A stretch of 64,000 nucleotides of DNA from Moniliella sp. 'wahieum' (GCA_003971905.1 RSEE01000052.1:434001-498000); one strand, 5' to 3'; positions 1-64,000 are shown, counted from the stretch's first letter. A program made the numbers and translations. The notes: a model not told the origin generated them from the letters alone.

Positions 1-1280
1 AGCAGTGCCAGCTCTCCAAAGTAATCCCCCCTTCCTAGGCGAGAGACAGTCACCTCATCCTCCGCAACCTCAGGGAAAGGCGGGTGGGGCTCCGTTGGGG
101 TGCCCACCGCGCTCGTCTTGCGCTTGCGCACCTCAGCCTGGCCTTGGATGATGATGAAGAATTCCCGCCCCTTTTCGCCTTGTTTGACCGGCCGGTCATG
201 CACCGAGTACGAAGCAATTTGAAGCGAGTCTGCAAGTTTGGCCCGTTCCTCGCTGCGCATTTGCTCAAAAAGTGGGACTTCCTTGAGGAACATGTCAAAC
301 AGCTGCCGCTTCCGCAGCGCCGAGTCGAGCAAAATGGTACGGAAAGTGACCCGATCCACTGCCCATAGTGTGCAAGGGGAAGTGGAAATGACGGAGGCGG
401 CTCGCGGCTGCGCGTACATCAATGCCAGTTCGCCAAACGAGTCTCCCGCACCATAGGACAAAACCTTTTCCCCGAAATCCGTCGAGGACACTTTACTATT
501 CCCTGTGCCGTTCTCCAAGTCCACCGACCCAGCCGAGCTGATGCTGCTGCCTTCCTCCACTGGTGGGCGCTTGAACGCCTCGAGGGTGCCTGTGCCCACA
601 ATGTAAAAGTAGTCTCCCTCTTGCCCTTGTTCGATGACAGGCTTGTTGGCAGGCACTTTCACTTCCTTCATGGCGAGAAGGACAGCATGGTACTGTTCCT
701 CATCAAGATTGTTAAAAGGAAATGGTTCTGGACAGCCTCACGCAAGCGGGCCATCTGTTCCTCCGTCTTGTGGATCTGCGGCACCTCCGGCGCAGTCGCA
801 TTGACCGGCAGCGACTCGGCCGAGACCGAAGTGCGCCGGCGCAGGTCCAGGAAGGCCGGGGTCAATTGGGGCAAGTGGTGCTCGGGCTCGTCGTCGGTAG
901 ACTCGGTGCTCGCATTGCTATCCCAAGAGTTGCGGAAGGTGACGCCACCGGGGTGTGGACGCTGGGCGCGGGTGCGGGGGGAAAGGCGCGGCCGATCCAA
1001 ACACATTTTGAGAGGGAAAGAGGGAGGTGGAGGTAGGCGATCGGGAGCGAGGGGGCGCAGCGGCAGGGACAGGGGGAGGGGCAGCAGGAGTGGCAGTCGC
1101 AATGGACGCGGCCGAAGCGCGGGCGAGGGGCGGAGCGGTTCTGCAGAAGAAGAAGGCGCTCGCGCTCCAGACGATGGTTGAACCAGTTGGCGCAGAACTG
1201 AAGCACGTCGCCGGCCGGGCGCGGGCCACGTCGCGGTTGAGCTCGTTGAGGATCTGGACAAACTCGTTGGGCACGGCCAT
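1..1280 (-). CDS. BCY1: cAMP-dependent protein kinase regulatory subunit (5' part; runs off the window start; frameshifted)
   Basis: Stitched frames give the docking domain MAVPNEFVQILNELNRDVARARP-GDVLQFCANWFNHRLE, the inhibitor site RRTSVSAES, then KTEEQMARLREAVQNHFL. cNMP-binding motifs read from the minus strand: GDYFYIV, SFGELALMYAQPRAASV, LWAVDRVTFR. Confidence 0.93.
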
Positions 1281-1849
1281 GGCGAGGCAGTGGTGGGGGC
1301 AGGCGCGCGAGCTGGGCCGGGGAGGATGACGCGAGGGCAGGCGCGGATGACGGCGGCGGGCACGAGCTCGGGCTCGGGCTCGAGCGCAACCCTCTGCTCC
1401 GCAGCGCTCCCAACTTGGCCCTGCGCGCAGAACACCGCCCCCGTGCCCCAGCCTCCCCACACCGCGTGGGGGCAGTGTTGCGCACCGACCGCGCCAGGCG
1501 TGCCCAGCAGCGCGGGGGGCCAGTGTAGCCCTGCAGTAGGGTTGTCCGTGCGGCTTGCCGTATGCCACGTGTAGCCTTGCACATCACACGTCACACATGC
1601 ATCACGCCACGCATATCACACGCCCCATGGGACCGTCGCCCAGCCGCTGCAGCATGGTCACGTGGCCAGACAGCATGGCGGATGCCAAGCTCTGCGGCAC
1701 CCAACCATGGACCGTCAGGCGTCAGGTGACGCCTCAGGCCCATCAGGTGTATCAGGATGCCTCAGGGATGCCTCAGACCATCAGGGGGGCGCGACAAGGA
1801 AGTGCCACCATCGCCTCCCCCTCGCCGTTAGCGTGCCCTTGTTGAGCCA

Positions 1850-2120
1850 CCGGGTGGCTCGTGTGTTTGACCATTGAAGGTCACTTCGGTCCCTCTCTTT
1901 ATTAGGCCTCAGGCCTCAGGCCGCAAACCGCTTACGGTTCCCTTTTGTTTCTCTCTCGCTTCTGGTCCTCTTCGTTCCGCAGCATAGCCCCTGGTGGAGA
2001 CTGCTGCCTGCTTGATGCCCATCTGTAAGTGTTATTGAGTGGATTTGACCATAATAATCGCCACCAATAATGCGATTTCATGACCCTGGAGGACCATCAA
2101 GACTTCAGGGAAGTCTCATC
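1850..2120. repeat. Dispersed degenerate repeat, homologous to 20705-20930 inside the gypsy relic
   Basis: Colinear shared blocks GGTGGCTCGTG, GTTCCGCAGC(A/T)TAGCCCCTGGTGG, TGCTTGATG, TGCGATT, GAGGACCAT and GTCTCATCA occur in both copies. Confidence 0.8.
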
Positions 2121-3739
2121 AGTCCGGTTGGGATTCCTTTTGGTGAGGTGTGCGTTCTGATATACACCAGGCTAAGCCAAGGTTGTTCGCCAGATCGCCA
2201 CAGGAGACCAAACAGACTTACACCTTCTTTTCTTCGCGTTTGGTCGATATCCACAGCACCATGCGGATGCAGACGCAGTCGTACGCAGACTGTGGCGAAA
2301 ACAGATGGATGAAAGCAAGCAAAGGCGGAAACGGAAGCGGGGTCCGGTCCCCGGTCCGGGCAAAAGTAGCCCGGAACCTGTGCCTGTGCGCCCAAGGGCA
2401 TGGCATGGGACAGAAGAACGAAGCGTTGTCACATGCATGTCACACAAGGCACGCATACTCGGTCACAAACCATGACCTGTTTCTTACCACCTGAGGTAAC
2501 CCGTCGGTCACGGTGACCACTGTCACATGTCACTAGTCATAGTCACTAATCATTAATCACTACAGTAAGTCAAGTGACTATTATGTAGGTGAAGCCCAAA
2601 GAAAGTGGAGCACGGCATAGCGGGACTGGGTGCTGGACACCCATGTTGGTGCTTGTGGGGAGAGAGAACACGTTTGTGGAGAAATACTCAGTCCTCAACG
2701 TCTCAACGTACTCAGCAGTGTACTCAGACTGGACTGTGGGGTCTGAGTTAACTGAGTACTTAACGTCTCAACAGCTACGTTACTACTTGTGTACGTTTAT
2801 ACAGTGACTAGTGAGGCTATTATTAGTGTGGGACTAATTGTAAAAACACGGGTGATCGAGATCGCCCCCCCCCCCCCCACCACCTCTGTCTCGGCCCACC
2901 TCTCTCAGATCTCAGATCTCGAGCTTTCTGCAGTTTAGTACTAGTTACTATAGTTGTGAATTCGACAGGAGTATATATCCCCGGTGTAACATGTACCAAT
3001 CTTGTGGACCCAAACTTCACACAAAGCTCGGCGTGTGTGGCAAAAAGTTTTGCTCTCCAGGGATCCCATGTCCCACGTCACAGTGACTAGTGACTCCAAC
3101 CAGGGTGACATTGACATCCTACCACCGTCAACCCCATGATCGATTACCTGGACAGATAGAGAGGAGACGAAAAGGATATCCACAGTGGGAGCAGAGGCAA
3201 AACTATAACTGGCGTGAATCGGGCCAAATACATTGCGGATCTGCATATCTCAACACACCCTGCAGTAGGGTATAAGTCCAGGGTATAATTCTCCTTTTTG
3301 GACTGCTTCGCTTACATACGCAAGGGTAATGGTTTGGAGCAAGACGATACATTTCCGTACTATACCCCACACACCGCAAGACTTCTTCACAGTTCTATAG
3401 ACGGAGCGACACCAACCTCGAATATCATGCCCGCATCTCTATCCAAGGATGCTCGTCCCGGTCGCTGCGGGTCTTCGTGCGCTCCTACCCCTCATATGTA
3501 CAGGTCTTTTCATGCGATATATATCCGAGCAATCATGTCGGTCTTCATTAATAGTCTGTATCGTCTCTATCTATAGCTATAACCTGTTAGAGGGTAGTGC
3601 CAGGTTCCCTTGCACGGCCCTCAATGGATCGTTGACGCTCGCTTAGTAGCTGGGCGGAAGAGTTCTGCTCCCAGGCCGCGCACGCCCTGCTCGCTCCATC
3701 TCCCTCTCTCCTCCTTTCCCTTCCCTTCAGACGTTGCTT

Positions 3740-4290
3740 GAAGATTTGTGGCTCACCACTTTTCCTTCACGCCTTGTCTGAAGGCTGCTTTGCAGCTGAT
3801 CTATAGGATTGCGAGTGCTCCCAAGTCGCACTCTAGCATAACCCTCTTCTCGATCCGCAATTGTTCGATTGTTTTTTTGGCATATGGTACTCTGAAGACA
3901 GTATAGAACACAGAGGCTCTCCTGTGTACTGATGTTGATGTACCCCAAGAAGTGATAGCCACACCGTAGACATATGTAGTATATATCAATAGTAGTATAC
4001 TTGTGCATCGTACTGTGGTATAACAAACACACAAGAGCCGTTGTGAGTAGATGTCGAAGAAGTTGAACGTCAGTATAGGATCCATATTGAGCGGTCAGAC
4101 AGTTTTAGAGCCACCCTATGAAGCTGAACAAGCTGCAGCTCTGAATATGACGGAGGGTAGAAGAATCCTAACGCAATACGGTCAAAACAATTCTCACTTT
4201 TCTTATGCAGGACACACAGGGGATATATATATCCAACATGCTGCATGTAACAGTCCGCAGGCAGTGATCAGCAAACAGAAGATGTGAGCG
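3740..4290 (-). mobile_element. Possible highly decayed Ty1/copia RT-RNase H relic
   Basis: Minus-strand pieces in copia order: GLLHAA (cf. GSLMYA), YTD (cf. GYTDAD), YGVAITSW (cf. GGAISW), QLRIEKRVMLECDLGALAIL (cf. ELG..P..LYCDNQGAIAL). The match is weak and judged by eye. Confidence 0.35.
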
Positions 4291-5160
4291 ACCACCCAGC
4301 CCAGTGAGATACGGAAAGAATGGCCAGATGGTTAGCGTAAGGAAACCAGAGGGATTGATCAGGAGAATTGAATGAGAGACATCAACTGAACGCGAACAAG
4401 AGCAAACTGGGACAGGGAAAAAAGCGATATGTGCGAGATGAATAATTGTGGGGATTGGAGAAAACTTATGGCAATCGGCGACACTGCATCCATATCTATA
4501 GCGTCCCCAACATAAGACTTAACTATATGGGACACAGAAACGCGATGCTCTCCTCCATAAGCTGCTCGTCCGACATTTGCACACTTCCTTCTCGCGGAAA
4601 AAAGGAACAGGACCAGATGAATAAGGCAAGTGCAAAATTAGGGGCTCACTACAAACCCCATAAAGTGTGCCAAGCCCTTTTCCCCTTACACTGAGGCGCT
4701 GCATGACGGGCGGCACCTTATAGAACATGGGTACTTCTGTCACAGTGGGGCGGCGATTAAGTCGCCTTGCACAGCCACCCCTCCACCCTCCACTCCTTTA
4801 TCGTCTCTCTCTCCTCTCGCTTCTCGGCTTCTCTCCTCCCTGTCACTATTACTCAAGTTCTCTATCTTTCGTCTTCATATCATGACGACTTGGGATTCTA
4901 GGTCTATATCTACAAAACCCGCAACAAACGTTTCTCTCTTCTCTGCGCTCGCGCTTGTCTAAAAATCCAAAACACTCTACATATGTTTCGACTCGGTTTC
5001 TCGCCTCGTTTCTCATCTTGGTCCGCTTTGCCCTTGACCCTCGCCTCATCTCTCACTTCGTGCCGCTCACATGCTTGGTCCTCACTTCTTCTCCTTGACT
5101 CATTTCCCCTTTTTTCGTTGTAGACTTGTTGCTCTTTCCTTTGTTCGCTCCTTCGAATTC

Positions 5161-6105
5161 ATATCATTGACTGAGCTTAAGGCTGGGACAAGGGAACGCT
5201 ACGTCTAAACCAAACCGTTCATCTTGGGGGTTACTTGGAAGCGCCACTAAGGTCAAGGAACCAGGGGATCGCCAATATAAAAAACCTGATTGTTCTTAGA
5301 TTCGTCAATTGTGAAGATGGCCTAAGCCGCCCACCAATATTTGCCCCTCTTCACCCTTCTTTTAGGCAAACTCCACTCCTGAAGAACCACCATCCCCATC
5401 AGTTTGCTTCCCCTCCCTCGCCCATCGGAACTGACCGCTTTGTCGTCCTGCCCCTAGCGTGCAACCTCGTCGCAGACGCTGCCCAGTGGCTCTGCCCGAC
5501 GAACAGCAAAGCACTATTACTCGCAACCCTCCTATTATGTTCACGCCAGTGTTCCTTGGATTTTGGATCTGAAACGTGTCCAGTCCTCAGTGAGTCTTGT
5601 CTCCGATGAGCAGGGAAACGGTCTCCGCCTGGAAAGCCAGCAACCCCGTTACGAGTACCCCTTCAGTAGGAATACACAAAAGCACATATGAGTGGTGGTC
5701 ACCGCGTTCCATCTTCTCCGTTACACCCGTCTCGCACATATCGAGCCAGGACGATGAGTAAAGCACCTTTCTGAAGCAGTATCCGTGTCGGAGTTAGGGA
5801 ACGATGAGATGAGAACAATCGAGAGGTAAATACGTCAAAAATTTCTTACCATAGATGCGTCCGGTCTTTCAAAGTCTTTCCTCCAGACCACCTTCTTACT
5901 ACAGCTTTTTTCGGCCCTATAATAGTAGTTAAATTCTCGTGACGATTCTCTCGCCATCATATCAGACCAGCTGTCTGTTGCCTATATCATTGAGAAAGCT
6001 TAAGGCTGGGACAGGGAAACGCTACTCCTAAACTCACCCGTTATCTTGCGTTGTGTTACTTGGTAGCGCCGCCAATGCTAGGAACCAGGGGGATCGCCAC
6101 GATAT
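5161..6105 (+). repeat. Pair of degenerate ~120-bp direct repeats (5161-5278 and 5984-6105)
   Basis: Both copies read ATATCATTGA..AGCTTAAGGCTGGGACA..ACGCTAC..CTAAAC..ATCTTG..GTTACTTGG.AGCGCC..AGGAACCAGGGG(G)ATCGCCA. Confidence 0.8.
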
Positions 6106-6141
6106 CAGGGCCCTTAGGTGCCGCCATCCGGTCCCGTACCC

Positions 6142-6220
6142 GAGGTAGCGCATGTGGACACGGATGAACGTGGTAGACATCAGAGCGAGGGACCATTTCC
6201 ATTGAGATTCAACAGTAGCC
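6142..6220 (-). repeat. Dispersed repeat; inverted copy of 16341-16416
   Basis: The reverse complement shares the exact run GATGTCTACCACGTTCATCCGTGTCCACATG, plus flanks CTCAATGGAAA and GCTACCTC, with 16341-16416. Confidence 0.85.
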
Positions 6221-6759
6221 AAATCCTTCCAGCTTCCTGGCCGCTATATACTGTCTTGTGCCGTAGTATTCTCCCGTCGTCAAAACCAGGGGAGAAAACG
6301 GCTCTTGAGTGCGTCTCTGTGATACTTTTCTTGTAGCATTCTGCTTGTTCCACAGCAGCTGAAGCAGCTCCTTCTCCCGGCATTCCAAATGCGTTGCGGT
6401 TCTCTCGTGCACCACCCTCCGATACGCGCTCTGTGCTTCCAGCGATCCCGTGTCGCGCGCCGTGTGGTCCACCTCCATTCCAGATCTCCTCCGATTGCTC
6501 CAGGCCCCATCACGCGGTAGACGGTGCGCTGTGCCCTCCACCCGCGCCTCGTCCCATCCTCATCCGCCACGGTAGGTTTCGTGGACGTGGGGTTATCAGG
6601 ATTTTCATTGCATTTGCAAAAGACTGAAGACCTCAACAACCGCAAGGCGTGCTCCGTTGGCTCGGACCAAACCTCAATATAAAAGCCTCACGCTTATATT
6701 CACTCTCTTCACACAGAACTACACTGGTGTGTTATACAGCTGCACCATACGATATTCCA

Positions 6760-7920
6760 GTTCAACATACGCTCAACGTTCAGCGTACTCAACCGAACGT
6801 TCACCCGCGTTCAACGTTCAACGTTCCCGTTCAAGCTTCAAGGTTATTCAAGCTTCACCGGCTTCACCCTTGTAGGACCCTCTAAAAGCAATCATTATCA
6901 TGTAATCACTTTCATAGCCCTTGTTTTGCTTGTCTCTACTGAGTACTGATATAGATACTGATGCATGATGGTAGAGAATACATGAGAGCCGTTAAAAATA
7001 TCACACAGGCACACTGTTCGGCCGTATCCCATCTTGCACCCCCCCTCCCAAACACATTTCACCATCCAAGCATTTTCAGTCTTCCCATCAGCCGTAAGCG
7101 CGTCAGCCTCAAGCTGAGACGCTGAGGCCTCACAGGCCCCTCAGGTACTCAAGCTTCAAGCTTCAAGCTTCAAGATTCACTGTGCATCACCTCCTTGATT
7201 CAAGCACCGGACGTCACATGCGTCACAGTTCTTGCCAGGGCCATATGTTTGGCCATTCCCATATTTTCTCCGAGAACTCAACTGGACTGAGTCTCAGTAC
7301 TCAGTCTGAGAGTAGTACTCAGATTGCGTACTGGTAACGGTAACCGGTAATAATGTAATGCACAATGAGAGCTTTTGAGAACTGAACTCACCTGAGCAGC
7401 ACGGAGCTTTTGATATTGCGCGCTCAGCGCTCACACAGGCTAATAAGCGCGCTGAGCAACGAGCACAGTGGCTCCCATTTGTATCCCTTTGTTCACACCC
7501 TTGTGACGCCTTCCCGTCACATATTGTTTGCTTGTGTGTGCGCGCTTTCCACTGAAGCACCTGAAGCTTGAAGCCTGATCGATAAGATGAGCAACGCTGC
7601 GACCGAGATCAGACCGGGATCCTCTTCAGGGGTGACCGCTGAGGCCGGTGATGCATGATGATGTGCTGTGTACTGGGGAGTCGGGTGCTGAAGGTGGGAG
7701 TCGGGTGCTACGAATGAGAGAAATGAGAACCAGTGGTGTGCTGACGCTCGAAAAACCACTGCCCAGCTCCCTTTTTGTGGTTGCGTAGAGCCGAAATTCA
7801 CACGGGGACGAAGCCGTTTACCCGGCGCGCTGTTACTTCAGTGGTTCTTGGGACTCGGTTTGTGGAGTTAAGCGCGCAAAACCTAAGGCCTAAGTACCCT
7901 AAGTACTAAGTACTCATTCA
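6760..7920. repeat. Tract rich in period-7 palindromic micro-arrays
   Basis: TCA-ACGT x2 at 6811, TCA-AGCT x3 at 7149-7172, TCA-GTAC-TCA at 7294, TCA-GCGC-TCA at 7424, TAA-GGCC/TAA-GTAC at 7884-7916. Confidence 0.9.
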
Positions 7921-8896
7921 AACGAGACCAGTGCGCACCGACGGGACCGAATGCATAACTAACAGAGGTGCTGCCGCTTTGGCACTAATGCATGATGGGT
8001 TATGGCCTGTTCTATGGCCACCACTTCGTTCTAAAGAAAGCACAGCTTTTTCTTTATTAGGATAGGATGCGGCCTGTGGCCAGCCATCCGAGGGTTAGAA
8101 GGGGAAAAGGTATGCCCTGGTATACCCCTCGAGGACTAATCATGGCATCGGGTCCGACACAGTTCAACGAGATCTGCGTCAATATCATGTGTAGGATTTG
8201 CTTGACGCATGAAACGCACAACCCTCTCCTTATTATGTTAAGCGTGTTCTAGTTTCGTGATGAGAGATACAATAGTACCTTCCATTTCCAGAGGCTATGC
8301 ACTATGAGGGGCCGGGAGAAGGGTGTGTTTGATTACTGCAATATCAAGAGCTGTAATATAGCTTTGGTTCCCTACTACTACCACAACTCCTTTCTGCGGT
8401 GAAGCTGACTCTACGAGTCAGTGACTGTCTTGTGCTCTTGATAAAATTTCCTTTCATTGCTCCCTCTCTATGGCTGGAAGGGGATGACCCCCCCATATGT
8501 CGGGGCCGTGGAACGGATACCAACAACCCACACACATGCGTTTGACCCCTCCCACCCCTCACACAAAATTCACCCTCAATGAATCAGGCACTACAATAAT
8601 GATGCGATGATAAATCCATGCCAATAAGAAGCGAGAGATAAGACCATAGCAATAGTAGAAACTGAAAGAAGAAAGGGAGATACGCGAGGCCCGTTGACAG
8701 GCAATAAGGACATAATACGTCAAAATCGTCGAATAGGGAAGGGGGAGGGCTAAGGGAGGGGGTATGCTAACAGCGAGGAAGCACGATTGGCTTCTCTTTC
8801 TCGCTAGCACAAGCAATACAATGGCCCATGAGAACACATCAGTCGTATACAAGGACGTTTCTCACGTGAGTGTCATGCGGGCGTGATGGGCGCAGT

Positions 8897-10313
8897 TCAC
8901 ATGTGTTGGGGTTGGTACTGCGACGGGCGGGGAGGGAAGGGCATGCCGGGGGGTACACTTTGCGCGGCACTACGGGGTAGGCCCATGTCCGGACTTATCC
9001 CCGACGGAAGAGGGGAGCGAACGGCTGTCTGCGGCGAAGGCAACACCGCAGGTCCACGGGACAGGGCGGTGGTAGAGGATTGTCTCAGACCTGTATGGTT
9101 GTTGGTCGGCTTGGCAACGCGCGACGTGGCCTTGGGCGTCGGAGCCGCGTTGGAGCTATTCTTGCTCTCGTCACCTGCGTCGTCAGGCTGGTATGCAAGC
9201 CACTTGGCCTTCTGCTTCAAGATTTTGCTCACAGTCGAGCGCTCGACGTTGAACGCGGCTGCGACGTCAGCCTGGCGCATCTCAGGGTTGATCTCGGCGA
9301 ATTGACAGATACGCTTGCGGGCGGCGCTATCGATCCTTGCCTTGGGCCGCTTCTGGGCCATAGGCAGCGCAGGGACCATCGACGAGGCTCCCTCGAAGAA
9401 AGGGGGGTCGGGGAGGCCCTTGCGCATGCCTTGAGGGCCCATGTACCGTGCGTCGGGGGCAAAAGACATGGCCCGTTGGTCAGTGCGTAGGACCGATGCC
9501 CCAGGGTGATAGACTAAACGCTGCACGCCCGCCCGGGCATCAAAGGAGGATCCATTGGGGTCGAGCAGGCCGTAGTGTTCACCCTGATGACCCTCCATAT
9601 TGGTACAGGTTGTTGGGATGAGGCATGAAGCCCCGCTCGCCGTCTGGACGCATCGAGGGCACAGACGAGGGAGGAGTAGGGTAACTTGAATCAAAGTGGC
9701 CATATGTGTTGGGATAAACGTGTTGCTGGACCTGCTGTTGCTGCGCGGGAGGCTGGGAGTGCATCGCGGGTTCCTCCATACCGAGGAAAGAGGGGTGGGA
9801 AGGCCATTGTATCCACGTCCTGAGCTGACAGGACTCCATTCTCCACCAGGGGGAAGGTTGCGGGGCATACTACCGTCTTCGGAAAAGCGACCACCTTGCT
9901 GCTGAAACCATAGGGGTCAGTCAAACGCTGATGCTGGTTCCATTCGAGTGATGGGTAAACAGGAGAAAATGGAACGTACCGGTGCTGAAGTCATGTCCGG
10001 GCGGAAGGGGGGCCGGAACGAAGGGGGGGGCTTGTTACCAGGTACATTTGTAGGTTGAGAAAAGGGTTCGCGCGAGTCGAGCATGTTAGAGGGCACATTG
10101 CCTCCGTGCTGGACAGGATAGCCATTGTTCCCGCCCAGCATACCCGAGGGGGTGGAGCGGAGGGAAGGAACAGCAGTGCCCATGTTCTAACATGAGAAAG
10201 AGAAGGTATGGGTCAATGACCTGGTACACATACAACAAATGATAGCAAAAGAGAACCATTTTACCTACCGGTGGAGGTGCTTGCTTCACAGAGTCGGTCA
10301 TTGAGAAGGACAT
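8897..10313 (-). CDS. CENP-B/pogo-type N-terminal HTH (psq-like) DNA-binding protein; spliced; no DDE domain seen; 3' end uncertain
   Basis: HTH: KARIDSAARKRICQFAEINPEMRQADVAAAFNVERSTVSKILKQKAKW. Exon 1 (10313-10269, 15 codons), intron 10268-10187 (GTAGGT..TTAG), exon 2 (10186-9980, 69 codons) and intron 9979-9902 (GTACGT..TTTCAG) splice in frame into the 8897-9868 ORF. Confidence 0.82.
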
Positions 10314-10889
10314 GGTGAATAAGCTGGCAGGAAGTGGGGACGATGCCGATCACAAAAGCGATGGGATTGGTGTGAAGACAGTGGCTGGAAGTGAAGCAGG
10401 GGAGTGTGACCTTGGGAGTGTGAAGGCGTCGGATTGCGCAGACGAGACCGGCGAAGCTGACGATGATGGAGGTGTGAAGGCAATGCCTGCGGGTGGCGGC
10501 GAGAGGGAAGGGAGGGGCGCTGGATGGACGCAGAGAATGAAGAGGCGTACCAATAAGCGACGGGCTTAAGAGGTGGTGGCGGGGGAGAGAAGAGAAGCGG
10601 AAGGGCGAGCAGAAGCAGATAGAAGGCAGCTGGAAGTGGAAACCGTGGCTGGGCTATATCGTCCACCTGTGGGCATGTTTGTACCTGCGGGACCTAGGAT
10701 CCCTGTAGGGGGTTATATTGCTGCCGCAGACTGCCCAGGGTCGCTCGATTGCAGGGCCGAGGCAGGGTTCAAGAGGGTCCATCCAACCTGCTCGGCCGGC
10801 GGAGCAGGGTACTATGCATGGGGCCAGATCCAAGACCAGATGCCGACCAAGTAAGTATGCAACCCTGTTGGACGAGAGCAGAATCGACA

Positions 10890-13800
10890 GCCCATCGATC
10901 AGATCGATCATCATGCGTCCCGTACCCCTCGATCAGCGATCTGGGGTCATCGAGTCAACGGGGTCATTGGTCCATAGGCCTCTGGCCTTAGGCCTTAGGC
11001 CTACATCGAGCTAGAAGCTTGATCTTGAAGCTTGACGCCGATAACGCGTAACATTAACATCTAAACCAGTGGTAGTAATCGACACCAAACTGGCCATGTG
11101 CATGATGCATGATGCATTGATGGCTCTTCCAGCCTTCTCAGGCCTCAGACCTGCGTGACGGTCTCGGCCTCAGACCTGCCTGACGGTCTCGGCCTCATCG
11201 ACCGCATCGAACAACGATCATCGACATCATCATGCATTTGCATTCAAATGGTACCGACCAGCATTGCCATACGCCCTCTGCTTCTCTTGCCACTAGTAAC
11301 CAATGGTCAATGTGACGGACATTGATTATCACACATCAGGCCTCAGGAACTAGTCAAAATCAATATCCAACTAGTCATTTTCACACACACCCTGTCACAT
11401 GTCACATGTCGCTAGCTTTCCAGCTTCGCCCAAGTCACAAGTCACTTCATACTCATCACAAGTCACTAGTCCTAGTCACTTCAAGCTTCAAGCTTCCACC
11501 GCCAGCGTCACATGTCACACGCGTCACCTTCGACACGTTCAACGCTCCTCTGCCGGTTCAGCACCTGAGCGCTGTGGAGAGGCTCAGCGTTGAACGTGAC
11601 GCGTGAGGCCAGCGGCTCTGGATCTGAGGCCCAGAGCCCCACGTTGAACCAACCGTACCAGGTTTAACTTCACTACTCGAAATCACTAGAGTCACTAGTC
11701 ACTCTAGTCACTCGTCACTCTAGTCACTCGTCACTCTAGTCACTCGTCACTAGTCACTAGTCACTAGTCACTCCTGTTTACTGATGTGATCTGGTCCTTG
11801 TCACATGGGGATCCGTCCACGTGTTCAACGTGTAATACTCAATGCTCTCCTCTATAGGACATGGAAGTAGGAAGAACGGAGGGGCACTGCTCTCGACCAA
11901 GTCGATGGCAGAGGCCTGTCACATTGTTACGTCACAAATTCCTAGCCCAGGCCCCATGCCAGGCCGTCCAAGCGCTCAAGCTCAGGCTGAACGTTGAACC
12001 AGGCCTCAGGATGGAGGTAATTGGATACCAACATCTATACGTCTCATTAAAATTGGATACTTTCGCGGGCGCCATACACAGGTGTTCGCATCAGGCCTCA
12101 GGGATGCCTCAGTCCTCAGGCGGGGGGACGATGATCGCGTCAAGCATCCATTATCGTTTGGGAGGCAGGCCTTAGACACGCACTCTTCGTGCGTAACATG
12201 TAACAAGAAATGCCAGGTATGGCCTGGTATATTGGCCGGGATTAAGGATTGTTGGCGCTGGTCGCATACCCACGCCTATCAAATTTTGGTCATCGGTCAC
12301 CGGTCACCGTAACTAGTCAAGTTTCAAGCAGTCACCCCTGTCTGGGCGCCCCGCTCAGGCGCTGAGCAGCTCACCAGACATGTCACCATGTCACCACTGT
12401 CATCTACCGCGTCACAGTCACTCGCGCTTGCGACACCTTTCGTTTTCATCTCTTCTGTGACATGTGACATGCGAATGTGAATGTCGAATCCCCGACTGAA
12501 AATGTGGGATGGATACTTCTCACTGACTGATCTCTCAGTCTGAGATCTCAGATCGGAACATGTATCTGGAGATGAGATCGGAGATCTGAATCCCACGTAT
12601 AGCGCGTAGCCCTGCGTAGCCCTGCGCAGCCCTGCCTATATAGCCCCGAGTACCGAGTACTGAGTATCCCCACACCCCCTTCTTGCAAGCGCGGAATCCA
12701 GAGTCCGCTGCAAAACCCTTCTCTATACCCTACTTTTTGTCCTCGAGGCCCCTCCATATTGTTCCGAGACTGTACGACAAAGAAAAACAGTGTCCTCAGA
12801 CGCTCAGGCGCCAGATCAGAATGCTCGTGCCGAATGCCCGCCGCAGTATATATACCCACACCGCATATCAGTCAACACATTCCACAGGGGCATACACAAA
12901 CTGAAAGGCGTATGTTATCTCGGCGTGTTCTCGCACATTTAAAGGAAAAAGTCACTGAGGTACTCAGGCCTCAGGCCTCAGACTGAGGACTGATGACTGA
13001 GGGCGAGGGCTATGAGGCTGTCTTCTTCGTTTCGGTCCGCATCTCTCTATAACCCTACAGGAAAGCTGGAGACGCACATTGCGCAAACATCGTACGACTA
13101 ACCTCTACAAACCCACCGAGACCATATCGGCAATCGACAACCGTCCAATGCTTCGGTCGTCCGCGGACTTTGAGCGGCTCAACACATACATAGACGAGGT
13201 CGCCGGTCATCGAGGTCATCGTCATCCGCGTCATCGATCATCTCGATCGTCGGCCCGATTCAGAAGCTAGCTAAGGCGCTAAGGTTAGGCCTAAGGCGAG
13301 CCTAAGGCTTAGACGTTAGACGTTAGACCTAAGCCTAAGGCCTAATACTGGCAGCGAAGAGTAACTAGTAACTAGTAAGCCTTTATTATTGGCCCACACA
13401 TGTCTCAGCTCATCCTCCCAGTCACATCCTGCAGCGTCCTGTACTAGCACACTCTGTGCCGTCGCACACACACACTCTGTCGCAGAGCGCTGCGGCCAGG
13501 ACACCTCAGGCCTCAGGGCCTCAGACCCTAATTATATAGTCACTCACACACACGGTCCCACCTGTGCCTCCCATCCCCGCAAGATTATTAGCTCAAGCCA
13601 GCGCCCGTTCCACTCATACTCATCGATGATCGATCAACAGAGGTAGACATATATACCCGAAAAGTCCACCAGCTTATGTAGCCTTTGTGTGTATATATTC
13701 GAGTAGCTCTCTCTATGGCAATTATTCCCGGTATGCGTTCCGCGTTACGGGCAACCGGTTACCGGTTACCGGTTACCGCATACACCTTTTCCACAGTGCA

Positions 13801-14850
13801 AGTGCTACTAAGCTTCGCGATTGCTGTGCACGCTCGGGTATAGACGTCAGGCAGGCCTCAGGCTGATGCCTCAGGCCCTGCTGAAGGAGGAGTGGAATGG
13901 AGGATGTGGTTCTGAGGAGAGGTACAGGAGATGAGAGGGGGCCTTATATAGACGAGGGTACCGCGGAGCTGAGGAAGCTTCCGGGCGGATAAGAGGGGTG
14001 ATGACTATCACGCAGGATGGCGTGATTGGGGCATCGCCCCAACAGGCCCCTCCTCAGACCTGAGTCGCAGAACGTGTTGGCCAAAACTTGGACGCGTTTT
14101 GTGTTGACCCATGAAAAATCCCTTCTGTAACAAGTTGCCCAAAAATAGCTTCTTTCTCTACTGACCGTGTTCTACGCTCCTCCAGGCCCGTGGCAGCTAG
14201 CTGTCAGTAGGTGCAGCGCATCATGGTGGGGGACCCCACCCCAAAAAGATATATGTGTAGTGAGTGGATCGGGTGTGGCTCTCCCCTGTCAGAGGGATGC
14301 CTAATGCAGCTGGCGCGCTCTCAGATCTCAGATATCTAAAGCGTGTATCATGCATCAGCGCTCAGCCTGAGCATCATAAGAGAGGCGGCTCTGTTAGGAC
14401 TTCTGAAGGATCTGAAGCTTGAAGCTTCAAGAACTGTATAACGTTGATGCCAGTTACATCAACATCATATTAGTACTTGAAGTTATAATAGCAGCAAACT
14501 ATTCTTACTGCCTGCTGTGCTGCTCTTGGGCACTGTGAACATCACGCTCGTCATGGATTGGCGCACAGTTTTGTGAATACGGGCATACCGTGATATCAGT
14601 GACACTAATGACGTGAATCGCGCGTGCGCGTGACCGATGACCGGTGACCGGTGACCAGAGAAGAGCTTGAAATGATCTGTGATGCATTTGTGATGTGCCA
14701 ATTAAAGCGTGCTTCTGACCGGTGAAGCAAGCGATTGTCGGACACGGATGCTATGTCTGAGGTACGGTCTACTGTTGATACGGAGTGTACATCGAATCTC
14801 CCTCTTAATATATTGACATCTTATGCGTTACGCGTTACGCTTACTGGCAA
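10890..14850. repeat. Densest tract of period-7 palindromic micro-arrays
   Basis: Examples: TGA-TGCA at 11103, (TCACTCTAGTCACTCG)x3 + (TCACTAG)x3 at 11699-11767, TCA-CCGG at 12297, TCA-TCGA at 13231, TAA-CTAG at 13362-13378, TTA-CCGG at 13759-13775, TCA-TGCA-TCA-GCGC-TCA at 14348-14364, TGA-CCGG at 14631-14654. Confidence 0.9.
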
Positions 14851-16403
14851 GCACGCCCGGAGCTCTCATTTACGTAGTTGTCCTAGTAGTAGGAAACGTG
14901 TGCGGTACAGAAGTGCTACCGACGTGCATGGGATTGTGCTCGGAACACAACAGAGGGCGACCCTCGCTGGTATAAGTTACACGTTCCAGGAGGGCACATG
15001 AACAACAAGATCAAAATTCCCGTCATTAATCATTTCGTCGCCATTAGGTCCATGGAGTAGGACAACAAAAAACAGGATCATACAACAAATACAGCGCATG
15101 CTCTTCTCTCTTGCTTTTCCTTCAAAGGAGATATATTACGCACAGAAACTATATCAGGGGTTCATCAGGTTGTGTGGGCATAGGAGTGCTCTGGAATAGC
15201 CGTGCCTCTACTTTATCCATGTCTCCCAAAAGAATGTACAGCCTTGACATAACAAGGGTCTTACACAACATCTGAAAGGAAGAAGTCAGGGAACAGAGAA
15301 ACGCGAGATGAAGCGCGCAGGGGGTGTTCAGCCTCTGACATCGGGACTCCTCCCCCCCCCGCTAAGCGAGAATCGCCAATCCATTAACTTGAGGGCCATG
15401 CAGGGGAAGGCTAGCACTTATGCCCTCTCATAGAGCGTGTGGTCGACCAAAATTCCTCCCGTTCTTCTATTTTTCTTTTGGAGCACACTTTTACTATTTT
15501 CTTCCAGTGTGGACGATGTTGTGCAGGAGGGATTTATCGAACAGAAAAGAGTCTCACGACGCTTCAGGGCGGTTTCATCTGCCGTTTCCCGTTGCAGTGG
15601 ACCCCGGGTCAGGCTTTTGTGGCTCTTGTTTCCCTTGATGCCCGATCGAAACGTCTTCACTTTTGCGCGACCATCTGTCAGATCAATTTGGACCACATCT
15701 CAAAAAGTTTTCCTCAATTTAATTGTCGGCCAGGCTCCCACATCATCATCAAGCCTCAGGACCACAACATGGGGATGAACTTCATTGAGGTTGAACCAGC
15801 GATAAACTTCGTGTATACATAGACATACAAACAAACACGTCGCATATCCATGATAATGATCTGATGGTGGGTGTCTCTCGTTCTCTGTCTATCAACACAG
15901 TGACACAGTGTTACATCATGCAGATGAAATGCACCGTTTATTATATACGACTTTCATGGAGCCTCTGTTGTGCTATTGGGCTCGGCGCTCCCGTGACAGG
16001 ATGTGGCTATAATATAGCTCCGAGAAGCGATCGACACCGGGAGAATATGCAGTGGGGGGTACAGTAAGAGGCCTTTTGGTGTAGGGCTATGCAGATGTCA
16101 CTAGTATACATGTATAGAGGGGGGAGTAGGGGAAATAGGGGGATGACTAGAATTTTGTACCGTCTCACGGTGCAAGAGACAGATGTTTATAATAGTATGG
16201 AGTGCATCTAACATCATTATGGGCGTGTTTTGGGGGCCCTTCTCTGAGTGTGCCACGCATTTTTTTCGGTATTACTTGCAACCGTTCCATAGTTAGTGTG
16301 ATTGAGCTGATCTGACAGTTGCGCTAGTATAAACTATTAGACTACTGACTCTCAATGGAAAAAGGTTCCTCGCTCAGATGTCTACCACGTTCATCCGTGT
16401 CCA

Positions 16404-17527
16404 CATGGGCTACCTCTCGTAAGTGACCGCGAAACGACCTTCACGAGCCACTTCTGGCAAGTCATGTGTATAGACTTGAGTATCACAAGTCGATCCCTGT
16501 CACAGTCCGGACTAAGGCGAGGGAGACCAGGATCGGACTAGGCCAAGGGTGTAGCAATCGTTCGTGGGGAAGAAGCAAGAACAGAGGACTGGTGCGAAGT
16601 GGAAGGATCAGGGAAGGAGCAAGACGCTCAAGACGAGAAATTGGAATGGGAGCGAGATCAGCCAAACTATGACAATCCCCAGCTCCGCCTACCACTACAA
16701 GACGGACGGACGACGAGCGCCTCAACCAGGTCTAACAGCCCATGCGCTGTTATCTCGACGAGCAGTAGTCCAGTTGGTCCGGCGTCTCCCCCCACGGTCG
16801 AATTTGGCTACAATTCGTCCTTCCACTCGAGCACTCATCAGTCCCTTCCGGGTGGAGTTGAAACCCACCACATCGCCCGTGCCGGATGCTGCGTTGTATC
16901 TTGAGAAGTGTTCGGTCCAGGGGTGGCCCGCCGGACGCTGGCTGCGGTTCAAAAGAACGCTGCAAATACCAACCCAAACGGTGCATCGAGGCGGCTTCCT
17001 TCACGGCTGGTCAGCATGTTTTGATCCGTCGAGACGGGTATTTATCTAGCCAGCGGCCTATGGCGGCCTCCACTATATCGTTACATCGGTCCCTCTCCAT
17101 TATACGGGCTGTGGGTGCGCCGCGTACCAACAGGCCCGCCTTCCCAACTACCTACACCTCCAGGACACGTTTCTTGCATCCCGCTTGTACCTATACCCCG
17201 GGTGACGTAGTCCGTGTCCGCTTGAGGGAGCCGCACCCTCCTCTTCCTGAAAATATGCTGATGATGATGCTGGTCACCATGAGGTCGATCACGTCCTCGC
17301 CTCTCCCCGCATGAGCTGTGGGGGCCGCATCGTGAGTACACTGTTTACTTTCGTGGTATCCCGCCCACGGCGGGCGAGGGTACCCGCGGAAGACATTATG
17401 TCTTATGACTCCGAACCTGTGGTTCGCTTCCTTGCCCTCTACCCCACGAGACTGTCTCGCATGCCCGCCGACTCACCTCTCTCTCTCCTCCGCCAGCGCC
17501 CAGGAGACGAGGTCTGAAAGGGGGCAA
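16404..17527 (+). mobile_element. Ty3/gypsy relic: integrase core, probable chromodomain tail and polypurine tract (interrupted by a solo LTR)
   Basis: HGLP-LVSDRETTFTSHFWQ; SAYHYKTDGR..ERLNQ (cf. AYHPQTDGQTER.NQ); VEFGYNSSFHSSTHQSPF; chromo-like PAEDI..VVRFLALYP; PPT AAAGGGGGCAA immediately before the LTR. Confidence 0.85.
16498..16674 (-). mobile_element. Solo LTR (177 bp) with 5-bp target-site duplication ATCCC
   Basis: Termini TGTCA...TGACA; ATCCC at 16493-16497 and 16675-16679; the reverse complement matches the LTRs at 17528, 20947 and 61787. Confidence 0.92.
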
Positions 17528-17722
17528 TATCATATATAGTAATTGACTTATCTCGCCGCTCCCATTTCCAAATTCGTCCCGAGCGTCTCGCTCTTGTCCT
17601 CTACTAGTCTTCCACTTCGCACCATGCCCTATGCTTTCTCCTTCCCCAAGAACGATTGCTAATACATACCTTGACCTAGTCTCGCCTCTGGGGTCTCCCT
17701 CGCTTTAGCCCCGACTGTTGCA
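17528..17722 (+). mobile_element. 3' LTR of gypsy relic (degenerate)
   Basis: Follows the PPT. Shares ATCTCGC, CATTTCCAA, TCGCTCTT, GCACCA, GAACGATTGCTA, CCTTGACC, GGTCTCCCTCG and TTAGCCCCGA with the other copies. Confidence 0.85.
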
Positions 17723-19169
17723 GGCACCGTTTGTATTTTTCCTTTAAGTGGAAATCCCACATGCCACGGAAACCACACATACCTTCCTAATCACGCTGAA
17801 ACTTGAACCCCCAACACTACTGGGAAAGGGAAGTCAATAGCACTCCCGGGTCATACTCAACATCACCCCCTCCCCCGCAATAAAACCGCAATACACTTAT
17901 GGTCACGCAATTTAGTACTAAGTAGTTAAGGTCACATATATCTCCCCCTACGTTTTTCTCAACGAGGCCTCATCGAATTGGCATTTCTTCTCTGGTACTT
18001 CTTTCATACTAACAATGCCATATTCAGTTTATAACCGTTTATCAATTCTGTGTAAATGACGGGTCATGCACACATACCCACCGGTTGTGCGAATGATCCT
18101 GTCCTAGGTCTCTTTCTTGACCCCTTTATGTGTCTCTCTATCATCACACCTTGTTCACCGTGTGATTGCTTCTACTTTCCCTTTGGTATATAAGACCTAA
18201 GGCCTAAGGCGCCATCCCATGCAGCCTGAGTGAATACCATCGGCATCCAAAGCAATCCCCTTCCTTCAGTGGAACAGGATTTCTTCCTGTTCACGGCTGT
18301 ACTATTTTCATAGCTTCAGAAACGCTTCCAGTTCTATATAAGAAACAGTCAAGCAGCTTATGGGGTACTCTGCATGTGCCTGAAGCTTGCAGTTTGAAGC
18401 ATATGCTTATCCTTGTATGCGTTAACTGGAAGCTCTTTTGAAGCACGTACAGTACTCGTTTTATTGCGAATTGATCGTATATATATACAGCAAACACGAC
18501 ACCGAGAAGAGAATGTGACATGTGTGACAAAGCCGGTTCTGAGAGGATCTGAGATATGAGATCAGATCGATCAGAGAATTCTGATATTTGAGGCTGATGC
18601 AACGGCGACGTGCACCGGTACTAAGTACTAAGTGCTAACCAACGGCTGTGTGAGGTAACCCGGAACCGGTATAACCGTATGGTATACTGGCCACTGAAAA
18701 GCCTGTGAAACATATAAGACAGACTGAGACAGCCAAGCCACAGGATGCAGAGCAAACAGCTATAGTAAGAGGGGAATGAATGCCGCTGACGATCCCGTAA
18801 CGTATATGTGAACCCGTCTTTCGTTGGTGCACTTCACGCTTGACGCCGCCACGACATCCATCTCTCGATTTTCATATGGCCCTTGTGTCAGACGCAAGTG
18901 CAGAAGAGAATGGTGGCGTGTGGTTGGAGAAAAATTGTCTCACGCGTCGTATAGCGTTTTGTGGCGACGGATTATATGGTTTGTCTTTGGTAAAACCCGA
19001 TTCGATAATCGGTAATGCCTCTGTAATTGGAGATCAATCACAAAGTCTTCGAAGAAGAAAATATACACCGACAAAAGTAGATACTAGAGCGATGCATATA
19101 CAGTTCCGGGGCACACACAGCCTTATATGTTCATCCTTTTGGTCTGCCCTCGATCAGTTTTGCCAGGCC

Positions 19170-20946
19170 CAACACGTTGTCATCTTCGAGATTACTACGC
19201 CCGCGTCGCCCTCACTCACATGGGTGTAGCGCAATGGATCTACCGCTTTATGGGCGTGCTGCAGGAGGAGGAGGACCTCACTTGGGTAGAGCAGTTCTGT
19301 TCCAAGGTGGCTCTTCTTTGGAGGCGCGCAGCACACCCGTCCTTCAGTCTCGACGGTCTACGTCTCCTGCATCCGTCCATCTTGGTGCAGTGGGGCGAGC
19401 GCAACCTGGCGCAAAAGGCGTTTGAGGAGAGTGTCATTATTGTCTCGGGCAGACGGGATCTGCAGCGGATTATAGGGGCTAAGACGCTTCCCGCTTATCG
19501 TGCCGCTGACCACATCATCGAAGTTGTCCCCGGCGCCGCCCCCACATTCACTTTCCTATGCCCCTTGTTGACGGGTGAGACAGTGATGCAGGACTTGTCC
19601 CAATGGCTCTCGAGGATAACCTTGCTTTAGGTTTCATCCGTCCATCAAACTCTCCCTTCAGCCCAACGTCTCTTTTGTTTAAAGAAGGACGGCTCTCTGG
19701 GCTTGTGCGTGGACTATCGTGCGCTCAACTCGGTTACGATCAAAAACCGCGGTTGGCCCTGCCTCTGATCAGTGAGACTCGTTGGACCGCCTCTCGGGGA
19801 CCCGCATCTTCACGAAGCTCGACTTCCGTGGGGCGACGTATAACTTGTTGCGGGTTAGAGAAGGCGACGAGAGTATCCCGCACTCGGTGCAGGCACTTTG
19901 AATCTGTTATGCCGTTTGTCCTCGGCAACGCCCCTGCCCCCTTCCGAGCTGGGATGAACGACATCCTCCGCGACCTACTCGACGTCTCGGTGCTGGCATA
20001 CCTTACGACATCCTCATCTTTTCAACTATCGAGAGGGAACATGAGCGCCACGTTCCCGGCGCCAGCGGGTCAAGTTCTACCTCAACTGCGACAAGTGTCA
20101 GTTCCACACCCTCTGGACCGAGTACCTGGGCTACGTCGTTTCGCCTGACAGTATAGGAATGAAACCCTTCAAGGCTGAGTCGATTTGGCCATGGCCAACA
20201 CCCCGAACGCCTCGCCAAGTCCAGGTTTTCCTCGGTTCATCAACTACTACCGTCACACTTCGTCCGTTCTTTTGTCCGTACCTCAGCCCCCTGTCCGACC
20301 TAACACGCAAGGGCCAGCAGTTTTGTCTTGGACCACAACCTGCTAACAGGCGTTTTCCGAGCTCAAGCGCATTTTGCCTCGTCCCACCTCCTCTGTCACT
20401 TTGATCACACTCGCCCCCTCCGCCTCCAAACCGACACGTCGGACGCGGGGTGCTTGGCGCGGTGTTAGCCCAGCAGAATGTTAACGGTCGGTAGTGACAG
20501 GTTGCTTTCCATTCTCGCAAGTTCACACCGTGGCCCAGCTGAACTCCAAGTCCCAAACGGAGGTGCTGTGGCTGTCGTGGAGGTAGTGAAAGCCAGTCGT
20601 CTGTGTTTCCATGCCATCTACCCGATAAGCCTGTCTCTCATGCCCGCCGACTCGCCCTCTCTCGCCTCCGTTGCAGCCCGGGAGTCGAGGCCTGATTGTT
20701 GACCCAGGTGGCTCGTGCTTTGGCTGGCAATGTCCCTTCAGTTCCTCCTCAGGCCCAGGAGTTCCGTTGTTTTCTCTCTCCTTTTTTCCTTGTTCCGCAG
20801 CTTAGCCCCTGGTGGCGACTCGCTGCTTGATGTTCCTCAGTAGGCGTTGCTGGTTGGCTTAGACCACCACCACCACCACTAGTGCGATTGCATCACCCTC
20901 GAGGACCATATGGACTCCAGGTCTCATCACTGATTTAAGGGGGCAA
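19170..20946 (+). mobile_element. Ty3/gypsy relic: protease region, RT and RNase H, integrase missing, then 3' tail and PPT
   Basis: [46 protein letters not shown](DD)[42 protein letters not shown]. The tail at 20620-20695 matches 17440-17516. PPT TAAGGGGGCAA. Confidence 0.9.
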
Positions 20947-21133
20947 TGTCATAGGTTGGCTGATCTCGCTCGCATTTCCAATTTCTTCGTACTGAACGCC
21001 TCGCTCTTTCCCTGTTTCTTTCACTTGCACCATGTCTAAATCTATGTTTGCTTCGTCCCCACGAAGAACGATTGCTACATCCTTGACCCAGTCTCGACTG
21101 TGGTCTCCCTCGTCTTAGCCCCGAGCTGTGTCA
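20947..21133 (+). mobile_element. 3' LTR of gypsy relic
   Basis: Starts TGTCATAG directly after the PPT and ends GTGTCA; homologous to the other LTR copies. Confidence 0.88.
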
Positions 21134-22416
21134 CGATGAAAGATGAACAATATCCAATGCCAGAGACTCATTAATATTAGTTGATTCTCCTTCCAGTATT
21201 ATATATACCCAAATGGCTCTTTGTTGGCCGTCTTGGTACTAATGGCATAGTAGTACCCTCGGGCTGGTCATGGAAAAGGCAAATATAATGGCTCTTGAGT
21301 AATGCGTACCTGATTCTTGGGGGTGCTTGTTGCATGCTGCTAGTAGCGTAGGATTGGCGGGGGCAAAAAAGTGTGGTGATAGCATAACTGTCGAACGTTG
21401 AACCTTGACCACGTTGGCCCTGATTGACAGCAGACGTGCATTCCCCCTTCGCCCCCCGTCCGCAGCACGCAAATCTGTGTGGGTGCCATAGATCCATCGG
21501 CCCAATGAAAGGAGGTGTGGGACGTGGCGTTGGAGCGCGGTGGCACAAAGAGTGCGGCGGCGCCCAGTCTTGAAAGCGTTTGTGAAATCAAGCGTACTAA
21601 GTACTAACGCGGTGGCATTGTCTGAATCTTCCCAGGTATTAGGCCCTCTGGCAGGTCCGGGTCATCCTCTCCGGATGCGGAATAATGCTGTGCACTCGAT
21701 CGTCTTCACAACCATCGCGATACAACCCCCCCCCCCCCCTCGTTAAACGGGGCAGAAGATGAAGCATCGGATTTCGATTGCCTGTGGGCGATGCCCTTTT
21801 GGGTCAAAGGTCGGCAGATGTGCACCCTGCAGGCGTATATGGCGGGATGAATATTGAATGTCCAAACAAGAGCTCACGGACAGGAGGAATCATGTGGCAG
21901 ATTCCCATGCAGAGGCGAGGGAGGGGAGGGAAGCAACACGGAAGTGAAGGTGTGTCACATTCGAGCGTTGAACGTTGTGCGTAGAAAAGGGGTTGCGTCC
22001 ACCCGGATATTATTTCCCGCCCCCAAAGTCACGTACGGAGGTGTTGATCAAAGTGTGGAATCAATTTCCTCCAATCTGCACTCGTGGCAGTTGCTGCCCG
22101 TAGGGATGGAAAGGCCGGTGTGTCTGGGGGGGACACACGGCCCGTATATATACGGGGGCGCAGCGTGGGCTTTCACGGAGAGAGGTTGCTGAACCTGATG
22201 GGAGGTGAGGGGGTGGGTGACGATGGTGGCAAGCATGGCTATATTAATCGTGGAGAATTCGTCCAATCCCGACGCATGCAAGTTCAATGCGCTTTCAAAC
22301 ATGGCGACGAAAGTGTCTTTGGCTGCCTGGACTTGGCGCTCTCCAAAATCTCATCGGATCTTATATTCGCACGTCTTCGAGACGAGTGAGAGCTAGTGAG
22401 GGTGGGGGCCTGCACG

Positions 22417-22448
22417 TGATGCTGTGATGCTGTGATGCTGTGATGCTG
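22417..22448 (+). repeat. Octamer tandem repeat (TGATGCTG)x4
   Basis: Read directly; it decays into TGATGTG variants up to about 22475. Confidence 0.9.
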
Positions 22449-22959
22449 TGATGTGTGGTGTGATGTGGTGTGATGAGGCTGTCAGTGCCATCATGCATGC
22501 CTAGCCGATCACGGATCATCGATCATCTTCGACGCTGTTCTTTCCGATGTCCTCTATGCTTTGTGCCCCTGACGGGCTCTTTTCTTGGAACCAACCCACC
22601 ATCACCGGCCTCACCTCTCTTTCTTGGGCTTATTGCGCCCACATTTTCTGGGCAAAAGTGAGTGAGACTGCCGATAACCCCTCGCCTGTGCCCGCGCCTG
22701 TGCCAGTTCTCGACTACCACCATCGCATATGGTGGACTACCCCCGGCTTTGCCGGTGCCGCCGCGCAACAGTGCAAGCACCCCTCAGCCGATTATGGCGG
22801 GCACCGCCCCTATGACCCCCACAGCCTCTGCCGTGTGAAGGTAGTAGCAGGATGGTAGTTAGCAATATTAGAGGAGAAAAAAATACCTCTTGATTGATTG
22901 ATTGCTTGATTGATGAGTTGACGTGCGTACTCACCCAATAAGGCCGCATGAACTGTACG

Positions 22960-23042
22960 GCCCTACTGTTGCAATGGTAGCATTCTTCACTTCTACGGCG
23001 TCTGTGATGAAGCGGTTGTGGGTTCGAGTCCCACGTGGGGCT
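22960..23042 (+). tRNA. tRNA-Arg(TCT) with an 11-nt intron (22996-23006)
   Basis: Acceptor GCCCTAC/GTGGGGC; anticodon stem CTTCA/TGAAG with loop CT-TCT-A|intron|A; T-arm GTGGG-TTCGAGT-CCCAC; followed by a TTTTTT Pol III terminator. Confidence 0.88.
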
Positions 23043-23264
23043 TTTTTGTGGAGCGCTTTTTGGCTGGGGCAAGGCTGCTGCCACGTGGAAGGGCTGCGCT
23101 GGTGTAGCGCGCGTGCCGGCGGAATGGCGCCGCGGCGGAACGGCAGCGCGCGCAGTGGCAAGCCAGCGGCAGGCGGCAGCACCCGCTAACCTCAGCCCCC
23201 CCCCCACCACACCACCCCCACACCACCACGCCTGGGCGCTGCATGCGCGCCTGACACTCCACCG

Positions 23265-26200
23265 ATGAATCCCTTCAAGGATCTCCTCGGCGACGACGAC
23301 GACGACATCGAGGCCCGCCCCCGCACCTTCCAGCTCGGCAATGCTTCCGAAGACCCCTTTGCCAGCCTCGACGAGCTCGACCGCCCCGCCCCGGCCCAAC
23401 GCGGCCACCACTCGCTCCTGTCTGCCGACGACGACCTGCTCGGCGGAGGTATGTGTCCTCGACACTCAATCCTGTCTCGGCAACCAAGCATCCGCTTGGC
23501 GCCAGCACCGAGACTGTTTTTGACCCCGACTCCGCCACCCAGGGCCCCTTCAGCGACGCCTACCGCGCCGGAGTACCGCGCCGAAACCAAGGGGCCCTTC
23601 AGTGATGTGTACCAAACTCATGTCGACGGAAACTTCAAGAGCATTGAAGCCGACGATGATTTGGGCGATCCCTTGCCAGCCAGCACCTTGTCCTTTGCTC
23701 CCATGCGGCGCCGCCCCGCCACCCGAACCCAAGAAGCGCATTGCCACTTCCCGGCGACGCAAGTACAAGGGTCTAACGACCTGGGACTCGGCCAAGCGCA
23801 CCTTCCGCAACGTGTACGACGAGACAATGTCAGCCTTTGGAAAGTCTTTCCCGTACTCACAGCCCGTCGAGGGAGAGGAGAGCGGACAATTTACCTGAAC
23901 GATGAGGCAGCAAACGCGGCACTCAAGTTTACTGACAACTACGTCTCAACGACCAAGTAAGTGGTGACCTTTGTCCCCAAGTTTCTCATTGGTGTGTTTT
24001 CATACTGGGTTGATCTGCGGAGCTGTACTTACAATTTTCTTTGCCAAAGAACAATTCACCAAATCGGCCAACGTCTTTTTCCTTTTCACCTCGTGCATCC
24101 AGCAGATTCCTGGTGTATCACCCGTTAACGCTGGACAACCATCATCCTCTTGGGGTGGTACTCGCCGCCACAGCGCTCAAGGATTTAAAGGAGGACCGAA
24201 AAGCGCATCAAGCTGATGCGGAACTCAATTCGCGGTTGTGCCAAGTGCTGGACCCGATGGCACCCCCCTCGTCGGGAGGAGCTGGGCAAGGGAGCTTTGA
24301 GTTGCGTGCTTGGGCTGCTGTGGAGGTGGGAGACATTATTCGGGTGGAGAACAACGAATCCTTTCCTGCTGACTTGGTGTTGATCGCCAGCTCAGAGCCC
24401 GAAGGGTTGGCGTACGTCGAGACCTCCAACCTGGATGGCGAGACCAACCTCAAGATCAAGCAAGCCAGTCCCGAACCGCCAACCTGACCACTCTGGCTCG
24501 GTAGCCGCACTTCGCGGGCATCTGGCTTCTGAACACCCCAACAACTCGCTCTACACCTTTGACGCTACCCTTCACCTTCAGACCCAACACAGCGGCTACA
24601 ACCGTGGTCCGACGAAGAAGGTGCCCCTTTCGCCTGACCAGTTCCTTGCAAGGGGAGCGCAGTTGCGCAACACTCTTGGGTCTACGGTATGGTTTGTCTT
24701 AGGTCACGAAACCAAGTAGTTAATGAAGAACGCGACATCGTCACCGATGAAGCGAACCCGAGTGGAGCACGAGTCAATGACCTGATCTTCTTTCTTTTTG
24801 GACTTATGTTGGTCTTGTCCATCACTTCGGCGGCGGGGAGAACTGTGCGCAACAGTTCGTTTGCTAATGAGATGCAGTATCTTCTCCTTAAGGAGGATCA
24901 CCGCAACAAGGCGCGCGCGTTCATCGAGGATGTGCTCACCTTTATCATTGCTTACAGTGCATTGATTCCGATCTCGCTGATTGTCATGATCGAGGTGGTC
25001 AAGTACCGCCAAGCTACGTTTATTAACACTGATTTGGACATGTACTACAGTCCCACTGACACGCCCCGCCTTCTGTCGCTCATCAAGTCTGTAGAGGAAC
25101 TGGGGATGGTGGACTACGTCTTCTCGGACAAGACCGGAACATTGACCCGCAACGAGATGCAATTCCGCCAAGCTTCGATTGGCGGTGTGTGCTACACGGA
25201 CGAGATTGACGAGAGCAAGATGGGTACCGGGAGATTGGCCCCGATGGGCGTGAGTGGGTGGGCAACGGACATGGCATGAGCTTCGTGCCCAGCTGGCTCA
25301 GGGGACGGTGACAGAGCAGACGACGGTGGCCGACGAGTTCCTCACGCTCCTAGCCGTTTGCCACACAGTTATCCCCGAGCGTACTGAAGGCAAAGTGGTG
25401 TACAGGCTCTTCCCCCGACGAGGCGGCACTCGTATCGGGCGCCGAAATGATGCAGTACGAGTTTATCACGCGCAAACCTCGTTCGGTCTTGTGCGTGTTC
25501 GGGGCAGAGAAAGAGTACGAGTGCTCAATGTGTGCGAGTTCAACTCGACTCGAAGCGTATGTCGACCGTGGTGCGCATGCCCGACGGGCGGATCAAGCTT
25601 CTTTGCAAGGGTGCCGACACTGTTATTCTCTCCCGCTTGGCCAAGGAACAGCCCTATCAGGACCTGACCCTAATGCACTTGGAGGACTTTGCCTCTGGGT
25701 ACGGACTTTGCATTGCGTCACGCGACATCTCCCCCTCCGAGTATTCCTACTTGGTCGCGGATCTACGCGGCGGCAGCCCAAATCAATGGCCGAGCTGAAG
25801 CGCTGGACCAAGCGCGGATGCGATCGAGAAGGACATGCTTCTTCTCGGGGCGACGGCAATTGAGGACAAGCTCCAAGAAGGCGTGCCCGAGACGATTCAC
25901 ACGCTGCAGATGGCGGGGATCAAGGTCTGGGTTCTTACGGGCGACAGGCAAGAGACAGCAATCAACATTGGACTCTCGTGCAAGCTCATCTCGGAGAGCA
26001 TGAATCTGGTTATTGTCAACGAGGACAGCCCTGATGCTACGTCCTCTTTCCTCCGAACTCGGCTGGAGGCTGTGCGCAGCCAACGCGCCGCAGGTGAAGT
26101 GGAAGATCTGGCTTTGATTATCGATGGCAAGAGCTTGGGCTTCGCTCTGGGGGAGATGAACATGAGCAAGATGCTCTTTGATCTGGCGGTAATGTGCCAA

Positions 26201-27325
26201 GCGGTGGTGTGCTGTCGGGTGAGCCCATTGCAAAGGCATTGGTGGTCAAGTTAGTCAAGAAGTACCAGAAGGCGTTCTCCTAGCTATTGGGGATGGGGCA
26301 AACGACGTGTCGATGATTCAAGCTGCCCATGTGGGGGTAGGCATCTCGGGCCACGAGGGTTTGCAAGCCGCAAGAAATGCCGATGTGGCCATCAGCCAAT
26401 TCCGGTTCTTGCGCAAACTGCTGCTCGTCCATGGTACCTGGAGTTATACCCGCTTGTCCAAGATGATTCTCTTCACCTTCTACAAAAACACGGCGCTCTT
26501 CATGACCCAGTTCTTCTACTCATTCCAAAATTCGTTCAGTGGGCAAGTGGCGTTCGAGGGCTGGACCTTGTCGTTTTACAATGTGGTCTTCACTTTGCTG
26601 CCTCCGCTCGTGCTTGGCATCTTTGACCAGACCGTTTCGGCGCGCATGCTGGACGGTACCCCCAGCTGTATGGGCGAGTTGTGTTTGACAAGATTGCTTT
26701 GCTGGTTCGACAGTCAATGCGTTTTATCACTCATTCCTTTCGTTCATCATTGTCACTGCCATGTTTTGGGGATCGGCCATGCTGAATGGCGGATACAACT
26801 CCTACCACTGGATCTGGGGCTTGACGCTTTTCATGTCGGTACTGGCTACTGTGCTTGGGAAGGCGACGCTCGTGTCGGACATCTGGACCAAATACGGCGA
26901 TCGGTATGCCTGGCTCGCTTCTGCTCACCATCGTGTTCTTGGCCGTGTACGCCTCGGTTGCGCGCTCATCCCGGGGATCCACCTCTCCAGCGAATACTAC
27001 AAGATCATCCCCCGACTTTACGGGCTGTCGATCTTTTGGTTCAGCATGCTGCTTGTCCCTGTCGCCTGCTTGCTGCGGGACTTTGCGTGGAAGTACTACC
27101 GCCGCACCTACCGCCCCAACTCGACCGACATTATCCAGGAGGTACAGAAGTACAACCTCCAGGACTACCGCCCGCGCATGGACCAGTTCCAAAAGGCGAT
27201 CCGCAAGGTACGGCAGTGCAGCGCATGCGCCGCACTCGTGGCTTTGCCTTCAGCCAAACGGAGGGCGAGCAGGCGCGTCTGATCCGTCAGTACGATACCA
27301 CGATCCGGCGCCGTCGGGACTATAA
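23265..27325 (+). CDS. DRS2: P4-type ATPase aminophospholipid flippase (frameshifted; introns near 23449-23542 and 23992-24049)
   Basis: DNYVSTTK; YVETSNLDGETNLKIKQA; phosphorylation site FSDKTGTLTRN; VWVLTGDRQETAINIG; AIGDGANDVSMIQAAHVGVGISG; Drs2-type C-terminus QEVQKYN..DYRPRMDQFQKAIRKVR and RGFAFSQ. Confidence 0.95.
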
Positions 27326-27851
27326 TGATCCTTACCCAACGCAACCCTGTGCTTGTACCCGTGTATTTGACCCGCGTCTACCCTTAGGATCCATAGGTGG
27401 GAAGGGGGCTACGCATTTGGATGTGACTGGCCCAGTGGCGTCCCTTTTCCCCGGCCAGGCCAGGCGGCGGTGCGATGTGTGTGAGTAGGCACATGCTTCG
27501 CTCTGCCTCCAATCGCTGGAACGCCCAAGGTGCACCCGATGGCATCCGACAACGTTAGCACGCGCTTCCGCCATGCTTCACGCAGTGGGCGGGTGACCTA
27601 ACTCGATGGTGAGTGCCTCCAATTTGCTCCACTGGCAGAGGAATGGGACTGAGTACTGAGTACTGAGGATGTCAATTCCCCTTTTCATCGACCACCACCA
27701 TCCCGCCCCGCAGCCTAATACTACTACTACTAAACTCCATCGCGTGTTTTTTGGTGTTGAAAAGGAATCAATCTGGAACCACTCGCCCTATACTGTACAG
27801 GAGGAGACAAACAAAGTAGAAAGGAAGAAGGCGGAGGGGGGGCGGGTAGGG

Positions 27852-31721
<3,870 letters not shown>

Positions 31722-31900
31722 TTATGTCAGCGCCTCGGCGCGACGCGTTGGGCGCGTTGGGGAGCAGCGGAGCACCGGGCACCCGCGCAGTGTATTCCTG
31801 CTCGCGTGTTCTGCCTGCGCGCGGGGGTTCAAATTCAAACGTTCATATTCCGCACGTGTGGCTGTCAGCGGTGGGTTACAGCACTCTGCACGCGTTGATT

Positions 31901-31947
31901 TCACATTTCACATTTCACATTTCACATTTCACATTTCACATTTCACA
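31901..31947 (+). repeat. Heptamer tandem repeat (TCACATT)x6.7
   Basis: Read directly. It lies between the 3' end of the unknown gene and the SMC3 start. Confidence 0.95.
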
Positions 31948-31984
31948 GGCATCACACTGGGTGATGGGAAGGTGACGCCCCAGG

Positions 31985-33617
31985 CTAGGCTGAGCGCGGC
32001 GGCCAGCTGCCCCAGTAGTTGTTGGATCCTTGCCAGTCTGGAAACGGATTCTGCAGCGGCTGGCACGACGGCTGCCTCCAGTCCTCGTCGGAGCCCAGCG
32101 GCCACATCGGCACCCCGCACACCTCGTTCAACTTGCACCCGGGCCGGCACTTCTTCCACTCGGCCCAGTCCAGGTCGCGCACCAACGCGCGGATCCGCGC
32201 CCGGCTCGCCCCGGCTTGCCCGGCCTCCGCGCCAGCCCGGGCGAGGCGCAGCGTGGTGCAGATGCGATGCGCGATCCGCCCCGTTGCGCGCGACGCTACC
32301 GATCCGTCGTCCGGGTACGGCACCGCCTGAAGCACACCATTTCTCCTCCTCCTTCCACTCCTCCTCTTGCTCTTCCCCCCCCTCCCCCTCCCCCACTACT
32401 GTCCGCGCCAAGCTAGCCGAAAACGGCCGCAGAAGCCGAATCAGTTCCCCGTGCATCTCCTCGTCCGTAGCGTCGGTAGTGATCCAGCGCAGCGGGTCAG
32501 CATACCGCAGCACCACTTCGTCCGCGACCGTGCGCCAGTCAATGCCCTGCTCGGTGGGAACGGTGGTGCGACGGATCCAGTCTTGGGCGGCTTGGTGCAG
32601 CGCCGCGACCTCGGCTTGGGACAGGTGGTCGAACCGAGGCACAACGTGCGAGACGGAACGGTTGCCGGGGGGCACAGGGGGCCCATCGAACAACGGAGCA
32701 TCGTACACGTACGCCGAAAAGTACGAGCGCGGGTCCCAATGCAGCTCGAGTCGCTGGCCCAGTCCGTCGTACCGCTGTGCCACGCCTCCGACCCAGTTTA
32801 CGTTCCCCCGCGCCCGGGCCCAGGCGCCGAGGGGGGCTGCACCCGCAACACCCGTTCCGGCGCCCCCACGTCCCGCTCAAAGTCACACAGAATCAGCTCG
32901 AACCCCGCTTCGGTCCGCACCGTGCCGGCCAGGTGGGGTGCATGCTGCGCATACAACGCGCAAACCTCATCTTTCCGCTGCGTTTCCCCATAAAGGGCGC
33001 GCCGGGGCCAGGAGGCTGGTCGAGCAAAAGGTAGTCTTGCGTACCCGTCGTTCCATACGTCGTCTTGCCCGCACTCATCCCGTCCACATAGAGCACCGTG
33101 AGATCATGCTTGGTACGGTACGTGTGGAAGTAGCCAACACGTTCTTGGCCCAACACCAGCTGGCCCGCACCAGCGCCAGCGCCCTGGCTCTCGAGCTGGT
33201 GCAGGGCCCCCTCCTGCTCCTCCTCTTCCTCCCCGTCGGAACCAGGCGATGCGTCGTTGGGAGGCTTGGTGCCGTTCCGTGGGTTTTTGGGGCCATGCCA
33301 CAACGGCGGACGCGCAAAGACAAGTCCGTGATCTGGCTCAAAGGCGAGCCACTCGGAGCCAGTGACTGGGTCGGGGGTGGGGGAACCGTGGTACAGCACC
33401 GTTCCGTTGGGGATGGTGGCGACCATGAGGCCCATGCCGTTGTGGTGCACGCCGGGGCCCCACTGGCGGCCACTGTCGACAATGGCATTGAAAATCCAGC
33501 TGGCTCGGTCTGCTTCCACTTGCGCATCGGGCTGGAGCACCAGGCGGGCGGGGCGGCGCGGGCGTGGCCGAGCAACAGGAGCGACGCGAGGAGGAGGCGC
33601 AACGGGCTAGGGCGCAT
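31985..33617 (-). CDS. Uncharacterised, probably secreted fungal protein (frameshifted)
   Basis: Signal-peptide-like MRPSPLRLLLASLLLLGHARA; globular segments IFNAIVDSGRQWG..HHNGMGLMVATIPNGTVLYHG, EWLAFEPDH, LYVDGMSAGKT..GTQD and IDWRTVADEVVLRYADPL; Cys-rich C-terminus; GC-rich coding style. Confidence 0.75.
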
Positions 33618-34234
33618 GGGCTAGGACGTGGGCGTGGGCGTGCAGTGGGGGTGGGGGGGTGGGGCCTGAGGTGGAGAGGACGGCAATACGCAGGTGTGGC
33701 AGCGGCCGACGCTGCGCAGCTGCGGTGGTGCGGCGCGCATCCAAGCCCAGAGCTTGCAAGCCGCGGCGATCTGCACGGCCAGCTGGCCAGATTACGCGCT
33801 TATCACTCGCAAGCAGACCACGTGGGCCGCAGCAGCAGCACACCGCACGCGCCGTCACATTCACCTGTTTCTGCGCTTGTGCCGGACAAGCCTTTGCCCA
33901 TCTCCGCCGCCCCGCTCCCACCGCTCTTGGCCCCTCGGCATTCATGCATCATGCCGCCTCCACTCCCGCCGCTGCGGGCACCTACCCATCCCTTTCCCCT
34001 CTAGTATTCTACCTCCTCCATCATACATCGCACCTAATAGTCCCCCATCCAAAGCTAGAACAAACACACTTCAGGACGCCATGACAGCCAGACGACGTCC
34101 GCGCCCCTTCCAGCAGCGCGGCGACAGACAGAGACGAGACAGATGGGCCAGAGGCGGGGCCGAGACGGAGAACCAAGCAAAGGAGGGGGGGGGGGGAAAG
34201 TGCACCGCGACGTTCAACTGCATCGAGCATTAGC

Positions 34235-36658
34235 TTAGGCAGGGTACACGTACCCCTGACCTTCAGGCAAGTCCATGGCGAGGCCCGTCGGGTCCGCCTC
34301 GTCGTCAAAAAAGTAATCGTCCGACGAATCCGAGTCGGAGGGATCGCCCTTGGGATGGGCCAGGCGCCGCTGCTCGAGGTACATGTCGAGGGAGGAAGGG
34401 GGGTTCTTGAGGTCTTCGCGCAACTGGCGTGGCGGCGGCACGTTTCGCGCTTGCGCTTCGCCCAGTGCTTTTCTCCGTACTTGGGCCCACGCTTTGTCCT
34501 TGTCCATGTGTACCTGGCGCTCGGCGAGGCGCTGCATGCGGTACGCAGCCGTCAGCGATTCCACCAGCGCCGGGTTGACCTCGACGCTCATCCGGAGCGC
34601 GTTGCGCGCGAGTTGGTGGATGGTCTTGTTCCAGTGGTGGCGCGCGTTGCGGTACACGACGAAACAGGGCAAACGAGCCAAGACTTGCTCAATGTGGTCC
34701 GACAGGAGCGAAACAATGTACTCATTGTTCCACAGGTAGAGCGTGCGCTCGGCCACTTGAAAGTGCGGCGAGTCAATGCGCGGCGAGTTGGGTAAAGAGC
34801 GGGGTGGCCACCTTGCTAAATTCGCTCGGGTCCATCGCATCCAGAATCTCCTCGGTCTCATTGAGAAACATGACCTCCTTGGGCGAGTTGATCTTGGGCC
34901 AGTACCGCAGCAGACCAGCACCACTGGCGACGTCAAGCTCGGGTCCTTCTCGAGGAACTGCACAACACAGTAGGCCAACTGAGGATGGTAGAGCGATAAG
35001 CTGCGCGCCTTGTGGAGCGGGACCAGGACTCGGGCCAAAAAGACCTTGTGTTCCTGCTTGAGCGGCAAGGCAAACCATTGATGATCGACCCCAAGATTTC
35101 CAGTAGCTCGGCAATCCCATTGAACCGCTCCGTCTCGTACAGAAACGCAAAAAAGACGTGGTTGATGGAGCGACGGATAAACGCACGCAGGTTGAGAAAC
35201 TTGCCATAGATGCGATGCAGCGTCGTCTTGAGAAAGTCGCGTTCTCTCGGATCCTCCGAATCAACAACTCCAACAGCTGCAGCACAAACGGCGGATTAAT
35301 GTACCGCTTGGCCAGCGACGTTTGGAACTCGGGCGACTCGACAAACCGCAAAAAGAACTCGTACACTACTTGCAGATGCGGCCAGGCCGGCTCCAAGCTC
35401 GGCTCGTCTCCTCCGGATCATACGCGCCCTCACCAACGTTGCCTCCGCCATAGAGCAGCGCCGCCGGCGACGGCGGGCCCCCGCGCGTCTCGGACGCGAG
35501 CGGCGCCAAGTCCGTCGACTCGTCCAGCGGGTTGTAGCAAAAGTCTGTGGCGATCGGGTTGGCACGCACGCGCGGCTGGCCGCAGCTTGAGCCAGGTTGT
35601 AGCCAGGCGGAATGGTACGGAACAGATTGGCAGCAAACATGTTGATCACTTCGGGGTAGATGCCTCGGTAATGACCCCCTTGTGGTGGTGATGTACTCGA
35701 GCAGCTCATGCAGCGTGGCAGCCTTGACCTGCTTGCCCTGCATGTCGCTCGTGGGATCGTCAAAGTCAAACACGACACAGCATTGGCGCAGCTTGCGAAT
35801 AAACAGTTGTTGTCGGTCTGCCGGAACCACCTCGACAAACGCCGGCAGTTTCTCCAGGTCCTGCGGCGGACGAGCGCCGGGCGGCAGCCCGAGCATCGCC
35901 GGGTCCCACGCTCCATGCGACACATTCATCCGACTGCTGCGTTGTTTCCGCGGAGGCGTCTTGACCGCTGTACCGGGCAGAATATCCTTGGGCGTTTGCT
36001 GCGACAGCGGCGTTGGCGACCCCACCATCCCCGACCCGGCAGCCGGTGCTCCGCCAATCGCATGCCACCACCGAGCACTTGCGATCCTTCTTTCCCAGGC
36101 CCACGCTCCACTCCCTCCCGCCCATTCTGGGCGCCGAGGTAGGCATGGGAAGCGGCGGAAGGACGGATACCAGTCGCGTTGACCGGAGAGAAGCGGCTGC
36201 ACCAGCGGGTGTGCCAGGCGTCAGCACCGAAGGCGCCGCAGGAGTGGTGCGCTCCGGCGGCGCTACGCGCCCAACAGAGCCGGATGGCGAGGCGGACGAA
36301 GCAGAAGACGTGCCACTTTTGCGCCCAGAGCGGGACGACTTGGATTCCTTGGGGGGCGCGGGCGGCGGTTGTCCTGTGCCGAGGCCGGCGTCTGCATGGC
36401 GGGTGCCGGCGCAGAGGCGGCGGGAGTCGCGCCATTCGAGCGCCGGCTCTCCTTGGGCAGAGTGTTGGAGCCGGTGCTCTTGAGGGACCGCAGCGACGGC
36501 GTACGGCTGGCGCTGCTGCCCGACGCAGCGGGGGCGGGGGCGCGGAGGCGGGCGGAGGTGGTGGCGCGGGCGGGGGGGGGGCGGGGGTCGGCGGAGTGGG
36601 TCTGCTTGGCGTCGCTCTTGGAGCGCGAAAGCGCCATGGCCTTCTTGAAGCTCTTCAT
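34235..36658 (-). CDS. RTS1: Protein phosphatase 2A regulatory subunit B56/B' (frameshifted)
   Basis: [113 protein letters not shown]. Confidence 0.95.
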
Positions 36659-37070
36659 TGCTGCATGCCCCACCAGACAGGTCGGGGCGGCGAGGGGGGG
36701 CAGGAGATGGCGGCCGCTGCTTGCTGCTTCGGCGCCACGGGTGAAGCTTCAACTTCAAGTGAAGCTTGAAGGGTCAAGTGAATCACACGTCCCATCACAC
36801 GTCGTGCTCTGCTGAAACCCCCGCCAGCGCCATCATCACGGGGGGGCCGTGGCGCACCACACGTCTGCGCCCTCCACGTCACGCCCGCCCACGCAGCGCG
36901 TCCGCTTACGTACGCCCCGCGCTCCACGCGGCGCCACCTGCTCGCAGCGCCAGCCGCCATTCCGCCGCGCGTTCCGCCGGACGTGCGTCGGAATTCCACG
37001 TGGCGTGTCGAGAGAGAGAGAGAGCCACCACCAACACCACCACCCTGGCCCACCCCGTCGCAGCTCCCAC

Positions 37071-38067
37071 ATGGCGCTGCCCCTGTACGTGCCGCTGGCG
37101 TACATTGTCTCCTTGTAGCCGCCATCAGCTCCTTCAGCCGCATCCACGCCGCCGCGCCGCCGGCGCCTCGCCGCCGATGCCACGGCCCAGCCTTGGTTTG
37201 TCGGCGGCCATCCCGAGCGCGACATTTACCAGACGCTGTCGCGGCCGATGCCGCCGCACAGGAGGAGGACAAGCCCCGTGTCCCCGAAAAGGTGCTCCGT
37301 GCCGCGCTCCTGAACCGGGCCATGGCGGATGTGCGCGTCTGCGCCGCATGAGGGAGGACAAGAACGCGCTCGCCACCCTCCTCCAGCGCGGCAGCCTGGG
37401 CGACGTGACGGCCGAACGCTTTGCTCTGGCCGAGAAGGAGCTGGAGGCAGAGCTGCTGGACACGGTGTCCGAAGCAAACTCCTTCCACCCGGGCTGGGGA
37501 CAAGTACTGTTCCAGCAAGCCAACGAGATGGTTAGCCATCTGAAAATCAAAAGAGACGTACTTTGCCATCCCGCCAAGCGAGAGGAAATGAGTGCGTCCC
37601 CGTCTCTGCGAGTCCTGCGTCGTTTGCACCCCCTGCGGTACTAACCCTGACCACGCAGAAAAACCAAATCGATCGAGTGGCAAGAGCATTCCGCGGCCCA
37701 GGATGCCGCTTCCTCGCTCTCACTCCCCCGGGACGCAGATCCAGGTGCCGGGGCCTCCGCCCCTGTCTGCTATGGGCCCCACGGCTCCGGGACGCAGGTC
37801 AAATTCAACCTGCCGCCTCAAGTCGCCGCTGCGATGCAAGCGACAGGAGGGAGGATTGTACCACAGATGCTGCTGCGATCGCTGCGGCCAATGGGGGCCG
37901 ACTGCCCCCGCCTGCTGTCGATGCTGGATCAAATGCGTGCAGCGCATATGGAGGCGCGAGCACAAGCAGAAGCTCAGGGCAAGGCTGATGGTCCCAAGCC
38001 GCCGGCGGTCACGGCTGCTGGAACGGGCCAAAAGGCGGCTACAGTGGAAGAGGCCGAGGACGAGTAA
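37071..38067 (+). CDS. SEC66: Sec62/63 translocon subunit Sec66 (Sec71); intron near 37592-37658
   Basis: N-terminal membrane segment MALPLYVPLAYIVSL; HPERDIYQTL; VLRAALLNRAMADV; MREDKNALATLLQRGSLGD; AEKELEAELLDTVSEANSFHPGWGQVLFQQANEMV. The intron reads GTGCGT..TACTAAC..CAG. Confidence 0.85.
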
Positions 38068-38568
38068 ACCTACCCTTTCTTTGTACATCACCTGATCACC
38101 GGATTCCTTCCTATTGCATTCGTTTGCGTCGCCCTCCCAGATCGCACACATGATGGATTCATAATGATTCCTGGTCGGCACGGCCGACGCTCGGGCAGAG
38201 CGGAGGAAGCGGGCCGAAGCGAAATAGCACACTATGGTACGTTCGTCATAGGCCCGTCTCGCCTCGAGCGAGGTACTGCCAACTACGTAAAATAGAACCG
38301 ACTGTGGCTTTGTATGGTTGGGGCGTGCCTGTGCACGCAATCCAGTCGCGGCGCATCACCTTTCACCATGGCAGACCGTCGAGTGGGACCGGGTTGGACA
38401 ACAAGACCCCCCCTTCTCCAATCTGGGTTTCGTTTGCCTCCCAAACCGCTGAGACGCTGAACCGCTGAACCAACCCATTTCCCTAGCAGAGCCAAGCTCG
38501 CTGCTCGCTGCCACCACGCATGGCACGAGGCGAGCTTGGCGAGGCTAGGCCAACGTCCATTCCATTCA

Positions 38569-39438
38569 TCAGGTAAGCTGGTTGGACATGCGGTCAAACC
38601 TGCGGTTGATGCCGCCCAAGGGATTTGACAATCAGATCGAACGACAAGGCCATGCCGCTGCACGGTGTGGTATCGACGATATCGCGAACATGTTGTTCGG
38701 AGGAAGCGAGTCATCGAGGTTGGCGCAAAAACGTGCCGGCCTCTTGATCGTCGCCGACTTGGATAAAGGAGAAACCGAGCTGCGAAAGCGGTAGACGGTC
38801 CTGTCCAAGCGCTGCGCCAGCGACAACAACACATCTTCCAACTCGTCCGTTGGCGCCCCATCCGTATCACTACATAGTTGCGTTCCGCACCTCGTGCATG
38901 CCCGCCGGCAGCGGCCGCGCGCCAACTTGTGCTCCCGCACCAGCTGCACCGCATCCAGGTACGCCATCACCACTCTTCCAGCCGGCCGCCCGTGGGCGTG
39001 GCGCCGTCCGGACAGACACTGTCGAACAACGCGCGCACATCCTGGTTGGGATCGTGCAGTTGCGCACCGAGCGGTCCGATTGAGAAAATACACATCAATC
39101 CCATCGGGTCTTTGCTCGCCACCAGCGCGTGAGACCCGACAGCGCATCGCGCCTCTTGCCACCCGCGTGACGCCCTGCGCATCCGCAAGCTGCATCGACG
39201 CACTATCGTCCACCACCAGCACCGTGTCGAACCCGCGCAGCAGGTCAGCGGGTCCTCGTGCGCCGCGCCAGCACGCGCGGGCGCGGCGCCGGTGGAAGCG
39301 TGCGGGCCGACGGGCGGGCGGCAGGCTGGCTGCTGGAGGCGTAGGTGGCGGGACTGGCCACGTACTCGGCCGCACTGGACGAGGGCGGGGGGAGGCGTAG
39401 GCCGCGTCGTACGCCGGCGGCGGAGGGGCACTGTCCAT
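38569..39438 (-). CDS. von Willebrand factor A-domain protein (frameshifted)
   Basis: MIDAS-like LLRGFDTVLVVDDSASM; PDGIDVYFLNR; PDGATPTG; TDGAPTDELEDVL; RFLRQ..DD; C-terminal GGINRRFD. Confidence 0.8.
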
Positions 39439-39921
39439 GGCGGAGGGGTGGGGGGCACAGGCGGCACCGGGTGGTGGTTGCAGCTGCGTCTACTCTTACA
39501 GCAATCCGCCTGGGCTTTCAGCTGGCGACGCTCAGCCACTAGTCGCTCGCTTGCGCAGCAGCCTGCCGCCATCACGTGACCTGTCCACGCTGTCCCGGCG
39601 ACCGCCTTGAAGCTTGAAGCTTGATTAACGATGCTCCGCACGGCCACCCCCCACCACACGCCTATCGCCCACACCAACCAGCTACTAAGCCACAGCACAT
39701 CGTATTCGACGCAAGCACGCCTGGGCAAAAGGAAGCAGCAGACGGCGGGAAAAAAAACTAAGGGGGTCAAGAAGAAGCACGACCAGGAGCGATAAAGCAC
39801 GGAAGAACAACAAGACACCAGCAACGAGTGAGGGACTGGCTGGTTCAAACCAGGACGAGGCGGGAGGGGGTGGGGGGAACGATCGCAAATCACAACGCAA
39901 GCACATTCGCAGGCTTGGCAC

Positions 39922-41401
<1,480 letters not shown>

Positions 41402-43416
41402 GGTTGGTGGAGGAAGGGAGGCGGGGGTCGGGAGGGGGGGGGGAAGAGCACTTGGTGGTAGCAGGAGGCCAAGAGCACCGCCAACCGCACCGGCGCCATC
41501 GGGCCAACGGGGCAACGCGGTCGCGCGCACACGCGGCCACGCGGCGGACACTGCCCGGGTGCGGCAGCCGCGCTGCACCTTCGCGGGCGCAGCGGCAGTC
41601 TGGCGCCTCGTGTTGATGTCCCGCTGGCATGCGGGCAGCGCCCCAGCCGCACAGTGGCGTGGTGCGAAGGCGACGCGCTGGCAGGGGGGCAGTGCTACGT
41701 CGCGCGTTTTTTTTTCGGCCTGGGCGCTGCGCCCTCGCCCCGCCGCCGCACGTGATCAAGCATGGCGTCGGCTGCCCCGTCCTTTCGCAAAGCCTTTCGG
41801 CCCGCAGCGGCAGGCTGGAGCCGAGAGGAGGGAAGCACACCGCCTGGCTCTGCCCCATGGGGACCCACCAGCAATCAGACGTGCGGTCGGAGAGAGGCAT
41901 ATCTGACAAAGTGCGCTTGTAGATTGAATATTGACGGCAAGGGCCCGTCCGATCAGACAGTGGTTTGCCTTGACTCTCTGGGATCCAACTGCTCTTTTTG
42001 CTTGCTACAGGATCCAAGGAAACACCACAGTTTGGATATCCAGTGCCATCACACGCGCTCACGGTCACTTGCTGTCGCATCCTTTTCTTTCTTATGCTGC
42101 GCACCGGCTGGACACAGCCCAAGGGAGGGTCATAAGGGTCTTCCCTGTCAGTTGGGGTCCTCTCGTCTTCAACTGGGTGGGAGACTACTAGCCAGCACTG
42201 TGTATGGACAGAGCTAACACTCTATCTCTGTTGCGATAGACCCTAGAGGTGTGTATGTGGGTGTGGATTCCTTGGCAAGGATTAGGCGAAAGGGTCCAAA
42301 AAGGGGGTGGAACATGCTGCCTGGTGGTGCACCAGGACAGAATGGGCGTGATCCATCTCGGGGCATAGTAGCACATTAAGCTACCACAAGTGTCTGTACT
42401 CCGATCGTGCCGCGTGTCAATCGCATAATGCATCGGGGTATTGTCGTGCTCGCTTCTCCAGAAGCGAGTTCTCCCCGGCGCAATAACGAAGGTCGAAGGG
42501 CAGAGAAGGGCACCGTTGGAAGCTTGGCCGCATTAACAAGGAAGCCAAAAGTCAGGCGGGAGCGCAACAGCATCATATACAGTGACTCTGCACCGTCCAC
42601 GGCCGAGAGGTACACTCGCACCATGCCGTGAAGGATCATCAACAACCGTAGTGCGCACCGGGAGTCCCACCCCTACACTACCTGGATGCCCAGGTTCTTC
42701 CTCGCCTCAAAACGCAAAGGTATAGCCAACTGGGCATACGCAGCCCCCTTCCTCTTTTGTGTTATAACTCCTCATGGAGCGGTGAAGGAGAGAGAGTGTC
42801 AAACGGAACGGTCAGGTTGGATTTGGCTCAGCGGAGTCCAAGCTGATGATGCGAACCGACTGAGTGGGCAGGGCCATTTCATGTGCTGCTCAAATACCTT
42901 TTCCATGGCCTGTAATATCCGTGCCGGATGCTCCGCTTCAAAAGGGACTTGCGTATCTTTCGGGATATCCAACACCAAAGCTAGGCCACAGCTACGTCAC
43001 CAAACGACTGCCTAACCCTTCAAGACACAGGAACGGTGGGCCCGGCAAAACCGGCATCTGGCCCCGCATATAGACGGGGTTGGTACTGAGAAACTGGCCG
43101 AGTGAACACCCCGTGTCGGGGTGCAGGAGTAACCCATCACTCTAAAGGAAGCGGATTGGGCAAAGTCGCATTCTCATCGTGAGAGGCACTGGTGGCTACT
43201 GAGAGAGCGGGGAGAGGTACTGTGTACCAGATTATATCACTTTCACCACTGCTTCAGCTGGGGCTTTGCCTCCACTCACCCCCGCATGCTGCGCTAAGCT
43301 ACGCACCCCTCCCCCTCAGCCGCAGCCCCGCACGTGGACAGGGTGGGAAGACGATTGGATTGCGAAAGAGATGGTCCTACCGCCACGCAGCGCAGTGCAC
43401 AGACCCTTTCACCCCT

Positions 43417-44906
43417 CTACTCCTCATCCTCAAATGGGTTGGCCACATACTCCAAGTCGTCCGAGTTGTCATCATCGTCCTTCTCGTCCACCCCAGCCAC
43501 GCCCAGGCCAGCCCCGAGCGCCGCGCCTGCTGCGCCTGCCGCGCCCGCCGATCCTGCCCCGGCCGCAGCCTGGCTCACCCCCTTGGTCCCCGCAGGAGCA
43601 GGCGACGCCTTGGCAGGCGGTGTGGGGCTAGCGTCCTGGGCCCGAGGCGCCGACGGCAACGGTTTGCTTACCTCGCGCGCTGGGCCGCAGTCTCTGTCCC
43701 CTGGACAGGGTCCAGAGACCAGGCCGAGCGCAGATCCTTGGAGGGCGTAGGTGGTCCGCGCGGGGACGCAGCCCCACTCGATACACGCGTGATCGCAGTC
43801 AGATCCCCTTGTCGAGTGGACGAGATCGGCATCGGAGCTGTGGGCCAGCACCGGGTCCGCGTCGGCGGCCACCCAGTTAGCGTGAGGCGCAGGTGGGACG
43901 CAGCCTGGGCCGTGGTGGCGGACGTAGGTGGGGACAGGGTGGTGTGGGATGCAGGCTCGGCTGCCTCCGCACTTCTCCGCCGTCGAGACGAGGTAGCCAT
44001 CCGGCCAAGCCACCGGAACTCTCCTTGCTCTGTTCGACCAGCGCTTGCGCGCGCGCACGCAGCGCCGAAAACGTCGAAACGGCCCGTGCGAATCCCTCTG
44101 CGCTCCGCCCTTCTGGTCAGTATTCTTCACATTTCCTTTTGTGCCTCCACGCCATCCAAGCCGTACGTACCCTCGGCCACACGGCTCGCGTTGTCTGCAA
44201 ACTTGTCCAACTCGTCCACCCAATCGGGACCTTGGTCTGCATCCTCGGCCCGAGCCGCAGCAAGCGAACTTGCCGCGGGGTGGGGCGCTTCGCCGGGCGC
44301 GCGGCGCACACGCGGCTGGTACGCCAAGTTGGTTGCGTCGTACCTCCTCTCTGCAGCGGGGCCGGACCGGGGCTGCGACGCGCAGCATGCTCTTGTTCCT
44401 CCAACATCAGCGCGCGCGCCAACGCTTCGTCATTCGCCGTTTCCGCACCTCGTTCCTCGGCCGGAATGTGCGTGCGCGAAAAGGAGAGTAACACCTGCAC
44501 CGCCTCGTCCGCGTCCCCCACAGCCGCCAACACATCCTGCACCGTCTCCCGTGGTAGGTCAGGGAACATCGACGCCAAGATGCTCAGTGGCGACTCGTCT
44601 GCCGCCGCGCGGCTGGGGCTCAGAGGACTCTGGGCAGGGCGGGTGCCGGCGCGGGAGGGATGGCGGGCAGGTCGGCAGCCGCAGGCACACCGGGGGGGCG
44701 GCCGCTGCGTCTGCCTTTGTGAGCACCTGGGGTTTAGGCGAGGCAGGCGCGGGCGCGGTGGGGGCGTCCGCGGCAGCGGCGGTGTCCGGCGCAGCGTCCG
44801 CGACGACGGGGCGAGCGGGCGAGGCGGGCTGGGTGTCGCCGAGCGTGGGCTTGGCGGGCTGGGCGTCGTCGAGCGTGAGCTTGGCGAGCTCGTCGGCGGA
44901 CGACAT
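43417..44906 (-). CDS. CUE-domain ubiquitin-binding protein (Cue5-like; frameshifted)
   Basis: CUE motif LSILASMFPDLPRETVQDVLAAVGDADEAVQVLLSF; ANDEALARALMLEE; WVDELDKFA; acidic end DDLEYVANPFEDEE. Confidence 0.8.
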
Positions 44907-45089
44907 GGTGGTGGTGCGGCTGGCGTCTGCGGCCTGGGTCTGAATCTGAGATCTGACGCCCGACGACTCAGGAACCGGACAGCTGCGAGACTACGACGCA
45001 CACTGGCCCTGTGCCCGGCGGCCTCTACGCGACGCTATTGTGACACGCCGCCTCGTAGGTAGCTAGTAGCTAGGGATTAAGGATTGGCG

Positions 45090-48000
45090 CTACTCCTGCG
45101 CCGGCGGACGCCACTGGAGGCGGCGCCCCGCCTCGTACAAGTCCTCCAGCACGTCGTGCAGCCCGCCCGAGCGCTCGAGGTGCTCGTACATCCGGTACAG
45201 CTGCAGCGCCGCCGACGCATCCTCAATCGAGTCGTGCCCCGCCCACGACGGCGACGCGTGCGCCGACGACGACGCCGCCTCGTCCTTCTCCTCGTCCTTC
45301 CCGGTCCTGGATGAAGCGCCGCAGCAGGAACCACGTGAGGAACTTGAGCGACACTTTGCGGTGCACGCCCGGGTAGCGGTACAGGTCCACCGTGTCCACC
45401 ACCTGCTCCGGCGGCACAAACAGGTTATGATGCGGAAGTCCTTGCTCAGCCCGTGCCAATAAACCGCGACCCAGGTCCACCAGCGCACGCAGCTTCTTGT
45501 ACGCCACCTTGAGCGGGACCAAGGTGTGCGGCGACGTCTGCACCGACGGTCCCCCGGCGGATCCCGCTGAACTGCGTCAGGTAGTCCACCACCGCCGCGC
45601 TCGTCTCAATGTGATCGTCCAAAAACGGCTCTTCCTCCTCCGCCTCGTCCGCACCAGGACGCTTCCATCCACGCACCACCGAGATGCGCGCCGGCGACAG
45701 AAGCACCGGTCGGAGGAGCGACTTGGTGCCATCCGAATGCACCTCGGTCTCTCCAGCCGGAGCGCGACAAAACTCCGCGTCGATCGCCACTTCCAGCGGC
45801 GGAGACGGCGCGTCGACGGCAGGAAGTCCTCCGGTAGCAGAGGCCGGTGGCGCATCAATCGGCCGTCGATGAGGTGCCATGTTAAAGTCGCGGCACAGGA
45901 TCGAAGGATCGATCTTGGTACTGAGCTGGGTCAGATCCGCATCCCGCTCCGTCGGAGACGGCAGCGGCGAATGCACCTTTTCGAAAAACAGCACCGACGG
46001 CACTTCATTCATGCACCGACAAGGCTCGCTCTGAGGTACGGGCTTGACCAAAAAGTCGTTGAACAGCACCCAGTCTCCCTCGGCCTTGGGCGCCAACGGG
46101 CGCAGGGCGCAGGAGCAGAGCCCTTGACGTGTCCCGCGGGCGTGTCCGAGGTACGGACAAAGGTGACCAGATGCGGCGCCTCTTTTTCTGCCTGCACTGG
46201 GCCACCATCGAGCGCAGCACGTACCGCACATACAGCGGCGGAGGCGGCGTATCCCCATACACGGGCTTCGTATCAATCGTCTCGCCCACCACATTGATGT
46301 CAAACATCGGAGGTAAGTAGGGTCGTGGGGGCGTACCATCCTGCAGCGTGCCGGGACCAAGCCCAGCGTCGCAGCAAAGGAGGATGGCACCGTCCTGGAC
46401 CCGGCAAGCCAATAGGAGAACGCATCCAGCGAGTTGATCCCGCATGGATGGCGAACAGCGGCGGCAGCGAATCGTTCGAGCCCAGCACCCTGCGCGTTCG
46501 TACCGCGCATGAGGCGTCTGGCACACCCGACATAGCATCTTGGCAATCACGGGGCGTGTGAGCGAGTGGCGTAAGACCGAGGCAAAGTCCGACGGTTGCT
46601 GCACTTCGTTCGACAGGGCCTGCACATGTGCGCGGTTGGGTCAATCAAAAAATCCACCCAATGCGAGAAAGGGCAACGTACTTTGCGAGGGTAGATTAGG
46701 TCACAGACTAAGGAAGAGGAATCTCGCTCCCCCGAAATGTAGCAGGTGCCGCAGGTGGATTTAGTGAGCGCGCGAATGGAAAACAAGCGTTTGATCAAGT
46801 TGGCTTCGACTTGGTCCGCGTCCGGTCGCCCGGATCGGTGGACGAGACAGGAAGAAAAGGCCCAATGCCGGCCTCGGTTGCAAACGTGTCCAGGAAAAGC
46901 AAATTAAGTTTCTGGTTCAGGTGAGCATACGCGACTTGCGCGGGCGCGGCCATGGCAGCTGGCGGGGGCCCGTCCTCGGGATCTTGGAGACCAAGATGCG
47001 TGACGGAGGAGAGGTGCCAAATGCGCGGTACAGGTTCGACGCTTGGCAATTCGCCCCCTTGGCGTCGGTAAGCATGCGGAATAGGAAGCCAGCCTCACAC
47101 AACAAACAATCTTCCCGGGGACAGTCGACCGTGGTGTGGGCCTGGGCAAGGTGGCGAAGCGGGAAGAGATAATGAGGGCTTGAACAAGGCTGTTGGCATA
47201 GGAATGGCGAATGTGCGTCTCCAAGCCCGAGTAGTGCGTCTTGTTGTACAGCCCAAAATCAAAGTCCTCAATGCCAAATTTGCTGTACTGGATCGTCTGC
47301 GTACGGTAGTAGGCGGCATGGCAGCCCGGCGCCAGCAGCAGGAGCGTCGGCATCGGTCGCCAATCCGGTAGACGGGTCGGAGCTGGGGGTCTCCCCGGAC
47401 CCCGATCGGAGCTTGGTCTGTTCCGATCGGAACAGGGGCACGGCTCCACCCGTTGCCGGCGTGCGGTCGACAACAACGTTCCTCTTGCCTTGGAGCGAAC
47501 GTGGGACTTGGCCAAAAAGTTCCCGTCCAAGCTCCGCATGGTGGAGATGAGCTTGGCATCCACCTTGGGGGGTGGGGTGAAGAGGGGCGACAGTCGCGTC
47601 CCCATCACCTCAAGAGGGGTGTACGAAAGCAGGCGCTCCGCATAAAACGGCATGCCACGTTGGACAGAGGCGTGTCTGCGTTCCATTGAATCACGGGCGG
47701 CCAAGGGAAGGTCCGGAATGACGGGCGGATCCGAGTCGTACGCATTGAACCGCAGTCCGGGCGTCGTGTCGGGATTGGCCGACGACCAAAGTTTGACCGT
47801 TCCGTCCTGGCAGCCAAAGGCAATGTAGTCCCCCGTAGGAGCCATGGCCAAGGCCGAGACGGAGGAGTTGGTCTGATGTGGTGGAAGATGATTGACCCGG
47901 GCTGCCCGAATCCACAATCTGGAACAGACCCGTCGGCCCGGCAACGACCACGGTGCCGACAGAGGGTGGATGGCCAGGTACGCCGGCCCGCCGGGCGCAG

Positions 48001-48832
48001 CAAACGGGACGGACGCCAAGGAGCGGAAGGAACGCATGTCGGTCACCTTGACAAACGGCTCGGCCACGGGGTGGCCCAGACGAATGGTCCAGCCCACCGA
48101 GTAGACCAAGTTGCCCTCGGCCGCCAAGTCGATCAGCCCGCCGGGGTGGGACGCCATGCGGTGCACCGAGCGCAGCGTGCGCGGGTCGCGGAACTGCAGC
48201 TGGCCGACTGAGTGCCGGAAACAATGTAGCGCCCGGCGCTGCGCATGTGCGTAATGGGCGCGTCCGACTCGGCAGGAACCTTGTTGACCACACGCCCGCT
48301 CGACTTGGCCACCGCCAGCAGCACGTCGTCGGGGCCGGGGCCGGCGGAGGAGGAAGCAGCCAGCTGGTACGACGCGCGGCCGCGATCAGCTCGCTGGCGC
48401 CGGCGGGACCATTGTCGCACATGGCGGCGAGGCGGAGCGAAGGCACGCCAGCCTCGGCGGTGGAGACGGACCAGCGGGCGACGCCGCGGCGGTGGGCGGC
48501 ATGGATGCCGCGCGGGCTGGCACTGAACATGAGGCGCTCGTCGGGCAGGATGGGAGACGGGCGCGTGGGGGAGCGCAACGACGGGTCGGGCGTGCTCGCG
48601 CGGGCGGTGGGCAGCGAGGAAGCGCGTGTAGGGCTCGAGGGTCGAGCCAAAGTAGCTGGACGCGGCCGTCGGCATCGGCGGCCCAGAGCAGCTCGGAGGG
48701 GGGTCGAAGGCGGTGCAGGTGATGGGCGGCAGGGCGGCGGCGGCGGCCTGGCTCGGGCGCGCCGGGACGGAGGGGCGGGCCGGCGGCGGCGGCACACTCG
48801 GCCCAGCCATCGACGCCGAGCGCAGCTTGCAT
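45090..48832 (-). CDS. PAN2: PAN2 poly(A) deadenylase (WD40, pseudo-UCH, DEDD nuclease; frameshifted; start approximate)
   Basis: WD region GNLVYSVGWTIRLG..EPFVKV; IQYSKFGIEDFDFGLYNKTHYSGLETHIRHSYANSLVQAL; LCEAGFLFRML..AKGANCQASNL; WVLFNDFLVKP; VAIDAEF; VVDYLTQFSGI; HDSIEDASAALQLY. Confidence 0.95.
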
Positions 48833-49318
48833 GGCGTCGGCGCTCGGATCGCTGCTCTCGGCGCTCGCAGCCTCCGACGCGTCCCGCCCGAGGAGAGGTC
48901 TGCTGGGCGACGGGGGGGGGCGGTGGTTGCTTATGTCAGCCCGGTGCAGTAGGGTTGGGCAATGGGGATGGCTGACGTCATCGTCCGTCACGTGCCCATT
49001 GGATCACGTGGTCCATGAGGTCCCGGCCCTCCCCCGGCCCGGTTGGCCCGGTGGCCGGGGGCCCGCTGTCTTGGACGGCCTCTCTCGCGGCCTGCCACCC
49101 CACCGCATCCCGGCGGGACGGGTGGAGTTGGCCTGAGGCCGTCGGCCTCGGGGCGTGGCGAGACTGCCAGCCACGACGACGCCGGCGTCCATCCCCACCA
49201 CCACCACCACCATCAGCAACCCCCCCCCCCCCCCACCATGGTTGCGCCTCCGCCTCTGCTCGAGGTCGCCTGCCACTCGATGTGCGCAACCCCGCGCTCT
49301 GTGAGACGGACCAGGTCC

Positions 49319-50666
49319 ATGGCCCCCGAAGCGGTCCAGGACATTGAGGCTGAGTTCCACGGCCTCCATGCCCCTCCGCGCCCCCGCGCTGTAGGAAACG
49401 AGGGCAGCCTGCGGCGCCACCTTGGACACTCCGACAGCTGTCTGTCGAGCGCGCCGGAGGACAAGACCTCCCTTTCCTACGTCTTCGCTCGGGACTGGCC
49501 GGGGGCATCGCTGGTGTGCGGCCAAGACGAGTGTCGCTCCGCTGGATCGCATCAAGATCCTGTTCCAAGCGCGCAACCCTGACTTTTCAGCGTATGCCGG
49601 GCGCTGACTGGGGTCGTGTACGCGGCGAGGGATATTGTGCAAACGCAAGGCGCTGGTGCCTTGTTCCAAGGCACAGTGCCACCTTGCTCCGCTTTCCCTC
49701 GCTGCGATCAAATACATGGCCCCCGACAAGCTCCATTTCCTCCTCATGCCCACCGAGGACAAGGAGACTCGACTCGTCTCTTCCTCGCTGGCTCGGCCTC
49801 GGGTGTGCTCTCCGTCTTGTGCACCTACCCGCTCGAACATTCGCGTTCGCTTGGCGTTTGAAACCAAGCGCCACCATCGCATGGCGACCTGCTCCGCATC
49901 GTCCGCACCATCTACGCGAGGGCTCTACCGCCGCGTCCTTTTAGGGTGATGTGCGGAAAAGAGACAGGTGCACATACCGGCCCGTGGGCACACCCATCTT
50001 CCTCCCACCACCGCTGTCCATATACCAACAGCACGCATGGTCTTCTCGGCCGCATCCGCGCCCACGTTTCCAGGAACGCACGTACCAGCGCCCAGCATGT
50101 CGTTGGCACCTCGGGTCTCCGGCCACCTCCATCCAAACATACGGCTGTCGCGAGCCAGGAGATGTGACTCACTTCCCCCTCCTCAAATCTATCGTGGCTT
50201 AGCGTCACGGTCATGGGCATGATCCCATACGCAGGCACCGCGTTCCTCGTCTTTGGCCGGACCAAAAACGGGCTCCATGCGTATTTGCCACGGAGAACCG
50301 ACGAAGGATCCAACCAGCAAGACGGTGCAAGATCTGGTGGCCGGCGGTATTGCTGGAGCCATCTCGCAAACGGCTGCCTACCCATTTGAAGTCATTCGTC
50401 GATGCCAACAGATCGGGGGCAAGACGAGGCCCACGGAGCTAGTCGGGAATTGGCGAAACGGCTCGATGGATTTATCGCACGTCGGGCTGGCGCGGGTTTT
50501 ACGTTGGCTTGAGCATTGGCATGTTAAGGTGATGCCCATGACGGCTGTCAGGTACGTTCTCCCTCTCACTTTTCCTCCATCTGCTTGGCGAGGGCTAGCG
50601 CTAACCTGCCGATTTCGTCTTAGCTTTACTACTTGGCTGGCAGTGAAACGCCAGATGGGCATCTGA
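49319..50666 (+). CDS. LEU5: Mitochondrial carrier, Leu5-like CoA transporter (intron near 50552-50622; frameshifted)
   Basis: [102 protein letters not shown]. Confidence 0.85.
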
Positions 50667-53600
50667 ACGTTTAACCCGTTGCATTGGCCCCCTATCGCCA
50701 ACGAGAGGTCCGAGCATGTGGCCACCAACCAGCTATATAATACGCACAACCCGGTCGATCTCTGCATTCCTTCGCGCGCTCTGCCCTTGCCATGGCCTAC
50801 AGCAGCCCACCCTCGCTGACATGTTGTTCGCTTGAGGACACGAGGCTCTGGACACGCGCCTCACTCCCCGTCTTTCCCCCTGTACTGTACGGCACTCCGC
50901 CCTGGCGGTACCCCCCACCTTGACAAGCAGACCAGACATCTCGTGTCAGTGTACTTTCCTCCTGGGTCATGCTTCGCTTGTCTTCTGGACACTGCAGGAT
51001 GGGACATTATAGGCATGAACCCATGACCGTCGGGCACAGCCGTCTTTCCTCACTTTTGTTTTACTGTGCACCTTCGTTCATCGCTCACCTTGCACCGAGA
51101 GGGGGTCTATAATACACCGTACTCACCAGCGTCTTCAGGGGCCGCAGCTTCTTATACTTTGATTGCATATTGCGTTGCACCACGCAGATTTTTTTCGTGC
51201 CATCTTCCTTCGGATGGTCAGTTTCGTAGGTAACCAGGGGACAGCTTTGTGCTAGGTTGAAAAAACGTGAAACAGGGGAGGCACGGTGCGGGATCAAAAC
51301 CATCGACCCCGGTGGCCCGGTGGTCAACGGGCCAATGGTGGAGAGAGACGGAGAGGAGGCTTTCGGGAAGCTAGTACGAATCTCGTCAAGCGGGTGCAAG
51401 ACCATTCCCTGGTGGCCCCATCATTTGCGCCCATCATTTGCTAGGATACCTGTCGTTGTCGCTCTGCGCGCCACGAACGCCAATCCAACAAAACCTATAT
51501 GACCTTGAACAACTACTAAGAGATTCATTCTCTGCCACGCGCGATTCCTTATCCCTAGGGCGTGTTTTCCCTCGCCGTTAACTGGGACGAAAAACATCAA
51601 GCAGTGCAAAGCGCCACAAAGTCAGCACCATCGGGGTACTCAATTCTTCTGCCACGGCGCGAGCTGATTCGTCGTCCAACACAGCTCAGGACGCGGTACG
51701 AATCCATTTTGACTGAGCCCAGACAGTTTCGCTTCTGAGGACGAAGCTCGTTGCTGTGGCTCAGAGGTCCAAACTCACTTCTCGGCACAACAGGACAACT
51801 TGCGTACGATGCATGCCCCTTGCTCACCTCGGTTGGCTACTGATCGTGCAAGGCGTGACCGACTCGACGTTCTAGCAGCTCGCAGCTTGTTGTGCTTCTC
51901 TGCAGTGCGCGAGCACCTCACCGTCGCCAAAGGAAATGACCACCGAACCCACCACTGCGCCCGAACGATTCGCAACTAACTATGTTCACGAGCGTGGCGG
52001 ATTGATTATGGATTGTGAACTCACCGCGATGATCTTGACTTGTCGCCGAACGAGTTCTCTTCGTCATGAACCAGACCACCACAGAGGCACCTCGAAGAAA
52101 ACCGTGCTGCCGCAGCGGCGGTAGCCCGTACCACTCTGCAGGAGGCCAAACTGGTGGCCAAGCACACCGTGCGCATTGCAGCCTTAATTGATTTTGGCCG
52201 CGATCGCCACGGACCGTGATGCTCGAGTATGGTGGAACGGCCGCGTCTGTGAAGCTACTCGGACTGTACTTAGGTGTCAAAACTCCAGCAGTCCGAGGGT
52301 ACGTCGTCCCTGGCTAGAGTCAGGCCGAGCCAAGTTCATGCGCGAGGGCGACGCGCTGCGCGCTGGCATCTGGCGGTTTCTGCGCGGGATGAAAGACCTG
52401 ACGTGATGACGGTGCCGTTATGCCGTAGTACCCGTGCACTGCGTCTGATACCCCAGTGTCGGTGCCCACCGTGTGTTGGGTCTCGGGCTTGTTAGCAATC
52501 GTTTGCCTATGCTCGCACCCAGGCCAACGCGGCCCCCCAGACTCATGGTCTTGCACCTGGTCGTCGACACATGGCCTCCCTGGTGTACTTGGTCCCCATA
52601 TTGATGCGAGAAAGGATGCGCTGTGCCAGTTAACCAACTAGCGGGGTGTTGGTTCATCGACGCTCTGCTGCTATCGCTTTCCGAGAAAACCACAGCACTG
52701 CCCGGGTCGACTAACCCGATCGAGGGCAAGCGGGCCCGAGTTTGCTCGCTGGTTCCTTCGAATTATGAACCTGTCCCGACTCCGACGCCGGTTTTCGCTA
52801 CAAAGCAATGCACTTTCATTCCTGATTCACTTACACCTCTCTGGGGCCGGGAGTGGACTGTGCCCGCCGCGCTACGACGATTGCGGCTGCGCGGCACGTC
52901 GCGTCACTTGAGTTTATGGTGTGTTTGGCGTATGGGGGAATGCCGTGTCTTCCCTCTGGCGCGGTAGTCGACAACAAAAGAAAGTTGAGACAAAGTGTCG
53001 TGTTGTGTGTGGCAGTCGTCGTCGTATAGTTGCCCGTTCTTTTCCCACAGACTAATTTCTTCTCTATGTTCCCTCTTTTCCAAATGTCTTTTGTTTTTTC
53101 TCTCTGGCCTTGGTCTTGGTCTCGCCTCTCTTTCCCCCCTTCCTTTCCCCTCTTCGTTTCTTTGGTATACTACACCTACAATCTCACATACTATCTGTCA
53201 CGGGCTGTACGGAGCTCACCCAGGTTTGTGGGATGCAGTCCCTTTTAACACGGAAGAAGAGACTTCCGGTAGTTTCGTGCTTGAGCTGCCACAATAGTTG
53301 TTGGATCCGAGTGGGGCTCGGGACAAGGAGGTTGGTTTCTCGGCGTATGTAGTATTGATCGTGGATGAAGCCTTCAGTGGATTTTCTCATCAGGACTTGG
53401 GCACGCGGAGAGGAAGCTGGGGCTGGACTGGGAAAGGATTCAGCGTGGAGAGGCCCCGCGCCGTATTGGGGCTGGCTCCCGGGGCTAGTGGTAATCAAAT
53501 CTCTGGAAATCGGCAGGTGGTGAACAGAACAATGACAGAATAAGAGTTGGTGAAAATGAAAGGCGGGGAAAGATCCCCTCCCACATCACCGGGGGTGCCA

Positions 53601-54065
53601 GCTATACTCGATGATCTAAAAGGGAAAATAGAAGCAATAGAAAGCTAGGAGGGATTCACGGCGTATAAGAAACTAATATGGGAGACGGCGGCTAGTGGTT
53701 GTGTCAGTTGATTGAAGAGTGGAGGGAGCACGAAGTCGAGCACCAAGTCGAGCACCAAGTCGGACAACAGTTTGAAGGCAAGTGATTGAAGCCAAAAAAG
53801 GTGAGCACCGGAAAAGAGACCAAGCAAAAGCTACTAAGCAAGCCTCAAGCAACGTAAACGCCATCGAGTGAGTTACTCTATCTTACCACATGCATCACAC
53901 AGCTCATGCAAAGGACCACAACCGCCCGCTGCAAATGCATTCGCTGCTTCACATGTGCATTGATACACTAAGTGCCCACCCCCGGCCACTTCGTCCGGGC
54001 GGGAATCGGGGTGACAGGAGTGCATAGATTGAGCGTTCAGGGTTCAGAGACTGAGACGTGTGTAC

Positions 54066-54089
54066 TGAGTACTGAGTACTGAGTACTGA
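54066..54089 (+). repeat. (TGA-GTAC)x3-TGA period-7 palindromic array
   Basis: Read directly. Confidence 0.95.
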
Positions 54090-56219
54090 CAGTCCACAAG
54101 TTGAACAATGTTGTGGTGGACGCATATGAAAGAAGTTGCACGGGGATATCTGTTACGGGCGCGAAGGCGGGTGGCCCGCCGCGAGCCCATCCTTTCCCCT
54201 AGTATCCCTTGCCTGGGTTATAGGTCTACGTCAAGACTAGTCTCAATTGATTGAAGTTGAGAAAACCCATACGCTCCATCGTGTCCAAAAGGGAGCATGC
54301 TCCCAAGACCAGATCAACGTTCACATCCCTTTCGTACGGCCGAAGTGGTCCATGCGTGTGGTTCTGAGTCCCTGATCGTACTAGTTATCCGACTTCACAA
54401 TGAGTCTTTGGTATTTGATTCTTGGACGCAAGTGAGTGCTAAGCTGAGCCTCCGGACCTGCACGTCAGCTGCTTCTGATGTGAGTGTCTCGATTTCGTTG
54501 GGAGACTCTCCCCGGCTCATGCCTTTTTTACGTTTCTAGTTGAGGGCGGAGAACCTGTCATGTACCTCGGGCATTTCCGGTTTGACTGTGTTCCCATTTC
54601 TGGCTGCGAGGGAGTGTTTTCCTCTTTCTCCGTTGGGTAGTTGTCTATCCCTTAATCCTGCCTGTATAACCCTTCATTCATGATCCTTTCCCCCCAACGG
54701 TTCATTTCTTCTTTTCCTTCGTCTTCTTCTTCTTCTTCATCTTAGTCGTTCGCGCTTCATCCCTTCCTTTCGCCTTTTGTCCCTGTACAACATCCTTTGC
54801 CAATTCATCCCCTTGACCAATCAATCCACTCTCATGTTACTCTAGTTCGCCAGCAGTCCTACGGACCTACTGCTCCCAGACGCCACCTGTTGGTTTTTCG
54901 GTATTCTTTTTTCGATCGGGCATCCACATTGCGGTCAATATCTAGCGTTCAGTCTATACTGTCCACGGATCCGGCGGCCATCATACAAGAGTTGTGAATG
55001 GTTCTGTCAGACAGAACTTGTCCTACCTGCTCCCTAAGGACTTGTCCTACCTGTTCAACCTTTTGGCCAACCCTTCAGAACCACGGACTCCAAGCACGTT
55101 AGTCCCGCTCGTTCCGGTGCATACGTATAACCTTGCCGCACGTGTCGAAAAGTACTAATGTCCCAATGAAGAGGCCTCGCCTCGTCTCTAGCGAGCAAGA
55201 TTCGGTTGGATCTTCCAATAGTGTTCCGGCTCGATCAACCATGAATAGCCAGTGTATATCCCTCAAGGAAATCAGACCCCTAAAAGCTATGGTTCGGGCT
55301 CGAGTCCGGGGCCCGCCCATGACAGTATCGGAGTGTTGTGTTTTTGATTCCTCGGCCAGAGGTATGAGCCAGGGTGAGATCGGCGAAGCTTGGACCCATG
55401 CCCCGTCACGGAAACTAATAGCGAACAGCAGTTGGATCTATTATCATGTCTGCAACTTCCATGATCGGCCATGCCGCTGATGGCAAGCACAGAAGGACTG
55501 ACTGCAATTTTCCGTGACTCGCGTGCTCCAGATTAGATATGGCCGCGTCTCGTTCCCCTCCTTCCTTTTCTCCCTGTTGCACGGAAGGTCAGACTAGCGT
55601 CACGAGTTTACAAGAAGCTGTAGAAGACTAGTAGTGTGAAGGCAGTTAATTGGGTATTGCATTGCACATGAGCCACAGATGAGGCTAGAAACTACTCTTG
55701 CCCTCCAGGAAGGAATATTGGAAGAAATGAACCGGAAGGTTCCGGGCTTGGGCTTCCGTCGCCACTACACAAGTACGGCGTCACATCACCACCAGCCCAA
55801 GGACGCTAGCGACGGGTTTCCCTCAATCTCTCGAGCTCAATCTCCACCACAACCTATATAGGCACGGGAGTGGCCAGGTGCGGGGAGATCCGGGATATAG
55901 GACCCAGTCGCGGTCACGCAGTGGCTCCAGGACCTTGTATCCCAGGCTCTTGGTGCGGAGGTCGGAACGTTGTCCACACCCTTGACTGTTTCCGTCCTGC
56001 ACAGCGCAAATCGTCCTTGCTTGGTATAGCGTGAAGCTAGCCACTTGTCAGTTAACCGACGTTAGGCGTTGACGGTCACCACCTACCCGGCTCCAAGTTG
56101 TCATTAATCGTGGGCGTGACCGATTTACCGCGCTCGCTCATTTTGATCGCTCTGTAACTAGTAAAGCTTAAAGCACCTTGCCCCGCCCCCATTCTTTCGC
56201 CCTGGAATGGCGAGCGGGG

Positions 56220-56640
56220 TTCAAGACGTTCAAGTTTCAAGCTTCACTTTGATCAATGAAGCCTTGGAGCTGGGAAGCGCAGTCGGGGGGTTCGTCTCAG
56301 ATCAGAGTTGCGTGTCTCAGATCAGAGGGGATGGTCTCAGACTGTCATCGGTGACCGGTGAGCGCAGAGTGTATTAAGCTTTGGGCGTTGGGTTACGCGT
56401 TACGCGTTACGCGTTACGGCAGGGGAACAGTGAATTAGTGAAACGTGAAGGGCTGCGAGGTGCCGGGCTGCCACTGTGCTTTGCAGCTGCTCTGGAACCT
56501 GCTGCCAGGTGCCACTGGGTGGAGTGTGGATGTGACCCGTGCACGCAGGAGCGCAGGAGCGCTGTGGATGACATCATGCATCATGCATCCCCATCAAATT
56601 TCAAAGCTGGTCTCAGTGTGGGATCTGAGATCGATCACAT
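56220..56640. repeat. Cluster of period-7 palindromic micro-arrays upstream of the Zn-cluster gene
   Basis: TCA-AGCT-TCA near 56237, TGA-CCGG-TGA near 56352, (TTA-CGCG)x3-TTA at 56393-56416, TCA-TGCA x2 near 56574. Confidence 0.9.
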
Positions 56641-57633
56641 GCATAGTGGACCGGCCACCTCCCGGCCACTAGGCACTCCCGGCCACACCAAGGCGCCCGC
56701 GACTCTGTGCCACCTGGCCACCCGACCAGGGATGCAGGAATCGTAGGGTTGCTCGTTAGCAGGGCGCAGTCTGGCGGAGTGGTAAGGCTAACGTCTGACA
56801 GGGACAAAGCGCCAGAGGCTAGACCGGAGGGACGGTCGAACGGAGGAGGTACATAGCAGGCCACCCAGTCGACGTGGTTTGTTTTTTTATTGCTGAGATG
56901 TGAGATCTCAGGGCGGAGTACGGCGTGACGACTGGGTACGTAGCGCACAAGGGCTACAATCAATACAGGGGCGGCGTTGCGTGGTTGGGACTGGGGGGCA
57001 GCGTGCACAAGGCCAGGGCGGAGAAGCGGCAGGTATAGCCGCTGAGGCGCTGAGGATGCGGCCACTAGCTCCCTGTGTGAATATTGAATGGGGATGGATG
57101 AGAGGATGGATGAGGGTACATTGATGTGGGGACGGTGGCGGAGGGTGGTGCTGTGGGATGCATGTGATGTGGCTGGGGTGCCTGTGATGCATGTGACAGG
57201 AGTGAGTAACTAGTGACATGGTGACACGGGACAGCGGCAGAGTGCTGGTGAGTGGGCGGCGTGCGATTCACAATGCTGGGCAGCTGCTTGGGAGCGTCCC
57301 GCTTTCGGCTGCTGGCTGCCGCGTGCGCGTTGAGGTGCTAGCCGATAGGCGCTGCACGTTGGACGTTGGACGTTGGACGTTGGGGTGGCGACACACGGTG
57401 TACTCCGAAGCGCAACCCAGCGTGTCGAGCTTACGCTTGAGCGTACGCTTGACGCTTCTTGCACACCAACCCTACTGCGCAACACAGCCCCCCAGCAGAT
57501 CGTACATCCTCCCCTCCGTCTTCCCTCCGCTCCGCCCCAGGCTGCTGGACCAGCACGCCGTCTGAGCATCAGCCAGCACGCCCACCCAGCAGCTCGTCCG
57601 CCGCCATCCGCTCCCCCCCCCACCTTCTCCGCC

Positions 57634-60600
57634 ATGCCACTCCACCCGCTGCCCCCCCCCGCCGCCCCCGCCCAGGGCATGCTCTCCATCCGCCCCGGCC
57701 CCAGCAAGCCCCCGCCCCGCAAGCGCAACCGCCTCGCCCTCAGCTGCACCCACTGCCGGTACGTCTCCCTCCCGCTCCGCTCCGCCCGCCTTGCTCACCC
57801 CCCCCCCCCCCACAGCGACCGCAAGATCCGCTGCAGCCGCGAGATCCCCTGCGAGCAGTGCATCAAGCGCGGCGACGAGCAGTCGTGCCACGTCGAGTAC
57901 TTTAAGCACCGCGCCGCCCAAGAGCGCGCCGAGCGCGAACACGACGAGACTGTCGCTGCCGTGGAGCCCAAACCGAACACCATCTCCTCGCGCTGCAAGA
58001 TCGGATCGACCAGCTGGAGAACCAGCGCCGCCAGGACCGTATCCATACCGAACGCCTCCAGGCCGCCCTCGACCAGGCCCGCCGTGCCCCCGTCCTGCTG
58101 CCGACCCCATCCCAACCGGCCGACATGGCCCAGGAGTATGCCCATCTCAAGGCGCGCATGCACCAGCTCCAAGCCCAGCTGGCCCAACGATCTCGCACCA
58201 CCGCCGATGATCCCGACCGAGCCTTGCCCCCCTCGGTCCGCAAGTACACGGCCGCCGAGGAGGAGCCTTCGCCGCGACCCGAACCCGCCACCGACGCGGA
58301 AAATGCAGTGGCCATGCTGGAGACGTTGGTCAACCAGCCCCCCGTGCCACCGCCGGCGCCCAAGGGCCAGAGCCGCATGGCCGACCGCATGGCCGTCTCG
58401 CGCCTAGTGCATGCCCACAACTCGGATCGCAAGGTGGCCTCCCACCGGCCCAGCCCGGCTGCCCGCCCTATCAAGCTGGATCCCTTGGTGCCCTTACCGC
58501 AAGAGGGCATGGAGCGGCCCTACCCTCCGCTGTCCAACCCTGCCTTGGCCCAGGCCGACATGGCGTCCGGACCTTCCTTTTCCGCGCGCGAGATGCGGGA
58601 CGATGCGTCATCGTCGGCGCATTCGGAAATGCGCTCGACCCAATCCGTTCGCTCCACGCGCTCCAGCGCCGGCACGCCACCCACCGAGGTGGAGGAAGAG
58701 TGGGATGGCGAGGCGGACTTGACGGCCCACCTGGGTGCCAAGCACAAGGGTCTCCTCAAGGTCTACAATGGCTCCGAGACCAAGCTTGGTTTGGGGTGGG
58801 CTGGACGTTTGCCGCGGCGGCCGAGAAGGGCGAGTTTGAACAAATCCGCCAAAGGTACCTTGATGCCGGAGAAGGCTTGGGCGACGGACAAGCGGAACGC
58901 GAAGCCATCTTGCGCACCATCTTGCGCACCTTGCCCACGCGCGAGGTGATGTACGACTTGTTTGATTCGTACGAGCAACGCGCCAACTTTATCCACACGC
59001 GCGCCGTGCACGTTTGGCCAGGTCAAGCGCGAATTGGACACGCTGTTGGCATGTCCGGACGAGGCGTCGCGCGCCCACGTACTCAACGTGCTCGATACCG
59101 GATGGCTGGCCTTGCTCCTCATGCTGCTCGTGCTCGGCCTCAAATTTTACCCTTGCCCCGACGCGGAGAAGAACAATGAACGGTTGTCCCTTGGTTTGCT
59201 CAATGCGTCGTGCACCATGAACTGCTGGTACTCATCAGCCAAGACGATTGTTGCCATGCTCAATTACGGTGTGACCAACCCGACCCTGTCGCTGATCCAG
59301 GCCATGCTGTGCATTGACCTCCACGGCGCGGAAGATGAGTCGACCATGCAGTGGCTCCAAAAGGCCGCCCAGCATGCCGCCCGCGTTTTGGGCATTGACC
59401 GTCTCGGACGTCCGACCGTGGCGAGCGGCGCTGAGGGCGCCGAGGGCGAGTCGGAACAAGAGTTGATGATGCGGTACGAGATGGGCAAACGAGTTTTGGT
59501 CCCTCGTCTCGCGCGACTGGTACGCGTCCCAAATCGCCGGCTTGCTCTACAATATCATCATCCCCGACCAATTCTCCACCCCCAAGCCGGGCAACTACAA
59601 TGATGCCGACTTGGAACAGATGGTCGTGCCTGCGCCCCGGCCCGAGGCGAATACACCGATGCGTCCTATGCCCTGGCCCGGGCCGCGCTGGGCAACACGA
59701 TCCGCAAACACACGGATCTCATCAACCGTCGTGCAGCCGAGATGGGGATCAATGCGTTCCTCGTCCGTTTGCACCCGGACGATGTGGCGCTGCTCGACGC
59801 TTCGTACCGTTCGTTGTTGGAGGTGGAGTTTCCCTTGTTTTACCGCATGAAGAACCCCACCACGCCCCCGACCCAGTGTGGCCATGGAACGCGCCCTGTT
59901 GCACAACATTATCTTTTCCCAGTTGTTGCGCCTCCACCGTTTTTCCCTCTCGTCGCGCGACGAAGGCCTGGACGGCGTGCAGGCCCGGGTGGGCGGACGG
60001 GATACGTGTGTGCTGTTGGCGCGCAGCATGTTGAATGCGCTCGGGACGCTGCAACAAGGCATCACGGCAATTGGTCGACTGTGGTGCTTGCGTGGCCACC
60101 TGTTCCAGGCGGCGGCGGTGTTGGTGCTGGACCTGGCCCTGAGGCCGCAACTGCGCACCAACCGTGCCCAAGTCCGCAAACAAGTCATGACGGCCGTCAT
60201 GGCGTTGCGCTTTGTGCTGCACTACAACCCGCCGTCAAACGGTCGTTGCGCATCTTGCTCGGCCTGCTGGCGGAAGAAGATGGGCAGTGGAAACAACGCG
60301 TGCAGGCTGTCGGCCCGCACGTGGAACCTGTCCCACCTCTACCCGGTACACGCACCATGCTCGCCCTCGCCTTGCGCATCCGCGCCGTCATTTCCCAGCA
60401 ACACAACGCCGACTTGTCCCCGAGCGAAAGCACCCAGATGGAACAGGCCGTGGCCTACGTCACCTCCACCGCGCTGGGCCGACTTGGCCAACCCCACCTT
60501 GTCCCCACCCGACGTGGCCGTCGACGGCTCCAGCCCAGGCACCAGAACCGGCACAGACGCCCCCGCCGGATCCTGGTTCACCTTGCCTTCCAACTTTGGC

Positions 60601-61370
60601 ACCCAAGTCGCCGCGCTCGGCGGCGGCGGCAGCTCCCAAATGCCCGTCGCTTTCTTACCGGCGGAATGAGTTCTATGGGCTGCTTGCGTCCGTCCAGTAC
60701 TCTCTTGCCCCCCTTGTCCGCCCAGATACTTTCTCCCAAACCGCCTTTGACTTCCACTTCGAATTCGCCTTTGGCGTTGCGCTCTTCGGCTTCGACTTCT
60801 GCTCCGACTTCTGCTCCGACTTCTGCTTCGGCTTCGGCTTCTGCTTCTGCTTCTGCTTCTGCTTCTGCTTCTTCTGCTTCTGCTTCTGCTTCTGCTTCTG
60901 CTTCAACGATGGCTTCAACAATGACGTTAGGTTCCAGCTCGGGATCCCCACCGGGCTCCTCCCCGCCCTACGTTTCCTCTACCCACACGCTCTTCCGTCC
61001 CGGCCTGACCCAGCCACCGTTAAGTGGCTACGCCAGCATCCTCCCTGACCCGGCCTTGGTCGCGCCCGGCGATGACTTTAGCCTGTCGGCCTTTTTGTCC
61101 CAACACGCTGCCCTCTCACCACCAACGATCCCAGTCACCGTCCCCTCGGGCCCGTGCCCGTGCCCGCTCCCACCCACCCACGACCACGACGTTGCGTCCC
61201 CCGACTACGACCCCAGGGACACGGCGTGCCACGCCCGCGACGGCACTCTGCCCGGTGGCTTGGGCGGACTGCCGCCCTCGGCCCCCGCGCCCCACGGTAC
61301 GAATACCAGTGTCGATGCTTTCTTCCGCTGGGTGCTGGACCAGGGCGGGTCGTACCCCCCCGTGGAGTAG
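57634..61370 (+). CDS. Zn(II)2Cys6 fungal transcription factor (intron 57759-57815; frameshifted)
   Basis: After splicing GTACGT..CAG: RKRNRLALSCTHCR|DRKIRCSREIPCEQCIKRGDEQSC. Middle homology region GWLALLLMLLVLG, NPTLSLIQAMLCI, ARVLGIDRLG, STPKPGNYNDADL; Ser/Ala-rich tail. Confidence 0.92.
60784..60904 (+). repeat. Coding (GCTTCT)n repeat, a poly-Ser/Ala tract
   Basis: Reads SASTSAPTSAPTSASASASAS... in the C-terminal ORF. Confidence 0.9.
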
Positions 61371-61786
61371 GAGCGCGTACGCTAAGGTGACGGTGACGGT
61401 GACGGTGGGCGGGGCAGAACGGGAGAGCAGGGCACTGCCCGATCGGGTCGGGTTGTATTTTTATCTCGGTATGAACGTGCGGGTGTTGGTATTGGTATTG
61501 GTACAGGTATGCATGCATTGTGCGATTGGACTCGGGGATAGGGAGGGACTAGGGACTAGGGATTAGGGATTAGGGATGGGACTGGTGATTACTTGGTGCT
61601 GGTCGTAGCGGATGGGCTTCCGTGGAGCTTGGCAAGGCAGGCTCCAAGGGTCTCGTGCGTGGCTGAGGGGCGGGAAGAACGAGAACGAGTAGGATAAGTA
61701 GGCTACAGGAGGATGGCGACTTGTGTTCTATCTGTTCTTACGCGGATCGAAGAAGGGATGTGCGGTGTGCGTGTACTTAGTTGGCT

Positions 61787-61978
61787 TATAATAGGTTGAC
61801 TGATCTCGCTCCGTCCCCCATTTCTCCATACTCCTTCGTCCCGAACCTCTCGCTCTTTCCCCATTCTTCCGCTTCGCACCAGGCCTCTGCTCTTGCGTCT
61901 TCCCCACTGCACGAACGAGTGCTACGTTCCTTGACCTACACTCTCGACGTCGCTCTCGCCTTGGCATCGACCGTGGCA
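61787..61978 (+). mobile_element. Degenerate solo LTR of the same gypsy family
   Basis: ATAGGTTG.CTGATCTCGCTC, CATTTC, CTCGCTCTTTCC, CTTCGCACCA, GAACGA.TGCTAC and CCTTGACC match the LTR at 20947; termini eroded. Confidence 0.8.
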
Positions 61979-62611
61979 GTACCGGATGTGTGGTTTGGCA
62001 TGGCCGAGACCAAAGGGCGGCGCGGGCTTCCCATTGCAGCTCTGCCCCGGGGCTCAGCGCCCAGGCACCGTAGGTAGCGTGAGACGCACGCGGCTGGATG
62101 TGGCACGGTCAAAGTGCCGCGTCGGCCAAGTGGACTCCGTATCTACGCGTTCACGCGCGTTCACTGGGCGACAGGCACTGTCACATATATACAGTCAGTT
62201 GACTGATACCCGCGTTGTCACCGACACGGCCCATGGCAGGTGGCTCCGTCCGCTTCCTTCCCCTCCTGACGGTGTCGAGTATTCCGTTGCCTCTTCCTAG
62301 GCAGGCTATGGGGGCATGGTTCTGTTACTGCCACGTGGTTAGCAGTAGGTCTGACTCGTTTTCTTTCAGTTAATTCATAGCTTTGGTAGTACTACCTACT
62401 AATTAATACTCAGAAGGGTTTCTTTTCTTTTGTAGCAATGCCTGTATTTGGCCTCCCACCACCTGTATCCCGCTCCCGCTTGTACTCGATACTCCTCCTC
62501 TCTCTCCGCTGTATCCGCTCTGTGCAGCGTAGCGACTCCGGGGTCCCGATTGCGTTCTGGCATACTTGTGTCGCGGAGTTCCGTAGAGACAAGAGAAGAA
62601 AAAAAATATCA

Positions 62612-62702
62612 CGCCTCACGCGGGACTCGAACCCGCAGCCGTGGGATGGCCGTTTAAGCACTGCTTAAAAGTCCCAAATTCTACCGATTGAAATAGCGAG
62701 GC
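62612..62702 (-). tRNA. tRNA-Lys(TTT) with an 18-nt intron (62665-62648)
   Basis: Acceptor GCCTCGC/GTGAGGC; anticodon stem TGGGA/TCCCA with loop CT-TTT-A|intron|A; T-arm GCGGG-TTCGAGT-CCCGC; downstream T-run terminator. Confidence 0.9.
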
Positions 62703-63436
62703 CGAGTTGTTCGCCGGGGGGGCGTGGGCCACTCGTACGTAACCCTCCAGCTCCATCTCCATCTCCATCTCCATCTCCATCTCCATATTGTCTGGTCCAC
62801 ACCAGGTTGTTATGCGTTGTGTGGCGACCCCGTCGATCGACTGGAACGACAGAAGGTGGGATGGTGTATTGCCTGCCTTTTCCCCAACTTACCATATCAA
62901 CGCGTACTTATAGTACTTGTATCCCCGCAGGGTGGCGCACAGCTGGTAAGGTACAGCCATTCTCTTGTCAGCCTGCAAGAGCTGAGCTTGCGCCGGCGGG
63001 GGTCCAACCTCTCCTGCGTCTCCGCCGCGATAGGGTTCCGCTCTGGACTCGATTCCTCATCTCTTGGTGATACCTGGCGGAGTGTTGATGGTCCTCGAGG
63101 GCGCAACATATCTCTTTTCCACTACTGTTGGACCAAGAACCAGTGTAGGCATATTACAAACAAGGGAAGTACAGACATAGTTGAAGTCCGCATTGTTGGC
63201 ATATAGTCCAGTCTGGGTCGTCTTCGGTGGGCATGGCGAGCATGGCCATCAAATGGCGAAGAGCAGAGTTAAGTCAGCGCTAAGCAGTCCTAGTACTTTA
63301 TCTGGACGAGATCACTTCCCCCCCGCCCTCTCCCGATGCTCAGGTACACGGTACCCACATCCTCGTCACACGCCTCAGGGGCGAGGCCTACATGTCCGGC
63401 TTCAGAAGCGGTAGGCCATTTCAATACGATGCAATC

Positions 63437-63848
63437 CTAGCCCAGAACGGCATTCTTCTTTTTCTTCTTCTTTACCCCCTCCTCCCTTGACAAACGTTCT
63501 CCACCCATCCACTCGTTCGTCCCGCGTCTCCTCCCACTGCTTGGCATCTTCCGCTCTTCTCTTGCGCTCGCGGATCGTATCCTCCCGCTTCTTCGACTCG
63601 GCTCCTTCAGCAGCGTGCTGCAGTCGTACCGCCCGACGCCGACGAAGCTCGTCGTCCACCATGATTTCCTGCGTGTGGGTCCTCAGTTTCTCCTCAAACG
63701 ATTTGCCCATCGCTTGGATCCGTGGATGGTCCGAGGGCGTATCCGGTGGCAAGTCAAGTTCGCGCAACAAGGTCAGTCGTGCTTCCATCACCACCTCGTC
63801 CAATTTCTTCCGCGCCGTCTCATCCAGGAGCTGGCTCGACGCTTTCTT
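63437..63848 (-). CDS. SPF31: 3' exon of a DnaJ protein of the DNAJC8/Spf31 family; the gene continues upstream through an intron
   Basis: EIMVDDELRRRRAVRLQHAAEG..RERKRRAEDAKQWEETRDERVDGWRTF followed by a Lys-rich end; AG acceptor at 63850-63849. The J domain is not in view. Confidence 0.75.
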
Positions 63849-64000
63849 CTAACAGATCAAACGCTTCCACCGCTCGTGCTGGGATAAGTCAGTCTTCTCT
63901 TCTTCCCATGGCACACCCCACGTGGGAGCAAAAGGTGCCAAAGAACAACAGGGAAGGAAATCGATACGAGCCACACATACGGTGCTGCACCTTGTCGGGG

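Follow-up and report, generated by a model that had tools for sequence, protein, structure and literature searches.

Seven-base palindromic repeats in fungal non-coding DNA are most likely scars of transposon landing and leaving

The flanking DNA is turned into hairpins by hAT and Transib elements, by RAG1, and by a Mutator-like element, and footprints remain after end joining (PMC5499845). The Ac/Ds footprints described from yeasts and plants combine short deletions with palindromic (P) insertions and have at their centre the complement of the base that adjoined the element (PMC5873905). Among basidiomycetes, 7-bp target-site duplications are reported for hAT7 of the Pucciniales and for the KDZ element Kyakuja of the Agaricomycotina, and canonical Harbinger elements make 3-base duplications (PMC12730594). 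Short direct repeats in rDNA spacers have been read by Bendich and Rogers (2023) as a result of 'transposon visitation' (PMC10319768).

Here, we analysed a 64-kb stretch of fungal DNA, referred to as the window, in which TNA trinucleotides flank palindromic tetramers at a period of 7 bases. We suggest, with a probability of about 0.7, that this pattern consists of many closely spaced excision footprints from a cut-and-paste DNA transposon that is itself absent from the window. The repeats would then probably record transposon traffic and not a signal. The mechanism would be of a known type, with results that are unusually dense and regular.

Palindromic tetramers between TNA trinucleotides

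The window was scanned for TNA-NNNN-TNA words, each of which was classed by whether its four-base core is self-complementary. The pattern, first described in a first-pass annotation, is confirmed as real and very strong: the word is present at all 18 coordinates listed there, and the anticipated enrichment of palindromic over non-palindromic cores was found. The core was palindromic in 107 of the 229 words in the 64-kb window, compared to 14.3 expected with uniform cores and a mean of 8.4 (SD 2.9, maximum 20) in 200 block-wise dinucleotide shuffles. TNA was the sole flank class with such an excess among the 16 XNY classes compared; the 15 others had 5-43 palindromic cores among 159-698 words, i.e., ~3-9% (about 6% overall). 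Core length mattered, with palindromes in 107/229 words for cores of four bases, 25/114 for two, 6/148 for six, and 2/127 for eight, and so did spacer length, with 29 pairs for a 1-base spacer and only 1-3 pairs for spacers of 0 or 2-5 bases. Thirteen of the 16 palindromic tetramers had been recorded as cores at first, with AATT, ATAT, and TATA unnoticed. The actual number is 15: TATA is indeed absent (0), but AATT (2) and ATAT (3) do occur, as does TTAA (2).

The 107 palindromic-core words group into 76 loci. Among 51 perfect period-7 arrays with 14 bases or more, the unit is a 6-bp palindrome and one further base in 34 (chance 10.4%), and the palindrome has the form A....T in 32 of the 34. 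When only perfect arrays of at least 17 bases were counted, 23 had period 7, compared to 5, 5, 14, 1, and 1 for periods 4, 5, 6, 8, and 9, respectively. Consistent with the period-7 peak expected in the first-pass annotation, the TCA/TGA autocorrelation reached 155 at lag 7 versus 46-100 at the remaining lags from 3 to 21. The odd palindrome was also considered as an isolated motif and rejected, as it is only modestly enriched outside arrays.

The words are concentrated in two gene-poor regions (Table 1); across the gene block (22901-50500), they number 0.33 per kb. Pfam searches of the open frames in 1901..22900 matched a CENP-B_N remnant only, and this 21-kb stretch is without recognisable genes. 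The pattern had been described as missing from coding exons. In line with this, none of the six gene-block loci that carry it is contained in a stretch matched to a Pfam domain, but the locus at 44947-44956 falls inside a long ORF whose CUE domain sits elsewhere in the ORF, and the check is a rough one. Arrays do occur in short intergenic gaps of the gene block, as had been claimed: the one at 27648..27667 lies between a flippase C-terminal open frame ending at 27485 and an SMC C-terminal ORF on the minus strand (27855-28370). Judging from the flippase fragment, whose best named matches were Tilletia horrida and Tilletiopsis washingtonensis (77% identity, about one third of the query), the host is a member of the Ustilaginomycotina and hence a basidiomycete.

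Table 1 Gene-poor regions, duplicated 7-mers, and arrays in the window
Feature	Position	Strand	Remarks
Gene-poor region, ~50% GC	1901..22900	.	79 of 107 palindromic-core words, 3.76 per kb
Array (AGGCCT+C), 19 bases	1904..1922	.	first of the finding
TGTCACA TG CA TGTCACA	2427..2444	.	P bases of both sides retained
Compound array, cores CATG, CTAG, TTAA	2521..2559	.	
CTTCACC GG CTTCACC	6853..6868	.	7-mer + 2 P bases + same 7-mer
Perfect array (AAGCTT+C), 26 bases	7149..7174	.	starts exactly at T, ends 2 bases into core
CGTCACA TG CGTCACA	7212..7227	.	7-mer + 2 P bases + 7-mer
CCTAAGT AC CCTAAGT	7889..7904	.	7-mer + 2 P bases + 7-mer, within compound array 7882-7914
AGTCACT CT AGTCACT	11697..11712	.	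7-mer + 2 P bases + 7-mer, P bases from right-hand copy
Perfect array (ACTAGT+C), 27 bases	11746..11772	.	
GGTCATC GA GGTCATC and CGTCATC CG CGTCATC	13205..13235	.	two overlapping 7-mer + 2 P bases + 7-mer sites
Perfect array (ACCGGT+T), 25 bases	13754..13778	.	
TCTGAAG GA TCTGAAG	14402..14417	.	7-mer + 2 P bases + 7-mer
TGTGACA TG TGTGACA	18514..18529	.	7-mer + 2 P bases + 7-mer
GATCAGA TC GATCAGA	18560..18575	.	7-mer + 2 P bases + 7-mer
Array (AGTACT+G), 20 bases	27648..27667	.	gap between convergent flippase and SMC C-terminal ORFs
Array (AAGCTT+G), 19 bases	39606..39624	.	within gene block
Second gene-poor region	50501..57400	.	17 palindromic-core words, 2.46 per kb
Perfect array (AGTACT+G), 28 bases	54062..54089	.	
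GTTCAAG AC GTTCAAG	56219..56234	.	7-mer + 2 P bases + 7-mer
Perfect array (ACGCGT+T), 27 bases	56392..56418	.	

Junction structure and its proposed origin

Where a TNAnn 5-mer is repeated directly at a distance of 2 bases, the intervening pair is reverse-complementary to the final two bases of the 5-mer in 58 cases and to the first two in 5. For nnTNA 5-mers, the corresponding counts were 51 versus 1 in the mirror-image direction. This asymmetry indicates that the inverted bases always come from the pair adjoining the junction. Palindromic junctions with the same x on both sides matched the flank as predicted in 77 of 87 cases (both sides 32, left 26, right 19; chance ~12%) and were without a flank match in 10. 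A whole 7-mer, 2 P bases, and the same 7-mer were found in 10 of 62 cases in TNA versus 4 of 1916 in the 15 control classes pooled (Fisher p = 4e-13). At sites with the full duplication, the P length was 1 in 9 cases and 2 in 11, with a single 3-base addition in none; three further full-duplication sites carry 1 base from each side, and both P pairs were retained at one site. Plain junctions, i.e., a duplication without P bases, numbered only 9, including 6 within one array.

Because a 7-mer followed by two inverted bases and the 7-mer again corresponds to a 7-bp target-site duplication (nnTnAnn) with hairpin-derived P nucleotides, we read these structures as excision footprints. TNA is symmetric about its centre, as expected of the target of a dimeric transposase; the target logo is c-s-T-S-A-s-g. 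The spacer base is identical on both sides (x=y) in 87 of the 107 words and complementary (x=y') in 9; direct repetition of this base is predicted by a duplication and not by a fold-back copy. The footprints hold no constant element-derived bases, which is expected if the hairpins form on the flank.

From these sequence signatures we infer integration, hairpins, end joining, and the kind of element involved. The element would integrate at nnTnAnn with a 7-base stagger and thereby duplicate the 7-mer cd-TxA-ef. On its departure, a hairpin would seal each flank precisely where the duplication ends, and host enzymes would nick each hairpin mostly 2 bases off the tip, leaving 2 P bases on the flank (f'e' after ef, or d'c' before cd). 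End joining would usually retain one overhang and trim the other, giving cd-TxA-ef-f'e'-TxA-ef or its mirror image, which amounts to TNA + 4-base palindrome + TNA and lengthens the site by 7 bases. More rarely, the second copy would be retained in full, giving a 7-mer + 2 bases + 7-mer. The scar would hold a perfect odd palindrome, f'e'-TxA-ef, to which each further visit could add one more identical unit, and the (A-core-T + x) arrays would lengthen by further visits and possibly by slippage too. In the compound array at 2521..2559, two of the cores repeat the adjoining left flank pair in inverted form (CATG from TG, TTAA from AA). The third, CTAG, agrees with ef=CT, a pair present only one unit further on, past a unit that is short by one base. 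Overall, 95 junctions fit the model, and 153 of 1521 TNA sites lie in a recognised footprint (27.9 kb); so high a density for footprints counts against the model.

Two other duplication lengths were tried and rejected. A 5-base duplication with P bases is ruled out by the 58 versus 5 and 51 versus 1 asymmetry and the duplicated 7-mers, and a 9-base duplication with Ac-like complementing, compared by eye at two sites, does not work at 7212 and agrees with just one side at 6853. The resemblance of TNA + 4 bases + TNA with an equal spacer base to duplication-footprint-duplication could also point to 3-base TNA duplications by a PIF/Harbinger- or CACTA-like element, the palindrome being two terminal bases from each inverted repeat. 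However, 15 different cores would require as many families, the cores co-vary with the flanks (77/87), whole 7-mers are duplicated, and the 10-base structure is rare (3/73 runs), and we regard this origin as exceedingly improbable.

The first-pass annotation had favoured either a lineage-specific fold-back repeat process or a structural or chromatin signal. Fold-back survives in part, in that the cores are inverted 2-base additions from the flank, which need a hairpin. Synthesis by fold-back or template switching on doubly symmetric seeds does not survive: among 63 reconstructed starting sites, the inner flank pair was complementary in 21 and the outer pair in 14 (chance 1 in 4), i.e., the sites are not palindromic beyond T..A, and the duplicated unit is the whole 7-mer target. 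The chromatin signal is unsupported, given that whatever adjoined the site determines the core. More generally, we consider it very unlikely that selection maintains the words as binding sites or as a structural or chromatin signal, read by a factor or through DNA shape. Such a signal would fit the location of the words in non-coding DNA and a rule that stays constant while the sequence varies, but it is the adjoining two bases that dictate the core (77/87) and the mirror forms are about equal (26 and 19), which together argue for a mutational origin. Moreover, the density peaks in the 21-kb stretch without recognisable genes.

The lengths of the repeats bear on replication slippage. The commonest lengths among 73 perfect runs were 12 bases (17 runs) and 13 (15 runs), and a length of 7n+5 or 7n+6 bases was seen in 44. 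Their ends were phase-locked, starting exactly at T in 22/73, ending exactly at A in 23/73, and starting at x in 0/73, and 62/73 extended at least 2 bases past TNA on one side at least. Ordinary heptanucleotide microsatellites that arise by slippage, with palindromic units favoured through hairpins, would need at least two full units (14 bases) and would show any phase and an arbitrary unit, whereas 32 of the 73 runs have 12-13 bases, with locked ends and TNA specificity. Slippage also leaves the 7-mer + 2 + 7-mer sites unexplained, as well as neighbouring units with different flank-derived cores, and contigs elsewhere with the same AAGCTT array generally had no other palindromic cores (140/2053 or 6.8% palindromic versus 5.9% in controls). 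On the other hand, period-7 arrays of up to 4 copies are present, adjacent units share the core 18 times and differ 3 times, which fits array growth by slippage, and a non-palindromic (ATTTCAC)7 array reaches 50 bases by whatever route. Taken as the origin of the pattern, slippage seems to us quite unlikely.

Within the excision-footprint reading, we tentatively consider a further possibility, which we would not expect to hold in full: that a single hairpin-forming transposon lineage with a 7-bp duplication, long active and moving locally, is chiefly responsible for insertions into non-coding DNA in this fungal lineage and creates 'palindrome + 1' heptanucleotide microsatellites de novo by serial visits. 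The arrays might then act as self-reinforcing landing pads, since with every scar the target is copied as a perfect palindrome.

Search for the element and recurrence of the pattern

The window was scanned three times for inverted termini enclosed by identical 7-mers, which yielded no element, only self-matches of arrays and one weak pair (12969-13875) bracketed by CCTCAGG words. Likewise, Pfam searches of 14 + 86 + 27 open frames of the window found no hAT, Mutator, KDZ, or Harbinger domain, and a scan of 121 metagenome loci found no terminal-inverted-repeat element with a 7-base duplication of the form nnTnAnn. The sole transposase-like ORF (8900-9916) was rejected as a pogo/Tc5-type remnant unrelated to the 7-base duplication. 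Self-BLAST and a repeat search of the window returned 9 short, diverged repeat pairs, none of which overlaps an array, and thus no paralogue-based empty site within the window. The element may have been hAT7-like, Kyakuja-like, or another hairpin-forming element.

Alternatively, endogenous break repair could have produced the pattern in the absence of a mobile element, if a domesticated transposase or nuclease made 7-base staggered, hairpin-capped breaks at TNA and repair duplicated the site and added P bases. A precedent is Kat1, a domesticated hAT transposase of yeast that makes hairpin-capped breaks (PMC4763223), and both the very high footprint density and the lack of an element in the window or related loci would agree with such a process. 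Yet a whole 7-mer duplicated beside flank hairpins is the product of integration followed by excision, and a staggered cut with fill-in would yield plain duplications, of which there are only 9 (6 in one array). We know of no nuclease that acts genome-wide by 7-base staggered, hairpin-capped breaks at TNA, and we consider this explanation unlikely.

The multi-core TNA rule recurs in two independent environmental contigs. In L001, 11 of 45 non-AGCT words were palindromic (p = 4.6e-5), and the contig has 5 right-hand P2 junctions and one 7-mer + 2 + 7-mer site; in L083, 3 of 4 words were palindromic. This recurrence, which also supports the footprint reading, argues against an artefact of sequencing, amplification, or assembly, as does an effect that is TNA-specific, flank-templated, and located in non-coding DNA, the coding check being rough; we give an artefact almost no weight. 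Literature on Tilletia and Ustilago repeats and footprints, and on heptamer motifs and footprint-born microsatellites, yielded nothing on a TNA + palindrome pattern and no confirmation of the TCACGAN heptamers that the first-pass annotation had attributed to Ustilago. Footprints are not discussed in the MuTAnT paper (PMC4486113). The text of PMC12730594 states neither a target consensus nor footprints for hAT7 or Kyakuja, and its supplement file contains consensus sequences but not the target sites of hAT7.

Read as excision footprints, the puzzling sequence rule becomes a mechanism open to testing. If true, about a hundred transposon visits are recorded in readable form in 28 kb, and the target (nnTSAnn), the duplication length, and the geometry of hairpin opening by the host can be read without experiment. 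It would also mean that microsatellites can be born through insertion and excision instead of slippage, and would provide firm sequence evidence for non-coding DNA built largely of transposon scars. Should a single lineage be responsible, the hairpin-opening offset of the host (mostly 2 bases) would be legible directly in genome sequence. In practice, repeat annotators will overlook where the arrays come from and record them as simple repeats, and those who develop markers should be prepared for 7-base steps at array sites.

Comparison with known systems

The target here resembles that of hAT elements (Ac/Ds, Hermes) in being symmetric with T and A, the consensus of the Ac family being nTnnnnAn. 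As in hAT footprints, the target-site duplication is retained, with short deletions and P bases derived from the flank (PMC5873905, PMC5499845); the combination of P bases and short joint deletions known from Ac/Ds (PMC5873905) is thus found here as well. The unit, however, has 7 bases (ten 7-mer + 2 + 7-mer sites, period 7) and not the 8 bp of the Ac/Ds type. In contrast to the complement-centred palindromes of Ac/Ds, those in the window have an even number of bases and their centre at the duplication edge, and the single-base complement signature was not enriched (5 complement versus 15 other changes). Together, these two features suggest that a canonical Ac-like hAT element is not a perfect fit. 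The footprints in the window are also far denser and more uniform than those of hAT elements and form tandem arrays.

With hAT7 and Kyakuja, the locus shares the 7-bp target-site duplication and a basidiomycete host. These elements differ in that they are known from subphyla other than the Ustilaginomycotina of the host, and the window holds no matching transposase or termini.

The P nucleotides of V(D)J coding joints, made by RAG, a relative of Transib, are likewise even palindromes that derive from the flank when a hairpin at the boundary is opened off-centre, and opening at 2 bases is typical of Artemis. Transib makes 5-base duplications, whereas the junctions here show the 58 versus 5 and 51 versus 1 asymmetry and duplicated 7-mers. 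Similarly, the 3-bp duplications of PIF/Harbinger or CACTA elements do not agree with cores that follow the flanks in 77/87 and 10-base runs in only 3/73.

Period-7 intergenic tandem arrays are also described in bacteria, as heptamer repeats (STRR; Xanthomonas GGGAATC; PMC4692102). In these, each family has a single fixed unit, the TNA + palindrome rule does not apply, and the hosts are prokaryotes; they are unrelated. In 'transposon visitation' (PMC10319768), as proposed here, non-coding DNA becomes filled with short direct repeats via insertion and imprecise excision. The scars in the window differ in that they lie outside rDNA and have a defined target, a defined duplication length, and P bases, all of which are statistically testable.

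Palindromic cores and the layout of the window

The observation that TNA triplets flank palindromic four-base cores was confirmed. Self-complementary cores were found in 107 of the 229 TNA-NNNN-TNA words in the window, compared to a mean of 8.4 and a maximum of 20 in 200 block-wise dinucleotide shuffles, and to ~3-9% in the 15 other XNY flank classes. The effect was confined to a core length of 4 and a spacer length of 1. Period 7 was the commonest repeat period above 3, and 34 of 51 perfect period-7 arrays consisted of a 6-bp palindrome plus one base (10% by chance), 32 of these having the A....T form. Consistent with the first-pass annotation, which had anticipated both the excess of palindromic over non-palindromic cores and a period-7 peak, TCA/TGA autocorrelation was highest at lag 7 (155 vs 46-100 at other lags). 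The 107 words group into 76 loci, which include every position listed in that annotation. It had recorded 13 of the 16 palindromic tetramers, missing AATT, ATAT and TATA; 15 occur as cores, and TATA is indeed absent. The two gene-poor stretches contain 96 of the 107 words; the annotation's assignment of the pattern to non-coding DNA was checked only roughly. A literature search of limited coverage found no published description of the pattern.

The window is eukaryotic DNA. The best named relatives of a flippase fragment belong to the Ustilaginomycotina (Tilletia horrida and Tilletiopsis washingtonensis, 77% identity over about one-third of the query), and one further database match reached 88% identity. 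The first gene-poor stretch (~21 kb without a recognisable gene) adjoins the gene block at 56-70% GC, and its internal repeats are only short and diverged (e.g., 16498-16680 vs 20941-21133, 79% identical). A hexamer/18-mer repeat (CTTCGG/CTTCTG, ~20 copies, 60784-60904) probably encodes a repetitive peptide segment of the long open frame that contains it (59604-61367, plus strand).

Features of the window, with examples of sites at which both 7-mers flank added bases
Feature	Position	Strand	Description
Gene block	~23-50 kb		Flippase, SMC protein, PP2A B56 subunit, tubulin-like fragment, CUE-domain protein, WD40+UCH (PAN2-like) protein
Gene-poor stretch 1	1901-22900		~50% GC, almost without recognisable coding sequence
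Gene-poor stretch 2	50.5-57.4 kb		~50% GC, almost without recognisable coding sequence
339-aa open frame	8900-9916	minus	CENP-B_N helix-turn-helix; inside footprint-rich stretch
Full duplication	2427		TGTCACA-TG-CA-TGTCACA; sole site retaining both additions
7-mer+2+7-mer	6853		CTTCACC-GG-CTTCACC
7-mer+2+7-mer	7212		CGTCACA-TG-CGTCACA
7-mer+2+7-mer	56219		GTTCAAG-AC-GTTCAAG

Fine structure of runs and junctions

The TNA words are direct repeats, because both TNA triplets carry the same spacer base in 87 of 107 words, with complementary bases in 9. Among all maximal perfect period-7 runs with a palindromic-core TNA word (n = 73), the commonest lengths were 12 bases (17 runs) and 13 bases (15 runs), with further peaks at 19 and 26-28. 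Twenty-two runs begin exactly at T, 23 finish exactly at A and none begins at the spacer base. The most frequent form was TxA-ef-f'e'-TxA-ef (14 runs; its exact mirror image, 6 runs), where x is the spacer base, ef a flank pair and a prime the complement. Runs are 5-base direct repeats whose 2-base separator is reverse-complementary to the adjoining pair. Tandem duplication by slippage predicts at least 14 bases and ends in any phase, which the phase-locked runs of 12-13 bases do not fit.

The separator was also tested without conditioning on palindromes, using all 5-mer direct repeats 2 bases apart. In 58 TNAnn repeats it was reverse-complementary to the last two bases, and in 5 to the first two; nnTNA repeats showed the opposite direction (51 vs 1). 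This asymmetry rules out symmetric additions to a duplicated 5-mer. The pair beside the junction of two 7-mers, cd-TxA-ef / cd-TxA-ef, is always the source of the inverted bases.

Duplication of a 7-mer with added inverted bases predicts that some sites retain both 7-mers, separated by the two bases. Ten such 16-mers were found in the window, compared to 4 in the 15 other flank classes pooled (10/62 vs 4/1916, Fisher p = 4e-13). Palindromic junctions with the same spacer (n = 87) fit both flanks in 32 cases, the right pair in 26, the left pair in 19 and neither in 10. Where the full duplication was retained, the addition was 1 base in 9 sites, 2 bases in 11, and 1 base from each side in 3 further sites; a single 3-base addition occurred in none of them. 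Plain 7-mer duplications without addition numbered only 9, of which 6 lie within one (ATTTCAC)7 array.

No other period-7 array in the window is as long as this perfect 50-base one (31898-31947, gene block), which has TCA in phase and a non-palindromic core (CATT). Two period-7 arrays, (AGGGACT) then (TAGGGAT), abut at 61544-61577; the second is similar to the telomere unit TTAGGG with one extra base and is also scored, around TTA, as a plain 7-mer duplication. A short distance upstream of the array AGATCT+C (2903-2920) lies a run of ~14 C (2866-2879).

Probable excision footprints, array growth and density

A 7-base target duplication whose joint carries inverted bases from the flank is read as integration with a 7-base stagger, then excision via flank hairpins; transposon excision footprints are thus the best explanation of the pattern (probability roughly 0.7). 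A cut-and-paste transposon would duplicate a 7-mer target on integration, and its excision would close the flanking DNA as hairpins, which host enzymes would open off-centre before end joining sealed the gap. In the commonest product, a 4-base overhang would be kept on one flank and lost on the other, giving a scar of exactly 14 bases and a net gain of 7.

Reconstructed single-event targets (n = 63) gave the logo c-s-T-S-A-s-g, with C or G at the centre in 52. Complementary flank pairs occurred in 21 of 63 and 14 of 63 (chance 1/4), indicating no real palindromy beyond T..A, and hence that palindromic cores were made by the process rather than selected from pre-existing palindromes. One of two options in the first-pass annotation, a fold-back repeat-generating process on doubly symmetric seeds, was partly right: such a process, with flank-derived inverted bases, was retained, and pre-existing palindromes as its source were not.

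Within the first scar, f'e'-TxA-ef would form a perfect odd palindrome. Every repair outcome of a second visit there would yield one and the same sequence and so lengthen the array by one identical unit, and a visit to an outer site could add a unit with a different core from the other flank. The compound array at 2521-2559, as read from its sequence, would show such outer-site visits: two of its cores, CATG and TTAA, derive by copying from the left flank pairs next to them (TG and AA, respectively), and the third, CTAG, is compatible with the flank pair CT, which appears one unit further on. Adjacent units share a core 18 times and differ 3 times, which allows repeat visits and slippage alike. 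A 25-base tandem repeat (11136-11197, 2.4 copies, 94% identity), whose unit contains CCTCAG-type words, is a larger duplication laid over older scars.

The footprint model fits 95 junctions in the window, and recognised footprints contain 153 of the 1521 TNA sites of the two gene-poor stretches. Since a scar is recognisable only while ~12 bases remain unmutated, this density suggests, as a rough estimate, that footprints arise per base at a few per cent of the rate of point substitutions. At that rate, the process would be a major source of insertions in the gene-poor DNA here.

One 19-base array from the window occurs at no fewer than, i.e., at least, 121 metagenome loci. Among the matches listed, other TNA-N4-TNA words, pooled, were palindromic in 140 of 2053 cases (6.8% vs 5.9% in controls); the rule is therefore not general to DNA carrying such an array. 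Two environmental contigs among the matches listed follow it, each with several cores. L001 (8591 bases, 44% GC) has 11 palindromic words of 45 (p = 4.6e-5), seven different cores, five right-hand junctions with two inverted bases, one 7-mer+2+7-mer site and no Pfam-recognisable open frame; in L083 (619 bases, 51% GC), 3 of 4 words are palindromic, and a GTAC/AGCT compound array is among them.

Candidate elements and known systems

No resident element fitting the footprints was found in the 64-kb window, no fitting transposase domain in its open frames, and no overlap of its own repeats with the arrays in a repeat search within the window. The few relatives of the 339-aa frame have HTH_Tnp_Tc5 or CENP-B_N domains, which marks it as a decayed pogo/Tc5-type transposase remnant. 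Fungal elements with 7-bp duplications are reported in the available text of PMC12730594, namely hAT7 (Pucciniales) and Kyakuja (Agaricomycotina), and no others were found in the literature searched; a hAT7-like or Kyakuja-like identity offers only leads.

Hairpin formation on the flank is on record for hAT (Hermes), Transib, RAG1 and one Mutator-like element (PMC5499845, available text), and the footprints that Ac/Ds leaves in Candida, budding yeast and plants combine short deletions with palindromic P insertions (PMC5873905, available text). According to the proposal of Bendich and Rogers (PMC10319768, available text), which had weaker evidence, visiting transposons have left rDNA spacers full of scars; the window is a sharply testable instance of this idea. 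The mechanism is of a known kind, and what is new is an unusually regular, dense variant. Targets of hAT elements are T..A-symmetric, and the T..A-symmetric footprint target here is reminiscent of them. The centre of an Ac/Ds palindrome is the complement of the adjoining base (PMC5873905, available text), whereas the palindromes here are even and centred on the duplication edge; the Ac/Ds-type complement signature showed no enrichment in the window (5 vs 15). The footprint geometry is closer to RAG/Transib. As Transib itself is ruled out as the source by the duplication length (7 bp here), the footprints are filed under a hairpin-forming element with a 7-bp duplication.
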